Source: an uncultured Chloroflexia bacterium (lineage in GTDB: Bacteria; Chloroflexota; Chloroflexia; QHBQ01; JADMIH01). Taken from it: a DNA stretch of 64,000 nt. Made by a program: the position numbers and the translations under genes. The notes under the pieces are model-generated. The model did not search any database. It saw only the letters and a list, made by a program, of their open reading frames with translations, and had not been told where the DNA came from. The stretch covers positions 640,001 through 704,000 of the forward strand of contig CAWCNY010000006.1 in NCBI GenBank assembly GCA_963797095.1, written 5' to 3'. Below, in pieces: positions 1 to 64,000 of the stretch; positions within the stretch are counted from its first letter, which is position 1, and the number at the start of each line of letters is the position of its first letter.

Positions 1-334
1 CCAGGCCCAATATGAACCGTCCATTGCTCAAGAATTGCAAAGTGGCTCCCATTTTCGCCAGCAGGGCGGGGTTTCGGAACGATTGGCACAGTACTGTATG
101 CCCGAACCTCAATCTCGGGTGCAATGCCGCCACATAGGCAAGCGCCGTGAACCCCTCCAGCAGATCCCTGTCACCAAACTGTAAATGATCCACAAACCAA
201 GCCGAGTCGAAATGCCCCTCGATCAACTCCAACCCCCTGTTCAAATCTTGCAGGAATGTGGCTCGCCCTGCTCGATTATGCGCGCTGCTCGGCATTTCAG
301 TTGGCATACAGAAACCAAATTGGACGTTCGGCAT
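1..334 (-). CDS. LLM-class (luciferase-like) flavin-dependent oxidoreductase, 5' part (runs off left edge)
   Basis: Manual translation from ATG 334: MPNVQFGFCMP...FDSAWFVDHLQF...LCQSFRNPALLAKMGATLQFLSNGRFILGL, typical LLM motifs; absent from the ORF track because it is truncated. Confidence 0.85.
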   Translation of the reverse strand, partial: MPNVQFGFCMPTEMPSSAHNRAGRATFLQDLNRGLELIEGHFDSAWFVDHLQFGDRDLLEGFTALAYVAALHPRLRFGHTVLCQSFRNPALLAKMGATLQFLSNGRFILGL

Positions 335-453
335 GCTGCTCAATCCCCGTGTTACTAATTGTACCCTATGGCATAGCTCTGCCCGATTGTGGATTTAGGT
401 GGCGCGGAACTTCGGTACGTGCTAGATTAGAAGTGTAGAAGCCGGAGCGCGCC

Positions 454-1512
454 ATGAAACAGTGCCCTAACCCGAACTGTATATATTACACCCGCCTGGA
501 AGAACTGCCGGACGCCTATGTGCGCTGCCCCTCCTGCGGTGGGCAACTGGTCAATTCGTCAACTACTTCGGGCGTGCTGAGGTCGGGCCACCTCCCGAGG
601 ATCAGCGCTCTTCCTGGGCGCGATCTGGACGATGAATTCCAGCAGGCGTTTCCTGAAGAGGCATTGCAGCCGGCCCCGCAGGTCGTGGGCGTGCCCACAG
701 GTGCGGTGCAGCACGAGGAGGGTGAATACTATCCCTACGACGAGTCCTCAGAATATGAGGTAGTGCCAGGACCTCCCCCCCTGTCTCGCTTCGCCAGGTT
801 CGGCTATATCGCGGGCGGGCTGCTCCTCATCATAGCGTGTGGGCTGTTCGTATTCGTGATCGGGTCGCGCATCTTCCAGCAAGCTGGTGTGGTTCCATCA
901 CCACAGGCAACCCAGACCGCCCTCGCGTCTATCCGCCCCGCAATCAATACCCCTATATCCGAACTCCCCACCGCCAACGTCCTGCCCACAAGCGCCCCAC
1001 CTACGAGCGTGCCCCCGACCAACGCCCCTCCTCCCCCACCCTCTACCGACACTCCCTCCGTGCCGGTATCCGAGCCGCCCACCTCCGCACCTGTGCCCAT
1101 CGATACTCCGCCACCCTCTCCGCCCGCCCCCACAGCGCAGGTCAATGCTACCGCCCCGCCCGCGCAGAGTGAGCCATCCGCCGGTGTGCTTGATGCCTTC
1201 ATGACCTCCAGTGTCCAGGGAGGCCAATCCCTCGATATCGTTACCACCTATGGGGCATCAGATACATTCGTCCTGGCGGTGCAGGCGCAATTCGGCCCCG
1301 ACGGCGTTACCTCGGTGCTAACCCGCTGGTATGGTCCCGATGGCGGCCTCCTCTACGAATTCCCCCGCTCATACTCTCAATCAGGCACCTACTACTCAAC
1401 CTTCAATCTCCGCAAAAGCACCCCCTGGCTCGAAGGCAGCTATCGAGTAGACATCTACACCAACGACGGCACCGTCCCGGCCTACACAGTGAACTTCGCT
1501 GTAAGCCCCTGA
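454..1512 (+). CDS. Membrane-anchored hypothetical protein (N-terminal Cys-pair zinc ribbon, one TM helix, Pro/Thr linker, beta-rich C-terminal domain)
   Basis: CPNPNC...CPSC, hydrophobic stretch around aa 117-137, PT-rich linker, GGAG RBS. Confidence 0.75.
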   Translation: MKQCPNPNCIYYTRLEELPDAYVRCPSCGGQLVNSSTTSGVLRSGHLPRISALPGRDLDDEFQQAFPEEALQPAPQVVGVPTGAVQHEEGEYYPYDESSEYEVVPGPPPLSRFARFGYIAGGLLLIIACGLFVFVIGSRIFQQAGVVPSPQATQTALASIRPAINTPISELPTANVLPTSAPPTSVPPTNAPPPPPSTDTPSVPVSEPPTSAPVPIDTPPPSPPAPTAQVNATAPPAQSEPSAGVLDAFMTSSVQGGQSLDIVTTYGASDTFVLAVQAQFGPDGVTSVLTRWYGPDGGLLYEFPRSYSQSGTYYSTFNLRKSTPWLEGSYRVDIYTNDGTVPAYTVNFAVSP

Positions 1513-1532
1513 TCGATGGTATGTAACTGTAC

Positions 1533-1577
1533 CTAAAAAGCCAAAATGGAGGCTCAGCTGCCATTTTGGCTTTTTAG
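1533..1577. terminator. Bidirectional intrinsic terminator
   Basis: CTAAAAAGCCAAAATGG ... CCATTTTGGCTTTTTAG between convergent genes. Confidence 0.8.
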
Positions 1578-1616
1578 ATAATCCTCCCCATTGGCGAGGG
1601 ACTCAGCAAAACATCA

Positions 1617-3017
1617 TTAGCCCGCCACGCTAGGCAATCCTGCCAGCGCCGCCTCGATCTCCTCCGCAGGGTGCTCATAATCTTCCAGGTCACCGCTAAG
1701 GTAGTGGTCGTAGGCCGACAGGTCAAAATGCCCATGCCCGCTCAGGTTGAACAGGATCGTCTTGGCCTCTCCTGCCTCTTTACACCTTAACGCCTCGTCA
1801 ATAGCAGCGCGTACGGCGTGCGCCGATTCGGGCGCGGGCACGATCCCCTCGCTTCGGGTGAACGTCACCGCCGCCTCGAACACCGGGTTCTGCTTGTAAG
1901 CCACAGCTTCGATCTGACCCAGCTCAAGCAGGTGGCTGATGATTGGCGCTGCCCCATGGTAGCGCAGCCCTCCCGCGTGGATAGGCTTGGGAATAAAACC
2001 GTGCCCCAGCGTGTGCATCTTCACCAGCGGAGTCATCATAGCCGTATCGCCGAAGTCGTAAGTGTACGTTCCTCTCGTCAAAGACGGCGAAGCGGACGGC
2101 TCGGCGGCCAGTATTCGCAAGTTCGACTTGCCCGTCAGCTTATCGCCCACGAATGGCAGCGACATGCCGCCGAAGTTGCTCCCACCACCAACGCAGCCGA
2201 TCACCACGTCGGGGTAATACCCTGCCATCTCCATCTGCATCTTGGCTTCCTGCCCGATCACCGTCTGGTGCATCAGAACGTGGTTCAGCACGCTCCCAAG
2301 CGAGTACTTGGTGTCGTCGCGCATGGCGGCATCTTCCACCGCCTCCGAGATCGCAATACCCAGGCTTCCTGTCAACTCGGGGTCCTGCTGCAAGATCGAG
2401 CGCCCAGCATTGGTCTCGTTGCTTGGGCTTGGGATCACTCTCGCCCCGAACAACTCCATCAAGATGCGGCGGTACGGCTTCTGGAAGTACGATACCTTTA
2501 CCATATATACCTGGCACTCAAGCCCAAACATGTGCGTTGCCATCGCCAGCGCGCTTCCCCACTGACCCGCGCCCGTTTCGGTGCTCAGCCTCTTCACCCC
2601 CTCTGCCATGCTATAGAACGCCTGGGGCAGCGCCGTGTTGGCCTTGTGGCTCCCCACAGGGCTGACCCCCTCGTACTTGTAGAAGATGCGGGCCGGCGTA
2701 TCCAGCGCCTTCTCAAGCCTGTGTGCTCTGTACATCGGCGTCGGGCGATACAAACGATACACCTCCAACACCTCGCCCGGCACGTCTATATACCTCTCTT
2801 GAGACACCTCCTGCTTGATGATCTCCATCGGGAAGAGTGGTGCAAGGTCGGCTGGCCCGATTGGCTGCCCCGTGCCGGGGTGCAACACCGGCGGCAGCGG
2901 TTTAGGCAGGTCGGCCTGGATGTTGTACCACTGCCTGGGGATCTTCTCTTCATCGAGGATGTACTTGGTGCGCTCGCCTGGCAAATCGCCCACTTTACCG
3001 AGATTAGTTGCGTCCAT
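1617..3017 (-). CDS. trpB2: TrpB2 / TrpB-like PLP-dependent enzyme
   Basis: [11 protein letters not shown]-lysine motif, [24 protein letters not shown]; start placed at ATG 3017 after AAGGAG. Confidence 0.9.
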
Positions 3018-3834
3018 CTTGCTTCTCCTTTTTAGAAAGTTTCCCAAACCGCTCCAACGAAACGCGTTCAAGATCAATCATATAATTCAACCCGTGCGTG
3101 GCTGCCAGCGCGGGCGCGATCTCCTGATAGAACCCGATCAGAATGCCTGCGGCCCCAAGCATCTCTTCCCGGTCGAGCCTGCAACACGTTGCCTCCAGAG
3201 GTCGAGTCTCCTCTCTCGGCACCACCGTCTCCACCTTTGAATAGGCCGAGTGCTCAGAAGTGAAATCGTGCTTTAGACGAGCCAGTTTCAGGCACTTCAT
3301 CCGCATCTCGTCCAGCGAGCCATACGCCGTCCATAGCTGCCCGCGTCTCATCCCCGCGATGAAATGCATCAGGTTATCCCAAAAACCATACAGCAGCGCG
3401 TACAGCGTGCGCTTCTGCGCCTCTTCACCCGGGTTGTAAAGCGGGAAGGTTCTGCCCGCCAGCAATCCCTTCTTATCAACTAGCGTCTCAAACGCCCCGC
3501 CATGTATATGCTCGAAGTGGCTCTCCCGTGCCAGGCTGAACTCGCCTTCCACGCCGTCGGCGTACGTGAACAGCACCATATCGAACCCGAACAGGTTGAA
3601 ATCTTCGAGAAAGACAGGGTGCCCCAGTTGCTGCATAAAGGTCCGGCGCTCCGCAAAGAAATCGTCATACCCATAGTCCGAAACGATCGCATAAATATCA
3701 AGGTCGGACCACTCATCGGCCATGCCAGCAGCAAAAGAGCCGCCCAGGAAGGCCGCCGCCACATGTGCGTTAGCTTCACAAGCTGCCACAAAACGCTGAA
3801 GCAGCGCCTGCTGCTCTTCGGAACCGGTTTTCAT
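3004..3834 (-). CDS. Pol-beta-type nucleotidyltransferase (aminoglycoside/lincosamide adenylyltransferase-like)
   Basis: [16 protein letters not shown] (GS..DxD) motif followed by a helical C-terminal domain. Confidence 0.7.
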
Positions 3835-3878
3835 ACTGTTCTGCCGTTGCCTGTCGTCGTAAACCGCTGATTTTATTC

Positions 3879-5020
3879 ACTCACCTTACGCAGCCAGGCG
3901 AACAGGTTGAAGTTGGCGGAAGGTATCAAAGGCAACCTGCATGGCACGCAAGTAGATAGTGCTCTTTAGAGCAAAGTGGTTGAGATGATTGGACAGCTTC
4001 AACAATTCGAGCTTGACGTACCCACACAAAGAGGCAAACAAATGGTTGGTCTGGGTGCACACTGTGTGAGTTGGCGAGCGTTCCAAAGAAGCATTCTGCT
4101 TCAGCGACTTGTGATACTCTTCCACGTTCCACCGTCTCTGGTAGATTGTGGTGATTTGGTCGAAGGTGCATGTCACATCCGAGCACACCAGATACTGGGT
4201 GATTTGACCACCATCTTCGTTTGCGAAGAGTTGCTTGACCAATATCAAGGGGAAGTCTATCCCTTCAAGATAGACCGTCCGCACCTCACCCGTCTCCAGC
4301 GGCACACTGTCCACACGCATGTACCAACCCTGTCGTTTGTCTCCCTCGGTAAAGGCCACCTTGCGGTTGGTCTTGAGAGGCATGATGAAATCCCCCTCCA
4401 ATTCGACTTTGACGAAGCGCATATTGTCCGCCGAGGCATACCACACGTCATTGAGCACGAAGTTGAGCACGAAGCGGAACAACACTTGGTTGTGCTTGGC
4501 TTGCCGCAACAACGCCTGATAGTGCTCGTTCTTACTGACCGGATCACGCCGCTTGGTTTTGCCGTCTTTAGGGTCCACATACTGCTCGGTCTTTCTTACC
4601 AACCGAAAACCCACGGGCAGCGACACCTCCAACTCAGGCACATGGTACAAGGCCGAGAGGAAGTTTATCCCCTTGACCGTTGTGCCTTTGGAGTGGTCAT
4701 AGTGCCAGGCGATGATGTCGTTCTCATCTGTGTACGGCTTCTCCGAGATGGAGTCGTCCACGATGATGCACCCATCTTCCTGCTCAACGGCTCGCACATG
4801 AGGCTTGACAAAATGCCACAGGTCAGCAGAGGTGAACTCTCCCTTGGAGAGGAAGCGTTGAATGGGGTCATGGCTCACGCTTCCACTCAGCAATGCGCTC
4901 AAGCCCGTGCCGGTGGTCAGACCGAAAGAGCTTATCAGGTAGTCAGTGTACAGATCAAGCAGTTCTTTGTTCGTCATCCCTTTAGTCTACCATTCAACAC
5001 TTCGGCTGCGTAAGGTGAGT
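3879..5020 (-). mobile_element. IS701-family insertion sequence
   Basis: Perfect 17-bp TIRs ACTCACCTTACGCAGCC (3879-3895 / 5004-5020); flanking direct repeat TATTC (TTATTCA if the TIR is 16 bp). Confidence 0.9.
3886..4977 (-). CDS. IS701-family DDE transposase
   Basis: IIVDDSISEKPYTDEN, DVWY, YQRRWNVEEYHKSLKQ; carries a 12-nt in-frame duplication (FVLN x2). Confidence 0.9.
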   Translation of the reverse strand: MTNKELLDLYTDYLISSFGLTTGTGLSALLSGSVSHDPIQRFLSKGEFTSADLWHFVKPHVRAVEQEDGCIIVDDSISEKPYTDENDIIAWHYDHSKGTTVKGINFLSALYHVPELEVSLPVGFRLVRKTEQYVDPKDGKTKRRDPVSKNEHYQALLRQAKHNQVLFRFVLNFVLNDVWYASADNMRFVKVELEGDFIMPLKTNRKVAFTEGDKRQGWYMRVDSVPLETGEVRTVYLEGIDFPLILVKQLFANEDGGQITQYLVCSDVTCTFDQITTIYQRRWNVEEYHKSLKQNASLERSPTHTVCTQTNHLFASLCGYVKLELLKLSNHLNHFALKSTIYLRAMQVAFDTFRQLQPVRLAA

Positions 5021-5098
5021 TATTCAATTGTTGGGCCAGTATACGAGCCGCATATCAGGCGTGTCAAGACATTTCCAGTAGCCAATACTCATCATTTC

Positions 5099-6055
5099 TT
5101 AGCCATCAAGTGCCCGGCGCAAATGCTCTATCGAGGTATTGCCACCGCTGCACACAATGCCAACTCTCTTACCCTGTAGATCGTCCCGAAGCCGGTAAGC
5201 GGCAGCCAGCCCGGATGCCCCGGCTCCTTCTGCCAGCGTATGCGCCCGTTCAACCATCCACTTCATGGCTTGCAGGATCTCCCCATCGCTGACCAGCAGG
5301 AATTCTTCCAATCTCTTGCGCAAAATAGCCTGTGGTAAAGCGAAGGCGGTGCCCGTCGCCAACCCCTCGGCGAACGTCCGGTTGGGAGCCTCCACTATCT
5401 TACCCGTTCGCCACAACTCATAAGCCGCGGGCGACAATTCGGATTGCACGGCAATGACGCGAATGGCCGGGTTGACCGCGTTTGCAACGATGCAAGCTCC
5501 GGCGACCCCGCTGCCCCCACCCAGGGGCACGATGATCACCTCCAGATCGGGCCTGTCCTCCAGCATTTCAAGGCATCCTGTGCCAACGCCTGCGATCAGC
5601 AGTGGCTCGTCTCCTGAGTGGATGTAGCGCCAGCCGTTCTCTCGCGCCAGCGCCTCACAATGCAACCGTGCCTCGTCGAAGTTGGACCCGTGGAAGATAA
5701 TCTTCGCGCCCATGCCCTCCATCGCAGCCACCTTGCCGGGGTTTGCGCCCTCCGGCACAACGACCCTGGCTTCCACTCCGAACAACCGGGATGCGAATGC
5801 AATCGACTGCCCATGATTCCCGGTCGAAGCGGTGATAACACCGCGCTCTTTTTCATCGTCGCTCAACTGCGAGATCAGGTTCACCCCGCCGCGTATCTTG
5901 AATGCACCGACGGGCTGGTAGTTCTCGTGCTTAATATATACCTCGGTCCCGATCAATTCGTTTATAGCCGGGTAGTTGTGCATCGGTGTGCGGCTCAGGT
6001 AAGGCCGGATCTGCTTCTGAGCCAGCAGCACATCTTGAAAAGTAGGAACGTACAT
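5099..6055 (-). CDS. Threonine/serine dehydratase (PLP fold II)
   Basis: KHENYQPVGAFKIRG, TASTGNHG, VPLGGGSG, CSGGN. Confidence 0.9.
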   Translation of the reverse strand: MYVPTFQDVLLAQKQIRPYLSRTPMHNYPAINELIGTEVYIKHENYQPVGAFKIRGGVNLISQLSDDEKERGVITASTGNHGQSIAFASRLFGVEARVVVPEGANPGKVAAMEGMGAKIIFHGSNFDEARLHCEALARENGWRYIHSGDEPLLIAGVGTGCLEMLEDRPDLEVIIVPLGGGSGVAGACIVANAVNPAIRVIAVQSELSPAAYELWRTGKIVEAPNRTFAEGLATGTAFALPQAILRKRLEEFLLVSDGEILQAMKWMVERAHTLAEGAGASGLAAAYRLRDDLQGKRVGIVCSGGNTSIEHLRRALDG

Positions 6056-6115
6056 CGAAACATCTCCCCAATTATTCAGTTGGGTTGCCTCTCGTTAGGC
6101 AATCTGTGAATAACA

Positions 6116-6532
6116 TCATCCGTTTGTGTGAACGGTCTTCGTCATGCCGGATCGTTTCGAGTCCGGTTCGCCGCTCTCTATGCCCCAACTCCAATGGACC
6201 TCCGGAGTGATTACCATATAGAAAGAGCCAGAATAACTCCCAGGCTCAGGGGTGCGCTCCTCGATCTCGGCTGTGCCGTGCACCTTCACGCCCCTCACAA
6301 GCCATGGCGACACGCTCTCCAAGTCATCGATCACCAAAGCTACTCGTGCGTTGCCCGCCGTTACGTTCTTGTATTTAAGTGTTTTTCGTATATCTCGGCC
6401 GCCCACGATGAAATTCTCGCCATCGAACCTGAACCCGACAACAGCCACATCCGGCTGTCCATCGGGTGAGACGGTGGCGATTCGTGCCAGGCGCTGCGAC
6501 CGCATATATTTGGCTTCTTGTTCTGTAAACAT
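6116..6532 (-). CDS. PPOX-class F420-dependent oxidoreductase
   Basis: RLARIATVSPDGQPDV, KYKNV..NARVALVIDD, RGVKVHG. Confidence 0.8.
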   Translation of the reverse strand: MFTEQEAKYMRSQRLARIATVSPDGQPDVAVVGFRFDGENFIVGGRDIRKTLKYKNVTAGNARVALVIDDLESVSPWLVRGVKVHGTAEIEERTPEPGSYSGSFYMVITPEVHWSWGIESGEPDSKRSGMTKTVHTNG

Positions 6533-6577
6533 TGTATGTACCTCTTTTCATTGAGCTCAGGCTTGCGGGGATCTGGT

Positions 6578-7866
6578 TAGGCCCTATGCGTCAGAAGAAT
6601 TGAGAAGGCCCATGAGCATGAGAGCTTGGTGTGGGCGTTGGCTGTTGGCACGTAAGGCCGAGGCTATGCGATGTAGACCTCCTCTGTGTAACAAGCTCAC
6701 CTGTGTAACAAGCTCACCGCCGTAGTGCGTAGCGCCGACATCACCGCTCCTCCTTGCCCCACATGGATCAAGCTCCTGTCTTCTCCCATTGTCACGTCCA
6801 CTCTTTATCACCCCTTTGTGCTCCCACTTGCGCTTGATCTGCACTACCTGTGAAAGCCCTGGCCACCGGCTGTAGCTGTAGCCCGCAAGGTCGGTTGAGG
6901 CTATCCCCACTCGCTCCTCTATACGTCCATGTCCCTTGTCCACAGTAGTTGCAGAACGGTAGTCGAACTCCTCCTCCTTTGCTTGTTGGGCATTCTGCAT
7001 TTCGGGTGCCTGGAAGAGAGTGTCCAACTCCTCCAGCAACTGGGGTTGATTGCCTCGCACCACCAGCAACTGGGGTTGATTGCCTCGCACCACCACCAGA
7101 TAATCACCCCCATCCCCAAGCACCATCTCGCACAACTGCACCTGGCAGTACAAGGCATCCCCTGTCAGTATCCTTCCCTGCCAACTGATGCTACTCACCA
7201 ACTTTGGCGCTCCACTTAGTTCAGCTTCTCCATGCTGGTTATCCAGAGCGAGTTGGGCCAGCACTACCCCAACGTCGTGGCAGAATGCTTCTATGTCATG
7301 GATTGTGCAAGCATTATCAGGCTCAAACTGCAACTGATCCTTGCGAGCCTTACCGTCCACAGCTACTGCCTGCTGGCCACGTCGCCGTATTCGCTTATGC
7401 GAGTTTTGCTCTTGCTCAAAGTAATCAGTCAGTGCCATACGCAGTTGGTGTGGGTCAAGACGACGAAACAGACGGTGGAGTGTGGACTGGGTAGGGCTGC
7501 GGTCCATGGGTAGATCGAGTGCCTGCCGAAGTTGGGGCGATAAGCCCTGTGCCCACTCAGCAATAGCCAACACCGATAGGCAGTTGCACAGGATACCAGC
7601 CACAGCCAGGCACAACAAGCTCGGTAGCCAATAGACCCGGCCTTGAGCACGGCGGGGATCGGGTACTGTCGCAAAGGCTTGGAACAGATCGCAAATCCCG
7701 AGGTCGAACTGCTCATATTCGTACTGATAGGCATAGGATTTAGATGCTGTATACTGAATTGGGCGTTCCTTTCTGCTATGGGATTCTTAGTCGAACCCTA
7801 TCTTAGCAGAGGAACGCTCGTTTGTCTTTCTCTCTTATTCCCTCCTTTTAGCACGCATAAGCCCTG
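6578..7866 (-). mobile_element. ISAs1-family insertion sequence (decayed)
   Basis: Imperfect TIRs TAGGCCCTATGCGT / ACGCATAAGCCCTG; 10-bp direct repeat GGGATCTGGT at 6568-6577 and 7867-7876. Confidence 0.85.
6584..7759 (-). pseudogene. ISAs1 transposase pseudogene
   Basis: VPDPRR, AVDGK, TGDALYCQ, DKGHGRIEER present; start codon reads ATT after GAAAGGA; RxHWxIEN segment deleted; DVTMGEDRS out of frame; 30-nt and 17-nt duplications. Confidence 0.8.
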
Positions 7867-7923
7867 GGGATCTGGTAGAGGCCTGTGTATACTTTATGAG
7901 ATCTATTATACAATTGACCCGAC

Positions 7924-9687
7924 ATGGAAACGCGAGAACTCCCGGACCACTCCCCGGCAAAAACCGATCCAAAGGCAACCGGCATCTTGCCTCTTGACGA
8001 CGAGGAGACCCAGATGCTGCCAGACCTAACCGCCTCAGCAGGCATCGCAGGCACATCTCTAGGCCTTGACGATCTCGGTGAGAGCATGGAGTCCCGTCCC
8101 CCCGCAGTAAGTGGCGTGGGGCGTATGCTCGCCCTCAACACGGCCATCGTGAGCGGGGCGTTCATCCTGAGCCGGGTGCTTGGGCTTGTGCGCGAGGCTG
8201 TGATTGCGGGGCAGTTTGGGGCTTCGGGCCAGCTCGACACTTACATCGCGGCTTTTCGTCTGCCCGATACCCTCTTCATCATAATAATTGGCGGTGCTGT
8301 TGGCTCTGCCTTCATCCCTGTGTTCACAGCGCTTTTGAGCAAAGGTCGAGACGCGCAGGCATGGCACCTGGCGTCTACACTAATCAACGCATCGGTAGTC
8401 CTCTTGAGCCTAGGCGGTATCCTACTGGGCTTTATAGCGCCCCTGGTGGTGGGCACCATCCTTTTCTCTCAGGGCACGCCTGAGCAGCAAGCTACCGTCA
8501 CCGATCTAACCCGTATCATGCTAATATCGCCGCTTTTCCTGGGGCTGGGTGGGTGGGCGCAGGGCATCCTCAACGCCCGCCAACGGTTCACTCTGCCCGC
8601 GCTTGCTCCGGTCTTCTACAATCTCGCCATAATCGCGGGGGCTCTCTTCTTAGCGCCCACCTTTGGTGTGTATGGTCTCGCCTGGGGTGTGGTAGCGGGT
8701 GCGCTCCTCCATTTCGGGGTGCAAATACCGGGGCTGCGCAAGGCCGGTATGCGTTACGCTCTAAGGCTCAACCTCCGCGATGAGGGCGTGCGCGTGGTTG
8801 GAAAGCTGATCTTGCCGCGTATACTGGGCCAGGCTGCTTTCCAGGTCAACGTGGTGGCGATGACCACCATTGCTCTCTTCCTGGCAGCGGGCAGCCTGTC
8901 GGCTTTCAACTACGCGTACACGATCATGATCTTGCCGCATGGGGTGTTCGCCCTCTCGCTTGCTACAGTTACCTTCCCCACCATGTCAGCGCAATTCGCT
9001 GAGGGCAAACTAGACGACCTCCGAAGAACGTTGGCTGGGGCGGTACGGGTGCTGCTGTTCCTCACTGTGCCCGCCGCGGTCGGTATGTTTGCTTTGCGCG
9101 GGGAACTGGTGGCTGCCCTCTTCCAGTTAGGCAAATTCAGCGTGGAGGATACACAACTGGTGGCCTCGGCTCTCGCCTACTTCGCGCTTGGCCTCGTCTC
9201 TTATGCGGTAGTAGAGATCATTACACGTGCCTTCTACGCCCTGCACGACACGCGTACCCCTGTACTAATAGCGGTCGTCACCGTGCTCCTGAATGTGGCC
9301 CTGGCCGCCTACCTCGCTCTCGCCATCGGGATGAACCAGGATGGGCTGGCTCTTAGCCTGGCTTTTACCACGACCATTGAAATGGTGCTGCTATGGGTCT
9401 TCCTGGGGCGCAAACTTCCAGGCTGGCAACTGTCACTGGATGGGATGTTCTTTTCCATTGGGAAGAGCACGTTGTCCGCCCTTCTAATGGGCGCAGTGCT
9501 GCTCCTGGCGATGCCCCTGTTACGCGACCTTCTGCCGCTTGCCAGTACAAGCAAGCTGGAAGCTATCGTGTTGCTGGCGGTTGGTGTGGGCCTCGGTGGG
9601 ATCGTCTATCTGGGCCTGGCAAAGGCTCTACGCTCCCAGGAAGTTGATCGGTCAACATCCCTCATTTTGCGTCGCCTGGGGCGCTAA
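7924..9687 (+). CDS. murJ: Lipid II flippase MurJ (MviN)
   Basis: SRVLGLVRE, AFRLPD, SAFIPVF, RAFYALHDTRTP; multiple TM helices; start uncertain. Confidence 0.92.
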   Translation: METRELPDHSPAKTDPKATGILPLDDEETQMLPDLTASAGIAGTSLGLDDLGESMESRPPAVSGVGRMLALNTAIVSGAFILSRVLGLVREAVIAGQFGASGQLDTYIAAFRLPDTLFIIIIGGAVGSAFIPVFTALLSKGRDAQAWHLASTLINASVVLLSLGGILLGFIAPLVVGTILFSQGTPEQQATVTDLTRIMLISPLFLGLGGWAQGILNARQRFTLPALAPVFYNLAIIAGALFLAPTFGVYGLAWGVVAGALLHFGVQIPGLRKAGMRYALRLNLRDEGVRVVGKLILPRILGQAAFQVNVVAMTTIALFLAAGSLSAFNYAYTIMILPHGVFALSLATVTFPTMSAQFAEGKLDDLRRTLAGAVRVLLFLTVPAAVGMFALRGELVAALFQLGKFSVEDTQLVASALAYFALGLVSYAVVEIITRAFYALHDTRTPVLIAVVTVLLNVALAAYLALAIGMNQDGLALSLAFTTTIEMVLLWVFLGRKLPGWQLSLDGMFFSIGKSTLSALLMGAVLLLAMPLLRDLLPLASTSKLEAIVLLAVGVGLGGIVYLGLAKALRSQEVDRSTSLILRRLGR

Positions 9688-9878
9688 AACCCCAAAAGTA
9701 CTACGATTCCAGGCACCTTCACGCTAAGTGCTAGCACAATATATTACTAAAGTAGTATATTTCAGTAGCCATCCGGACCAGGCGTCTCTCCCCCCAAAAT
9801 CCCATTGTGGTCGGGGTCTAATTGGCCCTATGCTTAAGTAGACCGTTCAATACAGTCCTCCATAATAATTCAAGGGAA

Positions 9879-10772
9879 ATGAGGTTCGGATTAGTGTACT
9901 CCGACATAAAAGAAAGCCCCTGTAAGAAAGGGATATTAGCAGCATGCATATCAGCAGCGGTATTAACGCTGATGCTTCCTTTGTTCACAATGACCGGAGG
10001 GGCCAATGCCTCGCCACTCGTAGCACCCGCCGCAGGCGCTCCGCCCCCTCCTCCCACAGCGCCCGCCACCTTGCCTGCTGCCTCACCGACCGGACAGTCG
10101 GCAACGCCCACCGTGCCCGGCCCCGTACCCACAGGTGTTATGCCTCCCGGCTCATGCTCGATTACATTCTCAGATGTTGAGCCTGAAGCCTGGTACTACA
10201 ATTACATCATGTGGATGGCGTGTAATGGCATAGCTCAGGGCTACCCTGATGGCACCTTCAAGCCGGGCAACCTTGCCACGCGCGGCCAGATAGTCAAAAT
10301 CGTAGTAAGCGCATTCGACCTGCCGCTCCACAACTTCGACGGATCGCACTTCGCCGACGTGCCCGTAGGTAGCACATTCTTCGACTGGGTAGAGACGGCG
10401 GCCTTCTACCAAATAGTCGAAGGGTATCCATGCGGAGGCCCTGGCGAACCTTGCAACGCGCTGAACCAGCCCTACTATCGACCGAACAGCAACGTGAGCC
10501 GGGCGCAATTGACCAAGATAATCGTGATCGCAGCCCAATTGACGAACCCTTCGGCCTGGATCCTCCTGAACCCGTCGGAGGCCACTTTCAGCGACGTTCC
10601 GACCGGCAGCACCTTCTACGTGTACGTCGAAACTGCGGTTACTCACGGTGTGTTGGAAGGTTATCCATGCGGAGGATCGGGCGAACCTTGCCCAGGTCGC
10701 TACTTCCGTCCCAATGGCACTGCTACCCGCGCCCAATTGTCGAAGATGGTGTACGAGGCTGTAGTTCCCTAA
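9879..10772 (+). CDS. Secreted S-layer homology (SLH) domain protein
   Basis: Three SLH-like repeats (FSDV..., GYPDGTFKP..ATRGQ, VSRAQ, ATRAQ) with GYPCGG.GEPC loops; signal-like N-terminus; start uncertain. Confidence 0.85.
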   Translation: MRFGLVYSDIKESPCKKGILAACISAAVLTLMLPLFTMTGGANASPLVAPAAGAPPPPPTAPATLPAASPTGQSATPTVPGPVPTGVMPPGSCSITFSDVEPEAWYYNYIMWMACNGIAQGYPDGTFKPGNLATRGQIVKIVVSAFDLPLHNFDGSHFADVPVGSTFFDWVETAAFYQIVEGYPCGGPGEPCNALNQPYYRPNSNVSRAQLTKIIVIAAQLTNPSAWILLNPSEATFSDVPTGSTFYVYVETAVTHGVLEGYPCGGSGEPCPGRYFRPNGTATRAQLSKMVYEAVVP

Positions 10773-10777
10773 CACGC

Positions 10778-10807
10778 TTGACGCTTACCCCCGCTGGATT
10801 GTATAAT
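10778..10807 (+). promoter_or_regulatory. Sigma70-type promoter of tRNA-Pro
   Basis: TTGACG-N18-TATAAT. Confidence 0.7.
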
Positions 10808-10817
10808 TATCCAGCAT

Positions 10818-10891
10818 CGGGGTGTAGCGCAGCCCGGCAGCGCACATCGTTTGGGACGATGGGGCCACAGGTTCAAATCCTGTCACCCCGA
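10818..10891 (+). tRNA. tRNA-Pro(TGG), CCA not encoded
   Basis: Acceptor CGGGGTG/CACCCCG, anticodon arm CATCG-TT-TGG-GA-CGATG, T-arm ACAGG-TTCAAAT-CCTGT. Confidence 0.95.
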
Positions 10892-11046
10892 CACATTGGC
10901 TCCCGCCATTTGCAATCTTCATTGCGATAAAGGCGGGAGCCTTGCACGTTAATGATACCGTGGACCTACCGAGATAGCAATGCCACCAGAGAGCCATTCC
11001 ATCCTGGTCTGGCGACAAAAGACCTCCAGATCGGGGCTTTTACCCA

Positions 11047-11075
11047 TTGACTATTTAGTACATTTGTGCTATTAT
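11047..11075 (+). promoter_or_regulatory. Promoter with overlapping imperfect palindrome (LexA-like)
   Basis: TTGACT-N17-TATTAT; AGTACATTTGTGCT at 11057-11070. Confidence 0.6.
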
Positions 11076-11146
11076 GGAGTTACCGTCTCACTACCCCGAC
11101 CAACTTGTAGCACCCCAATTCCTTATCAACCTGGAGGACAAATCTC

Positions 11147-11512
11147 GTGGTAAATCCTATTGTGCATGTGGAAATTCCGGCAATCGATCCGGCATCGGCA
11201 GCGCAGTTCTATTCCGATATTTTTGGTTGGTCGATCATCAAGGACGATCAATTCAATTATCACATGTTCCGGGCCGAAGGCGGCCCCGGAGGCGGCTTCA
11301 CCACGGTAGGTCAGTACGGTACCGAAGTCGGCGATGTGCTCGTTTACATGGGCACCGACGACATTGACGGCACATTGGCAAAGATCGAAGCGGCAGGCGG
11401 CAAGGTCGTCTCCGCCAAGCAGGAGATCCCCGGCACCGGTTGGTTTGCCGTCTTCACCGACCCCACCGGCAATAAGCTTGCCCTCTATACGCCAGTGGAG
11501 AGGCAGAGCTAA
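11147..11512 (+). CDS. VOC/glyoxalase family protein
   Basis: HVEIPA.D...AAQFYSDIFGW ... FTDPTGNKLAL; GTG start after GGAGG. Confidence 0.9.
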   Translation: MVNPIVHVEIPAIDPASAAQFYSDIFGWSIIKDDQFNYHMFRAEGGPGGGFTTVGQYGTEVGDVLVYMGTDDIDGTLAKIEAAGGKVVSAKQEIPGTGWFAVFTDPTGNKLALYTPVERQS

Positions 11513-11535
11513 TTCACTGAGCAACTTATAGTAGT

Positions 11536-11571
11536 CAGGCAGTTGGCCCGGTAGGCCAACTGCCTTTCTTT
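11536..11571 (+). terminator. Intrinsic terminator
   Basis: AGGCAGTTGGCC/GGCCAACTGCCT stem plus T-tract. Confidence 0.8.
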
Positions 11572-11631
11572 GGTCAATGTCAAAGCGTGAGAAATAGCTC
11601 TTACCGACCTCACGAATCGCGTGCGTCGCGC

Positions 11632-11660
11632 TTGACATCCACTCATGCTTCCCGTATAAT
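11632..11660 (+). promoter_or_regulatory. rpsL promoter
   Basis: TTGACA-N17-TATAAT consensus. Confidence 0.85.
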
Positions 11661-11710
11661 GATATTCTGTGCGCAAAGTGCGCCTTTTTAGAAGTTGTTG
11701 AGGAGAACCA

Positions 11711-12142
11711 ATGCCGACGATTAATCAACTTGTGCGCAAGGGCCGCGCAACAACGAGCAAGAAGACCAAGGCTCCGGCTCTGCGCTTCATATTAAATTCA
11801 AGTACCCAGCAGGTGCGCCGTGGCAAAGGCTCGCCTCAGAAGCGCGGTGTTTGCACTCAAGTGCGTACCATGACCCCCAAGAAGCCCAACTCGGCCCTCC
11901 GCAAGATCGCCCGCGTTCGCCTCTCGAATGGCATGGAAGTCACCGCCTATATTCCCGGTGAAGGCCACAACTTGCAGGAGCACTCGGTAGTGCTTATCCG
12001 CGGTGGTCGTGTCAAGGACTTGCCTGGCGTGCGCTATCACATCATTCGTGGCACGCTTGACGCACAGGGCGTCAAGGATCGCAAGCGCGGTCGCTCCAAG
12101 TATGGAGCCAAAAACCCGGCCAAGGCCAAGAAGGGTAGATAA
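11711..12142 (+). CDS. rpsL: 30S ribosomal protein S12
   Basis: [32 protein letters not shown]. Confidence 0.99.
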
Positions 12143-12147
12143 TATTC

Positions 12148-12186
12148 GTTAGTCTGTTGTCGAATACCCGCATGACAACTGACAAC
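12148..12186. repeat. Heptamer inverted-repeat element (GTTGTC/TGACAAC family), short
   Basis: GTTAGTCTGTTGTC ... GACAACTGACAAC. Confidence 0.5.
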
Positions 12187-12212
12187 TCGTACACACGGAG
12201 GAATAACGGCAA

Positions 12213-12683
12213 ATGCCACGACGAGGTAGATTTGACAAGCACCCGCTCCTGCCCGATGCCCGCTACAACAGCCTGATGGTATCCAGATTCATCAACAAGC
12301 TGATGGTAAGGGGCAAGAAGGGTCTGGCCGAGAGCATTTTGTACGGAACAATCGATGAGCTTGAGCGCCGCGCCAAGCGGCCCGGCTTAGAAGTGTTCGA
12401 GCAGGCTCTGCGCAATGCCACCCCCGTGATCGAGGTCAAGCCTCGCCGCGTCGGTGGTGCGACTTACCAGGTGCCGGTCGAGATCAAGGGCGACCGTCGC
12501 CAGTCGCTCGCCATCAGGTGGATCCTCGCCGCCGCCCGCAAGCGTTCGGGCAGAAGCATGGTAGACCGCCTCTCAGCCGAACTGATGGACGCCTCCAATA
12601 ATGTGGGCACCACCATCAAGAAGAGGGAAGATACCCACAGGATGGCCGAAGCCAACAGGGCTTTCGCCCACTACAGGTTCTAA
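12213..12683 (+). CDS. rpsG: 30S ribosomal protein S7
   Basis: [23 protein letters not shown]. Confidence 0.99.
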
Positions 12684-12710
12684 CGAGCAACCAGAACAGC
12701 CTGACAAAGC

Positions 12711-12746
12711 AGAGAGGCGAGTTCCGAAGAACCCGCCTCTCTTGTT
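12711..12746. terminator. Terminator between convergent rpsG and Uma2 gene
   Basis: AGAGAGGCG ... CGCCTCTCT followed by TGTT. Confidence 0.7.
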
Positions 12747-12759
12747 GTGTACTGGCTTG

Positions 12760-13377
12760 CTACTCTGCGTCTAGTACCTCGCCTATACCAACAGAGAACC
12801 CATCCAAGAGTACCGAAGTGGCCATGTCGCCCCGGCGATAGACACCATGTTCGGCATATACGCCATCTGCCAGTGATAGGATTGCGCACGTCTCGGTCGT
12901 TGGATTGACAATCCAGTATTCAGGGATGAGGGCTTTGGCGTAATCTCGTCGCTTTTCTGTGATGTCACGCTCGGGGTTGTCGGGGCTGACTACCTCGATT
13001 ACCAGGTCGGCTCCCAGCCAGTAGGCGTTTTGCCGCCGGGTATCTCTACTGTCGAATAACACTAGAAGGTCCGGTTCCCGAAATCTATCCTCATAGACCC
13101 TGAGCCGGAGAGGCGCAACTCTTACGATCCCGCCTCGCGATTGCAGCAACGAATGTAGTGCGTAGAGCAGAAATTGCACGATCGCTTGATGGTGATCAGT
13201 GGGCATGGATAACACCTCGAGATTGCCGGCGGTGAATTCAATCATCTTGTTGGTGTGATTTGTAAGGCGCAAGTACTGCTCTGTAGTCCAGGTGCCTTGA
13301 ATCTCATCGAGATCGGCGATAATCTCGCCGGCACCATCAACTACTTTGAGAGTTTGAGATCGTGCTGTAGCAACCAT
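12760..13377 (-). CDS. Uma2 (DUF820) PD-(D/E)xK endonuclease family protein
   Basis: REPDLLV, ADLVIEVVSP, KRRDYA...IPEYWIVNP. Confidence 0.9.
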   Translation of the reverse strand: MVATARSQTLKVVDGAGEIIADLDEIQGTWTTEQYLRLTNHTNKMIEFTAGNLEVLSMPTDHHQAIVQFLLYALHSLLQSRGGIVRVAPLRLRVYEDRFREPDLLVLFDSRDTRRQNAYWLGADLVIEVVSPDNPERDITEKRRDYAKALIPEYWIVNPTTETCAILSLADGVYAEHGVYRRGDMATSVLLDGFSVGIGEVLDAE

Positions 13378-13553
13378 TGTGAGTTCTCCGCAGGGAATTG
13401 ATGAAGCAAAATCACATTGCTGAATCGTTCACTTGTGAGTATATCACCAGCCCATTACCCGCCGCAAACAGGCAAGCGCAACATCCGCAAATGTGGTATA
13501 ATTGTTGAGATTGCCACAAAATCAGAGCTTTATATAAGCATGGAGGGAAAGAA

Positions 13554-15629
<2,076 letters not shown>

Positions 15630-15662
15630 GTTCAGCGCTCAATGCCCAATTAGATATGAAAG

Positions 15663-15700
15663 AAGAAGACCAGGTACTGTGCACAGTACCTGGTCTTCTT
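15663..15700. terminator. Perfect 38-bp palindrome, probable terminator after fusA
   Basis: AAGAAGACCAGGTACTGTG|CACAGTACCTGGTCTTCTT. Confidence 0.7.
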
Positions 15701-15793
15701 GCATTATGCTGTAGTAAGCCCATATGGGCGCGGTAAACGCCTCGGACCTTGGGCTGGCGCGCCGTATCATAGCATCCAAGCGCTGACCGTTCT

Positions 15794-16282
15794 CTACCCC
15801 AATATTAGCGCCGCCCATCGCCGCACTATATCATGGTGCACTTCCCAGGCATCCCAGGCCGATCCACCCCATTTCCATACCGCCTTCGTATGTTCATCAC
15901 TATTTCGAGCGGCATAAACATCCATCACGGTGATATCTCCACGCGATGTAGGCGGCTCCAACCAGAAATATCTGACCCTCGACTCCATAGCCCAAGTAGG
16001 TACCATCGATGCTTGCACGGGCGGAAATCCACGCTCCAACATCAAGTAAAGCCGTATCAGATGCGCAGCTATGGCATTGATGGTTTGGGTAGAAGGGCTG
16101 CCAGGGTGTTGCACTGCATAAGCATCAACGGTAACTCGATAGGCCTGGCGGTACACGGGGTCTCTGTACTGCCTGGCCATCACATCGCCATAGGTGACCC
16201 AACAACCGGGTGAAGTATCCAAATATGTGTGTACCATGCCCGCGATATCGGGCACTTGCGCTCCACATCCAATACAGAGCAC
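15794..16282 (-). CDS. Conserved hypothetical protein (DUF5946-like)
   Basis: CIGCG...SPGCW...VDAYAVQHPG...HLIRL; start approximate. Confidence 0.65.
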   Translation of the reverse strand: MLCIGCGAQVPDIAGMVHTYLDTSPGCWVTYGDVMARQYRDPVYRQAYRVTVDAYAVQHPGSPSTQTINAIAAHLIRLYLMLERGFPPVQASMVPTWAMESRVRYFWLEPPTSRGDITVMDVYAARNSDEHTKAVWKWGGSAWDAWEVHHDIVRRWAALILG

Positions 16283-16470
16283 TCGCTTTGCCGTCCCTTC
16301 CGTGATCTTCCTCCTCTAGTTAATGTGGTCCTCTATCCGATTGCATACACAAGCAACCAGTTAGCTATGAATTGGGAGGCTGTTCACAGTTGAAGCTGGG
16401 CACGCTAAATTTCCACAGGACAACACTGTGCCATTCTCTCTAAACACGTACACGGTTCTTCCAACAACCG

Positions 16471-16704
16471 TCAAGAATACTCGGTACCGTCTCTATCTAT
16501 GACGCCCGGTACTTGCAGAGGACTGCTGTAAAATCGCGCCATAAACTCACAATGCTGTAGAGAAGTGGGGCCTTTGTGCCATGCTTCTTCGAGCTGCTTG
16601 CATAAGCGCTCCGCATCTTCACGGGTTCTGAGGCCCGGATAGCTGCCCCAGTTACCCCATACATACCTTGGCTCATCACGCTCAAATATGACCCACATAG
16701 CCAT
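16471..16704 (-). CDS. Small hypothetical protein (possibly truncated)
   Basis: ATG with GGAAGGG upstream; AT-richer region. Confidence 0.4.
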   Translation of the reverse strand: MAMWVIFERDEPRYVWGNWGSYPGLRTREDAERLCKQLEEAWHKGPTSLQHCEFMARFYSSPLQVPGVIDRDGTEYS

Positions 16705-16977
16705 CCCTTCCGCTTTTGGACTAGAACATGTAAGTTGTTGGCACTTGATGACGGATTGGACTTGTTATAGTGGAGTCCGTGCTTGTAAATAGCAATTTGT
16801 ATTCTTTAGTAGCGTAGAACTCTATACACCATCTCCAGGGTTCTATTACTAATTCCTGACTGATACATAGAATAGCATATTAACATTCCAAAATCAATAG
16901 GCATAACAGCGCTTCGAACTCTTTCTTGGGCCTGCAAGCTCTCACTCTAGAGAATATGCAGATCGCTTGCAACACGC

Positions 16978-17006
16978 TTGACACCCGCCCCTATTTCCTA
17001 TATACT
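16978..17006 (+). promoter_or_regulatory. S10 operon promoter
   Basis: TTGACA-N17-TATACT. Confidence 0.85.
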
Positions 17007-17070
17007 TATGTACTGTGCGCTTTTATGCGATGTAATAGGAAAGGGCCAGGAAAATAAAAATCAAATAAGA

Positions 17071-17194
17071 GGCGTATAACGCACGCGGGCGCGTGTGGTT
17101 ACCCTTCAAAGGTGACTACGAAAAAAGTATGGGCTCTGTTTCCATACGCCGTGCGCGGTGCGCTCAAGCGTCAGAAACAGAGCCCTTTTTGTTT
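17071..17194 (+). promoter_or_regulatory. Candidate S10 leader attenuator
   Basis: GGGCTCTGTTTC/GAAACAGAGCCC stem plus TTTTT; competing GGCGTAT/ATACGCC pairing. Confidence 0.6.
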
Positions 17195-17234
17195 GTCTTG
17201 AAGATGAAGGTCGAAAAGCAAACTACCAGGCGCG

Positions 17235-17259
17235 AATACGCAGTAAGCAGTACGCAATA
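17235..17259. repeat. Heptamer repeat, single arm (AGTACGC family)
   Basis: AATACGC AGTAAGC AGTACGC AATA. Confidence 0.6.
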
Positions 17260-17284
17260 GTACTAACTTAACAAAGGAAGATAA

Positions 17285-17593
17285 ATGGCTACCAAGCAGA
17301 AGATTCGTATAAGGCTCAAAGCGTTTGACCACAGAATTCTTGACCAGTCGGCGCAGCAGATCGTGGAGACAGCTGAGCGCACAGGTGCACTGGTGGCAGG
17401 TCCGGTACCTCTACCCACCAAGATCGAAAAGTACTCCGTCATTCGCGGTCCTTTCATCGACAAGGACTCGCAAGAGCAGTTCGAGATCCGCACCCACAAA
17501 CGTCTCATCGACATTCTGGAGCCAACCCAGAAGACGATCAACGCCCTCATGCGGCTCAACCTGCCCGCAGGCGTAGACGTCGAGATCAAGTAG
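17285..17593 (+). CDS. rpsJ: 30S ribosomal protein S10
   Basis: [27 protein letters not shown]. Confidence 0.99.
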
Positions 17594-17655
17594 ACGAAAG
17601 ACAACAGACGAACGAGGAAGGAATTGCATTCGTCCACCGTCGTCAGTCCTTCGTC
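17593..17655. repeat. Heptamer inverted-repeat element (GACGAAN/NTTCGTC)
   Basis: GACGAAA GACAACA GACGAAC GAGGAAG ... ATTCGTC CACCGTC GTCAGTC CTTCGTC. Confidence 0.8.
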
Positions 17656-17750
17656 ATAATAGGGAATCTTGCCTCGGCATCTCGAAGCCGCATGTACCGG
17701 CGATGTGCGCTCGGTAAGGCAAGCGAAACTCCATAGGAGCAAGTACCGAA

Positions 17751-18386
17751 ATGATAAAGGCAATTTTAGGTAGAAAACTGGGCATGACCCAGGTATTTGA
17801 AGCGGCAGGCATCGCCACCGGGGTAACGGTGATCGAGGCCGGGCCTTGCGTTGTCACGCAGGTAAAGACCCCTGAGAAGGATGGCTACACAGGCGTGCAA
17901 CTTGGCTGGGGTGATGTTCGCGAGAACCGCCTCACCAAGTCCGAGCGCGGCCACCTTCGTAAGAAGAAGCTACCCCTGGTACGCCACCTGCGCGAAGTGT
18001 CGGTCGACCCCAACGGCGAGCTTCCTAAGCGTGGATCGCGCATCGATGTGACGATGTTCCAGGAAGGCGATTTCGTGGACGTTATCGGCACCAGCAAAGG
18101 CAAGGGTTTCGCGGGCGTAATGAAGCGCCACAACTTTCGTGGTGGCCCCCGCACACACGGCCAATCTGACCGCTCTCGCCGCCCCGGCTCCATCGGCCCC
18201 GGCTCCACGCCAGGCCGTGTGTTCAAGGGCACCCGCATGGCGGGCCGTATGGGCAACTCCCGCGTTACGGTTCAGAACCTGCGCATAGTTTCTGTCGATC
18301 CGGATCGCAATCTCCTGCTGGTCAAGGGCGCTGTCCCCGGCCCCACCGAGGGAATGTTGATCGTTCGCAAGGCAATAAAGAAGTAG
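17751..18386 (+). CDS. rplC: 50S ribosomal protein L3
   Basis: [25 protein letters not shown]. Confidence 0.99.
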
Positions 18387-18449
18387 CTGGCAGCATAGTA
18401 GTCAGTAGTCAGATGTTTTTCCGATTACCGACTACCTACCACCGACTAC
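18383..18449. repeat. Heptamer inverted-repeat element (GTAGTCR/CGACTAC)
   Basis: AGTAGTC AGTAGTC ... CGATTAC CGACTAC CTACCAC CGACTAC. Confidence 0.8.
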
Positions 18450-18473
18450 TTACGACGTAAGGAGTAATTAGAA

Positions 18474-19673
18474 GTGCAAGCGACAATATACAACCTGGCC
18501 GGGGAAGAGGTAGAGAAGGTTGATCTGCCTGATGCCATCTTCGGCATCGAGCCGAACGAGGGGGTTATCCATCAGGCGGTTCTCCGCCAACAGGCCAACG
18601 CCCGCCGTGGTACCCACGACACCAAGACCCGCGCCTACGTGAGCGGCGGCGGCAAGAAGCCCTGGCGTCAGAAGGGCACCGGGCGTGCTCGCCAGGGTTC
18701 CACCCGCTCTCCGCAGTGGCGGCATGGTGGCGTAGTATTCGGCCCCCACCCCCGCTCGTACGAGCAGGATATGCCCCGCAAGATGCGCCGCCTCGCTATT
18801 CGCAGCGTTCTCTCAGGCAAGATGGCCGATGGTCAGATCGTTCTTGTGGACAGCTTCCAAACCCTGGAGCCTCGTACAAAGGCTATGATCGCGGCCCTCA
18901 ACAGCCTGAATATAGGCGACAAGAAAGCCCTAATTTTCACTACTGGTGGGGAAAGCACACTTCGCCAGGCTGCCGGCAATCTGCCAAACATCAAGATGCA
19001 GAGCGCCCACCTCCTGAGTGTGGTGGACATGCTCACCCACGATTTTGTGGTTCTCCCTAAGGATGCACTCGATGTGGTGACAGGCATACTCGGCAACACG
19101 GGTGGTCGCGCTAAGCTGACGCTGAGGGCGGTTACTGCCCCGAGGACCAATGGCAAGGCCACGGAGCCTGCCAGAGTCGTTGAAGTCGCCAAGCCCAAGC
19201 CCGATGTGAAGGCCGAAGTAGCGGCGGTTGAGGAAGCGAAAGAGACGAAGGCCGAGAGCAAGCCCCGAACATCGCGTCGCAAGAGCGAGCCTGAGACATC
19301 AGCGACCGAGACCCCGGCCCCATCGATTGCAGCGGGCAAGGTGGTCATCGCAACAGTCCATTATCAGGGCGAGGAATATGTTCAACTCAGAAACGACAAT
19401 GACCTGCCCGTGGATTTAAGCGGCTGGACGCTCCGCGACAAGAATGAAGAATCGCAGAGTATGACCTTCCCGGATGGTACCGAGCTAAAGCCAGGCTCGA
19501 CCCTCAGAGTCTTTACAGAGCCGGGCCACAAACTCACATTCGATAGCAAGCGTCCCATCTGGAACGATGAAGGCGATATAGCTGCACTGTTGAACCCGGC
19601 AGGCGAGGAAGTGTCCACCTTCGCCTACGGCAAATACGCCGAGGAAAGCGAAGGCGAAGGGAGCGAGAAATAA
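18474..19673 (+). CDS. rplD: 50S ribosomal protein L4 with C-terminal lamin-tail-like (LTD) domain
   Basis: L4 motifs KPWRQKGTGRARQG, GGVVFGP (aa 1-~207); linker; EYVQLRN...VDLSGWTLRD...FP.GT.L.PG...IWNDEGD..ALLNPAGEEVS. Confidence 0.93.
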   Translation: MQATIYNLAGEEVEKVDLPDAIFGIEPNEGVIHQAVLRQQANARRGTHDTKTRAYVSGGGKKPWRQKGTGRARQGSTRSPQWRHGGVVFGPHPRSYEQDMPRKMRRLAIRSVLSGKMADGQIVLVDSFQTLEPRTKAMIAALNSLNIGDKKALIFTTGGESTLRQAAGNLPNIKMQSAHLLSVVDMLTHDFVVLPKDALDVVTGILGNTGGRAKLTLRAVTAPRTNGKATEPARVVEVAKPKPDVKAEVAAVEEAKETKAESKPRTSRRKSEPETSATETPAPSIAAGKVVIATVHYQGEEYVQLRNDNDLPVDLSGWTLRDKNEESQSMTFPDGTELKPGSTLRVFTEPGHKLTFDSKRPIWNDEGDIAALLNPAGEEVSTFAYGKYAEESEGEGSEK

Positions 19674-19963
19674 TGCCTCATATGTATGAAGTCTTGCGCC
19701 GTCCCATTATGACAGAGCGCAACACAGAACTGATGATGCAAGGCCGCTACACATTTGAGGTAGCGCCCGATGCGAACAAAATACAGATCAAAGAGGCGGT
19801 CGAGAAGGCCTTCGACGTAACGGTATTGGCGGTCAACACGCTCAACGTTCACGCCAAAGCTCGCCGCCAGCGTACCCGCCTGCGCGGTCACAAACCGGGC
19901 TGGAAGAAAGCAATCGTAACATTGGCCCCCGGCCAGAGGATCGAGATATTCGAAGGCGTCTGA
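19673..19963 (+). CDS. rplW: 50S ribosomal protein L23
   Basis: RPIMTE, ANKIQIKEAVE, WKKAIVTL; TAATG overlap with rplD. Confidence 0.98.
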   Translation: MPHMYEVLRRPIMTERNTELMMQGRYTFEVAPDANKIQIKEAVEKAFDVTVLAVNTLNVHAKARRQRTRLRGHKPGWKKAIVTLAPGQRIEIFEGV

Positions 19964-19966
19964 GCC

Positions 19967-20038
19967 ATTTTGGGTTTTAGATCTCGGATAGCGGATTGAT
20001 CCCCTAAATCCGAAATCTAAAATCCGGAATCCAAAATC
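19967..20038. repeat. Heptamer inverted-repeat element (GATTTTG/CAAAATC)
   Basis: ATTTTGG GTTTTAG ATCTCGG ATAGCGG ... CGAAATC TAAAATC CGGAATC CAAAATC. Confidence 0.85.
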
Positions 20039-20048
20039 GGAGAGAATT

Positions 20049-20903
20049 ATGCCAGTAAGAAAGTACAACCCAACCTCCCCTGGCCGCAGGATCATGAGCG
20101 TGGCGACTTTCGAGGAAATCACCAAGAAGAAGCCCGAGAAATCGCTGATCGTTGCTCAGAAGAAGTCCGGTGGGCGCAACAACACCGGGCGCATCACAAC
20201 CCGGCATCGCGGCGGTGGGCACAAGCATCACTACCGCATCATCGACTTCAAGCGCAACAAGTACAACATCCCCGGCAAGGTGGCGGCGGTCGAGTACGAC
20301 CCCAACCGCTCGGCCCGGATTGCCCTTGTCAATTACGCCGATGGCGAGAAGCGCTATATACTTATGCCAATTGGCCTCAAGGTAGGCGACACGATCATGT
20401 CGGGCGATAACGCCGATGTGCGTGTGGGCAACACCCTGCCTCTCCGCCGTATCCCACTCGGCACGCAGATCCACAATGTTGAGCTGCATATCGGCAAGGG
20501 CGGCCAGTTGGTGCGCAGCGCGGGCGGCGTGGCCCAACTTATGGCCCGCGACGACAAATACGCCCAGGTGCGCCTCCCGTCCGGTGAGGTGCGCATGATC
20601 CACGTGAACTGCATGGCTACCATAGGCCAGGTGGGCAACGTGGAGCACGAGAATATCCGAATCGGCAAGGCCGGGCGCAAGCGCTGGTTGGGCAGGCGTC
20701 CCGAAGTGCGTGGGGCAGCCATGAACCCGGTCGATCACCCGCACGGTGGTGGCGAGGGCCGAGCACCACGCGGTGGGCAGCCTCAGACCAAGTGGGGCAA
20801 GCCCGCACAGGGCTACCGCACCCGCAACAACAAGCGGACCGACAAATTTATCATACGTGGCCGACGCCGTGGGCCTCAGGCCGCAGGCAAGGGGCAGAGA
20901 TAG
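20049..20903 (+). CDS. rplB: 50S ribosomal protein L2
   Basis: [21 protein letters not shown]. Confidence 0.99.
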
Positions 20904-20957
20904 TTCCAAGTTGCTGGTTCCTGATAAGTTACTCACCGGTAACTAGAACCAGCACCT
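20902..20957. repeat. Heptamer inverted-repeat element (GGTTCCT/AACCAG family)
   Basis: AGTTCCA AGTTGCT GGTTCCT ... AACTAG AACCAGC. Confidence 0.55.
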
Positions 20958-20972
20958 TCCAGAGGAGAAAAG

Positions 20973-21257
20973 ATGACACGTTCAGCTAAGAAGGGGCCTT
21001 TCGTAGACCATAACCTTGAGGAAAAGATCCTCAGGATGAACCAGCGGAATGAGAAGCGCGTGATCAAGACCTGGGCGCGTGCCAGCACCATCACCCCCGA
21101 CATGGTGGGCCACACACTAGGTGTGCACGACGGCAGGCGTCATATCCCCATCTATGTGACCGAGAACATGGTCGGTCACAAACTGGGCGAGTTTGCACTA
21201 ACCCGCTTCTACAAAGGCCACGGGGCCAAGACCGAGAAGGCCACGCGCTTGAAATAG
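20973..21257 (+). CDS. rpsS: 30S ribosomal protein S19
   Basis: [19 protein letters not shown]. Confidence 0.99.
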
Positions 21258-21304
21258 GGGGTCGGCAGGGGAGAGTCCCTGCACGGGGTGTGGGGTGTCC
21301 CCAC
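21257..21304 (+). repeat. G-rich double-hairpin intergenic repeat, copy 1
   Basis: GCAGGGGAGAGTCCCTGC then GTGGGGTGTCCCCAC; similar to 27457-27504. Confidence 0.6.
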
Positions 21305-21335
21305 TCTCTACCTCTACAGAGGAGATGAACAAAGA

Positions 21336-21674
21336 ATGGAAGTACGAGCAGTAGCCAAGCATATTCGCCGGTCACCCCGCAAGATTCGCCTTGTGATGGA
21401 TGCCGTGCGCGGTAAGAGCGTTGACGAGGCAGTCGCCATCCTGCGATTCCTTCCGCATACCAGCGCCGACGAAATCCTGAAAGTAATCAGGAGCGCAGCG
21501 GCCAACGCCGAAAACAATTATCAGATGGCTCCCGAAGACCTCTTCATCAAGGCCATCTACGCGGACGAGGGCCCGACCATCAAGCGCTTCCGCGCCCGCT
21601 CACGCGGTATGGCCGCCCCCATCCTCAAGCGGACCAGCCATATTACAGTTGTTGTAGAAGAGAGAGAATACTAG
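21336..21674 (+). CDS. rplV: 50S ribosomal protein L22
   Basis: SPRKIRLV, SAAANAENN, KRTSHITVVV; start ATG 21336. Confidence 0.98.
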   Translation: MEVRAVAKHIRRSPRKIRLVMDAVRGKSVDEAVAILRFLPHTSADEILKVIRSAAANAENNYQMAPEDLFIKAIYADEGPTIKRFRARSRGMAAPILKRTSHITVVVEEREY

Positions 21675-21678
21675 TAGA

Positions 21679-21748
21679 ATTATGGATTTCCGATTGCGGA
21701 TTTGCCATACTAAATCCGAAATCTAAGATCCGAAATCCGCAATCCGAA
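21679..21748. repeat. Heptamer inverted-repeat element (GATTTTG/CAAAATC family)
   Basis: ATTATGG ATTTCCG ATTGCGG ... CGAAATC TAAGATC CGAAATC CGCAATC. Confidence 0.85.
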
Positions 21749-21759
21749 CAGGGGGAACC

Positions 21760-22620
21760 ATGGGACGAAAGGTCCATCCAACATCATTCAGGCTCGGCAT
21801 TATCCGAGATTGGCAATCTCGCTGGTACGCCGACCGCAACTATACCGACATGCTCCACGAGGATGTGCGCATTCGCGCCCTTGTGAATAAGAGACTATCG
21901 AACGCTTCTCTGTCCAGCATCGAGATCCAGCGTTCGGCCAACCAGCTTGACGTTACCCTTCACACAGCCAAACCGGGCGTTGTGATCGGCAAAGGCGGCC
22001 AGGCTGTTGACCAGCTTCGCAAAGACCTCGAAACGATGACGGGCAAGAAGGTCAAGCTCAATATTGAAGAGATCAAGCAGCCCGAGCTTGATGCCTATCT
22101 GGTAGCCGAGAGCATCGCCGAGCAGATCACCCGCCGCGTGTCATACAAGCGTGCCCTCAAGCAGGCTGTACTTCGCTCGACTCGTGCCGGGGCCAAAGGC
22201 GTCAAGATTCGCATCTCAGGCCGCCTCGGTGGCGCTGAAATGGCCCGCTCCGTGTGGGAGCGCGAAGGCCGCGTGCCTCTGCACACCATCCGCGCCGACA
22301 TCGACTACGGGCAGGTGCACGCCCACACAACCTATGGCCGCATCGGCGTCAAAGTGTGGATTTACAAGGGCGAAGTCATCCAGCGCAAAGGTGGCGACTC
22401 CCTGCTTGAGGTGGACCGCCCGCTGGCAACAGCCGCCCCGCGCCCTGAGCGCCGCGAACGACGCGAGCGCGATGACCGTGGCGGGCGCGGCGGAGGACGT
22501 GGCGGGGAGCGTGGAGATCGAGGAGATCGCGGCGAGCGCGCCCCTCGTGCCCCTCGAGCCGAAGCCCCTCAGACTGGTACGGCCTCCGGCGGCGAGATGG
22601 GCTCGTCCAACGAAGCGTGA
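21760..22620 (+). CDS. rpsC: 30S ribosomal protein S3 with Arg/Gly-rich tail
   Basis: [31 protein letters not shown]. Confidence 0.99.
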
Positions 22621-22635
22621 TTGGAGTAATTAGCT

Positions 22636-23097
22636 ATGTTGATGCCTAAGAGAGTAAAACATCGCAAGCAGCATCGCGGCACCACCGGGGGCGGCGTGGC
22701 ACAGCGCGGCACCGAAGTTACATTCGGTGAGTTCGGCTTGCAGGCCCTCGAAACCGCCTGGATCGACAGCCGCCAGATCGAGGCTGCCCGCCGTGCCATC
22801 ACAGGTCACATCAAGCGCGGTGGCAAGGTCTGGATTCGCATCTTCCCGGACAAGAGCATGAGCGCCAAACCCGCCGAGACCCGCATGGGCTCCGGCAAGG
22901 GTGCTCCCGACCATTGGGTCGCTGTCATCAAGCCGGGCCGCGTGATGTTTGAAGTGTCGGGCGTGCGCGAGGATGTGGCAGCCGAAGCCATGCGCAAAGC
23001 AGGTCATAAGCTCCCTATTAAGACGCGCTTCGTGAAGCGCCAGGCCGAAGGCCAGGCAGTACCGGAGCCGCAAGCGGAGCCGGAGGACGAGGAGTAG
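22636..23097 (+). CDS. rplP: 50S ribosomal protein L16 (short acidic tail)
   Basis: [24 protein letters not shown]. Confidence 0.99.
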
Positions 23098-23102
23098 ACC
23101 AT

Positions 23103-23408
23103 ATGAAGGCAGAAGAGATAAACAGCATGAGCGAGTCTCAGCTTCGGACCATCCTTGAGGAGAACCGTCAGGAGCTTTTCAACCTGCGTTTCCAGGTGGC
23201 TACTCGCAAGATCAAGAATCACCAGCGCATCCCGCAGGTGAAAAAGGATATCGCCCGTATCATGACCGCCATGCGTGAGCGCGAGCTAATGCGTGAGTTC
23301 GCGGGCGTTGACCTGGAATCGGATCTGGTGGAAGCCATCCCAACCACCCAGGAGACAACAAGGAGCGGGGGCCTGCTTGGCCGCCTGCGCGGACGCGGAG
23401 GACGATAG
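23103..23408 (+). CDS. rpmC: 50S ribosomal protein L29 with C-terminal extension
   Basis: ELFNLRFQ, KKDIARIMT. Confidence 0.95.
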   Translation: MKAEEINSMSESQLRTILEENRQELFNLRFQVATRKIKNHQRIPQVKKDIARIMTAMRERELMREFAGVDLESDLVEAIPTTQETTRSGGLLGRLRGRGGR

Positions 23409-23474
23409 GACCGACGATAGACGAACGACTATGGGCGGGAAGCAAAACTTCCCCTCCATCTTCCGTCCTTCGTC
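23401..23474. repeat. Heptamer inverted-repeat element (GACGA family)
   Basis: GACGATA..GACGATA GACGAAC GACTATG ... CTCCATC TTCCGTC CTTCGTC. Confidence 0.75.
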
Positions 23475-23490
23475 CCCACAGGAGACAATA

Positions 23491-23817
23491 ATGGCAAAGA
23501 ACGAACCAACAGTACAGCAGGCCACGGGCGAGCAGCAGCTACCTGAGCAGCAGCTACTTGAGTACCTCCGCACCAAACGCACCGAAATCGGGCGCGTCGT
23601 CTCCGATAAGATGGAGAAGACGGTGGTGGTACTGGTCGAGCGCCGCAAACAGCACCCGATCTACAAGAAGGTGATGCGCCGCTCGGCCAAATTTATGGCC
23701 CACGACGAGCTCGGCGCGGCAATGGGTGACACCGTCCGCATTATCGAGAGCAGGCCGCTCAGCGCCCACAAGCGCTGGCGCGTGGTGGAGATTATCGCGA
23801 AAGCAGACCAAGTTTGA
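23491..23817 (+). CDS. rpsQ: 30S ribosomal protein S17 (N-terminal extension)
   Basis: GRVVSDKMEKT, ESRPLS.HKRW; ATG 23491 after AGGAG. Confidence 0.97.
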   Translation: MAKNEPTVQQATGEQQLPEQQLLEYLRTKRTEIGRVVSDKMEKTVVVLVERRKQHPIYKKVMRRSAKFMAHDELGAAMGDTVRIIESRPLSAHKRWRVVEIIAKADQV

Positions 23818-23887
23818 CGGACGGTAGACTATAGACGATTGGCGAAAGAGTCTTCGTCGTTCGTCCTTCGTCGTTCGTCCTTCGTCC
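23816..23887. repeat. Heptamer inverted-repeat element (GACGA family)
   Basis: GACGGTA GACTATA GACGATT GGCGAAA ... (TTCGTCS)x5 then AGGAG. Confidence 0.88.
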
Positions 23888-23901
23888 AGGAGAACTAGAC
23901 A

Positions 23902-24270
23902 ATGATCCAGCAAGAGACCCGCCTGCGTGTGGCGGACAATACAGGAGCCAAAGAGATCCTCTGCATTCGAGTGATGGGTGGCTCCAAACGCAAATATGCT
24001 CACGTAGGCGATATCATAGTAGCGGCGGTCAAGACCGCCACGCCCGGTGGCACGGTCAAGAAGGGTGAGGTGGTGCGCGCTGTAGTGGTTCGTACTGCCA
24101 AAGAATACAAGCGCCCGGACGGCTCACATATCCGCTTCGACGATAATGCTGCCGTAATCATAAACAAAGACAATGCCCCACGCGGCACTCGCATCTTCGG
24201 CCCGGTGGCCCGCGAATTGCGCGAGAGGCAGTTCATGAAAATCGTATCGCTCGCGCCAGAGGTTTTGTAG
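23902..24270 (+). CDS. rplN: 50S ribosomal protein L14
   Basis: [20 protein letters not shown]. Confidence 0.99.
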
Positions 24271-24343
24271 GAAAGACGATAGACCTGGATGATCTGACCT
24301 TCGTCACTCATCCTACTTCATGCGTCCTCCGTAGGAGATTCGA

Positions 24344-24691
24344 ATGAATATCAAGCAGAACGACACCGTGCTAATCATAGCCGGCAAAGATAAGGGCAAG
24401 AAAGGCAAAGTGCGTGAGGTACATCCCACCGACCATGCCGTGATTGTCGAAGGTATTAATATCGTAAAGAAACACACCAGGGGCCGTTCGGGTGCGCGCC
24501 AGGCAGGTGTGATCGAGCAGGAAGCACCTCTCAACGCCGCCAAGGTGATGGTGGTATGTCCATCCTGCAACAGAGGCGTGCGCGTGGGCCACACTTTGCT
24601 CGCTAACGGTCAGAAGGTGCGCGTGTGCCGCCATTGCGGCGAAACCTTCGAGGCCGATGCCACCCAGGAAAAGTGGGGTGGCCGCCGGTAG
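24344..24691 (+). CDS. rplX: 50S ribosomal protein L24
   Basis: KOW motif IAGKDKGKKGKV; CPSC...CRHC. Confidence 0.98.
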   Translation: MNIKQNDTVLIIAGKDKGKKGKVREVHPTDHAVIVEGINIVKKHTRGRSGARQAGVIEQEAPLNAAKVMVVCPSCNRGVRVGHTLLANGQKVRVCRHCGETFEADATQEKWGGRR

Positions 24692-24736
24692 TTTTAGATT
24701 TCATAAATCCGAAATCTGCAATCTAAGACCCGAAAT
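24691..24736. repeat. Heptamer element (CAAAATC family)
   Basis: GTTTTAG ATTTC ... CGAAATC TGCAATC TAAGACC CGAAAT. Confidence 0.7.
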
Positions 24737-24793
24737 TGAAATGGGCTGCAACCTTCAGAAGACGACCAGCCAAATAGAAAGAGGAGATTTACA

Positions 24794-25513
24794 GTGGCTA
24801 AGGACGATAACAAAGGCAAAGCCGGGACGGCCAAAGGTGGAGGCAAGCCGTCAAACGCTCAACAGAGGGGTGGCGGGCAGGGCGCAGGTGCCAATGGTGC
24901 AGCCGCGAGCCAGCCTCGCGCCCAGCTTCGTAGTGCCGGTGGCCCTAATGAGATACCGGAAGGCTATGTGCCTCGCCTCAAGAAGAGATATGCAGATGAA
25001 GTGGTTCCTGCCCTGCTCAAGGAATTCAATTTCTCTAATGTAATGCAGGTTCCAGTGGTCAAGAAAGTAGTTATTAATATCGGTATGGGAAGCGAGGCAC
25101 GTGAAAACGTCAAGTCGCTCGATAATGCCGTGGGCGACCTGGCCCAGATCACCGGCCAGAGGGCTGTGATCACCCGCGCCAAGAAGTCTATCGCTGCCTT
25201 CAAGTTGCGCACAGGGATGCCCATCGGCGTGATGGTCACCTTGCGCGGCCCCAGGATGTGGGACTTCCTGGACAAACTGTTCAATATAACGCTGGCTCGC
25301 GTGCGCGACTTTTCGGGTGTGTCCCCCAGTTCGTTTGACGGGCATGGCAACTTCACCCTCGGCCTGCGTGAGCAACTGATCTTCCCTGAAATCGAATATG
25401 ACAACATCGACAAGGTTCGTGGCATGGAGATCGTAATTGTGACCTCTGCCAGGAACGATGAAGAAGGCCGCAGCCTTCTGCAACACCTGGGAATGCCGTT
25501 CAAAAGAGGCTGA
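24794..25513 (+). CDS. rplE: 50S ribosomal protein L5 with Gly/Ala-rich N-terminal extension
   Basis: [23 protein letters not shown]; GTG start after GAGGAG. Confidence 0.97.
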
Positions 25514-25516
25514 TAC

Positions 25517-25588
25517 GATTTCGGATTTTTGGATTGCTGATTGCGGATTGGAAAATAGGTCCGAAATCTAAAATCTAAAGTCTAAAAT
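25517..25588. repeat. Heptamer inverted-repeat element (GATTTTG/CAAAATC family)
   Basis: GATTTCG GATTTTTG GATTGCT GATTGCG ... CCGAAAT CTAAAAT CTAAAGT CTAAAAT then AAGGAG. Confidence 0.85.
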
Positions 25589-25598
25589 AAGGAGATAT

Positions 25599-25784
25599 AT
25601 GGCCAAGAAATCAATGATAGCAAAGTCGCTCCGCACACCGAAGTTCCATGTGCGCCAGCACAATCGTTGCAAGATCTGCGGACGCCCTCGCGCCTACATT
25701 CGCAAGTTCGGAATGTGCCGCATCTGCTTCCGCGAGCATGCGTCTCGTGGTATGCTGCCCGGCGTCGTAAAGTCGAGCTGGTAA
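25599..25784 (+). CDS. rpsN: 30S ribosomal protein S14 (short, Zn-binding type)
   Basis: RCKICGRPR...MCRICFRE, 61 aa. Confidence 0.98.
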
Positions 25785-25794
25785 CCCACAGTCA

Positions 25795-25863
25795 TGAGCA
25801 CCTGGTACCGAGTGCTCGGACCTCCAGATGAACTCGGTACTCAGTACTTGGTACTCAGTACTG
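25795..25863. repeat. Heptamer inverted-repeat element (GAGTAC/GTACTC family)
   Basis: TGAGCAC CTGGTAC CGAGTGC ... GGTACTC AGTACTT GGTACTC AGTACTG. Confidence 0.8.
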
Positions 25864-25916
25864 GAAATGCTTAGGACGGCCATTATGGCCGTTGCCGCAA
25901 GGAGAAATCACGGCTT

Positions 25917-26315
25917 ATGAATATGACAGATCCTATCGCCGATATGCTGACCCGCATTCGCAACGCCAGCATGGCGCGACACCAGAGTGTGCTGATCCCT
26001 AATTCCAACGTGAAGGTGGAGATCGCCCGCATCTTGAAGAACGAAGGCTACATCCGCGATTACGACATGCCACCCGACATGGAAGGGCGCATGTTCCGCG
26101 TATGGCTCAAGTACGGCCCCGACAAGAGGCCCGTGCTGTCGGGTATCAAGCGCGTCAGCAAGCCCGGCCTGCGCGTCTACACCAAGCGCAAAGATATTCC
26201 GATGGTGCTGAGCGGGCTTGGCGTTACCATCCTCTCCACCCCTCAGGGCGTGATGACCGGTCGCGAAGCCTTCGGCAAAAAGTTGGGCGGTGAGGTAGTG
26301 GCTTACGTCTGGTAG
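25917..26315 (+). CDS. rpsH: 30S ribosomal protein S8
   Basis: [25 protein letters not shown]. Confidence 0.99.
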
Positions 26316-26379
26316 ATCGTGATACGTGATGAGTGATACGTGATCTCCCATGAATGTTCGCCGTAAGCAGTATTCACGT
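26316..26379. repeat. Heptamer element (ACGTGA family; left arm clear, right arm decayed)
   Basis: ATCGTGA TACGTGA TGAGTGA TACGTGA. Confidence 0.75.
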
Positions 26380-26402
26380 GTCCGCACTAGGAGAAAAGAA
26401 CA

Positions 26403-26963
26403 ATGTCTCGTATTGGTAACAAACCTATACCTCTACCCAAGGGCGTGACTGTGGAGCTGGATGGCTCCCACATGCGAGTCAAAGGGCCTAAAGGCACCCT
26501 TGAGCAGTCCTTCCGCTCGGAGGTGGATATTGAGGTGCAGGACAGCCAGATCGTGGTCACGCGCCCCGTTGAGGACAAGTTGCACCGCTCGCTCCACGGC
26601 CTCACCCGCACCCTCATCAACAACATGGTGGTGGGTGTGACCGATGGTTTCACCCGCACCCTCGAAATTGCGGGCGTCGGCTACCGCGTAGCTAAAGAGG
26701 GCAATTCGCTTGTCTTTTCCCTCGGATATTCGCACCCCGTTCGCATCGACCCACCGACCGGCATTAGCTTCGGCGTAGAGACCCCAACCCGATTCACAGT
26801 ATCGGGCATCGACAAGCAGGCCGTCGGACAGCAGGCCGCCATAATCCGCATGCTCCGCAAGCCTGAGCCTTACAAAGGCAAAGGTATAAGCTACCAGGGT
26901 GAGCGCATCCGCCGCAAGGCTGGCAAGGCCGGTAAGGTCGGCGGCAAGGGCGGTAAGAAGTAA
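26403..26963 (+). CDS. rplF: 50S ribosomal protein L6
   Basis: [18 protein letters not shown]. Confidence 0.99.
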
Positions 26964-26966
26964 ACG

Positions 26967-27046
26967 CCACTGCTTATTGCGTATTGCATGTTGCGTAACG
27001 ATGAAACGGACAGAATACACAGTGCGTAGTAAGCAATACGCAGTGG
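26967..27046. repeat. Heptamer inverted-repeat element (GTATTGC/GCAATAC)
   Basis: CCACTGC TTATTGC GTATTGC ATGTTGC ... AATACAC AGTGCGT AGTAAGC AATACGC AGTGG. Confidence 0.85.
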
Positions 27047-27090
27047 AAATCGCCTGAATATGACCAGGCAACATAAAGGATAAAAGAGAA

Positions 27091-27447
27091 ATGAAGCAGA
27101 AACCGCATGAAATGACGCCGCGCCATAAGCGGCACAACCGCGTCCGAGCGCGCATGCATGGCACACCGGAGAAACCTCGCTTGAATGTTTTCCGCAGCCT
27201 CAACCATATCTACGCGCAGGTTATTGACGACGATGCGGGCCACACCCTGGTGGCTGCCTCCACCCTCGACAAAGAGGTGAGCGAGGCCCCCAAGATGCAG
27301 CAGGCCCAGGCAGTCGGCAAGCTTGTAGCCGAGCGCGCCAAGGCCGCCGGTATCGGCAAAGTAGTATTCGACAGGGGTGGCTATCTTTACCACGGGCGTA
27401 TCAAAGCCCTGGCAGATAGCGCCCGCGAAGGCGGACTCGATTTCTAG
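27091..27447 (+). CDS. rplR: 50S ribosomal protein L18
   Basis: [21 protein letters not shown]. Confidence 0.99.
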
Positions 27448-27456
27448 ACAGAAAGC

Positions 27457-27504
27457 GGGGTGCAGGGGAATTCCCTTGCCGGGGGTTCCAGGGGTATTCC
27501 CTGA
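27457..27504 (+). repeat. G-rich double-hairpin intergenic repeat, copy 2
   Basis: GCAGGGGAATTCCCTTGC then CAGGGGTATTCCCTG. Confidence 0.6.
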
Positions 27505-27539
27505 CCTGACCCTCCCCTAACAGGAAGTTCGGAGGAAAA

Positions 27540-28271
27540 ATGGCTAGATTAGAACGAGGAACCATATCAGAGCTTGATGAGAAGCTGGTCCAGGTCAACC
27601 GTGTCGCCAAAGTGGTGAAAGGTGGCCGCAGGTTCAACTTCAGCTCGGTGGTAGTGGTAGGTGACGGTAAGGGCATGGTTGGCGCCGGTACAGGTAAAGC
27701 CTCCGAGGTCCCCGACTCGATCCGCAAGGCGGGCGACGACGCCAAGAAGCACATGATCCGTGTGCCTCTCGTCGGCAGCACCATCCCCCACGATGTGCGT
27801 GTCTCCTACGGCGCAAGCACTGTCTACCTCAAGCCCGCTGCTCCCGGTACCGGCGTGATAGCCGGTGGTGGAGTGCGTGCGGTACTTGAAGCTGCCGGTG
27901 TGCGCGACGTGTTCGGCAAGTCGCTCGGCAACAACAACCCCATCAACCTGGTGCGCGCCACCCTGCTGGCCCTCTCCAAACTCCATTCTGTGGAGGATGA
28001 GGCCATGCGTCGTGGTATCCCCCAGGAGGAGATGGAGAAGCGACTCTTCCGCAAGGACGTAGCCGTCCAGAAGGCGATCCGCGAGGGCCGTATGCAAGCT
28101 GCTCCCGCCATCAGGACCGTCGAAAAACCTGCTCGCGAGGAGCGCCCACCCAGGCGTGATGGTCGTGGCCGCGACGGCCAGGGTGCCGGCCCCGGTGGCG
28201 GTGGCCGAGGCAACCGTGGCGATAACCGCGGTGGTCAGGGCAGAGGAGGAGGCGGACGTGGCCGAGGCTAA
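27540..28271 (+). CDS. rpsE: 30S ribosomal protein S5 with RGG-rich tail
   Basis: [24 protein letters not shown]. Confidence 0.99.
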
Positions 28272-28473
28272 GAAGACTGAGAGCAAGGCCGAAGACGCAA
28301 AGACCCTCCGTATCACCTGGGTCAAGAGCGCCATCGGCTATCCCAAAAACCAGAAGGCGACTATAGCCGCCCTGGGGTTGCGCCGTCTTAACCAGACGGT
28401 CGAGCAGCCCGATAACCCCGCTATCCGGGGCCAGATCTTCCGCGTACAGCACCTGTTGCGCGTCGAAGAATAG
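28258..28473 (+). CDS. rpmD: 50S ribosomal protein L30
   Basis: [22 protein letters not shown]; GTG 28258 after GGAGG, overlapping the rpsE end. Confidence 0.93.
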
Positions 28474-28541
28474 TGTGACGGCCTCAGGCCGATAACGCGA
28501 GGCACGACTCATGGAGTTTGTGTCGAGAAAGGATCATCGCA

Positions 28542-29066
28542 GTGAAATTGAATGATATCGCCTCCCCGCAAGGTACGAATAAAGACAGGAAGCGTGTTGG
28601 GCGCGGCCACGGCTCCGGCCACGTAAAAACCGCCGGGCGCGGTACCAAAGGCCAGAAGGCCCGCACAGGCGGTAATGTGCCGCCACGCTTCCAGGGCGGC
28701 CAGACCCCTATTCAACAGCAACTTCCCTACAAGCGCGGCTTTACGAATATCTGGACTCAGCGTTACAATATAGTCAACCTGGGGCGATTGGCGGGGCTTG
28801 AGAAAGGCGCTGAAGTCACCCCTCAGAGCCTGCTCACGCTGGGCCTTCTGCGCGACAACGACAAGCCACTTAAGATACTGGGCGATGGCGATCTATCAGT
28901 AGCAATCACCGTCAGCGCCCACAAAGTGAGCGAAGGCGCAAGACAGAAGATCGAGGCTGCGGGCGGTAGCGTAAATATCATCGAAACCCCCAACGCACCG
29001 CACCGCTCGAAAGGTCGCAGCGAAGCCCCCATCCGGGCCATGAAGGCCCGCCAGGCAGGAAAGTAA
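28542..29066 (+). CDS. rplO: 50S ribosomal protein L15
   Basis: RVGRGHGSG, FQGGQTP, KILGDG; start GTG 28542. Confidence 0.97.
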   Translation: MKLNDIASPQGTNKDRKRVGRGHGSGHVKTAGRGTKGQKARTGGNVPPRFQGGQTPIQQQLPYKRGFTNIWTQRYNIVNLGRLAGLEKGAEVTPQSLLTLGLLRDNDKPLKILGDGDLSVAITVSAHKVSEGARQKIEAAGGSVNIIETPNAPHRSKGRSEAPIRAMKARQAGK

Positions 29067-29135
29067 TCGGAGTCGGTAGTCGGTAGTCAGTAGTTGGATC
29101 TCTGTTCAACTACCGACTACCGACTACCGACTACC
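29063..29135. repeat. Heptamer inverted-repeat element (GTAGTCG/CGACTAC)
   Basis: GTAGTCG GTAGTCA GTAGTTG ... CAACTAC (CGACTAC)x3. Confidence 0.9.
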
Positions 29136-29154
29136 TTACCGAAAGGACAGGCAC

Positions 29155-30477
29155 ATGCTCCAGGCAGTAATCAATGCCTTCAAGATTGGCGACTTGCGCA
29201 GGAAGATACTCTTCACGCTCGGCATGCTCGCTGTCTTCCGTGTGATCGCCCACATCCCTGTGCCAGGCGTTGATTTTACGCGGCTCGATACCGCATTTGA
29301 TCCCAACAATCCGGCGAACCAGCAGTTCGGCGGCCTGCTCAACATTCTCAACATCTTCTCAGGAGGCACGCTCCAGAACTTCAGCGTTGCGGCTATGGGT
29401 GTCTACCCGTACATTACTGCCTCCATTATCATCCAGCTTCTGACGGGCGTTATCCCCCGCCTCACGGAGTTGAGCAAAGAGGGTGAGAGTGGTAGGAACC
29501 AACTGAACAGGTACACCCACTGGCTCACCGTTCCGCTGGCGGCTCTCCAGGCGTTCGGCCAGGCGGGGCTTCTCAACAGCCAGTTCGGCGCGCTTCCCCA
29601 GTTCGGCACCGACCTTTTGCTCACAGTCACCGTTATCATAAGCCTTGTCTGCGGCACAATGTTCCTTGTGTGGCTCGGCGAGCTGATTACAGAGAATGGC
29701 ATCGGCCAGGGCATCTCTATCATCATCTTCGGTGGTATCGCAGCCCGTATCCCAGGTCAGATCTTACAGTTGACTCAGTCCGGCAGCACCGGCACAGGCA
29801 TTTTCAGCATCGCCCTGTTCGCCGCCATCGGCCTTCTCACAGTGGTTGGAATCATCCTCATCAATGAAGGCCAGCGCCGCATCCCTGTTCACTATTCGCG
29901 CAGCATCATGCGTGGTGGCAGGATGATGAGGCAGGCAGGCACATCATTCATACCGCTACGCGTCAACTCCTCCGGTATGATCCCGCTCATCTTCGCCCTC
30001 TCAATCATGAGCTTCCCGGTGATCGTAGCCGGTTTCTTCACTGCCGCCTCCACCGATTGGGTGAAAAACGCCGCGCTCTGGGTGTATGGCACTTTCCAGC
30101 CTAGTTCGCCTCTCTACAACATCGTCTACTTCCTGATGGTGGTGGCATTTACTTTCTTCTATACAAGTGTGGTATTCTCTCAGCAGCGTATTGCCGAGAA
30201 CCTCCAGAAATCTGGAGGTGCGGTGCCTGGCATACGTCCGGGGCCGAACACAGATCGCTTCCTAAATACCGTGCTCACCAGGATCACCGTAGCTGGCGCT
30301 TTCTTCCTGGGCATAGTGGCTATCCTCCCCTGGTTAGCCTCCCTGGTGACCGGCGTGCAACTCCTCAACTTCAGTTCGACCTCTCTCCTCATCGTGGTTG
30401 GTGTCGCCATAGATACAATGAAGCAATTGGAGTCCCAACTCCTGATGAGGCGGTATGAAGGCTTTATCAATCGCTGA
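29155..30477 (+). CDS. secY: Preprotein translocase SecY
   Basis: GVYPYITASII, WLGELITENGIG, GMIPLIFA, PGIRPG. Confidence 0.99.
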   Translation: MLQAVINAFKIGDLRRKILFTLGMLAVFRVIAHIPVPGVDFTRLDTAFDPNNPANQQFGGLLNILNIFSGGTLQNFSVAAMGVYPYITASIIIQLLTGVIPRLTELSKEGESGRNQLNRYTHWLTVPLAALQAFGQAGLLNSQFGALPQFGTDLLLTVTVIISLVCGTMFLVWLGELITENGIGQGISIIIFGGIAARIPGQILQLTQSGSTGTGIFSIALFAAIGLLTVVGIILINEGQRRIPVHYSRSIMRGGRMMRQAGTSFIPLRVNSSGMIPLIFALSIMSFPVIVAGFFTAASTDWVKNAALWVYGTFQPSSPLYNIVYFLMVVAFTFFYTSVVFSQQRIAENLQKSGGAVPGIRPGPNTDRFLNTVLTRITVAGAFFLGIVAILPWLASLVTGVQLLNFSSTSLLIVVGVAIDTMKQLESQLLMRRYEGFINR

Positions 30478-30481
30478 CCTG

Positions 30482-30512
30482 GTTTTGGCCTGTGGATCTT
30501 GGATTGTGGATC
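30482..30512. repeat. Heptamer repeat, single left arm
   Basis: GTTTTGG CCTGTGG ATCTTGG ATTGTGG ATC. Confidence 0.65.
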
Positions 30513-30593
30513 AATGAGTAGGATGCAATGGAAAAAACAGTCCAAACTCAACAAGCTGAAAACTACAACCTGAGTGACAATGGAGTCACGCAA

Positions 30594-31235
30594 ATGATCA
30601 TCATCCTGTTGGGCGCACCGGGGGCGGGGAAAGGCACTCAATCGGAGATACTCGAGGACAGGCTTGGCATGGTCCATATCTCCAGTGGCGACCTCCTCCG
30701 GGAAAACGTCAAGAACGATACTGAGCTTGGCAGAGTTGCCAATGAGTATATGATCAAGGGCTTACTGGTGCCGGATCATTTGATCATCGATATGATCACT
30801 GACCGCATGGCTCTACCCGATGCGGAGCGCGGAGTGTTGTTGGATGGATTTCCACGCACCCTCCCGCAGGCCGAGGCACTGGACGATGCCCTCGACATCA
30901 AGGGCAAGCGGGTCAACTCCGCCCTTTACATCAAAGTCGCAGACGATGCACTGATAGGCAGGCTTTCGGGCCGGTGGATCTGCCGGAAGTGCGGCCATAT
31001 CTATCATGAGAAATTCAACCCGCCCACCGTTCCGGGCGTGTGCGATGTATGTGGAGGCGAGCTATACCAGCGCCCTGACGATACCCGGGAGACCGCTATC
31101 ACACGTATAGAGGTTTTCCATAACCTGACACAACCCATAATCGAATATTATCGCCGGCGGGGCATCCTCCAGGAAGTGAACGGCGATCAGCCGGTAGAGG
31201 ATGTAACTCGCGACCTTCTTGAACGGCTGCGGTAA
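30594..31235 (+). CDS. adk: Adenylate kinase (Zn-lid type)
   Basis: GAPGAGKGT, LDGFPR, CRKC...CDVC lid; ATG 30594 after GGAG. Confidence 0.97.
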   Translation: MIIILLGAPGAGKGTQSEILEDRLGMVHISSGDLLRENVKNDTELGRVANEYMIKGLLVPDHLIIDMITDRMALPDAERGVLLDGFPRTLPQAEALDDALDIKGKRVNSALYIKVADDALIGRLSGRWICRKCGHIYHEKFNPPTVPGVCDVCGGELYQRPDDTRETAITRIEVFHNLTQPIIEYYRRRGILQEVNGDQPVEDVTRDLLERLR

Positions 31236-31290
31236 TAACAATAATTGCAGATGACGGATCCCCTGGCCCCTAATCTGTATCTGAACTGAA

Positions 31291-32061
31291 ATGGCAATCT
31301 ATTTGAAATCACCAAAGGAAATAGAGCTGATGCGCCAGGCTGGGCGCATCGTTGCTCAGACGCTGCAATTGCTCGCCGAACATGCCAAGCCTGGCGTAAC
31401 CACGCGTGAGCTGGACGAGATGGCCTACCGCTTTATCAAATCGCAGGGGGCCATCCCAACCTTCAAGGGCTACCACCCGTTCCCCAATATCCGGCCCTTC
31501 CCAGGCTCGATCTGCGCCTCCGTAAACGAAGAGATCGTACACGGCATCCCGAGCGACCGCCAGCTACAAGAAGGCGATATTATCGCCCTGGATTGCGGCA
31601 CTATCTACAGGGGCTGGCAGGGCGACTCCGCGCTGACCGTGGCCGTGGGTAAGATAAGGCCCGAACTGCAAAAGTTGTTGGAGGTGACCAAGTCATCTCT
31701 GGAAGCTGGCATTGCGCAGGCGCGGGTCGGCAACCGCGTCGGTGACATATCTCATGCTGTCGAGCAGCGCATCAGGCAGGGCGGTAACTACGGCATCGTG
31801 CGCGAATATGGCGGGCACGGCCTGGGCAGACGCCTCTGGGAAGACCCATCTGTTCCCAACCACGGCGCGCCTCACCAGGGCGACCGTCTGCGGGTGGGCA
31901 TGGTAATCGCTATCGAGCCGATGCTAAACATGGGTGGTGAGGAAACCGAAACCCTTCCGGATGGTTGGACCGTTGTCACCAAAGACCGCAAACCATCGGC
32001 CCACTTCGAGCATACGGTAGCAATCACCGAAAATGGCCCTGAGATTTTGACTTTGCCGTAA
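31291..32061 (+). CDS. map: Methionine aminopeptidase type I
   Basis: SVNEEIVHGIP, GHGLG, AIEPM, SAHFEHT. Confidence 0.98.
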   Translation: MAIYLKSPKEIELMRQAGRIVAQTLQLLAEHAKPGVTTRELDEMAYRFIKSQGAIPTFKGYHPFPNIRPFPGSICASVNEEIVHGIPSDRQLQEGDIIALDCGTIYRGWQGDSALTVAVGKIRPELQKLLEVTKSSLEAGIAQARVGNRVGDISHAVEQRIRQGGNYGIVREYGGHGLGRRLWEDPSVPNHGAPHQGDRLRVGMVIAIEPMLNMGGEETETLPDGWTVVTKDRKPSAHFEHTVAITENGPEILTLP

Positions 32062-32075
32062 TCTTGTGATATAAT
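32047..32075 (+). promoter_or_regulatory. Internal promoter upstream of infA
   Basis: TTGACT-N17-TATAAT with extended TG. Confidence 0.75.
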
Positions 32076-32119
32076 TAGCGTTTGGTGCTCCCTTTTTCGG
32101 GGGCGGCAAAAGAGACACT

Positions 32120-32350
32120 TTGACAAATAAGATTGGCGAAACCAGGGTAGAAGGCAAGGTCGCAGAAGCGGCGCCAAACAGCACATGGAGTGTGCAACTC
32201 GACAACGGCCACATGGTAATTGCCCGGCTCGATGACAAATTGAGGATGAACGCAGTACGCGTGATTCCGGGCGACCGAGTGGCGCTGGTGCTTTCTCCCT
32301 ATGATCTCACCAGGGGCCGGATCGTAGAGCGGCTGAAACAGACGAAGTGA
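32120..32350 (+). CDS. infA: Translation initiation factor IF-1 (divergent)
   Basis: LDNGH, PGDRV..LSPYDLTRGRI; canonical map-infA-rpmJ position; TTG start. Confidence 0.88.
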   Translation: MTNKIGETRVEGKVAEAAPNSTWSVQLDNGHMVIARLDDKLRMNAVRVIPGDRVALVLSPYDLTRGRIVERLKQTK

Positions 32351-32444
32351 GAAGTGAAGCGTAATGAGTGAAACGTGATGCGTGAAAATGAAAGCGTATC
32401 GCACAAATGAAGAAGACAGGTCACATATCACGTATTACGCATCA
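32344..32444. repeat. Heptamer inverted-repeat element (ACGTGA/TCACGT)
   Basis: GAAGTGA GAAGTGA AGCGTAA TGAGTGA AACGTGA TGCGTGA ... TCACATA TCACGTA TTACGCA. Confidence 0.85.
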
Positions 32445-32469
32445 GAGATCGGTTAGGAGTTAATTAGAA

Positions 32470-32583
32470 ATGAAAGTACGAGCATCAGTGAAGCCGCGCT
32501 GCGCCAAGTGCCGAATCATCAAGCGGGCAGGCGTGGTAATGGTCATTTGCAGCGACCCGAAGCACAAGCAACGACAGGGCTAA
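32470..32583 (+). CDS. rpmJ: 50S ribosomal protein L36
   Basis: Manual translation [37 protein letters not shown]. Confidence 0.98.
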
Positions 32584-32655
32584 TTGCGGAACGCCGGTTG
32601 CGTGTTTGTCTCCTTACCAGGACAAACCCGCAATCCAAAATCTGAAATCCGCAAT
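32583..32655. repeat. Heptamer inverted-repeat element (ATTGCGG/CCGCAAT)
   Basis: ATTGCGG..GTTGCGT GTTTGTC ... GACAAAC CCGCAAT CCAAAAT CTGAAAT CCGCAAT. Confidence 0.8.
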
Positions 32656-32674
32656 TCCCAAGTGGGAGGAATAA

Positions 32675-33046
32675 GTGGCAAGAATCGCCGGCGTAGACAT
32701 TCCCCGCAACAAGCGGGTCGAGATCGCACTTACCTATATATTTGGAATCGGGCCGACCAGCGCCAAGCAGATCGTTGCCAGGACCAATGTGGACCCCGAC
32801 ACCCGCGTGAATAACCTCACTGAAGAAGAGGTCAACCGCATCCGCGAGGTAGTCGACAAGGAGTACACCGTCGAAGGCGACCTGCGCCGTCAGGTTAGCA
32901 TGAACATCAAGCGCTTGATCGAAATCAAGTGCTATCGCGGTATCAGGCACACCCGCGGTCTGCCCGTGCATGGGCAGCGTACCCGCACCAATGCACGCAC
33001 CCGCCGTGGCCCTCGCAGGACAGTAGGCGTCCGCCGCAAGAAGTAA
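32675..33046 (+). CDS. rpsM: 30S ribosomal protein S13
   Basis: [25 protein letters not shown]. Confidence 0.99.
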
Positions 33047-33052
33047 GTAAAT

Positions 33053-33124
33053 GACCACAGGCGAACGACGAATGACGCAAGAGATTCTCCCCAGTTATTC
33101 GTCATTCGTCCACCGTCTTTCGTC
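33053..33124. repeat. Heptamer inverted-repeat element (GACGA family)
   Basis: GACCACA GGCGAAC GACGAAT GACGCAA ... ATTCGTC ATTCGTC CACCGTC TTTCGTC. Confidence 0.85.
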
Positions 33125-33141
33125 AATTACGAGGAGATACG

Positions 33142-33567
33142 ATGGCTGAGAAGCAGCAAAGCAGCAAAGTAACAGCTACCAAGGCACGGCAGGCGCGAGC
33201 GCGCAGACGCGAGCGCAAGATGGTGCCACGCGGGACCGCCTACGTGCAGTCGAGCTTTAACAACACGATTGTGACGCTGGCCGATCCCCAGGGCAACGTA
33301 CTCTCGTGGGGCAGTGCCGGTGCTACCGGCTTCAAAGGCTCCCGCAAGAGCACACCCTATGCGGCGCAGATTACCGCCGACGGTGCGGCCCGCCGCGCTA
33401 TGGAGCACGGCCTTCGTCAAGTAGAAGTATTCGTGAAGGGTCCAGGCGCTGGCCGTGAGGCCGCCATTCGCGCCATTCAGGCAGCAGGTATCCAGGTAGT
33501 CGCCATAACCGACATAACACCAATACCTCATAATGGCTGTCGCCCTCCGAAGCGAAGACGCGTATAA
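33142..33567 (+). CDS. rpsK: 30S ribosomal protein S11
   Basis: [31 protein letters not shown]. Confidence 0.99.
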
Positions 33568-33662
33568 CTGACATAGATTAGGGTTGGGAGATTAGCCCTC
33601 CCGGTCCTCACCCACAATATATTCTGCGGTCAGGCAGGTGCGTTGGAACTCCGCGGCAACTT

Positions 33663-33740
33663 AGTTCCGGCAACCCTATCTGAAAACGAACATATAGATA
33701 ACGCGCCCAACCCCAGCAAACCGGGAGTTGGGCCGGAACT
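33663..33740 (+). promoter_or_regulatory. Candidate structured rpsD leader
   Basis: AGTTCCGG(C)/(G)CCGGAACT outer helix enclosing two hairpins just upstream of the SD. Confidence 0.5.
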
Positions 33741-33759
33741 GTGATTATACGGAGATAAA

Positions 33760-34386
33760 ATGGCAAGATATACAGGTCCAGTTTGCAAACTGTGCAGGCG
33801 TGAAGGCATGAAGCTCTTCCTCAAGGGAGACAAGTGCTTCCGCAACTGCACCTTCGAAAAGCGAAGCCAACCGCCTGGCCCTCACATGCAGCGCCGCGGA
33901 CGCAAGGTGTCTGACTTCGGACTTCAGCTTCGCGAGAAGCAAAAGGCCCGCAGAATATACGGCGTTTTGGAGCGCCAGTTCCGCCGCCACTTCGAGGCTG
34001 CCGAGCACCGCCCCGGTGTGACGGGCGAGAACCTACTCATGGTGCTCGAAATGCGCCTCGACAACGTGGTCTATCGGCTTGGCTTTGCCGATTCGCGTGC
34101 CCAGGCCCGCCAGATAGTGCGCCACGGTCACTTCGCCCTCAACGGCCAGAAGACCGATGTGCCTTCAGCCATCTGCAAGCCTGGCGACGAAATCAGCGTT
34201 CGCGAAGTCTCCCGCGCTAATGAGTATTTCCAGGTTGCCCAGGCCCAGCTGCCTCGCAAGGATATAGCTGCCTGGATGGCGGTAAGCGCGCCCAATATGA
34301 GTGGCCGCATCGAACGAATGCCCAGCCGCGATGAGCTTGGTCTAGATCTGAATGAGCAGTTGATCGTAGAGTTTTACAGCCGGTAG
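33760..34386 (+). CDS. rpsD: 30S ribosomal protein S4
   Basis: [36 protein letters not shown]. Confidence 0.99.
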
Positions 34387-34388
34387 GA

Positions 34389-34450
34389 AAGTGAGACGTG
34401 ATCGTAATATGTGAGCTCAAATTCACGTATCGCGTATCACCTATCACGAA
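34389..34450. repeat. Heptamer inverted-repeat element (ACGTGA/TCACGT)
   Basis: AAGTGA GACGTGA..TATGTGA ... TCACGTA TCGCGTA TCACCTA TCACGAA then CAGGAG. Confidence 0.8.
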
Positions 34451-34465
34451 CAGGAGAGAGCAACT

Positions 34466-35830
34466 TTGACAAGTGGAATAACAAGCAGTCTGCCTAATGT
34501 CGTGGCGGTGGCGACAGCCCCCAACTATGGCCGGTTTGCAATCGGTCCGTTGGAGGGAGGGATCGGCATCACGCTGGGCAACGCTTTGCGCCGCATTCTG
34601 CTGTCCTCGCTACCCGGCTCTGCGGTTACCAGCGTGCGGATTCAGAACGTGTACCACGAGTTTTCGTGCATACCTAATGTGCGCGAAGACGTGACAGAGA
34701 TCGTACTTAATGTAAAGAACATCCGCCTTCGCTCTTACAGCGACCGGGCGGTGCGCCTCAACCTGAGCAAATATGGCCCAGGCGAAGTGCGCGCTGGCGA
34801 TATTGACCTGCCCGCCAACGTCGAATTGGTCAATCCCGAATTGGTGCTGGCTACCCTCGATGGTACCGGTGCCCGCCTTGAGATGGAACTGACAGTAGAG
34901 CGCGGTCGCGGCTATGTGTCCTTTGAGGCCCGCGAGGGGATGCAGATCGGCACGATACCCGTTGATGCCATCTTCTCACCCATCCCTAAGGTGAACTACC
35001 TTGTACAGTCCGCCGACGCCGATGTCCTCTACCCCATACCTGAGGTGGGCGATACCACGGCTGAGTCGAACGGCGCGACCGACTCTGACTCGGCCCCCGT
35101 CGTAGACCTGACAGGACGCGAACAATTGCAGATCGAAATCTGGACGGATGGCACGATTGACCCCGGCGAGGCCCTTAGCCTATCGGCCCAATATCTCGCC
35201 CAGCATTCGTCCCTGATCAGCAACTTCAACAAGCAGGCCGCCCCCACAGGGCGCGAGCTACCCGGCGCGATCGCCATCCCGCCCCACCTGTTCGAGATGC
35301 CTATCGAGGATCTCAATCTCTCGATGCGCACCTACAACTGCCTCAAGAGAAGTGGTATCACTAAAGTAGGTCAGGTTCTCCGCATGGAGAAGAAAGAACT
35401 TCTCGGCCTGCGCAATTTCGGCGAGAAATCGTTTGATGAACTGCACCAGGCCCTCTCCACGCGCGACCTGATCCCGCCTGGCACTCCGCTCGACCTTTCA
35501 GGCGAAAATGAGGAAGGTGCGGAAGGCGAAGGCGAGGACGAAAGCCTGGATCAGGTGGAAGTCGGGTATGGAGAATACGATGCCCCTGCTGAACCTGAGG
35601 CCTTTATGGGTGAAGGGGAGGGCGGCGATGATTATCGCTCTGCCGAGGTTGTAGACCTTGCAGGCGAGAGTGAAGGCAGCGCGGAAGCCTCTGCCGGTAT
35701 CTACATCGACGGTGAGCCTGCCTCTGACGGCATAGACCTCACCCCTGACCCCGATACCACGGGCGAGATCGACACCGAAGAAGAGGCCGCTGAAGAGGCC
35801 CAGTCCAAACCAAGAAGCAAAAGGAAGTAG
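34466..35830 (+). CDS. rpoA: RNA polymerase alpha subunit with long acidic tail
   Basis: TLGNALRRILLSS, IPVDAIFSP, LSMRTYNCLKR, RNFGEKS; TTG start. Confidence 0.97.
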   Translation: MTSGITSSLPNVVAVATAPNYGRFAIGPLEGGIGITLGNALRRILLSSLPGSAVTSVRIQNVYHEFSCIPNVREDVTEIVLNVKNIRLRSYSDRAVRLNLSKYGPGEVRAGDIDLPANVELVNPELVLATLDGTGARLEMELTVERGRGYVSFEAREGMQIGTIPVDAIFSPIPKVNYLVQSADADVLYPIPEVGDTTAESNGATDSDSAPVVDLTGREQLQIEIWTDGTIDPGEALSLSAQYLAQHSSLISNFNKQAAPTGRELPGAIAIPPHLFEMPIEDLNLSMRTYNCLKRSGITKVGQVLRMEKKELLGLRNFGEKSFDELHQALSTRDLIPPGTPLDLSGENEEGAEGEGEDESLDQVEVGYGEYDAPAEPEAFMGEGEGGDDYRSAEVVDLAGESEGSAEASAGIYIDGEPASDGIDLTPDPDTTGEIDTEEEAAEEAQSKPRSKRK

Positions 35831-35885
35831 TCACAGGTAGCGGAACTTTCACACCTGACTACCGACTACCGACCACTGACTACCG
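35827..35885. repeat. Heptamer element (GTAGTCA/CGACTAC)
   Basis: GTAGTCA ... TGACTAC CGACTAC CGACCAC TGACTAC CG then AAGGAG. Confidence 0.8.
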
Positions 35886-35897
35886 AAGGAGATAGTA

Positions 35898-36254
35898 ATG
35901 CGACACAGAGTAAAAAGCCGGAGCTTTGGCCGCAGCAGCGGTGAGCGCCGTGCGCTCTTCAGGAACCAGCTTGTGAGCCTGCTCATGCATGAGCGCATCC
36001 GCACCACCGAGGCCAAGGCTCGCGAGCTTCAGCCCATGGCCGAGCACGTGATCGCTCTGGGCCGCGAAGATACCGAGCGGAACCGTACGACCGCCGCCTC
36101 CATCCTGGCGAACTCGCTGATGGTGCGCAAGCTGTTCGAGGACATTGGTCCCCGTTACATCGATCGCTACGGCGGTTACACTCGAATCTACAAGCTCCAC
36201 CAGCGCCCTGGCGACGGTTCGTTGGTATGCCAGCTTGAGCTAGTAGAAGAGTAA
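35898..36254 (+). CDS. rplQ: 50S ribosomal protein L17
   Basis: MRHR, RIRTTEAKA, GGYTRI. Confidence 0.98.
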   Translation: MRHRVKSRSFGRSSGERRALFRNQLVSLLMHERIRTTEAKARELQPMAEHVIALGREDTERNRTTAASILANSLMVRKLFEDIGPRYIDRYGGYTRIYKLHQRPGDGSLVCQLELVEE

Positions 36255-36259
36255 GGCAC

Positions 36260-36314
36260 GACGAAAGACGAATAGCGAAGATAGTCCTTCGCCGTCCGTC
36301 CTTCGTCGTTCGTC
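36260..36314. repeat. Heptamer inverted-repeat element (GACGA family)
   Basis: GACGAAA GACGAAT AGCGAAG ... CTTCGCC GTCCGTC CTTCGTC GTTCGTC. Confidence 0.85.
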
Positions 36315-36321
36315 TTGACAG

Positions 36322-37164
36322 TTGCACCTTAAATTACGAATACAGTACGACGGCACCGACTTCCTGGGTTCACAACTCCAGAAAGAAGGGCGGACCGTGC
36401 AGGCCGAACTTGAGGCCGCTCTCTTGAGGCTGGCTGGCGCTCCCATCAGAGTAGCGTTAGCCGGGCGCACCGACAGCGGAGTTCATGCCTGGGGACAGGT
36501 GGCAAGCCTCGACTTTCCTGAGAGGCCGCGCCTGGACTCTCCGGTTGTGATAGCAAAGGCCCTCAATGCCCTACTCCCACACGACATGGCCGTGCTTGGT
36601 GCGGAGATAGTCTCAAAGGACTTCCACGCTCGCTTCAGCGCCAAACGCCGGGCCTACCGCTACCTCCTGCTGAACGCGCCGGCACCTCTACCAATCCTGA
36701 GACGCTACGCGCTTCACGTCCCCCAGGCTCTCGACACCGGAGCGATGGCGCAAGCCGCAGCCCTGTTGGTGGGCACCCACGATATGGCAGCCTTCGCCGG
36801 AAGCGGCTTGGGCGTCCCGGATCGCGAAGATGAACTGGAATCTGGCGAAAGCAAACCCTCTACGTTCCGCACGATCCACTTAGCGCGCATGCTGCCGCTC
36901 GACCCCTCGGTCGATCCCTGGCACTGGCAAGCCCCCGAACCGGCGGGCGTGGATACCCCTCAAGGCGACCTCTGGGCGATTGACCTCGTAGCCAATGCCT
37001 TCCTGCCGCAAATGGTCCGCACAATCGTGGGCACCCTCCTCGAAGTGGGACTGGGCAAACGTACTGTAGAAAGCATAGAAACGTTGATCAAGATCAGAGA
37101 TCGCAGGCAAGCAGGCCAAACTGCCAGGCCACACGGCCTATGCCTCCTCTGGGTAGAGTACTGA
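36322..37164 (+). CDS. truA: tRNA pseudouridine synthase A
   Basis: YDGTDF, AGRTDSGVHA, FHARFSA, FLPQMVR. Confidence 0.96.
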   Translation: MHLKLRIQYDGTDFLGSQLQKEGRTVQAELEAALLRLAGAPIRVALAGRTDSGVHAWGQVASLDFPERPRLDSPVVIAKALNALLPHDMAVLGAEIVSKDFHARFSAKRRAYRYLLLNAPAPLPILRRYALHVPQALDTGAMAQAAALLVGTHDMAAFAGSGLGVPDREDELESGESKPSTFRTIHLARMLPLDPSVDPWHWQAPEPAGVDTPQGDLWAIDLVANAFLPQMVRTIVGTLLEVGLGKRTVESIETLIKIRDRRQAGQTARPHGLCLLWVEY

Positions 37165-37172
37165 ATCGTGTG

Positions 37173-37224
37173 GAAGATAGACGGTAGCTCATATCGTTGC
37201 CCATCGTCTATCGTCCATCGTCCA
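37173..37224. repeat. Heptamer element (GACGATR/YATCGTC)
   Basis: GAAGATA GACGGTA ... CATCGTC TATCGTC CATCGTC. Confidence 0.75.
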
Positions 37225-37241
37225 CATGGAGAAGAAGAGTA

Positions 37242-37715
37242 ATGAGCACAAAGACATATACACCGACCGCCGCTGAAGCCGACGCTGCCCGCAACTGGTA
37301 CCTCGTTGATGCCAAGGGCCAGACCCTCGGCAGGTTGGCGACCCTGGTTGCCCAGTACCTGCGCGGCAAGCACAAGCCCACTTTCGTCACCCACATGGAT
37401 ATGGGTGACTACGTGGTTGTGATCAATGCGGCCGATGTGGTAGTCACAGGCAACAAGACTAACGACAAGATGTACTATCGCCACTCCGGTCACATGGGCC
37501 ACCTCAAGACCATCCCCTACAGCGAGATGATCAAGACCCACCCGACCTTCCCGGTAGAAGACGCTGTGCGCGGTATGCTCCCCCACAACCGCCTCGGCGA
37601 TCAGATGCTGATGAAGCTGAAAGTGTACGCAGGCCCGCAGCACCCACACGCTGCCCAGAAGCCCGTTCCTCTGCGCATAAACCAGGAGACCGGCGCCTTC
37701 GAAGTAATAGGCTAG
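37242..37715 (+). CDS. rplM: 50S ribosomal protein L13
   Basis: DAKGQTLGRLA, GKHKP, YRHSGH, HPHAAQKP. Confidence 0.98.
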   Translation: MSTKTYTPTAAEADAARNWYLVDAKGQTLGRLATLVAQYLRGKHKPTFVTHMDMGDYVVVINAADVVVTGNKTNDKMYYRHSGHMGHLKTIPYSEMIKTHPTFPVEDAVRGMLPHNRLGDQMLMKLKVYAGPQHPHAAQKPVPLRINQETGAFEVIG

Positions 37716-37790
37716 TTATCGCTTGTCGGTTGCCTATCATCGGTTTCTTGAGACAATAACAACCGGCAACCGATAGCGTGATAACCGACA
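37715..37790. repeat. Heptamer inverted-repeat element (GTTGTCG/CGACAAC-like)
   Basis: GTTATCG CTTGTCG GTTGCCT ATCATCG ... AACCGGC AACCGAT..AACCGAC. Confidence 0.75.
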
Positions 37791-37803
37791 CCTAAGGAGA
37801 ATT

Positions 37804-38223
37804 ATGGACAATACCACTCGCAGCACAGATAGACCGGCATATTTCTACGGCACAGGTCGCAGGAAGAGCGCCGTGGCTCGCGTCCGCCTCTATCCCGGCA
37901 ATGGTCAGATCGTGATCAACGGTAAAGAGGCCGCTGACTACTTCGGTGGCCGCGCCATCTACGGCCAGATGATCAACCAGCCTCTCGATCTGACCGACAA
38001 CACCACTAAGTACAATGTCACCGTCAAAGTGCTTGGCGGTGGTGTGACAGGGCAGGCAGGTGCCGTGCGTCATGGCCTGGCCCGCGCCCTCGTCCAGGCT
38101 GATGGCAACTTCCGACCAGTCCTCAAGAGAGCCGGCCTGCTGGCTCGCGATGCCCGCGTCAAAGAGCGCAAGAAGGCCGGTCTGAAGCGCGCTCGCAAGG
38201 CTCCTCAGTACACGAAGCGCTAA
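37804..38223 (+). CDS. rpsI: 30S ribosomal protein S9
   Basis: [21 protein letters not shown]. Confidence 0.99.
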
Positions 38224-38244
38224 TTACAGCCACGCTCAACTAAT

Positions 38245-38292
38245 ACAAGGCAAGAGATACCCGCTCTTTAGTTGGTATTTCCTGCCTTGTTT
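38245..38292 (+). terminator. Terminator after rpsI
   Basis: ACAAGGCA.GA.ATACC ... GGTATTTCCTGCCTTGT TT. Confidence 0.65.
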
Positions 38293-38376
38293 GGCATCTT
38301 CTCCTCTGGCGAATAGGATCACCCATCTCATCGCGACCTTGCATCAGCCCTGCTCCATTCGATTCGCTCCATCTGC

Positions 38377-38406
38377 TTGACATAGCTTGACAGCCTGCAC
38401 TATAAT
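38377..38406 (+). promoter_or_regulatory. mreB promoter
   Basis: TTGACA-N18-TATAAT; GCTTGACA repeated at 10-bp spacing. Confidence 0.7.
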
Positions 38407-38612
38407 GCCTTGGCGGTTCCTGGGCCGGAACTCGGCAATCTTTTATGTATCAATCCGGTAGATTGCCGGGCCACCTATAGTAAGCGCTGGGTTCGGCACC
38501 CGTCACCGTCCTGTACTACGAGTACATCCACTATAACTTGCAAACTCGCGGCGTGGCGACGCGCCGCTTCTCTGCATTTTGTAATAATGCGAGCCAGCAT
38601 AGGAGACAACTA

Positions 38613-39680
38613 ATGATAGGCCCTTTGAACGCACTGTTCGGCCTTTTCAGCCGCGACCTCGGTGTAGACCTGGGCACGGCCAACACTCTCGTACATGTCA
38701 GAGGTAAGGGCATTGTGGTGTCCGAGCCTTCCGTAGTTGCCATCGACAAACGCAGCCGGAAGCCCTACGCGGTGGGTGCTGAAGCCAAAGCCATGGTCGG
38801 TAAGACCCCAGGCTACATCATCGCTATACGCCCCCTCAAGGATGGCGTGATAGCCGACTTCGACATGGTTGAAACCATGCTCAAGCACTTCATCCGTAAG
38901 GTGCACTCGCAGGGGCTGATGACCCCCAAGCCACGTGTGGTCATTGGCATCCCCTCTGGCGTAACCGAGGTCGAGCGTCGCGCCGCCCACGACGCCGCCA
39001 TCAACGCCGGGGCGCGTGAAGCCTATCCCATCGAGGAGCCGATGGCCGCAGCTATTGGTGCCGGTCTGCCGGTTCAGGAGCCTGTCGGCTCGATGATCGT
39101 GGACATCGGCGGTGGCACCACTGAAGTGGCTGTCATCTCGCTGGGCGGCATCGTGATCAACCACTCTATCCGCACGGCAGGCGATGAGATCGATGAGTCG
39201 ATCATCCAGTACGCTCGCCGAGAGCACAACCTCCATATCGGTGAGCGCATGGCCGAGGCCGCCAAGATCAACGCAGGCTCGGCTTATCCTCTGGAGCAGG
39301 AAGTTGCCGTTACCCTCCGTGGGCGTGATGCTATTACCGGCCTGCCCAAGGCCGTGGATGTCAGCAGCGTCGAGTTGCGCGAGGCAATCAGCCAACCTGT
39401 ATCGGAGCTTATAGAGGTGGTCAAGTTGGCTCTCGAAGAGACCCCACCTGAGCTTGTGGCCGACATCATGGAGAACGGTATCACCCTGGCCGGTGGTGGT
39501 GCTCTCCTCAAAGGGTTGGATAAGCGCCTCTCTATTGAGACCAAGATGCACGTCAATATCGCCGACGACCCCCTTACCTGCGTGGTACGTGGAGCGGGCC
39601 GCATCGTCGAGTCTCTTGAGCAGTACGACCGCATCCTCCGCTCCAGTGCCCAGAACCGCCGCGCCGTTGTAGTTCAGTAA
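38613..39680 (+). CDS. mreB: Rod shape-determining protein MreB
   Basis: DLGTANT, EPMAAAIGA, DIGGGTTE, GGGALL; ATG after AGGAG. Confidence 0.98.
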   Translation: MIGPLNALFGLFSRDLGVDLGTANTLVHVRGKGIVVSEPSVVAIDKRSRKPYAVGAEAKAMVGKTPGYIIAIRPLKDGVIADFDMVETMLKHFIRKVHSQGLMTPKPRVVIGIPSGVTEVERRAAHDAAINAGAREAYPIEEPMAAAIGAGLPVQEPVGSMIVDIGGGTTEVAVISLGGIVINHSIRTAGDEIDESIIQYARREHNLHIGERMAEAAKINAGSAYPLEQEVAVTLRGRDAITGLPKAVDVSSVELREAISQPVSELIEVVKLALEETPPELVADIMENGITLAGGGALLKGLDKRLSIETKMHVNIADDPLTCVVRGAGRIVESLEQYDRILRSSAQNRRAVVVQ

Positions 39681-39681
39681 C

Positions 39682-39737
39682 GACGGGTGACGAGAAGAGC
39701 GTAAACTGGAATCGTCGTTCGTCCTTTGTCTTTCGTC
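39682..39737. repeat. Heptamer element (GACGA family)
   Basis: GACGGGT GACGAGA ... AATCGTC GTTCGTC CTTTGTC TTTCGTC. Confidence 0.75.
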
Positions 39738-39758
39738 CCAAAAGAAAGTAGGCTCTCC

Positions 39759-40598
39759 ATGAAGCAGAAGGACCGTACCCTTTCATGGACACGAACGCTC
39801 TACTTGCTGGTGGCGCTGGTGCTGGTAAGCCTTGCCCTGATCCTGTTGAGCCAGGGGCGTACCCTCCAACCTGTAGAGGATGTCGCCAGTGCCATATTCA
39901 ATCCCATCCAGCAGGCAGCTAGTGATGTCACCTCCACCGTTGGCGGCTGGTTCAGCGGCTTTGGCCGCATGGGCGAGCTTGACGCCGAGAATAAACGCCT
40001 CCGCGAGGCGCTGGACGCTGTGACCGCCGAGAACGCTCGCCTTCAGGAGATGGGCCGCGAAAACGAGAGCTTGCGCGCCATGCTCAAATTCCAGGATGAA
40101 CGCCCCGACGTGGAGGCGGTGGTGGCGAACAGCATCGGCGGCGACCCAAGTGGCCTCACCAGGGTGCTTACCATAGACCAGGGTGCTAACGCGGGTATTG
40201 TGAAGGGCATGGCTGTCACCAGTCCCGGCGGCATACTGGTAGGCACTATCGACTCGGTCAAACCGGATCGCTCAAGTGTGCTCTTGATTACCGATGTCAA
40301 TTCCAGCATTCCGGTAGCGACCCAGCGGGCGCAGGTGCCGGGCGTGCTCGACGGCCAGTGGCAAAAGGGCGGCAATCTGACCATGACCCATATCCCACGC
40401 GATGCCGACGTGCAGAACGGCGACGTGCTTGTCACGTCAGGTCTGGGAGGTAGCTTCCCCAAAGGCATCCTCTGTGCCCAGATAGAGAATGTTCACCAGA
40501 ATGACGTTCAAGTAGAGAAGGATGCTGACGCTATCCCCCTGGTGGATCTGAATTCCCTGGAAGTGGTATTAGTAGTAACAAACGGCACAAGCGAGTGA
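39759..40598 (+). CDS. mreC: Rod shape-determining protein MreC
   Basis: N-terminal TM, coiled coil, GDVLVTSGLGGSFPKGI. Confidence 0.95.
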   Translation: MKQKDRTLSWTRTLYLLVALVLVSLALILLSQGRTLQPVEDVASAIFNPIQQAASDVTSTVGGWFSGFGRMGELDAENKRLREALDAVTAENARLQEMGRENESLRAMLKFQDERPDVEAVVANSIGGDPSGLTRVLTIDQGANAGIVKGMAVTSPGGILVGTIDSVKPDRSSVLLITDVNSSIPVATQRAQVPGVLDGQWQKGGNLTMTHIPRDADVQNGDVLVTSGLGGSFPKGILCAQIENVHQNDVQVEKDADAIPLVDLNSLEVVLVVTNGTSE

Positions 40599-40670
40599 AA
40601 CGTGATATGTGACCACCGCATACTGGTCACTCGCCACTGGTCACTCACCATCTGACTACCAACAACCGAT
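40592..40670. repeat. Heptamer inverted-repeat element (GAGTGA/GTCACT, mosaic)
   Basis: CGAGTGA AACGTGA TATGTGA ... GTCACTC GCCACTG GTCACTC..GACTACC AACAACC. Confidence 0.75.
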
Positions 40671-40671
40671 C

Positions 40672-41178
40672 ATGGTATATATAGGCACCATACTTCTCTT
40701 CCTCTCAGCGCTTGTCCAATCGGTCATCTTGCCGAAGGTCGTGCCGTTGGCGGCCATGCCCCATCTGGTGCTTCTGCTGGTGGTTGCCATCTGCCTTGTC
40801 GAAAGCCTGCACGATGCCATTATCTGGGGCTTCGTCGGCGGCCTTATCCTCGACCTGATGACCTCGCCAGCCCTTCCACTCGGCAGCAACGCCCTCCTGC
40901 TTGTGCTGGTCGCTCTCCTTGCCAGCCTGGGCCAGGCCGATCCATTCCGCACTCTCGTAGTCGTCCCCCTGGCTACCGTCTTTGGAGCTACCATCTTCTA
41001 CAATATCATGCTCATGCTTCTGCATCTCATTTCGGGCGAAAGTGTGCCCTTCTTCGATAACTTCCTGCGGGTTGCCCTTCCCGCCGCCATCATGAACGCT
41101 ATCCTGATGCCGGTCGCCTACAGCGCTATGCTATGGCTCAGTGAGCGGATCGGGAGGAGGATGCGCGTGGAATGGTAA
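40672..41178 (+). CDS. mreD: Rod shape-determining protein MreD
   Basis: Hydrophobic, P.LVL..., GFVGGLILD, LG; synteny; start moved to ATG 40672. Confidence 0.9.
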   Translation: MVYIGTILLFLSALVQSVILPKVVPLAAMPHLVLLLVVAICLVESLHDAIIWGFVGGLILDLMTSPALPLGSNALLLVLVALLASLGQADPFRTLVVVPLATVFGATIFYNIMLMLLHLISGESVPFFDNFLRVALPAAIMNAILMPVAYSAMLWLSERIGRRMRVEW

Positions 41179-43367
41179 ACTCCCCTACCAGACGTTCCTT
41201 CCCGCTCCTTTATGTGATCCTGGTGCTTATGTTCATCCTGCTGGTCGCCCAGCTATTCAATATGCAGCTACTCCAGGGCGCCAAGTACCAGACCTCGGCG
41301 GTCCAGAACCGAGAGCGCACGGTCACTACTAACGCCATTCGGGGCATTATCTACGACCGCACAGGGCAAAAACTGGTGGTCAATAACCCATCCTATTCTA
41401 TAGCAGTCACGCCATCCGACCTGCCCGACATCAACTGCGGCGCGGGACAATTGGAAGGCTCGGCGGTCTTCCCCAAACTGGCCGCGACCCTCGCTACCAG
41501 CGATGTGATAGCCCTCAAACCGAACGACTTGCCCTCAGACAAGATGGTGGAGGTGGCAAATCGCCTTTCAGTGCCTTTGCAGGTAAACAAAAACATCCTT
41601 CTTACCTCGATGCAGGATGTCAAGAGCAAGTGGCCGGACAGTACGCGTCTTTTCCTGGTGCGCAGTGATGTATCGGCTGAAGCAAGCAGCCAGCTAAGAG
41701 ATGAACTTGATAATCTGCCGGGTATTCATATCTACAATATGCTGGAATACAATTTCCTCACCCGCTATGCCAGTTGCCTTGAACCTATCATCGTCAAGCG
41801 CGGTGTAGACTACTCAACCAGCCTGAAAACCGAGGTTTCTAAGCTGACAGGTGTGAGCGTCATACCTGAGGCGGTGCGCGTCTACCCGGACAGCACATAC
41901 TTTTCGCATCTGCTTGGCTACATGGGGCCGATTTCCCGCGATGACTACGAGGCGAATAAAGGCCTCTACTCCCCTGATGACAAAGTGGGGCAGGTGGGGC
42001 TTGAGGCTTCGCTCGAAGATCAATTGCGCGGGCAAAGAGGCGAGTCTCGCTATACGGTCAACTCCCAGGAGCAGATAGTAGAGCAAATAGCCGCCCGCCC
42101 GCCGATCACCGGCAACAACGTGTCACTTACAATCGATGCAGCCCTACAGATCAGCGTCACCCAGGCCCTCCAGGAAGGTCTTGAAGAAGCTAAGGTCAAT
42201 GCAGGGGTGGCAATCGTCATGCGCGTCACCGACGGTCAGATACTGTCGATGGTCTCCCTTCCCTCCTACGACAACAACCTCTTCTCGGCGGGTATATCAC
42301 AATCGGCGTTCGATTCTCTCAATACAGACCCCAATCTACCGATGTTCGACCGCGCCATTGGCGGTGCATATCCGCCCGGCTCGACCTACAAGATGATCAC
42401 GGCTTCGGCGGCCTTGCAGGAGAACGTAGTAACGCCCGATACCACCGTTTTGTGCCCCGGCTACATCGAGGTGCCTTACACAAACAACGAGAACCAGCGC
42501 ACAGCCTTCCGTGATTGGCGTCCTCAGGGCCATGGTAATCTAAACATAATCCAGGCTCTCTCCGAATCGAGCGATACCTTCTTCTACATAATGGCCGGGC
42601 CGCATGAGGAAGATCGCGTAATCCATAACGACGACGGCACAGACACTATTTTCTATACGCGCTACTACAATCCCGGTTCGAGGACACCCATTGAGTTCAA
42701 CGGGTTGGGCATTGAGAAACTGCACCAGTATGCAGAGGCGTTTGGCCTGGGGCAACGCACCGGCGTAGAACTGCCGGGCGAGGTGCCGGGTATCGCGCCC
42801 GACCGCGCCTGGAAACAGACCGCCACCCCCGACAATCCCTGGTCCCTCGGCGACACTCTGTTCACCGCTATAGGCCAGGGCGATAACCTAGTTACCCCCC
42901 TGCAATTGGTGAACGTCACGGCGGTAGTCGCAAACGGCGGCACGCTTTACCAGCCTCAGTTAGTGCTTAACGTGACCGACCCATCGGGCAAAATAGTTCA
43001 GGGTTATCAGCCCAAAGTGATCCGGCAGGTGCCTGTCTCACCCCAGAATCTGGCGATAGTCCGCGAAGGTATGCATCAGGCGGTGTCCGACCCGGTAAAA
43101 GGCACGGCTTCCAACCACATCACCCTCAAGAGCATACAGTGGGCAGGCAAGACAGGCACAGCAGAATTTGGCGAACCGATAGCGGTCAAGGATGGCAAGG
43201 AGGTGCGTCGCGCCCACGCATGGTTCACCGCCTTCGCCCCCTACGACAAGCCTGAGATAGCAGTAGTAGTTCTCCTGGAAGGCGGCCAGGAAAGCCTGGA
43301 AGGTTCAACATTTGCCGTCCCCGTCGCCGACGAAATCCTGAAGGCGTACTTTCACACGGACAAGTAG
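41172..43367 (+). CDS. mrdA: Penicillin-binding protein 2
   Basis: RGIIYDRTG, PPGSTYK (SxxK), SSD, KTGTAE. Confidence 0.95.
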   Translation: MVNSPTRRSFPLLYVILVLMFILLVAQLFNMQLLQGAKYQTSAVQNRERTVTTNAIRGIIYDRTGQKLVVNNPSYSIAVTPSDLPDINCGAGQLEGSAVFPKLAATLATSDVIALKPNDLPSDKMVEVANRLSVPLQVNKNILLTSMQDVKSKWPDSTRLFLVRSDVSAEASSQLRDELDNLPGIHIYNMLEYNFLTRYASCLEPIIVKRGVDYSTSLKTEVSKLTGVSVIPEAVRVYPDSTYFSHLLGYMGPISRDDYEANKGLYSPDDKVGQVGLEASLEDQLRGQRGESRYTVNSQEQIVEQIAARPPITGNNVSLTIDAALQISVTQALQEGLEEAKVNAGVAIVMRVTDGQILSMVSLPSYDNNLFSAGISQSAFDSLNTDPNLPMFDRAIGGAYPPGSTYKMITASAALQENVVTPDTTVLCPGYIEVPYTNNENQRTAFRDWRPQGHGNLNIIQALSESSDTFFYIMAGPHEEDRVIHNDDGTDTIFYTRYYNPGSRTPIEFNGLGIEKLHQYAEAFGLGQRTGVELPGEVPGIAPDRAWKQTATPDNPWSLGDTLFTAIGQGDNLVTPLQLVNVTAVVANGGTLYQPQLVLNVTDPSGKIVQGYQPKVIRQVPVSPQNLAIVREGMHQAVSDPVKGTASNHITLKSIQWAGKTGTAEFGEPIAVKDGKEVRRAHAWFTAFAPYDKPEIAVVVLLEGGQESLEGSTFAVPVADEILKAYFHTDK

Positions 43368-43476
43368 CACGTGACGAGTGACGAGTGACGAGTGACGAGT
43401 TGCGCAAAGGTGGATTACTGAATCTGCCTTGCACAAAGCGAATACAATAATCACGTATCACTCGTCACTCGTCACG
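43368..43476. repeat. Heptamer inverted-repeat element (CGAGTGA/TCACTCG) with ~50-nt core
   Basis: CACGTGA (CGAGTGA)x3 CGAGT ... TCACGTA TCACTCG TCACTCG TCACG then GAGG. Confidence 0.9.
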
Positions 43477-43487
43477 GAGGAAACCCT

Positions 43488-44303
43488 TTGCAAGTATCCG
43501 AGCCTGTGATCATCAAAGGTGTGCGCGATGGGCTGCTGCTCATCATTGATGATGATGTGCCTTTCGCGCAGGTACTGACAGATCTTGTGGCGCGTATCAA
43601 AGCCCAACCCAGCTTCTTCCAGGGCGCGACCGTGACCCTGAATATGGGCCGGCGCGTGTTCGATGCGCCGGAATTTGACATCCTCTACCGGATGCTGACG
43701 CGCAGCGGTATGAAAGTGGCATCCGTGGTGAGCCAATCTGCGCAGAGTAGAATGGTTGTAGAGAACTTCGGAGTCGGTAGAATGGTTGTAGAGAACTTCG
43801 GAGTCGGTAGCCGCCCTCCATCCTATTCAGCAGGCGACTCGGTCGTTGGCCCGGGCCTGAAAGGGCGAGGTTCCCAGCCCGGCGCACTCTCCCCTGGGGG
43901 CCTCGCCTGGCCTGAAGGAGCCGATCCCGCGCAGGGTTGGGAAGATGTGGTCGAGGCGGGTGTGGGGCTTTTTCTGCGCTGCTCCTTGCGCCCCGGTCAG
44001 TCTGTGCGTTACGGTGGCGACGTGTGCATAATGGGCGATGTCGAGACCGGCGCAGAGGTGGTTGCCGAAGGCGATGTAATAGTGTGGGGCACTCTGAAAG
44101 GGATAGCGCACGCGGGCGTAGGAGGCGACGATGAGGCGGTCGTGTGCGCCCTCAGAATGAACCCCACCCAGTTGGGCATAGCCGGGATCCTGGCACGCTT
44201 CCCCACTACCACCACCGGCTACCTGTACGACACGCAGCCCCCTGAAATGGCCCGGCTCGATGGCGGCAGGATCGTTGTCGAGGCCTGGAGGCCGGAGCTT
44301 TAG
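43488..44303 (+). CDS. minC: Septum site-determining protein MinC
   Basis: IKGVRDGL, SLRPGQSV..GDV..GAEVVAEGDVIVWGTLKGIAHAG; 30-nt internal duplication. Confidence 0.92.
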   Translation: MQVSEPVIIKGVRDGLLLIIDDDVPFAQVLTDLVARIKAQPSFFQGATVTLNMGRRVFDAPEFDILYRMLTRSGMKVASVVSQSAQSRMVVENFGVGRMVVENFGVGSRPPSYSAGDSVVGPGLKGRGSQPGALSPGGLAWPEGADPAQGWEDVVEAGVGLFLRCSLRPGQSVRYGGDVCIMGDVETGAEVVAEGDVIVWGTLKGIAHAGVGGDDEAVVCALRMNPTQLGIAGILARFPTTTTGYLYDTQPPEMARLDGGRIVVEAWRPEL

Positions 44304-44524
44304 GCCGCTCTTTCTCCAGGCTCGGCGCGGCCAACCCAGAAGTGGTTGGGTCGTACGTAAGAAACTACCTTCACTTCCAGCCCATCATAATTGGTCATAT
44401 CTGCCTGGTTCAGCAGACACAAATTGGGGTTCTCGCCGAACTTGGCGACATATCTCTCTATGGCTTCTTCAATCTTCGTCTTGGCTGTCTTCTTGCGGTC
44501 ATCATCAAACCATCCCAAAAACAT
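44300..44524 (-). CDS. Small hypothetical protein (73-74 aa)
   Basis: GGAGG RBS, own consensus promoter, MFLGWFDDD...RPNHFWVG. Confidence 0.75.
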   Translation of the reverse strand: MFLGWFDDDRKKTAKTKIEEAIERYVAKFGENPNLCLLNQADMTNYDGLEVKVVSYVRPNHFWVGRAEPGERAA

Positions 44525-44569
44525 CGCTGTTACCTCCGCTCTTGATCTCCATAAATCTCGTCTGTTCTT

Positions 44570-44613
44570 AGAACTCCTGTTCTGATTTTATCACTCCTGG
44601 TGCCTGTTGTCAA
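44570..44613 (-). promoter_or_regulatory. Promoter plus LexA-type box
   Basis: Minus strand TTGACA-N17-TAAAAT (extended TG) followed by AGAAC-AGGA-GTTCT (44570-44583). Confidence 0.8.
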
Positions 44614-44788
44614 TACACTTTTCCACACCACCGATCCTCAAACTAAGGCTAAAACAACGCTCCTTTCTGCTGGTTCTCATTTCAGATAGCGTGTTCTCCG
44701 TTGGCGGGTTAGGTGCCAATCTGTTATGCTATCAACGTCCCGGACGCGGGACCTATTTGTCACATCCCCATTCCGATTTGGAGAATAA

Positions 44789-45541
44789 ATGAGTCGGGCA
44801 AGTCAGCTTTACGACCTACAAGAGATCGATTCCGGCCTTGATAGCCGCGTGGCTCGCATGCGTCAGATTGATAACGATATGATCGACAGCGAGGCGCTGG
44901 TTGCGGCGCGCGCCCGGAGAGAGGAGGCGGCGGTCACCCTGGCGCGAGACCAGGCCGATCTTAAGCGCCTGTCGCATGAAGTCGATGAGACGAGTGCTCG
45001 TCTCAAGACCCTTGAGCGCAAGATGTACGATGGCTCGGTGAAGAACCCCAAAGAGCTTGCGCAGATGGGAGAGGAAGTGTCCCACTTGAAGGCGCGTCTC
45101 AAGGACCTAGAGGATAGCACACTCGATGCTATGCTTGCAACTGAGGCCTCGGAAGAAGCCAAAGCCGAAGCCCAGCAGAGCTACGACAACGCCATGAAGG
45201 AACATGAGCTTTATCATGCCGGCCTGATCGAGGAGAAAGACAAGCTGCTGAGCCAGGCAAAGGTGCTCCAGGTCAAGCGCCAGCGCGCCATTAGCGATCT
45301 GCCCTGGGCAGACCTGCAAGCCTACGAGCGGTTGCGCAGGGCCAAAGGGGGTGTGGCGGTGGCGGCTGCGCGGGGCGCGATTTGCGGAGGTTGCCATTCC
45401 ACCATCCCCGTCAACATCATGCGCCAGGCGCGCATGCCGTCCGAGCTAACCCCCTGTCCGACCTGTGGCCGCATCCTCTATCCGCTGGGCGAAGTGAAGT
45501 ATGAAGAATTCAACCACGATCTCGATAACGTGGATAAGTGA
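44789..45541 (+). CDS. Coiled-coil protein with C-terminal C4 zinc ribbon (DUF164/CT398-like)
   Basis: LYDLQEID, long coiled coil, CGGCH...CPTCGRIL. Confidence 0.85.
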   Translation: MSRASQLYDLQEIDSGLDSRVARMRQIDNDMIDSEALVAARARREEAAVTLARDQADLKRLSHEVDETSARLKTLERKMYDGSVKNPKELAQMGEEVSHLKARLKDLEDSTLDAMLATEASEEAKAEAQQSYDNAMKEHELYHAGLIEEKDKLLSQAKVLQVKRQRAISDLPWADLQAYERLRRAKGGVAVAAARGAICGGCHSTIPVNIMRQARMPSELTPCPTCGRILYPLGEVKYEEFNHDLDNVDK

Positions 45542-45592
45542 TATTGCCCGCCCGGCGCATTCACCACAGAAGCATCAACTACAAGCATACCA

Positions 45593-47116
45593 GTGATGAG
45601 GAACCCCGTGTTACTGATAGCCATATCCGCCGGTAAGGTATCGGCCCTGGCTACGCGCCTTCTGGGGCGGGGTGGGGGCACGGCCCTCCCAGGTTTGGTA
45701 GCCCAAACCGTCTACCCCGGCGTATTGCGCGACATCACCCGCCAACTTCCCGCAGGCTCGGTGATGGTGAGCGGCACCAACGGCAAGACCACTACCAGCC
45801 GCATGATCGGCTCGATCCTGGAGGCTGCGGGCCTTGCCCCTCTCCATAACCGTTCAGGCTCCAACCTGGAGCGCGGCCTTATCTCGGCCCTGGTAGAGGC
45901 GGCTTCACCCGGCGGTGGCCTCCCGCGTCGCTACCGTTCGGGCCTGTTCGAAGTGGACGAAGCCGCTATGCCCGCCGTGCTGGCTGCGCTCAGGCCCAGG
46001 GTGCTCCTGCTCAACAATCTCTTTCGCGACCAACTCGACAGATATGGAGAGCTTGACACCATATATAGCAAGTGGCGCGCCGCTCTTCACCGGCTTGGTC
46101 CCTCTTCTACCCTTGTGCTCAACGCCGATGATCCAGCAATCGCAGCCCTCACACTATCTCCTAACCTCCGCGCAAGCATCTTGACCTTCGGAGTAGAAGA
46201 CCGTCGCTACGACCTGGGTGCCTTGCCCCACGCCTCCGACTCGATCTCTTGCCCGCGATGCAATAGCCGCCTCCAGTACAGCATGGTGCTCCTCTCGCAC
46301 CTGGGGCATTGGGCGTGTCCCAACTGCGGCCTCGCCCGCCCCCATCCCGATATATCTGCCTTCCATGTCCAATTGAACGGGACCGACAGCAGCGACCTGC
46401 TCCTGAGCACGCCACACGGCGACCTGGAGATCAACCTGCGAGTACCCGGCCTCTATAACGTCTACAACGCGCTGGCAGCGGTCTCTGCGACTCTTGCCTT
46501 TGGCGTGTCCCTCGCCCATATCAAGGGCGGGCTAGAGAGCTTTACCGCCGCCTTTGGCCGCATCGAGCGTGTACCGATCCCAGGCGAAGGCAACCGGAAC
46601 CTGCTGATGGCGCTGGTCAAGAATCCAGTAGGCTTTAACGAAGTGATTAGAATGCTGTTCCCTTTGGACGACGAAGGACGAACGACGAACGACGAACGAT
46701 ACCAGGCGGATGGTGAACAAGCAATTGAACATAATCCAAGATCCAAAATCCAAAATCCAAAATCGAGTGCCCGCCACCTGCTGATCATCATCAACGACCT
46801 TATCGCCGATAGCCGCGACGTTTCATGGCTGTGGGACGTGGACTTCGAGACTTTAGCGACCGCGCCGCAGGGCGTAGCTCGCGTAGACGTGTCCGGCATC
46901 CGCGCAGGTGATATGGCAGTGCGTCTCAAGTACGCAGGTGTGGATATGCCTCTTATCCACTCCACCAAACCCCTTGACGATGCCCTGGATGCCGCAGTTG
47001 CCAATCTACCCAAAAACAGCACGCTTTACGTTCTGCCCACCTACACGGCAATGCTAGAGTTCCGCAAGATGCTGCACGACCGAGGTTGGGTAGACACGCA
47101 ATTCTGGGAGGATTGA
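45593..47116 (+). CDS. murT: Lipid II isoglutaminyl synthase subunit MurT
   Basis: GGGTALPG, GTNGKTTT, NLFRDQLDRYGE, Cys4 insert, KNPVG, DVSWLWDVDFE, TYTAML. Confidence 0.95.
   Translation: MMRNPVLLIAISAGKVSALATRLLGRGGGTALPGLVAQTVYPGVLRDITRQLPAGSVMVSGTNGKTTTSRMIGSILEAAGLAPLHNRSGSNLERGLISALVEAASPGGGLPRRYRSGLFEVDEAAMPAVLAALRPRVLLLNNLFRDQLDRYGELDTIYSKWRAALHRLGPSSTLVLNADDPAIAALTLSPNLRASILTFGVEDRRYDLGALPHASDSISCPRCNSRLQYSMVLLSHLGHWACPNCGLARPHPDISAFHVQLNGTDSSDLLLSTPHGDLEINLRVPGLYNVYNALAAVSATLAFGVSLAHIKGGLESFTAAFGRIERVPIPGEGNRNLLMALVKNPVGFNEVIRMLFPLDDEGRTTNDERYQADGEQAIEHNPRSKIQNPKSSARHLLIIINDLIADSRDVSWLWDVDFETLATAPQGVARVDVSGIRAGDMAVRLKYAGVDMPLIHSTKPLDDALDAAVANLPKNSTLYVLPTYTAMLEFRKMLHDRGWVDTQFWED
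46667..46764. repeat. In-frame heptamer-repeat insertion within murT
   Basis: GACGAAG (GACGAAC)x3 ... AATCCAA GATCCAA AATCCAA AATCCAA AATC. Confidence 0.85.
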
Positions 47117-47192
47117 GAAGTCGGTAGTCGGTAGTCAGAAGTCACCAACCAGGAACCGGGAACCATAATCCGACTACCGACTACCGACTACC
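47117..47192. repeat. Heptamer inverted-repeat element with nested second family
   Basis: GAAGTCG GTAGTCG GTAGTCA GAAGTCA; AACCAGG AACCGGG AACCATA; (CGACTAC)x3 then CAGGAG. Confidence 0.88.
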
Positions 47193-47205
47193 AGGAGACA
47201 CAAAT

Positions 47206-47940
47206 ATGGACCTGAGAATAGCCTTCCTCTATCCGGAACTGATGAACATCTACGGCGACAGGGGCAACATCCTCGCCCTGAGCAGGCGTGCCCAATGGCG
47301 CGGCATTGACGTGCTCGTGGACAACGTGAGCATCGGCGACCGTATCGATCCCGACTACTACGACTTCTATTTCTTCGGCGGCGGCCAGGACAAGCAGCAG
47401 ATCGCCGTCTCACATGACCTTCAAGGGCGAAAAGGCGAGGCCATCAAGGAGGAGGTTGAGCGCGGGGCGGTTATCCTGAGCATCTGCGGAGGCTACCAGT
47501 TGCTTGGTCATTACTACCGCCCCTTCGACGCCGACGACCTGCCCGGCATCGGCCTGTTTGATGCCCACACCGACGCCGGGAGCAAGCGCTACATCGGAAA
47601 CGTGCTGGTGCAGCCAGACCTGCCCGGCGTCGGCACAATCGTAGCATTCGAGAACCATTCCGGGTGCACATTCCTGCACGAAGGTTGCAGGTCGTTCGGC
47701 AAGTCGATTATCGGTGGAGGCAACAACGGCCAGGATGGCACAGCAGGTGCGATCTACAAGCGCGCCTACGGGTGCTACCTCCACGGCTCGCTTCTACCCA
47801 AAAACCCCCAACTGGCCGACCTTCTGCTGGCCCAGGCCCTGGAGCGCAGGCACGGCCCCGTCGAACTGGCTCCACTTGATGACAGCCTGGAGAGCATGGC
47901 CCATAGCAACGCCTCGGAGCGTGCCCGCACCACGCACTAG
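47206..47940 (+). CDS. gatD: Glutamine amidotransferase GatD (CobQ-like)
   Basis: LYPELMNIYGDRGN, GGGQD, ICGGYQLLG, FENHSG, YLHGSLLPKNP. Confidence 0.95.
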   Translation: MDLRIAFLYPELMNIYGDRGNILALSRRAQWRGIDVLVDNVSIGDRIDPDYYDFYFFGGGQDKQQIAVSHDLQGRKGEAIKEEVERGAVILSICGGYQLLGHYYRPFDADDLPGIGLFDAHTDAGSKRYIGNVLVQPDLPGVGTIVAFENHSGCTFLHEGCRSFGKSIIGGGNNGQDGTAGAIYKRAYGCYLHGSLLPKNPQLADLLLAQALERRHGPVELAPLDDSLESMAHSNASERARTTH

Positions 47941-47941
47941 G

Positions 47942-49072
47942 TCAGGTATCCTCGAACTCCACCGCAACCTGGGTACTCAAGAAAGCACTCAACCGCTCTG
48001 CTTCGGCTTCAATGCCCGCTCGGATTGCAGCCGCCGGTGCTGAGAACATGCGAACCTTGACGACGGTTTTCGAACCTTTGCTTTGATGTTCCCAGACCCC
48101 TTTTATGCGCCCATCAACCAGTACGGCAGCGGTGATCCAACCCTGTGGGCGAAAGACCCTGATCTTGTGCCCCCTGGGCAGTAACTGCTCTACATCGCGC
48201 CCAAGCCCCAACACATACGCATCGAACAACGGCAGCAGTCGTACAACTCCGGTTGCTTCGAACTCTTGCATTGGCTCAAGAGTCGCACGCAGAGCCACAC
48301 CCTGCCAACCCTCTACATCGACTGTTTCCAACTCGTTTTCTAATGACTGAAATAGCTTTCTGGCAGCGACGCGCCCTATGTCTCCCCACCAGAGAACGAA
48401 GTCCTGCACCTTGGCCGGGCCGTATGATCTGAGATAATGGCGGGCCACCTCTTGCAGCGCCGTGTGAGGCTCCATCGATTCCCGCTCTCCGAGCCACTTG
48501 CGTGGGTTAACGAAGGTAACGTTGCGGCCTTGATTCGGCCCGAAACAAAGGTCGCCCCGCCAGGCCGAAGGTTTCCACAGCGAACCCCAGCTTGATGCCA
48601 GCAACATCTTTCCCACTTCCGGAGCGCCGATATGCTCTGCCAACGAGGTCGCGAGCAACTCGCGGGTCATTGGTTCGCCGCCGAGCACCTGGGGCACCGC
48701 CGCAATGAAGTCTTTGTATTGCTCGGGTGTAAGGCCGAAGTAGGTGAAATACTTCAGCCAGTTGCGCCCCTCATACGTGCTACGCGCCGCTACGTACAGA
48801 GGTAATTCGTCGGCAGAGAGCAGATGTAAGGTGGCACGCATCGCCCAGGTCTTGACAAGGGTGCGATCCTGCCAGAGCGCGGATTGCACATCCTCACGAG
48901 AAAGCCCGTCCACGCGCGCCCACAACGCCAGCTCGGCTGCCGACATCAGCTGGGCCTGGATACCGCCGGTGCGTGTCACCCCTTTGACGAAGTCCTTGCG
49001 CTCCAATCGCGGCTGCAAGCAATGTTGCGCCAATCGCCAGGCATTAACTTGCTGCCATTTCAATGATCTCAC
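47942..49072 (-). CDS. HTH_42 winged-helix DNA glycosylase, AlkZ-like
   Basis: GGIQAQ (QxQ motif), KTWAMRATLHL, YLRSYGPA..DF.WW, RLLPLFDAYVLG; probable GTG start 49072. Confidence 0.85.
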   Translation of the reverse strand: MRSLKWQQVNAWRLAQHCLQPRLERKDFVKGVTRTGGIQAQLMSAAELALWARVDGLSREDVQSALWQDRTLVKTWAMRATLHLLSADELPLYVAARSTYEGRNWLKYFTYFGLTPEQYKDFIAAVPQVLGGEPMTRELLATSLAEHIGAPEVGKMLLASSWGSLWKPSAWRGDLCFGPNQGRNVTFVNPRKWLGERESMEPHTALQEVARHYLRSYGPAKVQDFVLWWGDIGRVAARKLFQSLENELETVDVEGWQGVALRATLEPMQEFEATGVVRLLPLFDAYVLGLGRDVEQLLPRGHKIRVFRPQGWITAAVLVDGRIKGVWEHQSKGSKTVVKVRMFSAPAAAIRAGIEAEAERLSAFLSTQVAVEFEDT

Positions 49073-49226
49073 AATCGGCCCCTCTTCTCTCTTCCGAATT
49101 ATCGGATGTGTTTGCGTCCCCATTTTACCAATTTTGCGGACAAACCTGATCCCAGGTTGCAAGGCACAGCCGGTGATCGAGATTTCCGCAGGTAGATGGG
49201 AGGATGATTTTACTTCCCCTCATTAA

Positions 49227-49286
49227 CTAATGGCATTGGTGGGACAAATCTGGACAGGTTTTGAGGTGTACTTAGGTATGGTTTTT
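49227..49286 (-). repeat. ~60-bp segment repeated in inverted orientation at 59804-59864
   Basis: Reverse complement reads AAAAACCA....AAGTACACCTCAAA.CCTGTCCAGATT.....CACC..TGCCATT. Confidence 0.8.
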
Positions 49287-49295
49287 GGTGGTGCA

Positions 49296-49574
49296 GTAGA
49301 GGCACCCCTTGTGGGCAATGTTGTCGCATAAACCCACGAACATAGCCCAAGTGGGGGTATTGCTAACGGGTGTCCTGCCCCATTATCACCCAAAGCAAGT
49401 AGTCCCGAAGGGACCTGGTCTGGGTGGCATTCCATCGGGTACTTACAAGGGGTACACTTTACAATTGGTTCTTCCTATGCTGGTGTTTTTATGCGACACC
49501 AATGCCCCAGGTGGGTGCCCCGTACGCCTGCCGCGATCTCACCCCAACAGGGCACCCACCTGGGGTGCCCCTAC
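49296..49574. repeat. Cluster of GTAG-type REP-like palindromes plus GTCCC..GGGAC element
   Basis: GTAGAGGCACCCCTTGTGGG (49296), GCCCCAGGTGGGTGCCC (49504), GGGCACCCACCTGGGGTGCCCCTAC (49550-49574), GTCCCGAAGGGAC. Confidence 0.7.
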
Positions 49575-49623
49575 TTCACGGGTTGTTTGCGTGCGGGCTG
49601 GAAGTTCACCTATGTGGAAATGC

Positions 49624-49706
49624 TTGCAAACCCCCCAAAACAGCCTATAATGAGGAAAAGTGTGGAAAAAGTGGCGAAAAGTGGGGAAATGTGGGGAGAA
49701 ATGTGG
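49624..49706 (+). promoter_or_regulatory. dcw promoter with MraZ-type operator repeats
   Basis: TTGCAA-N16-TATAAT followed by GTGG at 49662, 49671, 49681, 49691, 49703 (~10-bp period). Confidence 0.85.
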
Positions 49707-49743
49707 AAAACTCCCGACCCAACGACCGTGAGCAACGACCCAG

Positions 49744-49769
49744 ATAAGCAATAGGCAGTAAGCAGCAAC
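49744..49769. repeat. Heptamer repeat, single arm before mraZ
   Basis: ATAAGC AATAGGC AGTAAGC AGCAAC. Confidence 0.55.
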
Positions 49770-49772
49770 AAC

Positions 49773-50201
49773 ATGTTCCTCGGCAGATTCGAACATTCAG
49801 TGGACAACAAAGGGCGTGTAGCGGTGCCCGCGCGCTTCCGCGACCGCCTGTCCGGTGAACTGATCCTGACCAGGGGCAACGACCGGTGTCTTTATCTCTT
49901 TACCCAGGAGGCGTGGGAGCCTCTTGCCTCCAAGTTGAACGCGCTTCCCACCGGCGACTCCGATGCCCGCAACCTGCGCCGCGCCGTCTTCTCAGCCGCC
50001 GAGCCTGTGGAAATCGACAAGCAGGGCCGAATCATCATCCCCGACCACCTTCGCCAGTACGCCTCCATCTCAGGCGACGTATCAATTATAGGCCTCGGGA
50101 GCTACATAGAAATCTGGGATACCCAGTCGTGGCAGACCCTCGACAGCAATATCGAGCAGAACGTGGACGTTATCTCATCCCACCTGTCGGGGCAGTACTA
50201 A
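49773..50201 (+). CDS. mraZ: Transcriptional regulator MraZ
   Basis: MFLGRFEHSVDNKGRVAVP, DKQGRIIIP, IEIWD. Confidence 0.98.
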   Translation: MFLGRFEHSVDNKGRVAVPARFRDRLSGELILTRGNDRCLYLFTQEAWEPLASKLNALPTGDSDARNLRRAVFSAAEPVEIDKQGRIIIPDHLRQYASISGDVSIIGLGSYIEIWDTQSWQTLDSNIEQNVDVISSHLSGQY

Positions 50202-50202
50202 T

Positions 50203-50233
50203 AGTGCGGAATTCGGAGTGCGGAGTGCGGAGT
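50203..50233. repeat. Heptamer repeat, single left arm (AGTGCGG)
   Basis: AGTGCGG AATTCGG AGTGCGG AGTGCGG AGT. Confidence 0.8.
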
Positions 50234-50247
50234 AGATTGGGACGTAT

Positions 50248-51222
50248 GTGGCTGATGTAACGGCAACTCCTAACCCGCCCCACATTCCGGTACTGCTCAA
50301 CGAAGTGCTGGCAGGGCTGCGAATACAGGATGGTGGGGCCTGCATAGACGGTACGATAGGTGCGGGCGGGCACTCAGAAGCAATCCTAGAGCAGGGCAAA
50401 AGTGTCAGACTGTTAGGGTTGGATGTTGACCCCGCCGCCCTGGAGATCGCGGGGAAACGGCTACAACCTTACATAGACCAGGGGCGCGCCCGGTTGGTGC
50501 GCTCCAACTTTTCCAACCTGGATATTATAGCCGAGCATGAAGGTTTCGCGCCTGCTGCCGGGGTGTTGCTCGACCTGGGGGTATCCTCGATGCAGCTTGA
50601 TAGGCCTGAGCGCGGTTTCTCGTTCAGGACGAGTGGACCGCTCGACATGCGGCTCGACCCATCAGGCCCCGTAACCGCTGCCGACCTGGTGAACAGCCTC
50701 CCGGAGTCGGACCTGGCCGACCTGATCTACAAATACGGCGAGGAACCGGCCTCCCGCCGCATCGCACGACGGGTCGTGGAGGCCCGCCGGAAAGAGTCTA
50801 TAACCACGACAGATCAACTGGAAAGCATAGTGTACGGTGCCATGGGCGGGCGCACACCGGGCCGCACCCGCAGCGCCATTCACCCGGCCACAAAAACGTT
50901 TCAGGCCCTCAGGATAGCGGTCAACCGTGAGCTAGAGGTATTGGAAGAAGGACTGGCAGCGGCAGGGCGAGTGCTGAAACCGGGAGGCCGCCTGGCGGTC
51001 ATATCCTTCCACTCGCTGGAAGACAGGATCGTCAAGCTGTTTATAAGGCAGGAGCAAAAAGGGTGTATATGCCCTCCCGAATACCCAACATGTATGTGCG
51101 GGCGCAAGCCCACCCTCAAAGCGATCAACAACAAACCTATAGAAGCTACCGCCGAGGAAGCGGCACGCAACCCGCGCAGCCGCAGTGCCAAGCTACGGGT
51201 GGCGGAGCGCATCGAAGCATGA
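50248..51222 (+). CDS. rsmH: 16S rRNA m4C1402 methyltransferase
   Basis: [43 protein letters not shown]. Confidence 0.98.
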
Positions 51223-51234
51223 TCAGGTAGAGAT

Positions 51235-51759
51235 ATGACCATCAGGCGAGAGAAAAAACGTTCGCAGGCCGCGCCGATCAACCGGCGATCGGGTGCAACA
51301 CGCGCTCGTCGCAGCGGCAACGGCGCGCGCTCTGTGCTGTCCGTGGTCCCGCGCAGCGTTACCGAGGCTACAGGGCAGGCGGCGCGCCGTTCGGTCGACC
51401 GCCTGCGCCCCTCTTTGCCCCGGTGGATAGATCCCCACCCCGGCATCGCCCTTCTCGTCGCTGCCGCCATCATCGCCGCCGTCTGCTTCTTCTATGTATC
51501 GCAGGTAACCAACGTCAGCAACGCCAACTACCGCCTGCAAGACCTCAAGAACCAGTACGCCACCCTCCAGCGCCAGCAGGACGAACTGCGCCTCCAGATC
51601 GCCCAGGCCCAATCCCTCACCACTATAGCCGACAAGGCAGCCCATAAGCTCCAGATGGTGCCCATAGACGACCACTACAGCTACCTGCCCCTGCCCGATG
51701 GTCCCCTTGCCAGCCTTCCACCTCAACCCACGCCTGCACTCCCCACACCGGGGCCGTAG
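51235..51759 (+). CDS. ftsL: Cell division protein FtsL-like
   Basis: Basic N-terminus, one TM, coiled coil; position between rsmH and the PBP gene. Confidence 0.75.
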   Translation: MTIRREKKRSQAAPINRRSGATRARRSGNGARSVLSVVPRSVTEATGQAARRSVDRLRPSLPRWIDPHPGIALLVAAAIIAAVCFFYVSQVTNVSNANYRLQDLKNQYATLQRQQDELRLQIAQAQSLTTIADKAAHKLQMVPIDDHYSYLPLPDGPLASLPPQPTPALPTPGP

Positions 51760-51830
51760 TCGGTAGTCGGAAACTCGTCACTGGTCACTGGTCACTGGTC
51801 ACTGGTCACTCGTCATCATCGTCTTTCGTC
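51756..51830. repeat. Mosaic heptamer array
   Basis: (GTAGTCG)x2; (GTCACTG)x4 GTCACTC; ..TTTCGTC. Confidence 0.88.
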
Positions 51831-51841
51831 AAGGCAACCCT

Positions 51842-53674
51842 ATGTCCCAGGCAACCCTAACGGGCCACAATCGAGCGAAACAGGCCGCGCGCCCCCAGCG
51901 CGTATCTTCAATACGGCTCTGGATCATGCTGGGCGTGTTCACGGTCTTCGGTCTCTACAATCTCTTTACCGTCTTCAAGCTACAGATCCTTCAATACAAC
52001 GACCTTTCGACGCGCGCCGAAGAGAGGATCAAGCGCAAAGAGACTATCGTACCCAGGCGCGGGCTGATCTACGACACTCGCGGCCAACTGCTGGCGGGCA
52101 ACGCTATCGCCTATGACGTATACGTCGACCTCACCCACCGCCAGGAGGACTCTCAACTCCACGAAATAGCCGATCTGCTAGCTCCGTCTCTCGGCCAGAG
52201 CGCACAGACCATGTTCACCAATTTCCACGACATGCTCGACCAGGGGGTTGACTATGTGAAGGTCGCCAGCCGCGTAGACCCTGCTACCAGGGACAAAGTG
52301 CACGCTCTGGCCGCGCAATATGACGACGTATTGCAACCTGTGGTCAACTTCGAAATACAGTCGTTACGGCAATACCCGAACCCTTCAGCCTACGGGTCGG
52401 GCGGCCTCGCTGCCTCTCTACTCGGCTTCACCGATTATGATAACGTGGGGCACTACGGCGTAGAGGAGTTCTACAACGCCACTCTGGCGGGCGAAGCAGG
52501 CTGGATCGACGCCGAGCGTGACGCCTACGGCAACCCCCTTGTCCTCCAACAACCGGAGATGCAGCCAGCCGTTGACGGCTCGGACGTGGTGCTCACAATC
52601 GACAGCGCCATCCAGTACATGGTGGAGCGCGAGCTAAAATCCTCGATTGACGAGTTTAAGGCCGATTACGGATATGCAGTCGTGCAGGATCCCAGCACGG
52701 GTGCTATCCTGGCGATGGCAAACTACCCGACGTTCGATCCCAATGAATTCAACCAGGTCACCGATTACGGGCTATTCAAGAACCCGGCAGTCACCGACAT
52801 CCGCGAGCCTGGTTCCACGATGAAGATCCTCACCTACTCATCGGCTATTGATGCAGGCGCGATCCTTTCCACCACCAGTATGTACGGCACCGCTTGCGTC
52901 ACCAAGTACGGCCAGAGCCTGTGCAACGCCACACGCACCGAATGGGGCTGGCAGACCATGGAGCAGGGGCTTGCGCGGTCGGATAATGTGGCCGCCATGT
53001 TCGCCGCCGAACAACTTGGCCCGGACAAGTATTACCCCTACATCAAGAAGTTCGGCATCGGCACTCGCACCGGCATCGACCTGGCGGGCGAAGTGGCGGG
53101 CCTAGTTAGCTGGCCCGACTCGGACGGCTACAGCCCTGTCGACTTCTACACAACCTCCTTCGGCCAGAGTGCAGCCGTCACGCCTATCCAACTGGTAAAT
53201 GCCGTGTCTGCCGTCGCCAATGGCGGCACGCTTCTCAAGCCGTATGTGATGAAAGAAATCCGCAAAGACAACGAGGTAGTTGCCACGGGCCAGCGCGAGG
53301 AGGTCAGGCGCGTGATCCAGCCCGGCGCCGCGCAAGATATTGCGAACATGCTCGCCTACGGCGTCGAGAATGGCGGCGTGGCCCGCCTGGCCGCCGTGCC
53401 CGGCTACCATGTTTCGGTCAAGACCGGCACTGCCAACGTGCTTAACGATAACGGCATCGGCTACAACGACAGCGTAACGTTTGCCTCCGCTATGGGCTTC
53501 GGTCCCTCGCAAAACCCGCGCTTCACCCTCTACATCGGCCTGATGAACCCACGCACCAGCCAGTGGGGTGAGAACACTGCCTCCGTATCGTGGGGTCGCC
53601 TGGCACAACAGATTCTCCTTTACATGAACGTCCAGCCCACCGGACCGCTCCCCACAGCGACGCCTGCTCCGTAG
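51842..53674 (+). CDS. ftsI: Class B penicillin-binding protein (FtsI)
   Basis: RGLIYD, EPGSTMK, SDN, KTGTA; dcw position. Confidence 0.9.
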   Translation: MSQATLTGHNRAKQAARPQRVSSIRLWIMLGVFTVFGLYNLFTVFKLQILQYNDLSTRAEERIKRKETIVPRRGLIYDTRGQLLAGNAIAYDVYVDLTHRQEDSQLHEIADLLAPSLGQSAQTMFTNFHDMLDQGVDYVKVASRVDPATRDKVHALAAQYDDVLQPVVNFEIQSLRQYPNPSAYGSGGLAASLLGFTDYDNVGHYGVEEFYNATLAGEAGWIDAERDAYGNPLVLQQPEMQPAVDGSDVVLTIDSAIQYMVERELKSSIDEFKADYGYAVVQDPSTGAILAMANYPTFDPNEFNQVTDYGLFKNPAVTDIREPGSTMKILTYSSAIDAGAILSTTSMYGTACVTKYGQSLCNATRTEWGWQTMEQGLARSDNVAAMFAAEQLGPDKYYPYIKKFGIGTRTGIDLAGEVAGLVSWPDSDGYSPVDFYTTSFGQSAAVTPIQLVNAVSAVANGGTLLKPYVMKEIRKDNEVVATGQREEVRRVIQPGAAQDIANMLAYGVENGGVARLAAVPGYHVSVKTGTANVLNDNGIGYNDSVTFASAMGFGPSQNPRFTLYIGLMNPRTSQWGENTASVSWGRLAQQILLYMNVQPTGPLPTATPAP

Positions 53675-53837
53675 AGCGTGAAACGTGAAACGTAATACGT
53701 GAATGGCTCCGATACCTCCCTTGATAGCGTTGCCAGTTTACCCCTGATCCGTTATGCTTTTATGTGGCCCGCAAATAAGGGCTAATCAAGAATCACATCC
53801 AACTCGCTACTCGTCGCTCGTCGCTCGTCACTCGCCA
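53675..53837. repeat. Heptamer arms flanking a ~90-nt core
   Basis: AGCGTGA AACGTGA AACGTAA TACGTGA ... CAACTCG CTACTCG TCGCTCG TCGCTCG TCACTCG. Confidence 0.8.
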
Positions 53838-53843
53838 TCACCA

Positions 53844-55238
53844 ATGTTCACCCTAGAAGATATCCTGCAAGGCACAGGCGGCCACCTGGATGCGCCGGGC
53901 GGCGCGCTTGCCATGACCGGCCTCGGCTTCACTGGAGTCGCAATCGACTCGCGGGCGGACCTGCGCGGCGCTCTCTTTATCGCGTTGCAGGGTGAGCATG
54001 TTGATGGGCATGAGTTCGTCTTGGACGCGGTGGGGCATGGGGCGCGTGGCGCGTTGGTGCGCCGCGACTGGCATGCCCCTTCCGCTCTACCCGCCGGTGT
54101 AGCTCTTGTGCGCGTGGACGACCCCCTCACCGCCTTGCAGAGCCTGGCCCGCTGGTGGCGCAGCCGCAATGCCACCCAGGTGATAGCCATCACCGGCAGC
54201 ATCGGCAAAACCTCTACCAAAGAGGTGATCGCCTCCGTCCTTTCGCGCCGTTACAACACCCTCAAGTCGCAGGGCAACCTCAACAACGAGATCGGCCTCC
54301 CGCTCACCCTCCTTCGCCTCCAACCCACCCACGAAAAGGCCGTGCTGGAGATGGGCGCGGGCTACGCCATGGGCGAGCTTACCCTCCTGTGCGAGATCGC
54401 CCGTCCCCAGATCGCGGTGGTAACTATCGTGGCACCCGTGCACCTTGAGCGCATGGGCACTCTAGAAAACATCGCCCTCAACAAGAGCGAGCTTGTGCGC
54501 GCCCTCCCCGCCGATGGCACAGCCGTGCTCAACGGCGACGACGAGCGGGTACGCGCCATGCGTGAAGTAACCTCCGCGAAGGTGATCCTCTACGGTCTGG
54601 ACGAAGGCAACGACCTTCGCGCAACCGACATAATGAGCCACGGCCTGCAAGGCGTTCACTTCACCCTTACGGTCTCCGGTGGCAACTCATGGCGCGTGCG
54701 CCTTCCTCTGCTGGGACGCCACAGCGTGCACACCGCCCTGGCTGCTGCGGGCGCTGCCCATGCTGCCGGTATGGAGTGGGGTGACATAGTTGCCGCCCTC
54801 CAGGGCCTCGATGCCCAGGTGCGCCTGCTGGTGGTGGCCGGGTGGAACGGCTCGACGCTCATTGACGACACCTACAATGCCGCCCCCGAAAGCACTCTGG
54901 CGGCCCTCAATCTTCTGGACGAAATGAAGGGCAACAAGATCGCCGTGCTCGGTGATATGTTGGAGCTTGGCTCCTACACCCAGGAAGGCCACCTGAAAGT
55001 CGCCCGGCGTGCTACCGTGGTAGCGGGCAGGCTAATAGTTGTCGGTACGCTGGGCAAGCTGATCGGCGAGGAGGCTCTGAGAGTCGGCATGCCTCCGCAC
55101 CAGGTCTTCTTTGCCGCCGACAACGCCCAGGTAGTCGAGTATCTCAAGCGCGCTCTCAAGCCAGGCGATTACGTGCTTGTCAAAGGCTCGCGGGGGCTAC
55201 ACATGGAAGAAATAATCTATGGTCTGAAGGCTGAGTGA
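53844..55238 (+). CDS. murF: UDP-MurNAc-tripeptide--D-Ala-D-Ala ligase
   Basis: IDSR, ITGSIGKTSTKE, NNEIGLP, DDTYNA, LGDMLELG, VKGSRG; start ATG 53844. Confidence 0.96.
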   Translation: MFTLEDILQGTGGHLDAPGGALAMTGLGFTGVAIDSRADLRGALFIALQGEHVDGHEFVLDAVGHGARGALVRRDWHAPSALPAGVALVRVDDPLTALQSLARWWRSRNATQVIAITGSIGKTSTKEVIASVLSRRYNTLKSQGNLNNEIGLPLTLLRLQPTHEKAVLEMGAGYAMGELTLLCEIARPQIAVVTIVAPVHLERMGTLENIALNKSELVRALPADGTAVLNGDDERVRAMREVTSAKVILYGLDEGNDLRATDIMSHGLQGVHFTLTVSGGNSWRVRLPLLGRHSVHTALAAAGAAHAAGMEWGDIVAALQGLDAQVRLLVVAGWNGSTLIDDTYNAAPESTLAALNLLDEMKGNKIAVLGDMLELGSYTQEGHLKVARRATVVAGRLIVVGTLGKLIGEEALRVGMPPHQVFFAADNAQVVEYLKRALKPGDYVLVKGSRGLHMEEIIYGLKAE

Positions 55239-55242
55239 CCCA

Positions 55243-56466
55243 TTGAATCACTATTTCTCCCTGCTGACAATTGCGAACAACACCTTTTCTATAGTCCATT
55301 CGTTGGGCTTTGCCGCCGCCCCTGATCCCGCGCCCGCCGGGCATTGGCTTGATCTATTATCGAATATCACCGCCCAGACGTTGCCAACGCCCACAGTAGG
55401 TATCGCACCAGCCGACCCCATAACCTCTACCGGCACTATCAACGCGGTGGCCTCTGTGACAGGTGTCAAGAAAGAGATACCCCCTCTTCAGCCGATCAAA
55501 ATGGTGCGCGGCCTCACCCTTGGCGCTGTGGCTTTTCTGCTGGGTGTAACCGTTGGCAGGCCGGTGATCAACTGGCTCCGCGACAGGGGCATAGGCAAGC
55601 ACATCAGGATCGAAGGCCCCGCCAGCCACCAGGTGAAGACAGGCACCCCCACCATGGGAGGTATGATCTTCCTGATCCCCCTTGTGATCGTGATCGCCGT
55701 CTTCATGGATATTCTCTCCTTCAACTCGTTACTCCTCCCGCTCGGCATCGTGGTGTCGTGCGGTATACTCGGCGCGATAGACGACCTCATGAGCACCGTA
55801 GGGCGCAACAGGGGCGGTATGAAGGCGCGCTTCAAGATGGCCTGGTTGGTGGCGATAAGCACCATCGCAGCGTGCATCCTCTACTTCCTGCTCGGCCACG
55901 ACACGATCCTGCTGCCTTTCCTGACCCCGCCGCCCATACCCATCGGCCTCTTTTATATTCCTATCGCGGTATTCCTGATAGCGGGCACAGCCAATGCAGT
56001 GAACTTCACCGATGGCCTCAACTCGCTGGCGGGAGGCACCACCGCTATCGCGTTCGTGTCCTACGGCATCATCGCCTACCTGCAAAAGCAGGAACCCATC
56101 GTTTACCTCTGCTTTGCCGCCGTGGGCGCGCTGCTGGCCTTCCTCTGGTTCAACGCCCACCCCGCGATGGTCATCATGGGCGATGCAGGCGCCCTCACCC
56201 TGGGTGCGCTGCTGGCGATCTGCGCCCTCATGACCGACCAATGGCTCCTTCTCCCCCTGATCGGCATAGTGTTCGTCGCCGAGACCCTCGCAGTAATTCT
56301 GCAAGTGCTCTACTTCAAGCTGACCGGTGGCAAGCGCCTCTTCAGGATGGCCCCTCTCCATCACCACTTCGAGATGCTCGGCTGGTCTGAAACGCAGGTC
56401 ACCATGCGCTTCTGGATGTTAAGCATGGTGGCCGGGATGCTTGGTGTAGCGCTTGCACTTGTTTGA
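55243..56466 (+). CDS. mraY: Phospho-MurNAc-pentapeptide transferase, copy 1
   Basis: KTGTPTMGG, IDD, NFTDGLN, MGDAG, PLHHHFE; start uncertain (TTG 55243 or ATG 55501). Confidence 0.92.
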   Translation: MNHYFSLLTIANNTFSIVHSLGFAAAPDPAPAGHWLDLLSNITAQTLPTPTVGIAPADPITSTGTINAVASVTGVKKEIPPLQPIKMVRGLTLGAVAFLLGVTVGRPVINWLRDRGIGKHIRIEGPASHQVKTGTPTMGGMIFLIPLVIVIAVFMDILSFNSLLLPLGIVVSCGILGAIDDLMSTVGRNRGGMKARFKMAWLVAISTIAACILYFLLGHDTILLPFLTPPPIPIGLFYIPIAVFLIAGTANAVNFTDGLNSLAGGTTAIAFVSYGIIAYLQKQEPIVYLCFAAVGALLAFLWFNAHPAMVIMGDAGALTLGALLAICALMTDQWLLLPLIGIVFVAETLAVILQVLYFKLTGGKRLFRMAPLHHHFEMLGWSETQVTMRFWMLSMVAGMLGVALALV

Positions 56467-56497
56467 TCCGAATTCTCAAGAAGGCTAAGTTCCTCCA

Positions 56498-57640
56498 TTG
56501 AGCACTTTCCTTGAATTGGCGAATATCGCTGCTAACTTATGTGTGCTCCCTCATGCACACGGGTCGTTGCCGGATCTTGTGGGGGGCGTAAGCGCACAGC
56601 GCGTGATGACACCCACTGTTGTTACTACGGGCACCGGAGGGGCGAGCATCGCAGCAAGCTTACCCCCGATTACAATGGTGCGCGGGTTGACGCTGGCGGC
56701 CGTGGCGTTCTTGTTGGGAGTGCTTGTGGGCAAGCCGGCGATCAATTGGCTGCGCGACCGGGGCATCGGCAAGCATATCAGGATCGAGGGTCCGGCAAGT
56801 CACCAGGTGAAGACGGGCACGCCGACGATGGGGGGCATGATATTCCTGATACCACTTGTGATTGTTATCGCCGTGTTCATGGATTTGCTGACCTTTAAGT
56901 CGCTCTTGCTGCCGCTGGGGATCGTGGTGTCGTGCGGGATACTGGGTGGAGTAGACGACCTGATGAGCATTGCGGGGCGTAACAGGGGCGGGATGAAGGC
57001 ACGCTTCAAAATGGCGTGGCTGCTCGTGATCAGTACTATCGCGGCATGCATACTTTATTTCTTGCTGGAGTATGATGAGTTGAACCTGCCTTTCCTGACC
57101 CCGCCACCAATACATATCGGATTGCTGTTCATTCCCATTGCGATATTCCTTATTTCGGGCATGGCGAACGCGGTCAATTTTACTGATGGGCTGGACTCAC
57201 TGGCGGGCGGGACTACGGCTATCGCTTTTGTGTCATATGGGATTATCGCGTATCTGCAAAAGCAAGAGCCGGTGGTGTATCTGTGTTTCGCTGTGGTGGG
57301 GTCGCTGCTCGGGTTCTTGTGGTTCAATTCGCACCCGGCGATGGTGTTTATGGGGGACGCAGGGGCGCTTACGCTTGGGGCTTTGCTGGCTGTGTGCGCG
57401 CTGATGACGAACCAATGGCTCCTTCTTCCCCTGATCGGCATAATCTTCGTCGCCGAGACCCTCGCCGTAATTCTGCAAGTGCTCTACTTCAAATTGACGG
57501 GTGGCAAACGTCTGTTGAAGATGTCGCCGCTGCACAACCATTTCGTGGAACTGGGCTGGTCTGAAACGCAAATAACCATGCGCTTCTGGATGGTAAGCAT
57601 GGTAGCGGGCATGCTAGGCGTCGCCCTCGCCCTCGTATGA
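56498..57640 (+). CDS. mraY: Phospho-MurNAc-pentapeptide transferase, copy 2
   Basis: KTGTPTMGG, VDD, NFTDGLD, FMGDAG, PLHNHFV; start uncertain. Confidence 0.92.
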   Translation: MSTFLELANIAANLCVLPHAHGSLPDLVGGVSAQRVMTPTVVTTGTGGASIAASLPPITMVRGLTLAAVAFLLGVLVGKPAINWLRDRGIGKHIRIEGPASHQVKTGTPTMGGMIFLIPLVIVIAVFMDLLTFKSLLLPLGIVVSCGILGGVDDLMSIAGRNRGGMKARFKMAWLLVISTIAACILYFLLEYDELNLPFLTPPPIHIGLLFIPIAIFLISGMANAVNFTDGLDSLAGGTTAIAFVSYGIIAYLQKQEPVVYLCFAVVGSLLGFLWFNSHPAMVFMGDAGALTLGALLAVCALMTNQWLLLPLIGIIFVAETLAVILQVLYFKLTGGKRLLKMSPLHNHFVELGWSETQITMRFWMVSMVAGMLGVALALV

Positions 57641-58125
57641 TTTTGGATTTTAGATCTCCGATTTTGGATTTGAGGTAATTGGTGAACGAGAAAGAATTCA
57701 AAATCTGTACTAAACGTTTTGCTATTGAGGCAATTCGTTGCGTGCAAGACCTGCCGAGAGACGAAACTGCTGACATAATTGGTAGACAATTATTGCGGTG
57801 TGCTACGTCTGTGGGAGCAAACTATCGAGCTGCATGCCGGGCGAAATCTACACCGGGTATGGTTGCGAAACTTGCGATTGTTGAAGAAGAAGCAGACGAG
57901 AGCTTATATTGGTTGGAATTGTTGGTGGAAGCCGACATTGTTCCTGCTACAAAGCTAACTGACATCATGGCTGAAGCTAATGAGATTACAGCCATGGTTG
58001 TAGCATCAATCAGAACCTTGCGTACCCAAAAGAGCAGGTAATATCCTCCAGCCAATCTCGACTTTACGCGCAAGACGATGGACAGAGAAGAAAGATCCAA
58101 AATCCAAAATCCAAAATCCAAAGTC
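57639..58125. mobile_element. Putative 'full' heptamer-arm element carrying a four-helix-bundle gene
   Basis: Left arm GATTTTG-type x5 (57639-57673), gene, right arm CAAAATC-type x4 (58094-58125). Confidence 0.65.
57679..58041 (+). CDS. Four helix bundle protein (23S rRNA intervening-sequence protein family)
   Basis: IGRQLLRCATSVGANYRAACRAKS...KLAIVEEEADESLYWLELL...EANEI; AT-richer than neighbours; start TTG 57679 or GTG 57682. Confidence 0.9.
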   Translation: MVNEKEFKICTKRFAIEAIRCVQDLPRDETADIIGRQLLRCATSVGANYRAACRAKSTPGMVAKLAIVEEEADESLYWLELLVEADIVPATKLTDIMAEANEITAMVVASIRTLRTQKSR

Positions 58126-59523
58126 GACGAGTTCCGCAATCAAAGTGTCCTTGTCATGGGACTTGGCGTGCACGGTGGTGGCCTCGGCGTTGTGCGCTGG
58201 ATGGCTGGGCAAGGCGCTAATGTCCGCGTTACCGATCTTCGGACTGAAGATAAGCTCCAGAGTTCCATCGCTGCAATAGAAGCCGAAGGCATCCCCGTCA
58301 CCTACACGCTCGGAGAGCACCGCGAAGAAGACTTCCGTTGGGCCGATATCGTAGTGCGCAACCAGGCCGTTCCGCCAACCTCTCCCTGGCTCACCTTTGC
58401 CCGCAGTCTCGGCAAGCCCATCGAGATGGAGATGACCATCTTCCTCAGGCTATGCCCTGGCCCTGTCGTGGCCGTCACCGGTACCAAAGGCAAATCGACC
58501 ACCGCCACCTGGACCTGGGAGATGCTACGCCACTGGCGTCCTGATGCCCTCCTCGCAGGCAACCTCCGCGTCTCCGCTCTCGAAGCCCTTCAGCGCATCA
58601 CACTCGACACCCCCGTGGTGCTTGAGCTATCCAGCTTCCAGCTAGAGGCGTTCGAGCGCCCCGATGTATCTGTCCACATAGCCGGGATCACCAATCTCTC
58701 ACCCGACCACCTGGATCGCTACAAAACCATGCAAGAGTACGGCGAGGCCAAGAAGATGATCTTCCGCAACCAGCGCTTCGAACAGAGTGATTGGACCGTC
58801 TTCAATGCCGATCACCCTATCGTATCCGGCTGGGCTGCCGAAGCCCCCGCAGGCGTTGCCTGGTTTGGCCTCGACGCAACGCCACGCTCTCCCGGCGTTT
58901 TTCTCGAAGGCGTTGATCTCGTCTGGTATCCACCCGCAGGCGAAAAGCTCTCCCTCGGCAGCAGCGATCTTGTAAAGGTTCCCGGCAAGCACAATTTAGC
59001 CAACGCCGCCTGCGCCGCCGCCATGTCTCTCCTCGCGGGCGCGCCCCTCGACGCTGTGCGTGCCGGCCTCTCCTCCTTCACCGGAGTGGCCGACCGCATG
59101 GAATACCTGGCAACCCTGGAAGGTGTGCGCTTCATCAACGACACAACCTCCACCACCCCCGCCTCCACCGATGCAGCCTTACACTCAGTAGGGGGCGACC
59201 TGATACTGATCGCCGGAGGCGCAGACAAGGGCCTAGATTTCGCCGCGCTCGCGCCCATAGTCGCGGCCCGCACACAGGGCGTGGTACTCCTCGAAGGCAC
59301 CGCCACCGACCTCATGGAGCGCCAGTTCCAGGGGGCTGGAGTGCGCATCCTGGGCCGCTACGACGACTTCGGCACCGCAGTAAATGCCGCCTGGCGCGCT
59401 ACCCCCACCGGCGGCACGGTCCTCCTCTCCCCCGCCACAGCCTCCTTCGGCATGTTCCGCAACGAATTCGACCGGGGCGAGCAATTCAAAGCCATAGTAG
59501 CCCAGTTAGCCACCCCCTCCTGA
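58078..59523 (+). CDS. murD: UDP-MurNAc-L-Ala--D-Glu ligase
   Basis: VMGLG..GGG, VTGTKGKSTT, ELSSFQL, NLSPDHLDRY, INDT, LSPATASF. Confidence 0.96.
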   Translation: MDREERSKIQNPKSKVDEFRNQSVLVMGLGVHGGGLGVVRWMAGQGANVRVTDLRTEDKLQSSIAAIEAEGIPVTYTLGEHREEDFRWADIVVRNQAVPPTSPWLTFARSLGKPIEMEMTIFLRLCPGPVVAVTGTKGKSTTATWTWEMLRHWRPDALLAGNLRVSALEALQRITLDTPVVLELSSFQLEAFERPDVSVHIAGITNLSPDHLDRYKTMQEYGEAKKMIFRNQRFEQSDWTVFNADHPIVSGWAAEAPAGVAWFGLDATPRSPGVFLEGVDLVWYPPAGEKLSLGSSDLVKVPGKHNLANAACAAAMSLLAGAPLDAVRAGLSSFTGVADRMEYLATLEGVRFINDTTSTTPASTDAALHSVGGDLILIAGGADKGLDFAALAPIVAARTQGVVLLEGTATDLMERQFQGAGVRILGRYDDFGTAVNAAWRATPTGGTVLLSPATASFGMFRNEFDRGEQFKAIVAQLATPS

Positions 59524-59542
59524 TGCAACACAAACAAAAATC

Positions 59543-59745
59543 GTAGGGGCGAGGCATGCCTCGCCCAAGCCCCAACGCGAAAGAAAGCGCCATGCAATGG
59601 TACACCTGTCAGGTGCGCTGCCCCATTACCCCCAAAGCAAGTAGTCCCGTAGGGACGGTAGAGAGTAGCCCAGGGCTTACGCCCTATGGTAAGCACAACA
59701 CCCTATAATAGTCCCTTCGGGACGTGGCTTGGGTGGCAATCCATC
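59543..59745. repeat. GTAG-type REP plus GTCCC..GGGAC doublet element
   Basis: GTAGGGGCGAGGCATGCCTCGCCC; CTGCCCCATTA..CCCAAAGCAAGTAGTCCCGTAGGGAC ... GTCCCTTCGGGAC..TGGGTGGCAATCCATC, matches 49375-49436. Confidence 0.75.
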
Positions 59746-59763
59746 CACAGGGCGTGCTCCTGC

Positions 59764-59801
59764 ATTCCGCACTCCAAACCTCGAAGTTCGAACTTCGAAC
59801 T
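59764..59801. repeat. Heptamer repeat, single arm
   Basis: ATTCCGC ACTCCAA ACCTCGA AGTTCGA ACTTCGA. Confidence 0.6.
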
Positions 59802-59803
59802 AT

Positions 59804-59864
59804 AAAAACCACCCGAAAGTACACCTCAAAGCCTGTCCAGATTGAGCTCACCTTTGCCATTTAG
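59804..59864 (+). repeat. Inverted copy of 49227-49286 (promoter-like)
   Basis: AAAAACCACCCGAAAGTACACCTCAAAGCCTGTCCAGATTGAGC...; TTGAGC-N17-TATATG. Confidence 0.75.
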
Positions 59865-60043
59865 TATATGAAGGCAGGAATATACCTGACGGAAAACAGG
59901 CTCTCGAATCTTCGCAACAAACGGAATCCGCCAGACGTCCCCAGCAGAACACATCAAACGTGCGGCACGTGTGGAAAACTCCACTCGACACTATCCGATG
60001 GCCTAAACTGAATAGTCCAGGGACCATTCACAGAACGACCCAC

Positions 60044-60073
60044 ACTCCGCATTCCACACTCCGAATTCCGCAC
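60044..60073. repeat. Heptamer repeat, right arm before ftsW
   Basis: ACTCCGC ATTCCAC ACTCCGA ATTCCGC. Confidence 0.8.
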
Positions 60074-60084
60074 CAACCAAGCTT

Positions 60085-61239
60085 ATGAGCACTCGCGCCC
60101 GCAGATTTGATCGCCCCGATTACTGGATACTGGCCGTCGTCGGTATCCTCTGTATCATCGGCGTCCTCATGGTCTTTTCCTCCAGCGGGATCGACCAGGA
60201 GAACAGCAACCTCATCACCAAGCATATCTTCTCGCTGGGCGTCGGTATGGTCGCCATGTTCATAACCATGAGTGTGCCCTACCAGCGCCTTCGCAGGTTC
60301 TCGGTGCCTCTCCTCGTCTTCAGCGCCGTCCTCCTGATGGTGGTGTACGTGATAGCCGAGCCTGTCAACGGTGCCAAGCGCTGGCTCGACCTCGGGATTA
60401 CCACCTTCCAACCCTCGGAGCTGGTCAAGTTCGCGCTTGTCCTCTACCTGGCCGATTGGTGCTACAGCAAGGGCGAGCAGGTGCGCGATCTCTCCAACGG
60501 GCTTGTGCCCTTCGGAATCGTGCTGGGATTCCTGGGTGGCCTCGTCTTCATCGAACCTGACATGGGCACCATGCTCGTTATCTTCGCAATCGGAGTCACC
60601 ATGTACTTCGTGGCGGGTGCCGCCATCCCGCACCTGCTGGGAGGTTTCGTCCTGGCGGCGGCGGGTTTTGTACTGGCTGCCCTCGCCGAGCCATACAGGT
60701 TCGCCCGCATCCTCTCCTTCCTCGACCCCTACAATCCCGCCGAGGAGTTGGGCACCAACTACCACATATTCCAATCGTTGATCACCCTCGGTTCGGGTGG
60801 CCTCACAGGCCAGGGCCTGGGCGCATCACGCGGCAAGTACGGCTGGCTCCCTGAGCAGTCCACCGATGCCATCTTTTCCGTTTGGGGGCAAGAGGTCGGC
60901 TTCCTGGGGGCCATGCTCCTGATCAGCCTCTTCATCGTCCTGGCCTGGCGCGGCTTCCGCGTGGCACGCCTCGCCCCCGACGGTTTTACCGCCTTGCTGT
61001 CGGCAGGGCTTACCACCTGGGTAATAGCCCAGGCGATGATCAATATAGGCGCGGTCAGTGGCGCGATCCCCTTCACGGGCGTGCCCCTCCCCTTCGTGAG
61101 TTACGGAGGCTCCTCCCTGATAATCACCCTGTCAGGCGTCGGTCTCCTGCTCAACTTGAGTCGCTACGCAACCTCCGAGCGCACAGCCCCCGCAACGTCC
61201 GGACTAAGAGTATTGAGGCTAGATAGAAGCAACACGTAA
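60085..61239 (+). CDS. ftsW: SEDS protein FtsW
   Basis: NGAKRW, FQPSELVK, EPDMGT, LPEQSTD, PFTGVPLPFVSYGGSS. Confidence 0.96.
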   Translation: MSTRARRFDRPDYWILAVVGILCIIGVLMVFSSSGIDQENSNLITKHIFSLGVGMVAMFITMSVPYQRLRRFSVPLLVFSAVLLMVVYVIAEPVNGAKRWLDLGITTFQPSELVKFALVLYLADWCYSKGEQVRDLSNGLVPFGIVLGFLGGLVFIEPDMGTMLVIFAIGVTMYFVAGAAIPHLLGGFVLAAAGFVLAALAEPYRFARILSFLDPYNPAEELGTNYHIFQSLITLGSGGLTGQGLGASRGKYGWLPEQSTDAIFSVWGQEVGFLGAMLLISLFIVLAWRGFRVARLAPDGFTALLSAGLTTWVIAQAMINIGAVSGAIPFTGVPLPFVSYGGSSLIITLSGVGLLLNLSRYATSERTAPATSGLRVLRLDRSNT

Positions 61240-61240
61240 C

Positions 61241-61337
61241 CACTGCATACTACATATTGCTTAGTACCAGGGCATGTTAGCATCAGCATAAACTGTGCTT
61301 TGACGCAAGATGCAGTACGCAGTGCGGAGTACGCAAT
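61241..61337. repeat. Heptamer inverted-repeat element (TACTGC/GCAGTA)
   Basis: CACTGC ATACTAC ATATTGC TTAGTAC ... AGTACGC AGTGCGG AGTACGC AAT. Confidence 0.75.
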
Positions 61338-61343
61338 AAAGGC

Positions 61344-61952
61344 ATGGTAATTACTCTCGAATGGTGGCAATGGGTGCTTCCGGCGGTGTTCCTGGCCGTG
61401 GTGGCCGGGCTTTACATGGGCTGGAAGATCATGGGCCTGTGGACTATCGGGGTTTTCTTCAGCGGCCTGGTGGCTGCCAAGCTTGGGCCAAAGCTCGACC
61501 TGCTGCTCAGTAAGCTGTTGAGCGTCATGGGCCAGTTCGCCGCTATCGCCACCGACAAGCCCGAAGACACGATCACCACGCCCAAAATCGAGATCGCTTC
61601 CCCCTGGGAGCCGGTGGCGACCGCGGCGCTTTTTATCTCGCTGGTGATTTTCTCGTGGTGGGTGGCTCGCAAGCTGGCATCTCGCTCAGGTGGCCTTATC
61701 GACAGCCTGATCGGTGGGGTCTTCGGTGCGTTGGCCTCCGTGCTTGCTTTATCGCAGGCGTTCGACTACTGGGCCGATTTCGTCCAGCGGAGCGGCACCA
61801 ACCCCACCAGTGCCACCCCACAAATATCGATTGGAGTGGCCGCCCTTCCATCCACCAACCCGCTTGTCGGCATGGCGACGGTGGCCCTCGGCCTTTTCCT
61901 GCTGATCGTAATCGTGTACACTATCTGGCGGGCGGCAAAAGCAGCCCTCTAG
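61344..61952 (+). CDS. Multi-pass membrane protein (CvpA-like)
   Basis: About five hydrophobic segments; IDSLIGGVFG resembles the CvpA-family D..LG..FG motif. Confidence 0.55.
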   Translation: MVITLEWWQWVLPAVFLAVVAGLYMGWKIMGLWTIGVFFSGLVAAKLGPKLDLLLSKLLSVMGQFAAIATDKPEDTITTPKIEIASPWEPVATAALFISLVIFSWWVARKLASRSGGLIDSLIGGVFGALASVLALSQAFDYWADFVQRSGTNPTSATPQISIGVAALPSTNPLVGMATVALGLFLLIVIVYTIWRAAKAAL

Positions 61953-61954
61953 AG

Positions 61955-62008
61955 AATGCGGAATGCCAATATCATTCCTGACTTAGAACTCCGCATTCCG
62001 CATTCCAC
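61955..62008. repeat. Heptamer inverted-repeat element (AATGCGG/CCGCATT)
   Basis: AATGCGG AATGCC ... ACTCCGC ATTCCGC ATTCCAC just before the murC ATG. Confidence 0.75.
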
Positions 62009-62009
62009 C

Positions 62010-64000
62010 ATGACACTCCATTGGCACTTCATTGGCATAGGCGGCGCGGGCATGAGCGCGCTTGCCGCTGCTCTGCTCGAGTCGGGGGCTAAAGTCTCCG
62101 GCTCCGATGCCGTCGAATCCGACGCTACTGGTGACCTTCGGGCACACGGGGCCATTATCACCGTCGGCCACAGCGCTGCCAACCTTGGGAATCCCCCGCC
62201 CGACCGTGTGGTAGTCACCGCCGCCCTCCAGCCTGACAACGAGGAATGGCTTGAAGCCCAGCGCCTCAATGTGCCCATCGTTAAGCGCGCGGCCCTCCTG
62301 GGGCAGTTGATGGACACCCGCCGTGGCGTGGCGGTGGCGGGCACCCACGGCAAGACCACCACCTCGGCGATGCTTGCCTGGGCGCTGGCCCGCGCCGGAC
62401 GCGACCCGTCTTACATGGTCGGCAGCACCATCCGTGGCCTCAGTTCCGGCGGTCATTGGGGAGGTGGGCGCGACCTTGTGGCCGAAGCCGACGAGTACGA
62501 CCGCTCCTTCCTGCACCTCCACCCCGAAGTGGCGATCATCACCAACATCGAGACCGACCACCTCGAATACTACGGTTCGGTGGAGGCTATCTTCGGGGCA
62601 TTCGCCGAGTTCGCTCTCAACATCAAACGCGGCGGTCTCCTGGTGCTCTGCGGCGACGATGCCGGGGCGCGTAAGCTTGGTCAAGAGCTATCCGAAGGCT
62701 CTCCTCCCTTCCGTGTACAATACTACGGCTCGTCCTCAGATGCCCTCTGGAGGCCGGGAGCCATAGGAGCCAACACTCAGGGCGGCAGCGACTTCACAGT
62801 CCTTTACAACGGCAGTGAGGCCGCGCGCGTTTCCCTTCGCATCCCTGGCAGGCACAACGTCCTCAATGCCCTTGGCGCGATTGCTGCTCTTGCTGAGCTT
62901 GGCATCCAGCCTGACCAGTCGGCGCAACTACTCCATGATTTTGAGGGCAGCGGGCGTCGCTTCGAGGTCAAGGGCGAAGCCTGGGGCGTGACCGTTGTGG
63001 ACGATTATGGCCACCACCCAACCGAGATCAGCGCAACCCTCGCCGCAGCCCGCCAGCGCTACCCAAACCGCCGCCTCTACCTGGTATTCCAGCCGCATAC
63101 CTACACGCGCACCCGCGATTTTCTCGGCGACTTCGCCGCCGCACTCAGCGAAGCCGACAGGTGCATTGTCACCGAGATATACGCCTCTCGCGAGCACGAC
63201 ACCCTGGGCATGAGCGGCAGGGACATCGTACAGCGTATGACGGGTGCAAACGTAGAGTTCGCCGCCACCCTCGAAGAAGCCCGTGATCTTCTGCTGGACG
63301 ACTTGCAGCCCGGTGACGTGCTGCTCACGATGGGCGCTGGCGATATTACCAAGCTGGCCGGATGGGTGCTGGACGACCTTCAAGAACGGGCGATGGATGA
63401 TAGATGGGACGTGGAGGACGAAGGACGCCTGCCGACTAAGCTACATATCCCGGTAGCTACCAAGTGGCATAGTGCTGTCCCACAAGCGGCCAGGAGTTCC
63501 TGGCGCTTCACTCCTGACCTCGCAGGCGAGTTACAGGATGCCACGGGCCTACAGGTCGTAAGCGATGAGCCGATGAGCAAGCACAACTCTTTGCGCATTG
63601 GCGGTCCTGCACAATTGTTTGTAGCCCCTGATACCACCGATCAATTGGTCAAAGCTGTCCTATTCGCCCGGCGGCGAGCAATACCGCACCTGGTGATAGG
63701 CAACGGCACCAATATAATGGCCGGGGATTACGGCATAGAGGGGCTGGTGATCCACAACCGCACCCGCGACATATCCCATGAGGTTGAAAATGGCGGCCAA
63801 ACCAGCATCTGGACGGTATCCTCCGGCGTGCTGTTCAGCAGGTTGGCGCGCCTCACCTGCGAGGCCGGCTGGGCAGGCCTTGAATGGTCGAACAGCGTGC
63901 CGGGCAGCGTTGGCGGTGGCGTGGTCAGTAACGCCGGAGCGCACGGCAAAGAACTAAAGGACAACCTCATAGACATCCAGGTGCTTACATTGGAAGGTGT
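62010..64000 (+). CDS. murC: MurC-MurB fusion protein (runs off right edge)
   Basis: Manual translation: [45 protein letters not shown], then with no stop [30 protein letters not shown] (MurB). Confidence 0.9.

Follow-up and report, generated by a model that had tools for sequence, protein, structure and literature searches.

Heptamer-repeat hairpins in operon spacers of a Chloroflexota bacterium are probably copies of a lineage-amplified palindromic insert

Introduction

Why should genes of essential operons be separated by hairpins that are built from 7-nt repeats and run from one stop codon to the next Shine-Dalgarno (SD) sequence? The question is raised by a 64,000-nt stretch of DNA, here called the window (positions 640,001 to 704,000 of contig CAWCNY010000006.1, assembly GCA_963797095.1), from an uncultured soil bacterium of the Chloroflexota with a 93%-complete assembly. 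An initial annotation of the window had counted about 40 such hairpins and proposed that they preserve translational coupling or mark mRNA processing sites. The analysis presented here makes it rather probable that the spacers were filled by copies of lineage-amplified palindromic heptamer-repeat inserts of the STRR/intervening sequence (IVS) kind, selfish in nature. Such an insert would carry tandem 7-mers in a G-rich left array and a complementary C-rich right array, separated by a unique interior. Full-length versions would enclose a PF05635 (S23p/Avd-like four-helix-bundle) gene, the spacer hairpins being the ORF-less versions.

Results

We examined the 41 co-directional spacers of 25-300 nt between 17593 and 61344, calling period 7 when the lag-7 autocorrelation exceeded that of 40 dinucleotide shuffles by z≥2.5, folding at a minimum free energy (MFE) z≤-2 against shuffles, and stems at a gapped stem score ≥10. 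The gene map combines home-made calls, with families checked, and four small genes added by hand, and distances to start codons are therefore approximate. A period-7 signal was found in 29 of the 41 spacers; 18 also passed the fold threshold and 16 also passed that for stems. The hairpins are thus real, lie where they had been annotated and exceed chance by far, but the figure of about 40 was too high, since we count some 18-22 clear hairpins among the 29 period-7 spacers. Tandem Repeats Finder returned 72 rows for the window, 38 of them with period 7 (hand count of the listing). The first 11 kb, described as free of such elements, are nearly so: one of seven folded spacers there reaches a lag-7 z≥2.5. 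Six hairpins were refolded against 200 shuffles each, with stem energies of -30 to -59 kcal/mol; five gave z values of -4.6 to -9.5 with no shuffle equally stable. By hand count of the 29 period-7 spacers, 23 have their best stem beginning between -2 and +5 nt relative to the stop-codon end, and 13 have an SD-like word beginning 0-5 nt past the right arm. Left arms in or next to the upstream stop and right arms ending on the SD, as first described, were borne out, all four arm-SD joints quoted being present in the sequence, and the description of STRR-like heptamers as inverted arms packed from stop codon to SD is likewise supported.

All elements lie on the + strand. The rpsJ-rplC hairpin (17593..17655; arms 17593-17619 and 17629-17655) is of the GACGAAx / xTTCGTC type, with 20 Watson-Crick pairs in 26 columns (lag-7 z 4.3, MFE z -1.9). 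It is followed by hairpins at rplC-rplD (18398..18449; AGTAGTC / CGACTAC; MFE z -3.7, lag-7 z 5.8), rplW-rplB (19967..20030; GGATTTx / AAATCCx; MFE z -2.8, lag-7 z 3.7, stem score 14.2), rplB-rpsS (20908..20958; weak within-arm periodicity; MFE z -3.4, lag-7 z 3.2) and rplV-rpsC (21688..21748; CGGATTT / AAATCCG; MFE z -2.2, lag-7 z 5.1). At rpsQ-rplN (23819..23887) the right arm, (CTTCGTC)5, has 21 of 24 lag-7 matches and adjoins CAGGAG, the SD lying 1 nt past the arm; this was the sixth refolded hairpin, and the fold of 23815-23895 reaches only z -1.7, with 10 of 200 shuffles equally stable. A degenerate hairpin at rplN-rplX (24268..24333; lag-7 z 3.7) is also weak (MFE z -0.9). Next come rplE-rpsN (25518..25588; GGATTGC / AAATCTA; MFE z -3.1, lag-7 z 6.1), where the arm runs onto AAGGAG, and three hairpins with counterparts in the closest relative, G017: rpsN-rpsH (25789..25863; GTACCGA / ACTCAGT type; MFE z -3.4), with a homologous copy there, and rpsH-rplF (26313..26389; CGTGATA / TATCACG; lag-7 z 3.9, MFE z -1.3) and rplF-rplR (26967..27046; TTGCGTA / TACGCAA; MFE z -3.9), with the same family. 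The rplO-secY hairpin (29071..29132), (GTAGTCG)n / (CGACTAC)n, forms 25 of 26 pairs and folds at -51.4 kcal/mol (z -9.0, 0/200 shuffles equally stable).

Further downstream are infA-rpmJ (32355..32444; GTGAAxC / TATCACG type; MFE z -2.4, lag-7 z 6.2), rpmJ-rpsM (32598..32665), a G+C-rich hairpin with an AAATCCx array after it (MFE z -4.5, lag-7 z 3.8), rpsM-rpsK (33047..33130; GACGAAx / ATTCGTC; z -4.6, 0/200 shuffles equally stable) and rpsD-rpoA (34391..34447; CGTGATx / TCACGTA; MFE z -2.5). At rpoA-rplQ (35828..35886) the left arm includes the stop codon TAG and the right array is (GACTACC)4, with a lag-7 z of 4.3 and a weak stem (MFE z -0.9). Hairpins were also found at rplQ-truA (36258..36309; GACGAAx / xTTCGTC; z -5.4 to -6.3), truA-rplM (37169..37226; GACGATx / ATCGTCC; MFE z -2.2, lag-7 z 4.4) and rplM-rpsI (37717..37775; MFE z -4.7, lag-7 z 2.8).

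In the mre region, the mreB-mreC spacer holds a C-rich array (39712..39737; TCGTCxT) without a clear partner, and mreC-mreD an unpaired ACTGGTC / ACTCACC array (40622..40650). The mrdA-minC hairpin (43370..43476) consists of (GTGACGA)4, a 55-nt interior that is unique in the genome and (TCACTCG)n, ends on GGAGG and folds at -59.1 kcal/mol (z -9.5). At murT-gatD (47119..47189; AGTCGGT / CCGACTA; z -6.1) the loop carries an unpaired AACCAGG array and the arm terminates on CAGGAG. An unpaired (AGTGCGG)4 array (50203..50233) fills the 46-nt mraZ-rsmH spacer. The ftsL-ftsI spacer (51756..51815) has (GTAGTCG)2 from within the stop codon and then (ACTGGTC)6, while that of ftsI-murF (53677..53837) is chimeric, with (CGTGAAA)n at the stop and a non-complementary (CTCGTCG)n before the start. 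The last hairpin lies between ftsW and the next gene (61241..61324; TGCGTAx type; stem score 13.4, lag-7 z 3.1, MFE z -1.3). Heptamer elements were also seen in coding sequence and in 23S rRNA; in murT (46668..46764), in-frame (GACGAAC)n ... (ATCCAAA)n arrays encode a linker past the end of the family match at residue 350.

Genome-wide, we found 1380 period-7 arrays compared with 190-222 for periods 5, 8, 10, 11 and 13 (intergenic, 1045 compared with 69-99), and 104 inverted array pairs at period 7 compared with 0-1 at periods 6, 8, 9, 10 and 11. A small number of heptamer families prevails across hundreds of loci, the two largest holding 185 and 148 arrays. Co-directional spacers have the highest density, at 1.53 arrays per kb (505 of 2547 spacers hold one), but every spacer class is occupied, with 0.56 per kb in divergent (96 of 671) and 0.93 per kb in convergent spacers (75 of 508), and the claim that convergent junctions have none fails. 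An ungapped inverted partner (score ≥10) accompanies 317 of the 1380 arrays against 37 in a reversed-sequence control. Hairpins are a minority of the arrays across the genome, most of which have no detectable partner arm. Fold z values below -2 were reached by 34.9% of 375 array-bearing and 23.2% of 375 array-free co-directional spacers. The left arm of the 104 pairs is G-rich in 85, C-rich in 7 and neutral in 12; within every family, arrays in the G-rich orientation adjoin the stop codon (at a median of 1 nt in the two largest families) and those of the complement lie near the start codon.

Could the hairpins be selected cis-elements, whose stem joins stop and SD for re-initiation or sets processing or stability boundaries? 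The positions of stems and SD-like words given above speak for this, as do the co-directional density maximum and the enrichment in the essential operons of the window (an array in 18 of 40 spacers versus 19.8% genome-wide, binomial p=2.7e-4). Many stop-proximal units, such as GTAGTCG and GTGACGA, moreover place a stop codon in all three frames through their 7-nt period, a property of about 8 of 17 families (hand count), and at least nine related genomes have hairpins at the corresponding junctions. Hairpins at junctions shared across species could also mean that a stem is favoured by selection there. On the other hand, stem mismatches on the sense strand comprise 93 G.T and 99 A.C among 324, which offers no hint that RNA pairing on the mRNA strand is under selection. 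Divergent and convergent spacers, the murT coding sequence and 23S rRNA contain arrays as well, and many arrays have no partner arm; heptamer families are replaced between close relatives, and a congener (G010) and a sister family (f3) do without hairpins in the same operon. We regard selected cis-elements, including stems kept for translational coupling, as an unlikely explanation.

Intrinsic terminators or attenuators tuning read-through inside operons would fit the stable stems. A terminator consensus scan of 17000-36999, however, yielded 23 sites compared with 19.6 +/- 4.6 in shuffles, only two of them on the + strand and neither at a hairpin, and the right arms lead into SD words rather than T-runs; we consider this reading extremely improbable. 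REP, BIME and REPIN elements are a closer likeness, being small palindromes of transcribed extragenic DNA between co-directional or convergent genes, with lineage-specific numbers, thought to be selfish and with side effects on mRNA stability. The genome holds four Y1_Tnp genes, and the two largest units contain GTAG or CGTC, tags of REP superfamilies according to the available part of PMC3733652. Mobilisation by a RAYT (Y1 HUH) transposase is still very improbable, because the surroundings of all four Y1_Tnp genes, out to 2.5 kb, are free of heptamer arrays, the tags are missing from most of the many unrelated families, and the arms are variable-number tandem 7-mers instead of one 20-40-bp consensus palindrome. 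The initial statement that neither terminators nor REPs explain the layout thus holds.

Comparison with relatives, which are not independent samples, showed that closely related genomes have gained, lost and exchanged inserts at shared sites. Genomes with 75-78% identical r-proteins have hairpins at shared junctions made of other heptamers, and the dominant heptamer set differs genome by genome. Empty sites measure 1-16 nt, for instance at rplW-rplB (6 nt in L001), rplC-rplD (16 nt in L003) and rplO-secY (6 nt in L002/G009). At 13 junctions compared with G017 (88% identity), the heptamer family is kept at three, a non-heptamer hairpin at one, and about eight differ, as read from printed pairs. 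The rplX-rplE hairpin differs from that of G017 within a conserved flanking leader, and at rplP-rpmC G017 has a 95-nt hairpin where this genome and seven other congeners have 0-5 nt. Congeners carry from 1 (G010, in 19 kb) to 44 (G007) arrays per 18-19 kb of the same operon, and family f3 and a class-level outgroup have ordinary spacers of 1-30 nt. Ancestral spacers measured about 5-25 nt, and the inserts enter them immediately 3' of the stop codon; a palindrome inserted into so short a spacer is a simpler account of the stop-to-SD layout.

The window has a PF05635 (23S rRNA IVS protein/S23p) gene at 57679-58041 (E 9.7e-15). It lies inside a full-length element between mraY2 and murD (57639..58125), with a left (GATTTTG)n array at 57639-57671 and a right (CAAAATC)n array at 58092-58125. 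By a single automated criterion (inverted, unit-matched arrays), matching arrays flank PF05635 genes at 22 of 33 loci compared with 14 of 4906 genes overall: 2/2 in this genome, 15/18 in five congeners and 5/13 in six other genomes. The remaining 11 loci failed this test, and two further flanked loci were seen by eye; the window copy is absent from the automated pairing list, its arrays being taken from repeat listings. Sister PF05635 proteins have arm heptamers that are identical or 1-2 nt apart, non-syntenic pairs included, and the sister of the window protein in G009 shares its arm heptamer while lying at a non-syntenic locus. In G009, G007 and G041, the ORF-less families most frequent in r-protein operons match arms of a resident PF05635 copy. 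For the two largest families of the present genome, the 93%-complete assembly contains no PF05635 copy, and PF05635 was not found in the heptamer-bearing genomes G053 and G057. The array-PF05635-array layout also occurs on plasmids of Calothrix, Anabaena sp. 90, Nostoc punctiforme and Geminocystis. As a layout of arrays around a gene it spans several bacterial phyla.

Both 23S rRNA genes of this genome contain a (GATTTTG)/(CAAAATC) hairpin of about 110 nt as an intervening sequence, in the loop of the helix at Rfam LSU positions 1206-1228 (fold z -4.6). We take this helix to be helix 45, on the basis of 23S numbering, the like position in Azospirillum lipoferum and the abstract on Coxiella burnetii. 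The 23S rRNA gene of A. lipoferum has heptamer arms and a PF05635 ORF. In C. burnetii, the available part of PMC4990558 describes a helix-45 IVS in which two to three tandem heptamers precede the S23p ORF, RNase III cuts at the first heptamer repeat, and heptamer copy number differs among strains.

This strain variation is among the points for a purely local origin, in which slippage makes the arrays, template switching in quasi-palindromes maintains arm complementarity, neither a mobile element nor a dedicated protein takes part, and PF05635 genes merely insert into existing loops. When two whole hairpins were compared with the genome by BLAST, arms matched elsewhere and interiors never did; that hairpins spread whole by simple copy-and-paste is thus not demonstrated, and no target-site duplication was seen. 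Arm lengths vary and can be unequal (24 versus 97 nt at L107), and the mismatches are strand-symmetric, as expected of a DNA-level process. A local origin does not, however, account for the few families dominating hundreds of loci in genome-specific sets, the complete hairpin that arose de novo in a 5-nt spacer of G017, in-place family replacement between conserved flanks, or PF05635 protein clades that track arm heptamers at non-syntenic loci; slippage alone does not predict the fixed G-left/C-right polarity either. We judge it quite doubtful.

For the favoured palindromic inserts, persistence in transcribed, promoter-free spacers may be due to the insert folding on itself in RNA. Long, near-perfect stems (20-26 bp) would be cleaved by RNase III in the manner of IVS stems, and by this analogy the hairpins are probably RNase III substrates; genes for RNase III and Rho are present in the genome. 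A role as mRNA processing sites is plausible from the RNase III excision of rRNA intervening sequences, and cleavage, if it occurs, would split polycistronic mRNA at the hairpin joints. We infer every such effect on expression, and any benefit from coupling, mRNA segment stability or frame-independent stop codons would be secondary.

Discussion

The STRR heptamers of heterocystous cyanobacteria are reportedly tandem 7-nt units of several families per genome, mostly intergenic and within operons, and sometimes arranged as inverted arrays. The elements described here resemble them in their tandem 7-mers, multiple families, intergenic and operon sites and inverted arrays, and Nostocales plasmids share the array-PF05635-array layout. 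They differ in their Chloroflexota host and in heptamer sequence, and the near-saturated ribosomal-operon junctions and the G-left/C-right polarity were measured here. Our literature search found no report of STRR-type heptamers for Chloroflexota.

The IVSs of 23S rRNA (helix 45 / helix 25) provide a second parallel, as a heptamer hairpin occupies one loop of both 23S genes here and the IVSs of A. lipoferum and, in the available part of PMC4990558, C. burnetii combine heptamers with a PF05635/S23p ORF. Those IVSs are described in rRNA, whereas here dozens of mRNA spacers and one coding sequence are affected. The same kind of insert would then be common to operon spacers, 23S rRNA and PF05635-enclosing elements of several phyla.

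Two further systems share single traits. TAACTGA repeats of Beggiatoaceae, cyanobacteria and Bacteroidetes are likewise intergenic heptamer arrays, often ending just before start codons and patchy in phylogenetic spread. As far as the available text of PMC4679880 goes, they consist of one direct unit, inverted in 1 of 170 sets, whereas here many units occur, often as inverted pairs. PF05635 resembles Avd of diversity-generating retroelements in sequence and structure (PMC10053308, available part), and the second PF05635 copy of this genome matches the bAvd model weakly; the genes next to PF05635 here are mraY/murD and one for a CoA-transferase, and a reverse transcriptase with template and variable repeats is not among them.

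Most co-directional spacers of the window carry a 7-nt period

Between the operon genes of the window lie hairpins whose arms are tandem arrays of 7-mers and their reverse complements, and period 7 accounts for 38 of the 72 TRF rows counted from the window listing. From position 17593 on, 41 co-directional spacers measure 25-300 nt; tested against dinucleotide shuffles, the lag-7 autocorrelation reached a z of at least 2.5 in 29 of them, bearing out the initial annotation, which had placed such repeats at most non-overlapping junctions. An earlier ungapped finder (score at least 13) was too strict, returning 10 window hairpins, and gapped stems together with fold z-scores were used instead. 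An MFE z of -2 or lower was found in 18 of the 29 period-7 spacers, and a gapped stem score of at least 10 was also met in 16. The hairpins are thus real, but the figure of about 40 first given for them was too high, with some 18-22 clear ones among the 29 spacers. The rplO-secY stem forms 25 of 26 pairs (-51.4 kcal/mol, z -9.0) and the mrdA-minC and murT-gatD hairpins have z values of -9.5 and -6.1, none of the three being equalled in 200 shuffles; the rpsQ-rplN hairpin is weaker, with a z of only -1.7 on refolding. Compared with the rest of the genome, the window operons are enriched in arrays (18/40 spacers, p=2.7e-4).

The placement of the arms at the stop codon and the Shine-Dalgarno (SD) word, also claimed at the outset, was confirmed by hand count: 23 of the 29 spacers have a stem whose start falls within -2 to +5 nt of the stop codon, and an SD-like word starts 0-5 nt past the right arm in 13. 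A gathering scan of the window with Rfam returned a single tRNA and nothing else, so that the hairpins are covered by no known RNA family. A reading as intrinsic terminators fails, as the initial annotation had held, since none of the hairpins is among the plus-strand terminator-like sites in 17000-36999.

Period-7 arrays are abundant across the genome

The genome (6.02 Mb in 8 contigs, 58% G+C; the window is 640001-704000 of contig C6) has as its nearest named records 'Chloroflexia bacterium' MAGs with 73-74% identity in protein L6. Four unpublished genomes (G016, G021, G022 and G032) entered the L6 tally alone and bear on no conclusion here. It holds 1380 arrays at period 7, as against 190-222 at periods 5, 8, 10, 11 and 13; among strict arrays the numbers are 541 at period 7, 17 at period 8 and 61 at period 6. 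Three-quarters of the period-7 arrays (1045/1380) are intergenic. Inverted array pairs number 104 at period 7 and 0-1 at the other periods tested. Hairpins are a minority of the arrays genome-wide, an ungapped inverted partner being found for 317 of the 1380 arrays compared to 37 in the control. A strong gapped stem is present in 28.5% of 375 array-bearing spacers versus 11.4% of 440 spacers without arrays, and a fold z below -2 in 34.9% versus 23.2%. Inverted array pairs more than 250 nt apart are no commoner than direct pairs.

Arrays are densest in co-directional spacers (1.53 per kb, against 0.93 in convergent and 0.56 in divergent ones), but every spacer class contains them, the share of spacers holding an array being 19.8%, 14.8% and 14.3%, respectively. 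The initial observation that hairpins are missing from convergent junctions therefore holds locally only and does not carry over to the genome.

The arrays fall into 271 canonical units, the five largest families comprising 185, 148, 68, 61 and 55 arrays. Arrays of the CGACTAC unit longer than 100 nt appear as ladders of BLAST matches at positions 749187-749301 and 93136-93284 of contig C2. Units with stop codons in all frames occur next to the stop in about 8 of 17 families (hand count), which is not clearly above the expectation for C-poor heptamers.

With their excess of 7-nt tandem units over other periods and their several unit families, each at many loci and mostly outside genes, the arrays resemble the STRR heptamer repeats, which were originally defined in heterocystous cyanobacteria; the host here, in contrast, is a relative of Chloroflexia MAGs. 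A REP is one conserved imperfect palindrome of 20-40 bp with a GTAG or CGTC head. Here GTAG or CGTC is present in the two largest units and absent from most of the 271, and the arms are tandem arrays of variable length. A link to RAYTs, the Y1 (HUH) transposases whose genes are flanked by REPs in a REPtron, was rejected: no heptamer array lies within 2.5 kb of any of the 4 Y1_Tnp genes, in line with the initial view that REPs do not explain the hairpins.

The arms have a fixed polarity and unique interiors

Of the 104 inverted pairs, 85 have a G-rich left arm, and in every family the G-rich orientation stands at the stop codon with its complement toward the start. A palindrome has the same reading on either strand, so the polarity belongs to the element and not to the gene strand. 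BLAST searches with two whole hairpins matched elsewhere in the arms only, the interiors being unique, and the ORF-less hairpins are therefore not simple copies of each other; a MITE, of which the whole element should repeat with target-site duplications, does not fit this result. Arm lengths are often unequal, and chimeric pairs (53677/53810 and an insert in murT) retain the G-then-C order. Taken together, arm-only matches, unequal arms and chimeric pairs of kept polarity suggest that the two arms arise or grow independently of each other, always in one strand polarity, and one might speculate that repeats are added at a break.

The 107 strong stems contain 324 mismatched columns, in which sense-strand G.T (93) and A.C (99) mismatches are balanced. 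Selection for pairing in mRNA should favour G.U; the symmetry fits an origin at the level of DNA.

Hairpins are gained, lost and replaced among relatives

Three related MAGs with 75-78% r-protein identity carry heptamer hairpins of 80-150 nt at the same junctions, share as overlaps the gene overlaps of the genome under study, and have empty sites of 1-16 nt. The units differ among genomes, a single one can dominate an operon (as at L001, the r-protein locus of one of these MAGs), and identical arms at different junctions enclose different interiors.

A survey of 18 further loci of the order, covering 18-19 kb of r-protein operon in congeners, gave 1 to 44 arrays in that length among the congeners (G007 and G009 being heptamer-rich and G010 heptamer-poor), 4-8 in one genus of the family f2, 1-4 in the sister family f3 and none in a class-level outgroup. 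The r-protein spacers are 1-30 nt in f3 and the outgroup, and long yet non-periodic in the relative G010 and part of f2. The heptamer-poor loci L106 (G010), L098 (G025) and L102 (G033) have long structured spacers with periods of 4, 6 and 8 nt and G+C-rich hairpins.

Insertion and turnover are visible against the closest relative, G017 (88% identity), which has the same heptamer family at three junctions and a different one at about eight. At rplX-rplE the hairpin differs while the downstream leader is conserved, and at rplP-rpmC a 95-nt hairpin in G017 stands against 5 nt in the genome under study; in this one gain examined no target-site duplication is visible. Elements that are gained, lost and replaced in place in this manner have the hallmarks of inserts with a fast turnover.

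Heptamer arrays also occur in murT and in 23S rRNA

Two in-frame heptamer arrays in murT (46668-46764) begin just past the end of the MurT family match at residue 350 and encode a linker of about 33 residues; their arms belong to two different families and keep the G-then-C polarity. Both 23S rRNA genes carry a hairpin of about 110 nt with (GATTTTG)/(CAAAATC) arms and a fold z of -4.6. The loop that holds it belongs to the helix spanning Rfam LSU positions 1206-1228, which we take to be helix 45 in 23S numbering. This hairpin has the architecture of an rRNA intervening sequence (IVS), an extended stem-loop that replaces the tip of a 23S helix and that, in known IVS, RNase III removes from the precursor to leave the 23S rRNA in fragments; the spacer hairpins share that architecture and differ in sitting between protein-coding genes instead of in an rRNA gene. 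A study of Coxiella burnetii (PMC4990558) describes a helix-45 IVS in which an S23p ORF is preceded by 2-3 tandem heptamers, and cleavage of that IVS by RNase III at the first heptamer repeat.

PF05635 genes recur between inverted heptamer arrays

Between mraY2 and murD, a left array (57639-57671) and a right array (58092-58125) enclose a 120-codon gene (57679-58041) matching PF05635, the 23S rRNA intervening-sequence protein family (E 9.7e-15). The genome's sole further copy (contig C7, 59321-59776) sits between (GCCGGTA)4.7 and (ACCGGCT)4.4. Among the 18 PF05635 loci of five congeners, 15 have inverted-complement arrays on either side, the flank units matching at 7/7 positions in eleven and 6/7 in four. 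Six more distant genomes gave 5 of 13 loci by the same flank test and two more by eye; flanked copies occur in a Selenomonadales MAG (3/3 including a visual case), Dialister and Brevefilum. The background in the genome under study is 14 of 4906 genes, and apart from PF05635 the genes so enclosed are unremarkable (MBL hydrolase, AlkZ-related, ROK, glyoxalase, PNPOx, EF-Ts, L10 and one HNH endonuclease), leaving PF05635 as the only recurrent cargo found. The HNH endonuclease gene (189 aa; contig C2, 1273738-1274307), between inverted arrays of the same family, is, within the set of 14, the one further gene that could be mobile.

PF05635 is a widespread family for which we know of no role outside diversity-generating retroelements (DGRs). 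A likeness to the DGR protein Avd has been described (PMC10053308). Membership of a DGR does not agree with the neighbourhoods of the two copies here, which consist of mraY/murD and a CoA-transferase gene.

A tblastn search over 72,556 plasmids gave 36 records, including Nostoc (17), Calothrix (4) and Trichormus (2), which are the classical STRR hosts. Inverted heptamer flanks were present at 5 of 8 loci examined (Calothrix brevissima, Anabaena sp. 90, Nostoc punctiforme, Geminocystis and Azospirillum lipoferum), the A. lipoferum copy sitting within a 23S rRNA gene; of the remaining three, Picosynechococcus has inverted arms of about 8-nt period, PCC 7120 one arm and Gemmatirosa a direct 8-mer. 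Each of the six annotated cyanobacterial copies runs in the same direction as the genes on either side, and two are within CRISPR-cas operons: four-helix-bundle, PF05635-like genes lie between cas6 and cas4 on Anabaena sp. 90 pANA02 (L139) and between cas10 and cmr3 on a plasmid of Picosynechococcus sp. PCC 7003 (L143), co-directional in each case.

In a tree of 33 PF05635 proteins, sisters share an arm unit or differ in it by 1-2 nt. Some arm-sharing sisters have dissimilar flanks, among them the window copy and one of the relative G009 (60% identity, 100/98 support), a pair of G009 paralogues, and the copies of the relatives G007 and G041. One syntenic site holds genes of two clades across species (L109 versus L114, L115 and L135), as if insertion or replacement had happened there more than once. 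In G009, G007 and G041, the ORF-less units that are most frequent in the r-protein operons match the arms of a PF05635 copy resident in the genome. The two largest families of the genome under study have no PF05635 copy in its assembly, and a PF05635 match is absent from two heptamer-bearing genomes. Across 46 genomes, PF05635 presence is associated with heptamer-rich r-protein loci (3/5 vs 3/41, Fisher p=0.012), an association that is modest and further weakened by MAG incompleteness and a proxy measure.

Origin and persistence of the hairpins

We consider it reasonably probable that the spacer hairpins are inserted elements. Such inserts may survive in transcribed, promoter-free spacers because their RNA would fold back on itself. 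By their likeness to IVS stems, the 20-26 bp stems would be substrates of RNase III, a gene for which is present in the genome. A search for sequencing runs that hold this DNA gave three DNA runs from soil metagenomes, the best with a word share of 0.17, and no RNA run. Putative effects of the hairpins on expression are translational coupling, as first proposed, stabilisation of mRNA and, the genome having a rho gene as well, keeping Rho from loading onto an exposed C-rich arm. The close fit from stop codon to SD may reflect tiny ancestral spacers.

To our knowledge, STRR and rRNA IVS, although described for decades, have no accepted origin or function. A more far-reaching proposal, which we hold to be rather unlikely, is that PF05635 (S23p, four-helix-bundle or Avd-like) proteins are the signature gene of heptamer-armed palindromic elements across phyla, with STRR arrays, 23S IVS and spacer hairpins as their ORF-less relatives. 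Each PF05635 lineage would then recognise its own 7-mer and help to seed or extend arrays, and repeats would be added to both 3' ends of a break in the fashion of telomeres. Such addition would fit the polarity (on either strand the G-rich sequence runs inward in the 5' to 3' direction), the unique interiors and the unequal or chimeric arms of kept polarity. Speculatively, a reverse transcriptase with an Avd-like protein could add the repeats.

Heptamer repeats and IVS are themselves known kinds. In the literature searched, three things are new: heptamer hairpins in Chloroflexota that nearly saturate the junctions of essential operons, their measured polarity and turnover, and the cross-phylum link of heptamer arms, IVS and PF05635. 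In this genome and its relatives, STRR, rRNA IVS and PF05635 are connected by counts open to repetition on a large scale: one inverted heptamer architecture forms the 23S insert and surrounds PF05635 genes in Chloroflexota, Bacillota, Cyanobacteria and an alphaproteobacterium, and a gene-less version fills nearly every free junction of the essential operons. For annotation, spacers in these lineages are to be read as a 70-150 nt insert, not as a regulatory leader, and arrays can extend into stop codons, start regions and coding sequence.

Gene order and other features of the window

A home-made caller supplied the gene boundaries, and four small genes were entered manually. Family searches give the order rpsL, rpsG, a minus-strand Uma2 gene and fusA, then a 1.6-kb stretch with two minus-strand genes, rpsJ through rplQ, truA, rplM and rpsI; these are followed by mreBCD, mrdA and minC, by murT and gatD, by mraZ, rsmH, ftsL, ftsI and murF, and at the end by two mraY genes, murD, ftsW and a murC-murB fusion. 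The Uma2-family gene (12760-13377, minus strand), a putative restriction endonuclease, lies between rpsG and fusA and splits the usual str operon. The fusA-rpsJ interval (15630-17285) is without tuf and has a strong terminator hairpin at 15663-15700, downstream of which a stretch of lower G+C holds a minus-strand DUF5946 gene (15794-16282) and a 77-aa ORF. Protein L4 (18474-19673) has 399 aa, with a Lamin Tail Domain (PF00932) fused at its C-terminus (residues 285-386, E 1.7e-21), and 9-nt tandem repeats (22447-22560) occupy sequence in the 3' part of rpsC, S3 being 286 aa with a long C-terminal extension. The map-infA spacer, in which the heptamer signal is absent, contains at 32047-32075 a near-consensus sigma-70-like promoter (TTGACT, 17 nt, TATAAT, with TG) that may be an internal promoter. 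The tandem mraY paralogues (55243-57640; 407 and 353 aa) are both full TIGR00445 matches, and murC is apparently fused to murB in one open frame (61956-64000), in which the MurC match covers residues 23-468 and MurB begins at 530.

What the first reader, a model, noticed from the sequence alone, without database searches (positions are those of the whole stretch)
18474..19673. Ribosomal protein uL4 fused to a lamin-tail-like (LTD) domain
Seen: rplD is 399 aa. A full L4 (~207 aa) is followed by an ~80-aa Ala/Glu/Lys/Pro linker and, from about 19335, a domain with EYVQLRN, VDLSGWTLRD, FPDGTELKPG and IWNDEGD motifs. The stop overlaps the rplW ATG (TAATG), so the fusion is built into operon coupling. 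Known: these motifs are typical of bacterial LTD Ig-like domains, which usually occur on secreted or membrane-associated hydrolases. Inference: ribosomes here may carry a tethered binding module for localisation or partner recruitment. I do not know of a described L4-LTD fusion.
Basis: partly seen in the sequence, partly recalled or inferred. Interest (0 to 1): 0.85.

Follow-up and report, generated by a model that had tools for sequence, protein, structure and literature searches.

The report
Ribosomal protein uL4 carrying lamin-tail domain
The only gene for ribosomal protein uL4 in this uncultured soil Chloroflexia bacterium really does encode an extra immunoglobulin-like "lamin-tail" domain on a long flexible linker, an old and conserved but undescribed decoration of the ribosome whose binding partner is still unknown.

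Summary
ORF 18474..19673(+) is a 399-aa rplD made of canonical uL4 (Pfam PF00573, 221 bits), a disordered ~75-aa Ala/Glu/Lys/Thr/Pro linker, and a lamin-tail domain (PF00932, 77 bits against a 34.3 cut-off). The predicted fold best matches lamin A/B Ig-folds.

- **Only copy:** it is the only L4 gene found in the 6.0-Mb genome.
- **Not an artefact:** the same architecture occurs in 44 of the 120 best database clusters and in 7 of 26 sampled genomes of the same genus, all uncultured Chloroflexia.
- **Origin:** L4-linked LTDs form one clade (97/99). They sit next to the LTDs of a secreted repeat protein encoded just upstream of rpsL in sister genomes, so I infer a single copying event. The L4 copies have lost the secreted type's conserved cysteine.
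- **Selection:** the LTD shows purifying selection (dN well below the linker's), yet it was lost several times.

The function is inferred, not shown. The LTD is an acidic binding module tethered to the solvent face of the 50S, possibly for localisation or partner recruitment. Literature searches found no description of this fusion. I rate it a new variant of a known kind, of moderate interest.

The parts
18459..18464 (+). Shine-Dalgarno AAGGAG of rplD, 9 nt before the GTG start
   Evidence: read from the sequence
18474..19109 (+). canonical uL4 part of rplD (residues 1-212), ending in the conserved ILGNTGGR
   Evidence: PF00573 16-203, 221 bits; TIGR03953 241.7 bits; AF2 pLDDT about 90 for the globular part; many invariant columns in 38 homologues
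18606..18764 (+). extended uL4 loop (residues 45-97, KPWRQKGTGRARQGS...), the part that lines the exit tunnel in known ribosomes
   Evidence: invariant in alignment A1; low pLDDT as expected for a loop that folds only on rRNA; the tunnel role is established knowledge, not tested here
19110..19334 (+). disordered Ala/Glu/Lys/Thr/Pro linker (residues 213-287)
   Evidence: pLDDT <50 over 219-287; composition and length range 50-123 aa in 42 homologues; dN 0.18-1.10, far above the flanking domains
19335..19634 (+). lamin-tail domain (LTD), an Ig-like beta-sandwich (residues 288-387): acidic (net -7, pI 4.7) and cysteine-free
   Evidence: PF00932 285-386, 77.1 bits; AF2 pLDDT 85, pTM 0.75; Foldseek top hits are lamin A/C, B1 and B2 Ig-folds, TM 0.62-0.69; profile hit to lamin B1, E 2.7e-7; charge and Cys
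19635..19673 (+). short acidic C-terminal tail (KYAEESEGEGSEK) and TAA stop; its codons hold the rplW Shine-Dalgarno GAAGGGAG (19656-19663)
   Evidence: sequence; an SD-like GAAGGGAG or GAGAGCGAGG lies in the last rplD codons in 7 of 7 fusion loci, and TAATG overlap occurs in 4 of 7
19673..19963 (+). rplW (uL23), translationally coupled to rplD
   Evidence: ORF list; ATG overlaps the rplD stop; named from operon order and sequence, not scanned against Pfam
17751..18386 (+). rplC (uL3), the upstream operon neighbour
   Evidence: ORF list; 73-82% identical orthologues in the same position in relatives
9822..10772 (+). SLH-domain protein in the MurJ-to-rpsL interval, where sister genomes without the fusion encode the secreted repeat+LTD protein instead
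   Evidence: PF00395 SLH; synteny comparison

Best explanation
SHOWN. The sole rplD of this genome encodes one polypeptide with three parts: a complete uL4, a flexible disordered linker of about 75 residues, and a folded, acidic, cysteine-free lamin-tail (LTD) Ig-like domain. A short acidic tail follows, and its codons carry the ribosome-binding site of rplW. The architecture is conserved in a clade of uncultured Chloroflexia.

INFERRED FROM TREES AND SYNTENY. The LTD was acquired once. It was copied from the C-terminal LTD of a secreted protein (signal peptide, two ~90-aa repeats, Pro/Thr linker, LTD) whose gene lies divergently between murJ and rpsL, 5-8 kb upstream of rplD, in sister genomes. 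After capture the domain lost the secreted type's conserved cysteine. It has since been kept under purifying selection in some lineages and deleted in others, which retain only a low-complexity tail.

INFERRED MECHANISM. Every 50S subunit must carry this uL4. The C-terminus of uL4 lies on the solvent surface, and the linker is long (typical reach roughly 6 nm and contour length over 25 nm, from polymer scaling). The LTD is therefore displayed as a mobile module tethered to the ribosome. Its negative charge argues against rRNA, mRNA or DNA as the target. It favours a protein or envelope-associated ligand, so the module would place ribosomes at, or recruit to them, a partner that is still unknown. 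I put the structural and evolutionary part at about 0.9 and the tethered-adaptor function at about 0.4.
For: - **Architecture:**
- **Sole L4:** 1 match in the 8-contig, 93%-complete genome.
- **Independent assemblies:** 44 of the 120 best-listed protein clusters carry both Pfam domains. They come from NCBI, ENA, JGI and Logan sources. Two of them (P0003, P0004) and genome G088 have two tandem LTDs.
- **Distribution in genomes:** the LTD lies directly after L4 in the same frame in 7 of 26 genomes of the genus (G000, G025, G062, G088, G106, G037, G109). It was found in 0 of the 14 other genomes of the order. Of 79 loci in the species-representative collection, 6 are L4-LTD, and all are titled as uncultured Chloroflexia or Chloroflexota.
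- **Fold:**
- **Single origin:** the 30 L4-linked LTDs are one clade (97/99). Together with the 14 neighbour-type LTDs they separate from 6 other LTDs (84/99).
- **Synteny:** murJ, neighbour LTD gene, rpsL..rplD in G066 and G151, and the same without murJ at a contig end in G148.
- **Cysteine loss:** 0 Cys in 30 of 30 L4-type domains, against 1-2 Cys in 14 of 14 neighbour-type domains.
- **Selection:** LTD dN 0.06-0.43 against linker dN 0.18-1.10. LTD dN/dS is 0.015-0.31 in the 17 of 21 pairs where dS could be computed.
- **Charge:** net -5 to -13 in 30 of 30 L4-type domains.
- **Precedent that a uL4 C-terminal extension can be a docking site:** the acidic tail of chloroplast uL4c binds the insertase Alb3 and cpSRP54 (PMC8733628, passages read).
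- **Proposed role of bacterial LTDs:** directing proteins to membrane-associated structures (Mans et al. 2004, as quoted in PMC6085458, passages read).
Against: - No partner, expression or proteomic evidence was obtained.
- On a tree of the L4 domain the LTD state needs 8 changes, of which at least 4 are forced by well-supported branches. The domain is therefore dispensable in many close relatives. Some of the 'no LTD' rows (P0044, P0048) look truncated.
- dS is above 1 in nearly all pairs, so the dN/dS values are only qualitative.
- Purifying selection could reflect only the cost of a misfolding domain on an abundant essential protein.
- Only one position (Y388 against His) is consistently different between L4-type and secreted-type LTDs. 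There is thus no sign of a new, ribosome-specific binding surface.
- The direction of copying rests on a partly unresolved polytomy in a 108-column tree.
- G025 keeps both the neighbour gene and the fusion, so the event was a duplication, not a simple relocation.
Confidence: 0.55

Rival explanations
1. Passenger domain. The LTD was fused to rplD by an accidental local duplication and has no ribosome-related function. It persists because deleting it cleanly is rare, since the stop, the SD and the rplW start are interlocked. Its sequence is conserved only because a misfolding domain on a highly expressed essential protein would be harmful.
For: There were repeated losses in close relatives (8 changes, at least 4 forced). 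Almost no type-specific residues separate it from the secreted paralogue (1 position). Many other proteins in this window carry seemingly arbitrary low-complexity extensions: uS3, uL5, uS5 and RpoA.
Against: The fusion has been retained over deep divergence: L4-domain identity falls to about 70% and LTD identity to about 48% between carriers. LTD dN is 2-4 times lower than the linker's. The domain was duplicated to two tandem LTDs in one lineage. The cysteine was lost consistently, which fits adaptation to the cytoplasm.
Confidence: 0.25
2. Cis-acting solubility or assembly aid. The acidic LTD and tail (net -11 together) shield the very basic uL4 (net +10, pI 10.2) before it is built into the 50S, as dedicated chaperones do for eukaryotic uL4. 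They have no role once uL4 is on the ribosome.
For: Charge figures. Many tail-only relatives have strongly acidic tails.
Against: Other relatives have Lys-rich basic tails (for example P0056 and P0088), so acidity is not general. A folded Ig domain is more than a charge shield needs. The AF2 full-length model gives no confident contact between the LTD and uL4 (pTM 0.44, linker disordered).
Confidence: 0.1
3. The LTD acts as a separate protein. It would be made from an internal start or released by proteolysis in the linker, so mature ribosomes carry only short uL4.
For: None directly. The long disordered linker would be protease-accessible.
Against: No conserved in-frame start with an SD precedes the LTD. 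The residues there vary (GKVVI, GNVVI, GTVKI, KQATI). Placement of the rplW SD inside the last codons ties the whole ORF to the operon.
Confidence: 0.07
4. Artefact: a misassembly, a sequencing frameshift or a missed stop codon joins two genes.
For: The genome is a metagenome-type assembly.
Against: The same in-frame architecture appears in 44 clusters from four independent sources and in 7 separately assembled genomes. Their linkers differ in length and sequence, and no stop is found in any.
Confidence: 0.01

Closest known systems
Canonical bacterial uL4 (rplD; TIGR03953, PF00573)
   Same: Full-length match, invariant tunnel-loop motif, position between rplC and rplW, and the single copy in the genome.
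   Different: It is about 190 residues longer, with a disordered linker and a folded LTD appended at the C-terminus.
Secreted or cell-surface bacterial LTD proteins (PF00932), in particular the signal-peptide + two-repeat + LTD protein encoded between murJ and rpsL in sister genomes
   Same: The LTD is 42-54% identical. It is the nearest group in the LTD tree and shares nearly all conserved positions.
   Different: The L4 copy has no signal peptide, is cytoplasmic by context, lacks the conserved Cys of IWNNCGD, and has His replaced by Tyr at position 388. The LTD of the ExeM nuclease is another secreted example; its role is unresolved (PMC6085458).
Chloroplast uL4c acidic C-terminal extension (binds Alb3 and cpSRP54)
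   Same: Both are lineage-specific, negatively charged, surface-exposed C-terminal additions to uL4. The chloroplast case was shown experimentally to dock the ribosome to a membrane insertase (PMC8733628, abstract and passages read).
   Different: The chloroplast extension is about 20-50 disordered residues with no folded domain. There is no homology, and no binding was tested for the Chloroflexia protein.
NCBIfam NF051449 '50S ribosomal protein L4, sunset domain variant'
   Same: It is another curated case of bacterial L4 with a C-terminal add-on, so L4 fusions as such are not unprecedented.
   Different: The window protein scores 200.8 bits against a cut-off of 385 and matches only the L4 part (profile positions 1-211 of 285). 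Ten relatives tested also all fall below the cut-off. I found no paper on the sunset domain.
Eukaryotic lamin tail Ig-fold (lamin A/C, B1, B2)
   Same: It is the best structural and profile match (TM 0.62-0.69; E 2.7e-7).
   Different: Identity is about 22%. The context is entirely different, and the lamin partners (BAF, chromatin) have no counterpart here.

Membership tests
uL4 / Ribosomal_L4 (PF00573, TIGR03953 rplD_bact) | Profile match above the curated cut-off over the full domain | tested here: met
   PF00573 221 bits (cut-off 25.8), profile 1-188 of 190. TIGR03953 241.7 bits (cut-off 130.1).
uL4 / Ribosomal_L4 (PF00573, TIGR03953 rplD_bact) | Operon position rplC-rplD-rplW, and being the functional (only) copy | tested here: met
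   ORF order. One PF00573 match in the whole genome.
uL4 / Ribosomal_L4 (PF00573, TIGR03953 rplD_bact) | Incorporation into the 50S subunit | not testable with these tools
   Inferred from it being the only L4 gene. No proteomic or structural data.
Lamin tail domain (PF00932) | Profile match above the gathering score | tested here: met
   77.1 bits against 34.3, profile 3-108 of 109.
Lamin tail domain (PF00932) | Ig-like beta-sandwich fold like the lamin tail | tested here: met
   AF2 pLDDT 85. Foldseek ranks 1-15 as listed (12 rows) are all lamin A/C, B1 or B2, with probability 1.00 and TM 0.62-0.69. 16 of 17 PDB sequence hits are lamins.
Lamin tail domain (PF00932) | Usual bacterial context: secreted, periplasmic or membrane-associated proteins (typical, not defining) | tested here: not met
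   It is fused to a cytoplasmic ribosomal protein, has no signal peptide, and has lost the cysteine.
NCBIfam NF051449, L4 sunset domain variant | Score above the curated cut-off, including the C-terminal sunset domain | tested here: not met
   200.8 bits against 385. Only profile positions 1-211 of 285 match. 0 of 10 relatives pass.
uL4 C-terminal docking extension (chloroplast uL4c type; functional analogy, not a sequence family) | Binding of the extension to a membrane-targeting or insertion factor | not tested
   The only shared properties are negative charge and surface exposure (PMC8733628).

The most novel reading that the evidence does not exclude
In this Chloroflexia lineage the C-terminus of uL4 is a flexible tether that carries interchangeable 'payloads'. 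One is a folded LTD, sometimes two. The other is a short conserved peptide, [IV]AF[EA]PT.EVA.[VI]AEA, which is nearly exclusive with the LTD (33 of 75 tail-only proteins against 2 of 42 LTD-bearing proteins). Through the payload, ribosomes would be anchored to a membrane- or envelope-associated partner. That would make it a bacterial counterpart of the chloroplast uL4c-Alb3 contact, built from a domain co-opted from a secreted protein.
Probability: 0.2. Interest if true: 0.8.

Novelty: new variant of a known kind. Interest (0 to 1): 0.55.

Why it matters
Core bacterial ribosomal proteins rarely gain folded accessory domains, and here there is no second, plain copy of uL4. Every large subunit in these cells should therefore display an Ig-like module on a tether of about 75 residues.

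If the module binds a cellular partner, it would be a natural example of ribosome localisation or factor recruitment hard-wired into a ribosomal protein. It would also be a clear case of a secreted-protein domain being co-opted for a cytoplasmic role, with loss of its cysteine. The repeated gain, duplication and loss within one genus offers natural 'with and without' pairs for testing.

The carriers are uncultured soil organisms, which probably explains why the architecture has gone unremarked although it sits in public databases.

Tried and rejected
- **Self-association of the LTD** (complex prediction, two copies, alignment A3): the verdict was 'no answer, no support'. I do not use it as evidence either way.
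- **Public reads over the linker**: three soil-metagenome contig sets were listed, and no RNA holder was listed. The laid pieces covered only 18300-18428, 18527-18692 and 19821-19900. Cross-assembly conservation was used instead.
- **ESM Atlas look-alikes**: no usable hit.
- **Long L4 'open frames' in other families of the class**: I first took these for C-terminal tails. On fetching 10 of them, 9 had an identifiable L4. Eight of those were ordinary proteins of 204-232 aa and one was 281 aa; the long frames were upstream read-through. The open-frame column is therefore not evidence for tails outside the window's order.
- **'Sunset domain variant' of L4** (NF051449): rejected, because it scores below the cut-off.
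- **Simple relocation of the neighbour gene's LTD into rplD:** rejected, because G025 has both genes.
- **Recent foreign origin of the LTD segment:** no compositional sign (GC3 0.64 against 0.67-0.78 in neighbouring genes).
- **Rfam scan of 10000-22000**: it found only a tRNA at 10818-10891.
- **Limits on the papers:** Supplementary Figure S5A of PMC8733628, which shows where the uL4c C-terminus lies on the ribosome, was not seen. I rely on the main-text statement. Mans et al. 2004 was not read and is cited only as quoted in PMC6085458.
- **Recalled, not tested:** the resemblance of the neighbour protein's repeats to LGFP repeats is recalled from memory, and Pfam gave no such hit.
Full report
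**1. The observation**

The window has a single ORF at 18474..19673 on the + strand (399 aa, GTG start), preceded by AAGGAG nine bases upstream. Its TAA stop overlaps the ATG of the next gene as TAATG.

Pfam gives two hits. Ribosomal_L4 covers residues 16-203 (E 1.4e-65, 221 bits). LTD (PF00932) covers residues 285-386 (E 1.7e-21, 77.1 bits, gathering score 34.3), spanning profile positions 3-108 of 109. NCBIfam's bacterial rplD equivalog scores 241.7 bits.

**2. Not an artefact, and the only L4**

A whole-genome search found exactly one Ribosomal_L4 match. The genome is 6.02 Mb in 8 contigs and 93% complete. LTDs occur in six other ORFs of that genome.

In the 5.8-billion-protein collection, 7963 of 8000 scored candidates matched. 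Among the 120 best listed, 44 carry both PF00932 and PF00573, including the window's own protein. These are 375-532 aa long and 54-79% identical to the query. They come from NCBI, ENA, JGI and Logan assemblies and are named only '50S ribosomal protein L4' of Chloroflexia or Chloroflexota MAGs.

An alignment of 38 of them shows a conserved uL4, a hypervariable linker and a conserved C-terminal domain, with no stops. Two clusters, and genome G088, have two LTDs in tandem. Misassembly or a missed stop is therefore excluded.

**3. Anatomy**

AlphaFold2 on the 38-row alignment gives these confidences:

| Part | Residues | pLDDT |
|---|---|---|
| uL4 globular part | 1-40, 100-210 | about 90 |
| Tunnel loop | 45-97 | low, as expected for a segment that orders only on rRNA |
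| Linker | 219-287 | below 50 |
| C-terminal seven-strand beta domain | 290-387 | 83-91 |

The domain folded alone, from a 27-row alignment, gives pLDDT 85 and pTM 0.75. Foldseek against the PDB puts lamin A/C, B1 and B2 Ig-folds in every listed row down to rank 15, with probability 1.00 and TM 0.62-0.69. In all, 17 matches have E at or below 0.001. A profile of the domain also finds lamins by sequence: 16 of 17 hits, the best at E 2.7e-7.

The linker is A/E/K/T/V/P-rich. Across 42 homologues it is 50-123 aa long, median about 82. The LTD is acidic (net -7, pI 4.7 here; -5 to -13 in 30 of 30 L4-linked LTDs) and has no cysteine, whereas uL4 proper is net +10.

The last twelve residues are acidic. 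Their codons contain GAAGGGAG nine bases before the rplW ATG. An equivalent purine-rich SD lies in the last rplD codons in 7 of 7 fusion loci, and TAATG coupling occurs in 4 of 7. The conserved '...EGSEK / ...ESEG' ending of these proteins is thus at least partly the imprint of the downstream gene's ribosome-binding site.

**4. Distribution**

I sampled 40 genomes of the window's order, using the window's LTD as the query. The LTD lies just after L4 on the same contig and frame in 7 of 26 genomes of the window's genus (G000, G025, G062, G088, G106, G037, G109). It was found in none of the 14 genomes of the two other families (confirmed on fetched DNA).

The denominator includes three genomes flagged unpublished (G013, G031, G133), all non-fusion. 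In the species-representative genome collection, 6 of 79 retrieved LTD loci have L4 upstream. All six are titled as uncultured Chloroflexia or Chloroflexota; the other 73 are unrelated LTDs of cyanobacteria, actinomycetes and others at 45% identity or less.

Relatives without the LTD still have long low-complexity L4 tails of about 275-378 aa. Outside the order, the L4 proteins I examined are ordinary: of the 9 with an identifiable L4 among the 10 loci fetched, 8 are 204-232 aa and 1 is 281 aa.

**5. Origin**

In genus members without the fusion, the best match to the window's LTD (45-54% identity) is the C-terminus of a separate protein of about 370-406 aa. That protein has a signal peptide, two ~90-aa repeats (YFPETGH...YFERAVFE), a Pro/Thr linker and an LTD.

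In G066 and G151 its gene sits divergently between murJ and rpsL, 5-8 kb upstream of rplD. In G148 it has the same position at a contig end. Fusion genomes G000, G062 and G106 have an SLH-domain gene in that interval instead. G025, the closest relative of the window (94% identity over the 150 aligned uL4 residues of its truncated gene), has the SLH gene, the neighbour LTD gene and the L4-LTD fusion all together.

I built a maximum-likelihood tree of 50 LTDs. It held 30 L4-linked, 14 neighbour-type and 6 others. Left out were 22 of the 44 database fusions, a duplicate locus, and two weak domains of a 2240-aa protein. The L4-linked LTDs form one clade (97/99). Together with the neighbour type they separate from other LTDs (84/99), and the neighbour type forms an unresolved grade around them. 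The neighbour type also occurs in the sister family f3, where the fusion was not found.

The simplest reading is one duplication of the neighbour gene's LTD-coding end onto rplD. All 14 neighbour-type domains have the Cys of IWN[ND]CGD (IWNNCGD in most), while the L4-linked ones have K, E, A or Q there. Otherwise only one position differs consistently between the two types, Tyr388 against His.

**6. Maintenance and loss**

Among seven fusion genes (21 pairs), dN by region is as follows:

| Region | dN |
|---|---|
| LTD | 0.06-0.43 |
| uL4 domain | 0.04-0.24 |
| Linker | 0.18-1.10 |

LTD dN/dS is 0.015-0.31 in the 17 pairs where dS could be computed. However, dS exceeds 1 in all but one of them, so the ratio is only qualitative.

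On a tree of the uL4 domain, the LTD state needs 8 changes, and at least 4 are forced by well-supported branches. That tree had 115 rows; five fragments and the window's duplicate were left out. Given the single origin, this means several losses. Two 'no LTD' rows look truncated.

A short motif, [IV]AF[EA]PT.EVA.[VI]AEA, is present in 33 of 75 tail-only proteins. It occurs in only 2 of 42 LTD-bearing ones (P0034 and P0043; in the LTD tree P0043 is early-branching, P0034 is not). This suggests that the LTD and this peptide are alternative cargoes of the same tether.

**7. How it most likely works**

Shown: one polypeptide, the sole uL4, a disordered tether, and a folded acidic Ig-like domain under constraint.

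Established knowledge: the C-terminal part of uL4 lies on the subunit surface, away from the tunnel exit. This is stated for chloroplast uL4c in PMC8733628; I read passages, and the supplementary figure was not seen.

Inference: every 50S carries a mobile LTD. By polymer scaling it reaches about 6 nm on average, with a contour length above 25 nm. The negative charge makes nucleic acid an unlikely ligand. The domain's ancestry in envelope proteins is one pointer. The literature's only proposal for bacterial LTDs is direction to membrane-associated structures (Mans et al. 2004, as quoted in PMC6085458, passages read; the same paper found the role of the ExeM LTD unresolved). Both point to a protein or envelope-linked partner.

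Chloroplast uL4c offers a working precedent. Its acidic C-terminal extension binds the insertase Alb3 and cpSRP54 (PMC8733628).

I therefore favour a tethered adaptor for localisation or recruitment, at about 0.4. The rivals are a constrained passenger (0.25), a cis-acting charge shield or assembly aid (0.1), a separately produced LTD (0.07) and an artefact (0.01).

**8. Comparison with the known, and novelty**

The protein is a member of uL4 and of the LTD family by every feature I could test. It is not the NCBIfam 'sunset domain variant' of L4 (200.8 bits against a cut-off of 385, with only the L4 part matching; 0 of 10 relatives pass).

Four full-text searches found no description of an L4-LTD fusion. 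They were 'ribosomal protein L4' with 'lamin tail domain' (3 papers, none relevant), 'lamin tail domain' with Chloroflexi and ribosomal (1, not relevant), 'lamin tail domain' with bacteria (53 held, 25 listed), and uL4 with C-terminal extension, bacteria and domain fusion (174 held, 15 listed). I judged those listings from titles and abstracts only. The architecture does exist unremarked in public databases.

I class it as a new variant of a known kind: a core ribosomal protein with a co-opted accessory domain. The interest is moderate (0.55). The evolutionary story is clear and the 'with and without' natural pairs make function testable, but no function is shown, and the domain is dispensable in close relatives.

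Noticed in passing
G000 genome-wide; e.g. L032 (G000:C4:614096-615196), L033, L034, L035: The ~90-aa repeat (YFPETGH..G.F..YW...GG...GYP.S...YFERAVFE) that forms the N-terminal half of the neighbour LTD protein has 95 matches across the window's genome. It mostly sits at the N-termini of 350-950-aa ORFs, so it is a greatly expanded secreted-protein module. Pfam does not recognise it. Its likeness to LGFP repeats is my recollection only.
   Followed up: partly
window 21760-22620 (uS3), 24794-25513 (uL5), 27540-28271 (uS5), 34466-35830 (RpoA): Several other translation and transcription proteins carry long low-complexity extensions outside their Pfam domains. uS3 has an RE/RGG-rich C-tail after residue 201. 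uL5 has a ~80-aa Gly/Ala/Lys N-extension. uS5 has an RGG-rich C-tail after residue 158. RpoA has a ~120-aa acidic tail after the CTD.
   Followed up: partly
window 12760-13377 (-), 15794-16282 (-), 16471-16704 (-): The str/S10 ribosomal cluster is interrupted by opposite-strand genes. A Uma2-family putative endonuclease lies between rpsG and fusA, and is also there in G025. A DUF5946 gene and a 77-aa ORF lie between fusA and rpsJ. There is no tuf between fusA and rpsJ.
   Followed up: partly
proteins P0045-P0115 (tails of L4 relatives); remnant perhaps at window 19161-19199 (TEPARVVEVAKPK): A conserved short motif, [IV]AF[EA]PT.EVA.[VI]AEA, lies in the disordered tails of 33 of 75 tail-only L4 proteins and only 2 of 42 LTD-bearing ones. 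It may be a linear binding motif of unknown partner.
   Followed up: partly
L013 (G088:C31), proteins P0003 and P0004: One lineage has duplicated the L4-linked LTD in tandem (530-532 aa). In the tree the two copies in G088 are each other's nearest relatives.
   Followed up: partly
window 9822-11728; L125/L028 (G025:C149): The murJ-to-rpsL interval is a variable spot. Non-fusion genomes have the secreted LTD gene there, G000, G062 and G106 have an SLH-domain gene, and G025 has both. G000 additionally has a tRNA (10818-10891) and a glyoxalase-family gene (11147-11512) where G025 has the LTD gene.
   Followed up: partly
window 6584-7618 (-): An ORF with a DDE_Tnp_1-associated domain (38 bits), that is, a transposase-related gene, lies just upstream of murJ.
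   Followed up: no

Follow-up and report, generated by a model that had tools for sequence, protein, structure and literature searches.

Between the second of two tandem mraY genes and murD, the window (i.e., the whole 64-kb stretch of DNA analysed here, which belongs to genome G000; other G-numbers denote the genomes compared and L-numbers the individual loci) contains a small gene for a four-helix-bundle protein enclosed by inverted arms of heptameric repeats. This layout is real and widespread and, in the sequences compared, the repeat unit of the arms follows the clade of the enclosed protein across phyla, not the host. With moderate confidence, we interpret it as a self-recognising, horizontally moving cassette of the form arm, helix-bundle gene, inverted arm, whose protein would read its own repeat. 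The features of the locus and the other GATT-type arms of the window are the following:

56675..57640, + strand: mraY2, the second of two tandem mraY genes (TIGR00445 above cut-off; start as given by the gene caller)
57639..57673, + strand: left arm, five GATT-type heptamers (sequence and folding)
57672..57676, + strand: GAGGT, likely the ribosome-binding site; it overlaps the last bases of the left arm (from its spacing to GTG 57682)
57682..58041, + strand: four-helix-bundle gene, PF05635/TIGR02436 (profile matches and fold)
58078..59523, + strand: murD (TIGR01087; one match in G000)
58091..58125, + strand: right arm, reverse-complement heptamers, one degenerate and four of CAAAATC type (sequence and folding)
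19967..20030, no strand assigned: gene-less GATT-type hairpin, rplW-rplB (folding z -4.2)
21679..21748, no strand assigned: gene-less GATT-type hairpin, rplV-rpsC (folding z -3.6)
24691..24737, no strand assigned: short gene-less GATT-type hairpin, rplX-rplE, the weakest (folding z -2.2)
25517..25588, no strand assigned: gene-less GATT-type hairpin after rplE (folding z -3.3)
32583..32655, no strand assigned: gene-less hairpin with a degenerate left arm, before rpsM (folding z -5.3)
46734..46764, + strand: lone right-type GATT arm within a MurT-like ORF, adjoining an unrelated heptamer run

The first heptamer of the left arm overlaps the stop codon of mraY2 (TGA, 57638-57640), and the units of this arm are, in order, GATTTTG, GATTTTA, GATCTCC, GATTTTG and GATTTGA. 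The longest ORF of mraY2 begins at 56498, i.e., 5' of the gene-caller start at 56675. The enclosed ORF matches PF05635 (E 9.7e-15) and TIGR02436 (E 2e-22) and has a GC content of 45%, versus 56-62% in the neighbouring genes. Its start is likely GTG 57682, with the ribosome-binding site five bases upstream, which gives a protein of 119 aa (120 aa from TTG 57679); the gene reported in a preliminary description of this DNA stands, and its reported length of 120 aa probably does not. The AlphaFold model of the protein is an all-helical four-helix bundle (pLDDT 95.5), which Foldseek matches to BT_0352 (2RLD, E 7.7e-6, a structure that contains five chains), Xcc0516 (2GSC) and Avd (4DWL, TM 0.71, E 0.014, and 8UB7). 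The preliminary description had also claimed arms around a helix-bundle gene, starting in the mraY2 stop codon, and a family first described in 23S rRNA intervening sequences and with an Avd-like fold: the former is confirmed in the sequence, and the latter agrees with the profile matches and the Foldseek match to Avd.

On the downstream side, murD begins within the loop (start codon ATG 58078), and translation of the right arm in frame gives the N-terminal tail of MurD. This ATG, 23 codons before the nucleotide-binding motif, is the sole in-frame start in the 40 codons that precede this motif; in G017, G004 and G041 the murD start likewise lies inside the loop. When positions 57630-58130 were folded, the arms paired with each other (z -4.47; 0/100 shuffles equally good). 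The arm duplex is predicted at -32 kcal/mol, and most left-arm bases have a predicted pairing probability near 1 in a 640-nt context, in agreement with the earlier proposal that the arms of 57639-58125 pair. In the window, a tRNA alone matched Rfam (the arms and the gene-less hairpins match no family), and a scan for promoters and terminators gave matches at chance level. Two further observations concern the surroundings: (i) the region 55243-57640 consists of two tandem mraY paralogues, each above the TIGR00445 cut-off and with N-terminal extensions; and (ii) 3' of murD, at 59543-59745, there are short, non-heptamer, REP-like inverted repeats, and a similar stretch occurs in the loop of the mraY-murD hairpin of G011 (L044).

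The gene-less copies of the arms noticed earlier at 19967, 21679, 24691, 25517 and 32583 are real, and all of them lie in the ribosomal-protein operon; the first one has the variant unit GATCTC in common with the left arm of the cassette. They belong to a much larger population. Period-7 arrays number 862 in G000 with one detector (26 after shuffling), versus 28-50 arrays for the control periods 5, 8, 10 and 11, and 941 with another detector (18 after shuffling). These arrays fall into more than 12 unit families, and 151 stems, i.e., dispersed gene-less inverted doublets, occur at array-bearing gaps. Within the window, at least 24 heptamer arrays, which belong to about ten unit families, lie in positions 18418-62006, mostly at gene junctions; from the genome mean, 10 would be expected. 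Some arrays of the window are translated in frame at gene starts (e.g., in the murF region at 53802 and in the MurT-like region 46670-46764). The idea that the gene seeds cognate hairpins in its vicinity was considered and rejected: GATT arrays are enriched in the window (9 versus 0.9), but non-cognate families are dense there as well. A search for other genes inside heptamer arms in G000 found none, the other gene-scale pairs being neighbouring hairpins paired by chance or a non-coding insert. At C2:288869-289236, heptamer arms surround a MITE-like 248-base non-coding insert, which is bounded by a further pair of inverted ends, about 22 bases long.

The armed layout extends far beyond this locus. 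G000 carries two TIGR02436 genes, and the second one (C7:59244-59811; L001:1390-1960) is armed by another unit, GCCGGTA. TIGR02436 matches, 1-12 per genome, were found in 33 of the 41 genomes searched (range 0-12). The loci compared were 171 (31 from G000 and the 41-genome search, 60 regions, and the 80 nearest relatives of the window's protein; one locus is counted twice), with 179 domains, 167 of them near-complete, 160 with flanks and 141 with arrays on both sides. In 123 of these 141 loci (120/137 if five loci of unpublished genomes are excluded), the arms are complementary with at most one mismatch per unit, and in 4 they are in direct orientation; the corresponding controls gave 13% for swapped flanks and 1/599 for ordinary long ORFs of G000. 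An independent metagenome sample yielded complementary arms in 54/66 (71/80 loci usable). The profile search for armed relatives that the preliminary description had suggested thus speaks for its armed element. Arm length peaks at 4-5 units, and the stems of the cassettes have a predicted median of about 32 bp. As exceptions, an array is missing from one or both sides in 19/160 loci.

Several loci depart from the simple form. At the site orthologous to the second cassette of G000, both arms read GTCGGTA in G017 (L003), a concerted change relative to GCCGGTA. A subclade (L178, L179, L180, L186, L187 and L195) has only the downstream array and occupies one conserved site, and is possibly a domesticated copy. 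Other loci (L024, L027, L066, L078, L080, L082, L095 and L105) show hairpin-gene-hairpin forms and long mirrored stretches of non-repeat flank, which points to one flank having been copied over the other in episodes. Finally, L101:2000-4351 contains several partial tandem copies of the 3' half of the gene plus the right arm, adjoining assembly gaps, which may reflect amplification or an assembly artefact.

Regarding movement, 75 close relatives from many phyla are found in 49 different neighbourhoods, and the 160 loci in 99, with no conserved partner gene across the latter. Between L005 and L008/L010, a DNA identity of 80-82% is confined to the arm-to-arm stretch and the outside differs; in Anaerolineae, one element occupies either of two adjacent junctions in an ABC-transporter operon. 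Judging by dN/dS values of 0.02-0.11 in 14 of 15 pairs and 0.26 in the remaining one (two pairs use the unpublished G022), the helix-bundle protein is under strong purifying selection. Target-site duplications of 4, 5, 6 or 8 bases showed no excess over swapped flanks in 122 loci and no transposase matched, in line with the earlier description of the element as transposase-free.

The mraY-murD junction itself was followed through the genus, where murD was found in 24 of 26 genomes, with mraY upstream in 22. Classified by eye, these 22 alleles comprise (i) one full form (G000); (ii) 13 with arms but without gene, of several unit families; (iii) seven armless, one of which is from the unpublished G016; and (iv) one with another insert. 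Full, empty and absent alleles had been anticipated in the preliminary description, and all three exist. Moreover, what had been named there as contrary to its proposal (unarmed paralogues, an unstable duplex, a gene fixed at this site) was not what we found: the second paralogue of G000 is armed, the duplex is predicted to be stable and the gene is present in 1/22 alleles. AT-richer inserts without heptamer arms occur at this junction in L055 (G003) and L050 (G001), and hence the junction tolerates insertions. G017 is the nearest relative (88% MurD identity). Its left arm aligns unit by unit with that of G000; next come the same ribosome-binding site and a start codon, and the residues after this start are similar to the N-terminus of this protein clade; the likeness ranks in the top 0.1% of 4761 N-termini of G000, a post hoc figure for a resemblance first spotted by eye. 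This empty allele looks like a deletion scar, which suggests that the full form at mraY-murD predates G000. The earlier idea that empty hairpins are scars thus has support from at least one allele; no gene remnant was found in the loops of 120 empty hairpins.

As protein identity climbs from <30% to >80%, the mean distance between units drops from 3.6 to 0.4 mismatches, and two genes of one genome have a unit in common in just 1/109 pairs. The 80 nearest relatives of the window's protein (50-67% identity) come from Chloroflexota, Cyanobacteriota, Acidobacteriota, Planctomycetota, Verrucomicrobiota and others, and their units are mostly GATT/GAAT. Conservation within the unit is 90, 95, 78 and 90% at positions 1-4 and 72, 49 and 55% at positions 5-7, with a filter that favours the core. 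Residue 66 of the protein covaries with the end of the unit. Lys66 goes with ..AC units (16/16 loci versus 0/55), and Ala66, the residue of the window's protein, accompanies TTG/TTA units. The Lys66 prediction, stated beforehand, held in a fresh metagenome sample from several phyla (10/10 versus 6/43; 53 testable). When this column was left out of the alignment, Lys66/AC required 6, then 10 changes on the best tree, and its strongly supported branches give 2 independent pairs, which cannot reach significance; hence, shared ancestry can explain much of the protein-unit matching. Residue 66 is thus a candidate code for the ..AC unit, not a tree-proven one.

Under the cassette reading, the arms would be arrays of putative sites to which the element's own pentamer binds, each subunit taking one unit. 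The pentameric state is suggested by 2RLD and 2GSC, and one unit per subunit is modelled on Avd, a pentamer in which the five subunits touch a single RNA stem-loop and bases are flipped into the crevices between subunits (accessible text of bioRxiv 10.1101/2023.10.23.563531). The target of the pentamer would be single-stranded RNA or DNA. Through this binding, a host enzyme supplied in trans could more readily copy the cassette, and the gene-less forms derived from it, into new sites, and the candidates for this enzyme are a reverse transcriptase or the repair/recombination machinery; the protein would thereby play a role like that of RAYT for REPINs in a cassette without a catalytic domain of its own. 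No catalytic motif was found in the helix-bundle protein. Reverse transcriptases and Y1 transposases are encoded elsewhere in G000, which shows no more than that candidates exist. Gene-less hairpins would be deletion scars and their spread copies, outliving the cognate gene, and the mraY-murD transcript would not be routinely cut, with ribosomes reading the right arm as part of murD. Anchoring to the end of the upstream gene is the best hint of an involvement of RNA or transcription: the outer end of the first arm lies at most 10 bases from the upstream stop in 77/91 full cassettes. In five Acidobacteriota loci of one neighbourhood (L067, L072, L093, L123 and L133, at about 1840-2000), the cassette sits directly behind the 3' end of tRNA-Sec.

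Besides the limits of the Lys66/AC tree, the lack of gene remnants in 120 empty loops, the one-armed subclade at a single site, and the lack of a catalytic motif, a conserved partner gene and a target duplication, two further points count against the cassette reading. Most array families of G000 are without a cognate gene there, among them the commonest ones (e.g., the GTGACGA type, with 233 arrays). In addition, cognate arrays and genes co-occur in the 41 genomes (9/10 versus 9/31), but the pattern is echoed by a non-cognate family (6/10 versus 6/31), in a set that includes the unpublished G021, G022 and G032 and related, hence non-independent, genomes. The first could be expected if the hairpins arose and spread by themselves, through slippage and strand switching, and the gene were a passive hitch-hiker, moved by recombination between look-alike arms, inheriting their unit and encoding a protein that does something unrelated. 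The lack of target duplications, the thin tree support for the coupling of residue and unit, and the long mirrored flanks, if they reflect arm-to-arm copying (L024, L027 and L066), would fit as well. We nevertheless consider passive hitch-hiking unlikely: tandem repeats change fast, yet the unit retains its four-base core in proteins from different phyla that are 55-65% identical, arm length peaks at 4-5 units, and the Lys66 prediction held out of sample.

Ring-shaped RNA-binding regulators such as TRAP and Hfq offer the model for another explanation. The pentamer would be a host regulator that binds post-stop hairpins in operons and tunes mRNA stability or coupling, its own arms would serve autoregulation, and spread would be secondary. 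The gene-less hairpins are indeed anchored at the upstream stop (at most 12 bases away in 25/43 roomy gaps of G000, 8.6 expected) and favour co-directional gaps, the ribosomal-protein and dcw operons are rich in arrays (24 versus 10 expected), and vertically inherited sites show strong purifying selection. A regulatory function of this kind is, however, hard to reconcile with alleles that swap unit families or vanish at one junction within a genus, with a gene number of 0-12 per genome and with the many families without a cognate protein, and we regard it as distinctly unlikely. Regarding the full cassettes, 66/102 are co-directional on both sides versus a baseline of 53%, a modest difference for which a strict strand bias of insertion was rejected.

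The preliminary description had proposed that the arms pair in the transcript and loop the gene out of the operon, as an IVS-like element in mRNA; if RNase III excised it, the insertion would be as harmless as in 23S rRNA. The stable predicted stem, the arms that begin at the upstream stop codon and the RNase III gene of G000 are compatible with it, as is Coxiella's intervening sequence (IVS), in which the same protein family occurs together with heptameric repeats, the first of them cut by RNase III (PMC4990558, in its accessible part). At mraY-murD, the loop contains the sole start of murD and translation runs through the right arm, so that severing the stem would deprive an essential gene, present in one copy, of its start; in the second cassette of G000 the downstream ORF also starts 5' of the right arm. 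In 85/93 other cassettes the start codon lies 3' of the right arm, where a cut would spare the downstream gene: at those loci excision could take place, yet it cannot be a requirement. Compensation in the stems points the same way, with G·U versus A·C mismatches of 96:111 in 141 full and 50:76 in 120 empty forms against 26:5 in tRNA stems, a weak test given that other post-stop stems gave 45:44. Position-matched variant units across the arms, apparent with padded ends (76 versus 24), vanished on strict arrays (35 versus 30 loci). Furthermore, 8/102 cassettes are antisense inside co-directional host gene pairs, and excision leaves unexplained why the unit follows the protein. Contigs of three DNA runs covered this locus in short pieces; two joints skip the loop, but they were rejected as evidence, since their sides measure <30 letters and other GATT hairpins are their probable source. 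An RNase III-processed mRNA intervening sequence is, in short, very unlikely as a general explanation and doubtful at mraY-murD.

Judged by the features that define these classes, the cassette is not an rRNA IVS, a REPIN-RAYT system, an IS or a DGR. Among the nearest precedents is the IVS of 23S rRNA in Coxiella and Leptospira, with the same protein family, an ORF in a terminal stem, a GC content lower than that of the host and a sporadic occurrence; in Coxiella burnetii it carries the S23p ORF, with heptameric repeats at the 5' side (accessible part of PMC4990558). The cassette has in common with it the enclosing terminal stem (predicted), the PF05635 ORF and the sporadic horizontal spread. 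In contrast, it lies between the protein-coding genes mraY and murD, not in 16S or 23S rRNA, both of its arms consist of heptamers matched to the protein clade, and the downstream start is in the loop.

In its way of working, the cassette seems most like REPIN-RAYT with a non-catalytic reader. According to the accessible part of PMC3337134, REPIN-RAYT systems likewise tie a gene type to its own repeat, have many gene-less inverted doublets in intergenic gaps and occur several per genome. But the cassette lacks an HUH/Y1 transposase (single PF05635 match, all-helical model), its units are tandem non-palindromic 7-mers, not short palindromes, and the gene itself occupies many different sites. 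Unlike IS and MITEs, it has neither a target-site duplication nor a transposase in the full form. PF05635 resembles Avd of DGRs (PMC10053308, in its accessible part), and the helix-bundle protein has the same fold but 13-14% identity; unlike in DGRs, no reverse transcriptase, TR or VR stands beside the gene, whose neighbours are mraY and murD. PF00078 gave no match on contigs C6 and C7, and the reverse transcriptase matches of G000 are on other contigs.

Cyanobacterial STRR are among the known heptameric short repeats, and the genome-wide excess of intergenic period-7 arrays in G000 is like that of heptameric SSR/STRR. The GGGAATC repeats of Xanthomonas and the GGGGA(T/C)T repeats of Nostoc form intergenic 7-mer arrays, mostly of four units and often in inverted pairs, with the G-rich strand just behind stop codons and inverted GGGAATC pairs near stops; the accessible part of the source (PMC4692102) leaves the helix-bundle protein unmentioned. 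What the present comparison adds to these known SSRs is the form that carries a gene and the match between protein and unit. In the literature within reach, from which most subscription papers are absent and in which a prior mention is possible, nothing was found that links the PF05635 family to heptamer arms outside rRNA or, with the same limit, GxxExxY to such arms.

An unrelated protein appears in the same packaging. The single GxxExxY gene of G000 (C2:1304644-1304994; L198:1380-1915), which we take to encode a PD-(D/E)XK-type nuclease, lies just behind an upstream stop within near-perfect inverted arms of four 8/9-base units, and 24/25 relatives (three from unpublished genomes) have the same 8/9-mer armed layout. 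Two unrelated small proteins in the same packaging point to a parallel system and a shared life style. A wider proposal, which we put forward tentatively as a possibility, is that of a distinct class of minimal selfish elements: a non-catalytic, Avd-like ring would read its own 7-mer through a code from residue 66 to positions 6-7 and recruit a host reverse transcriptase or repair enzyme, which would copy arm-bounded units behind stops and tRNA ends. Such a class might be the source of bacterial heptamer repeats and ORF-bearing rRNA IVSs, with the GxxExxY/nonamer cassettes as its convergent twin.

In any case, the cassette links three subjects: a very large protein family that has solved structures and no function, the surplus of 7-base repeats long noted in bacterial genomes, and the question of how rRNA IVSs came to carry genes. 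It also names a candidate ligand for each protein clade, together with one candidate specificity residue. If the ring does read its repeat by a simple code, it would represent a compact, retargetable nucleic-acid binder, and mobility without a transposase would be demonstrated.
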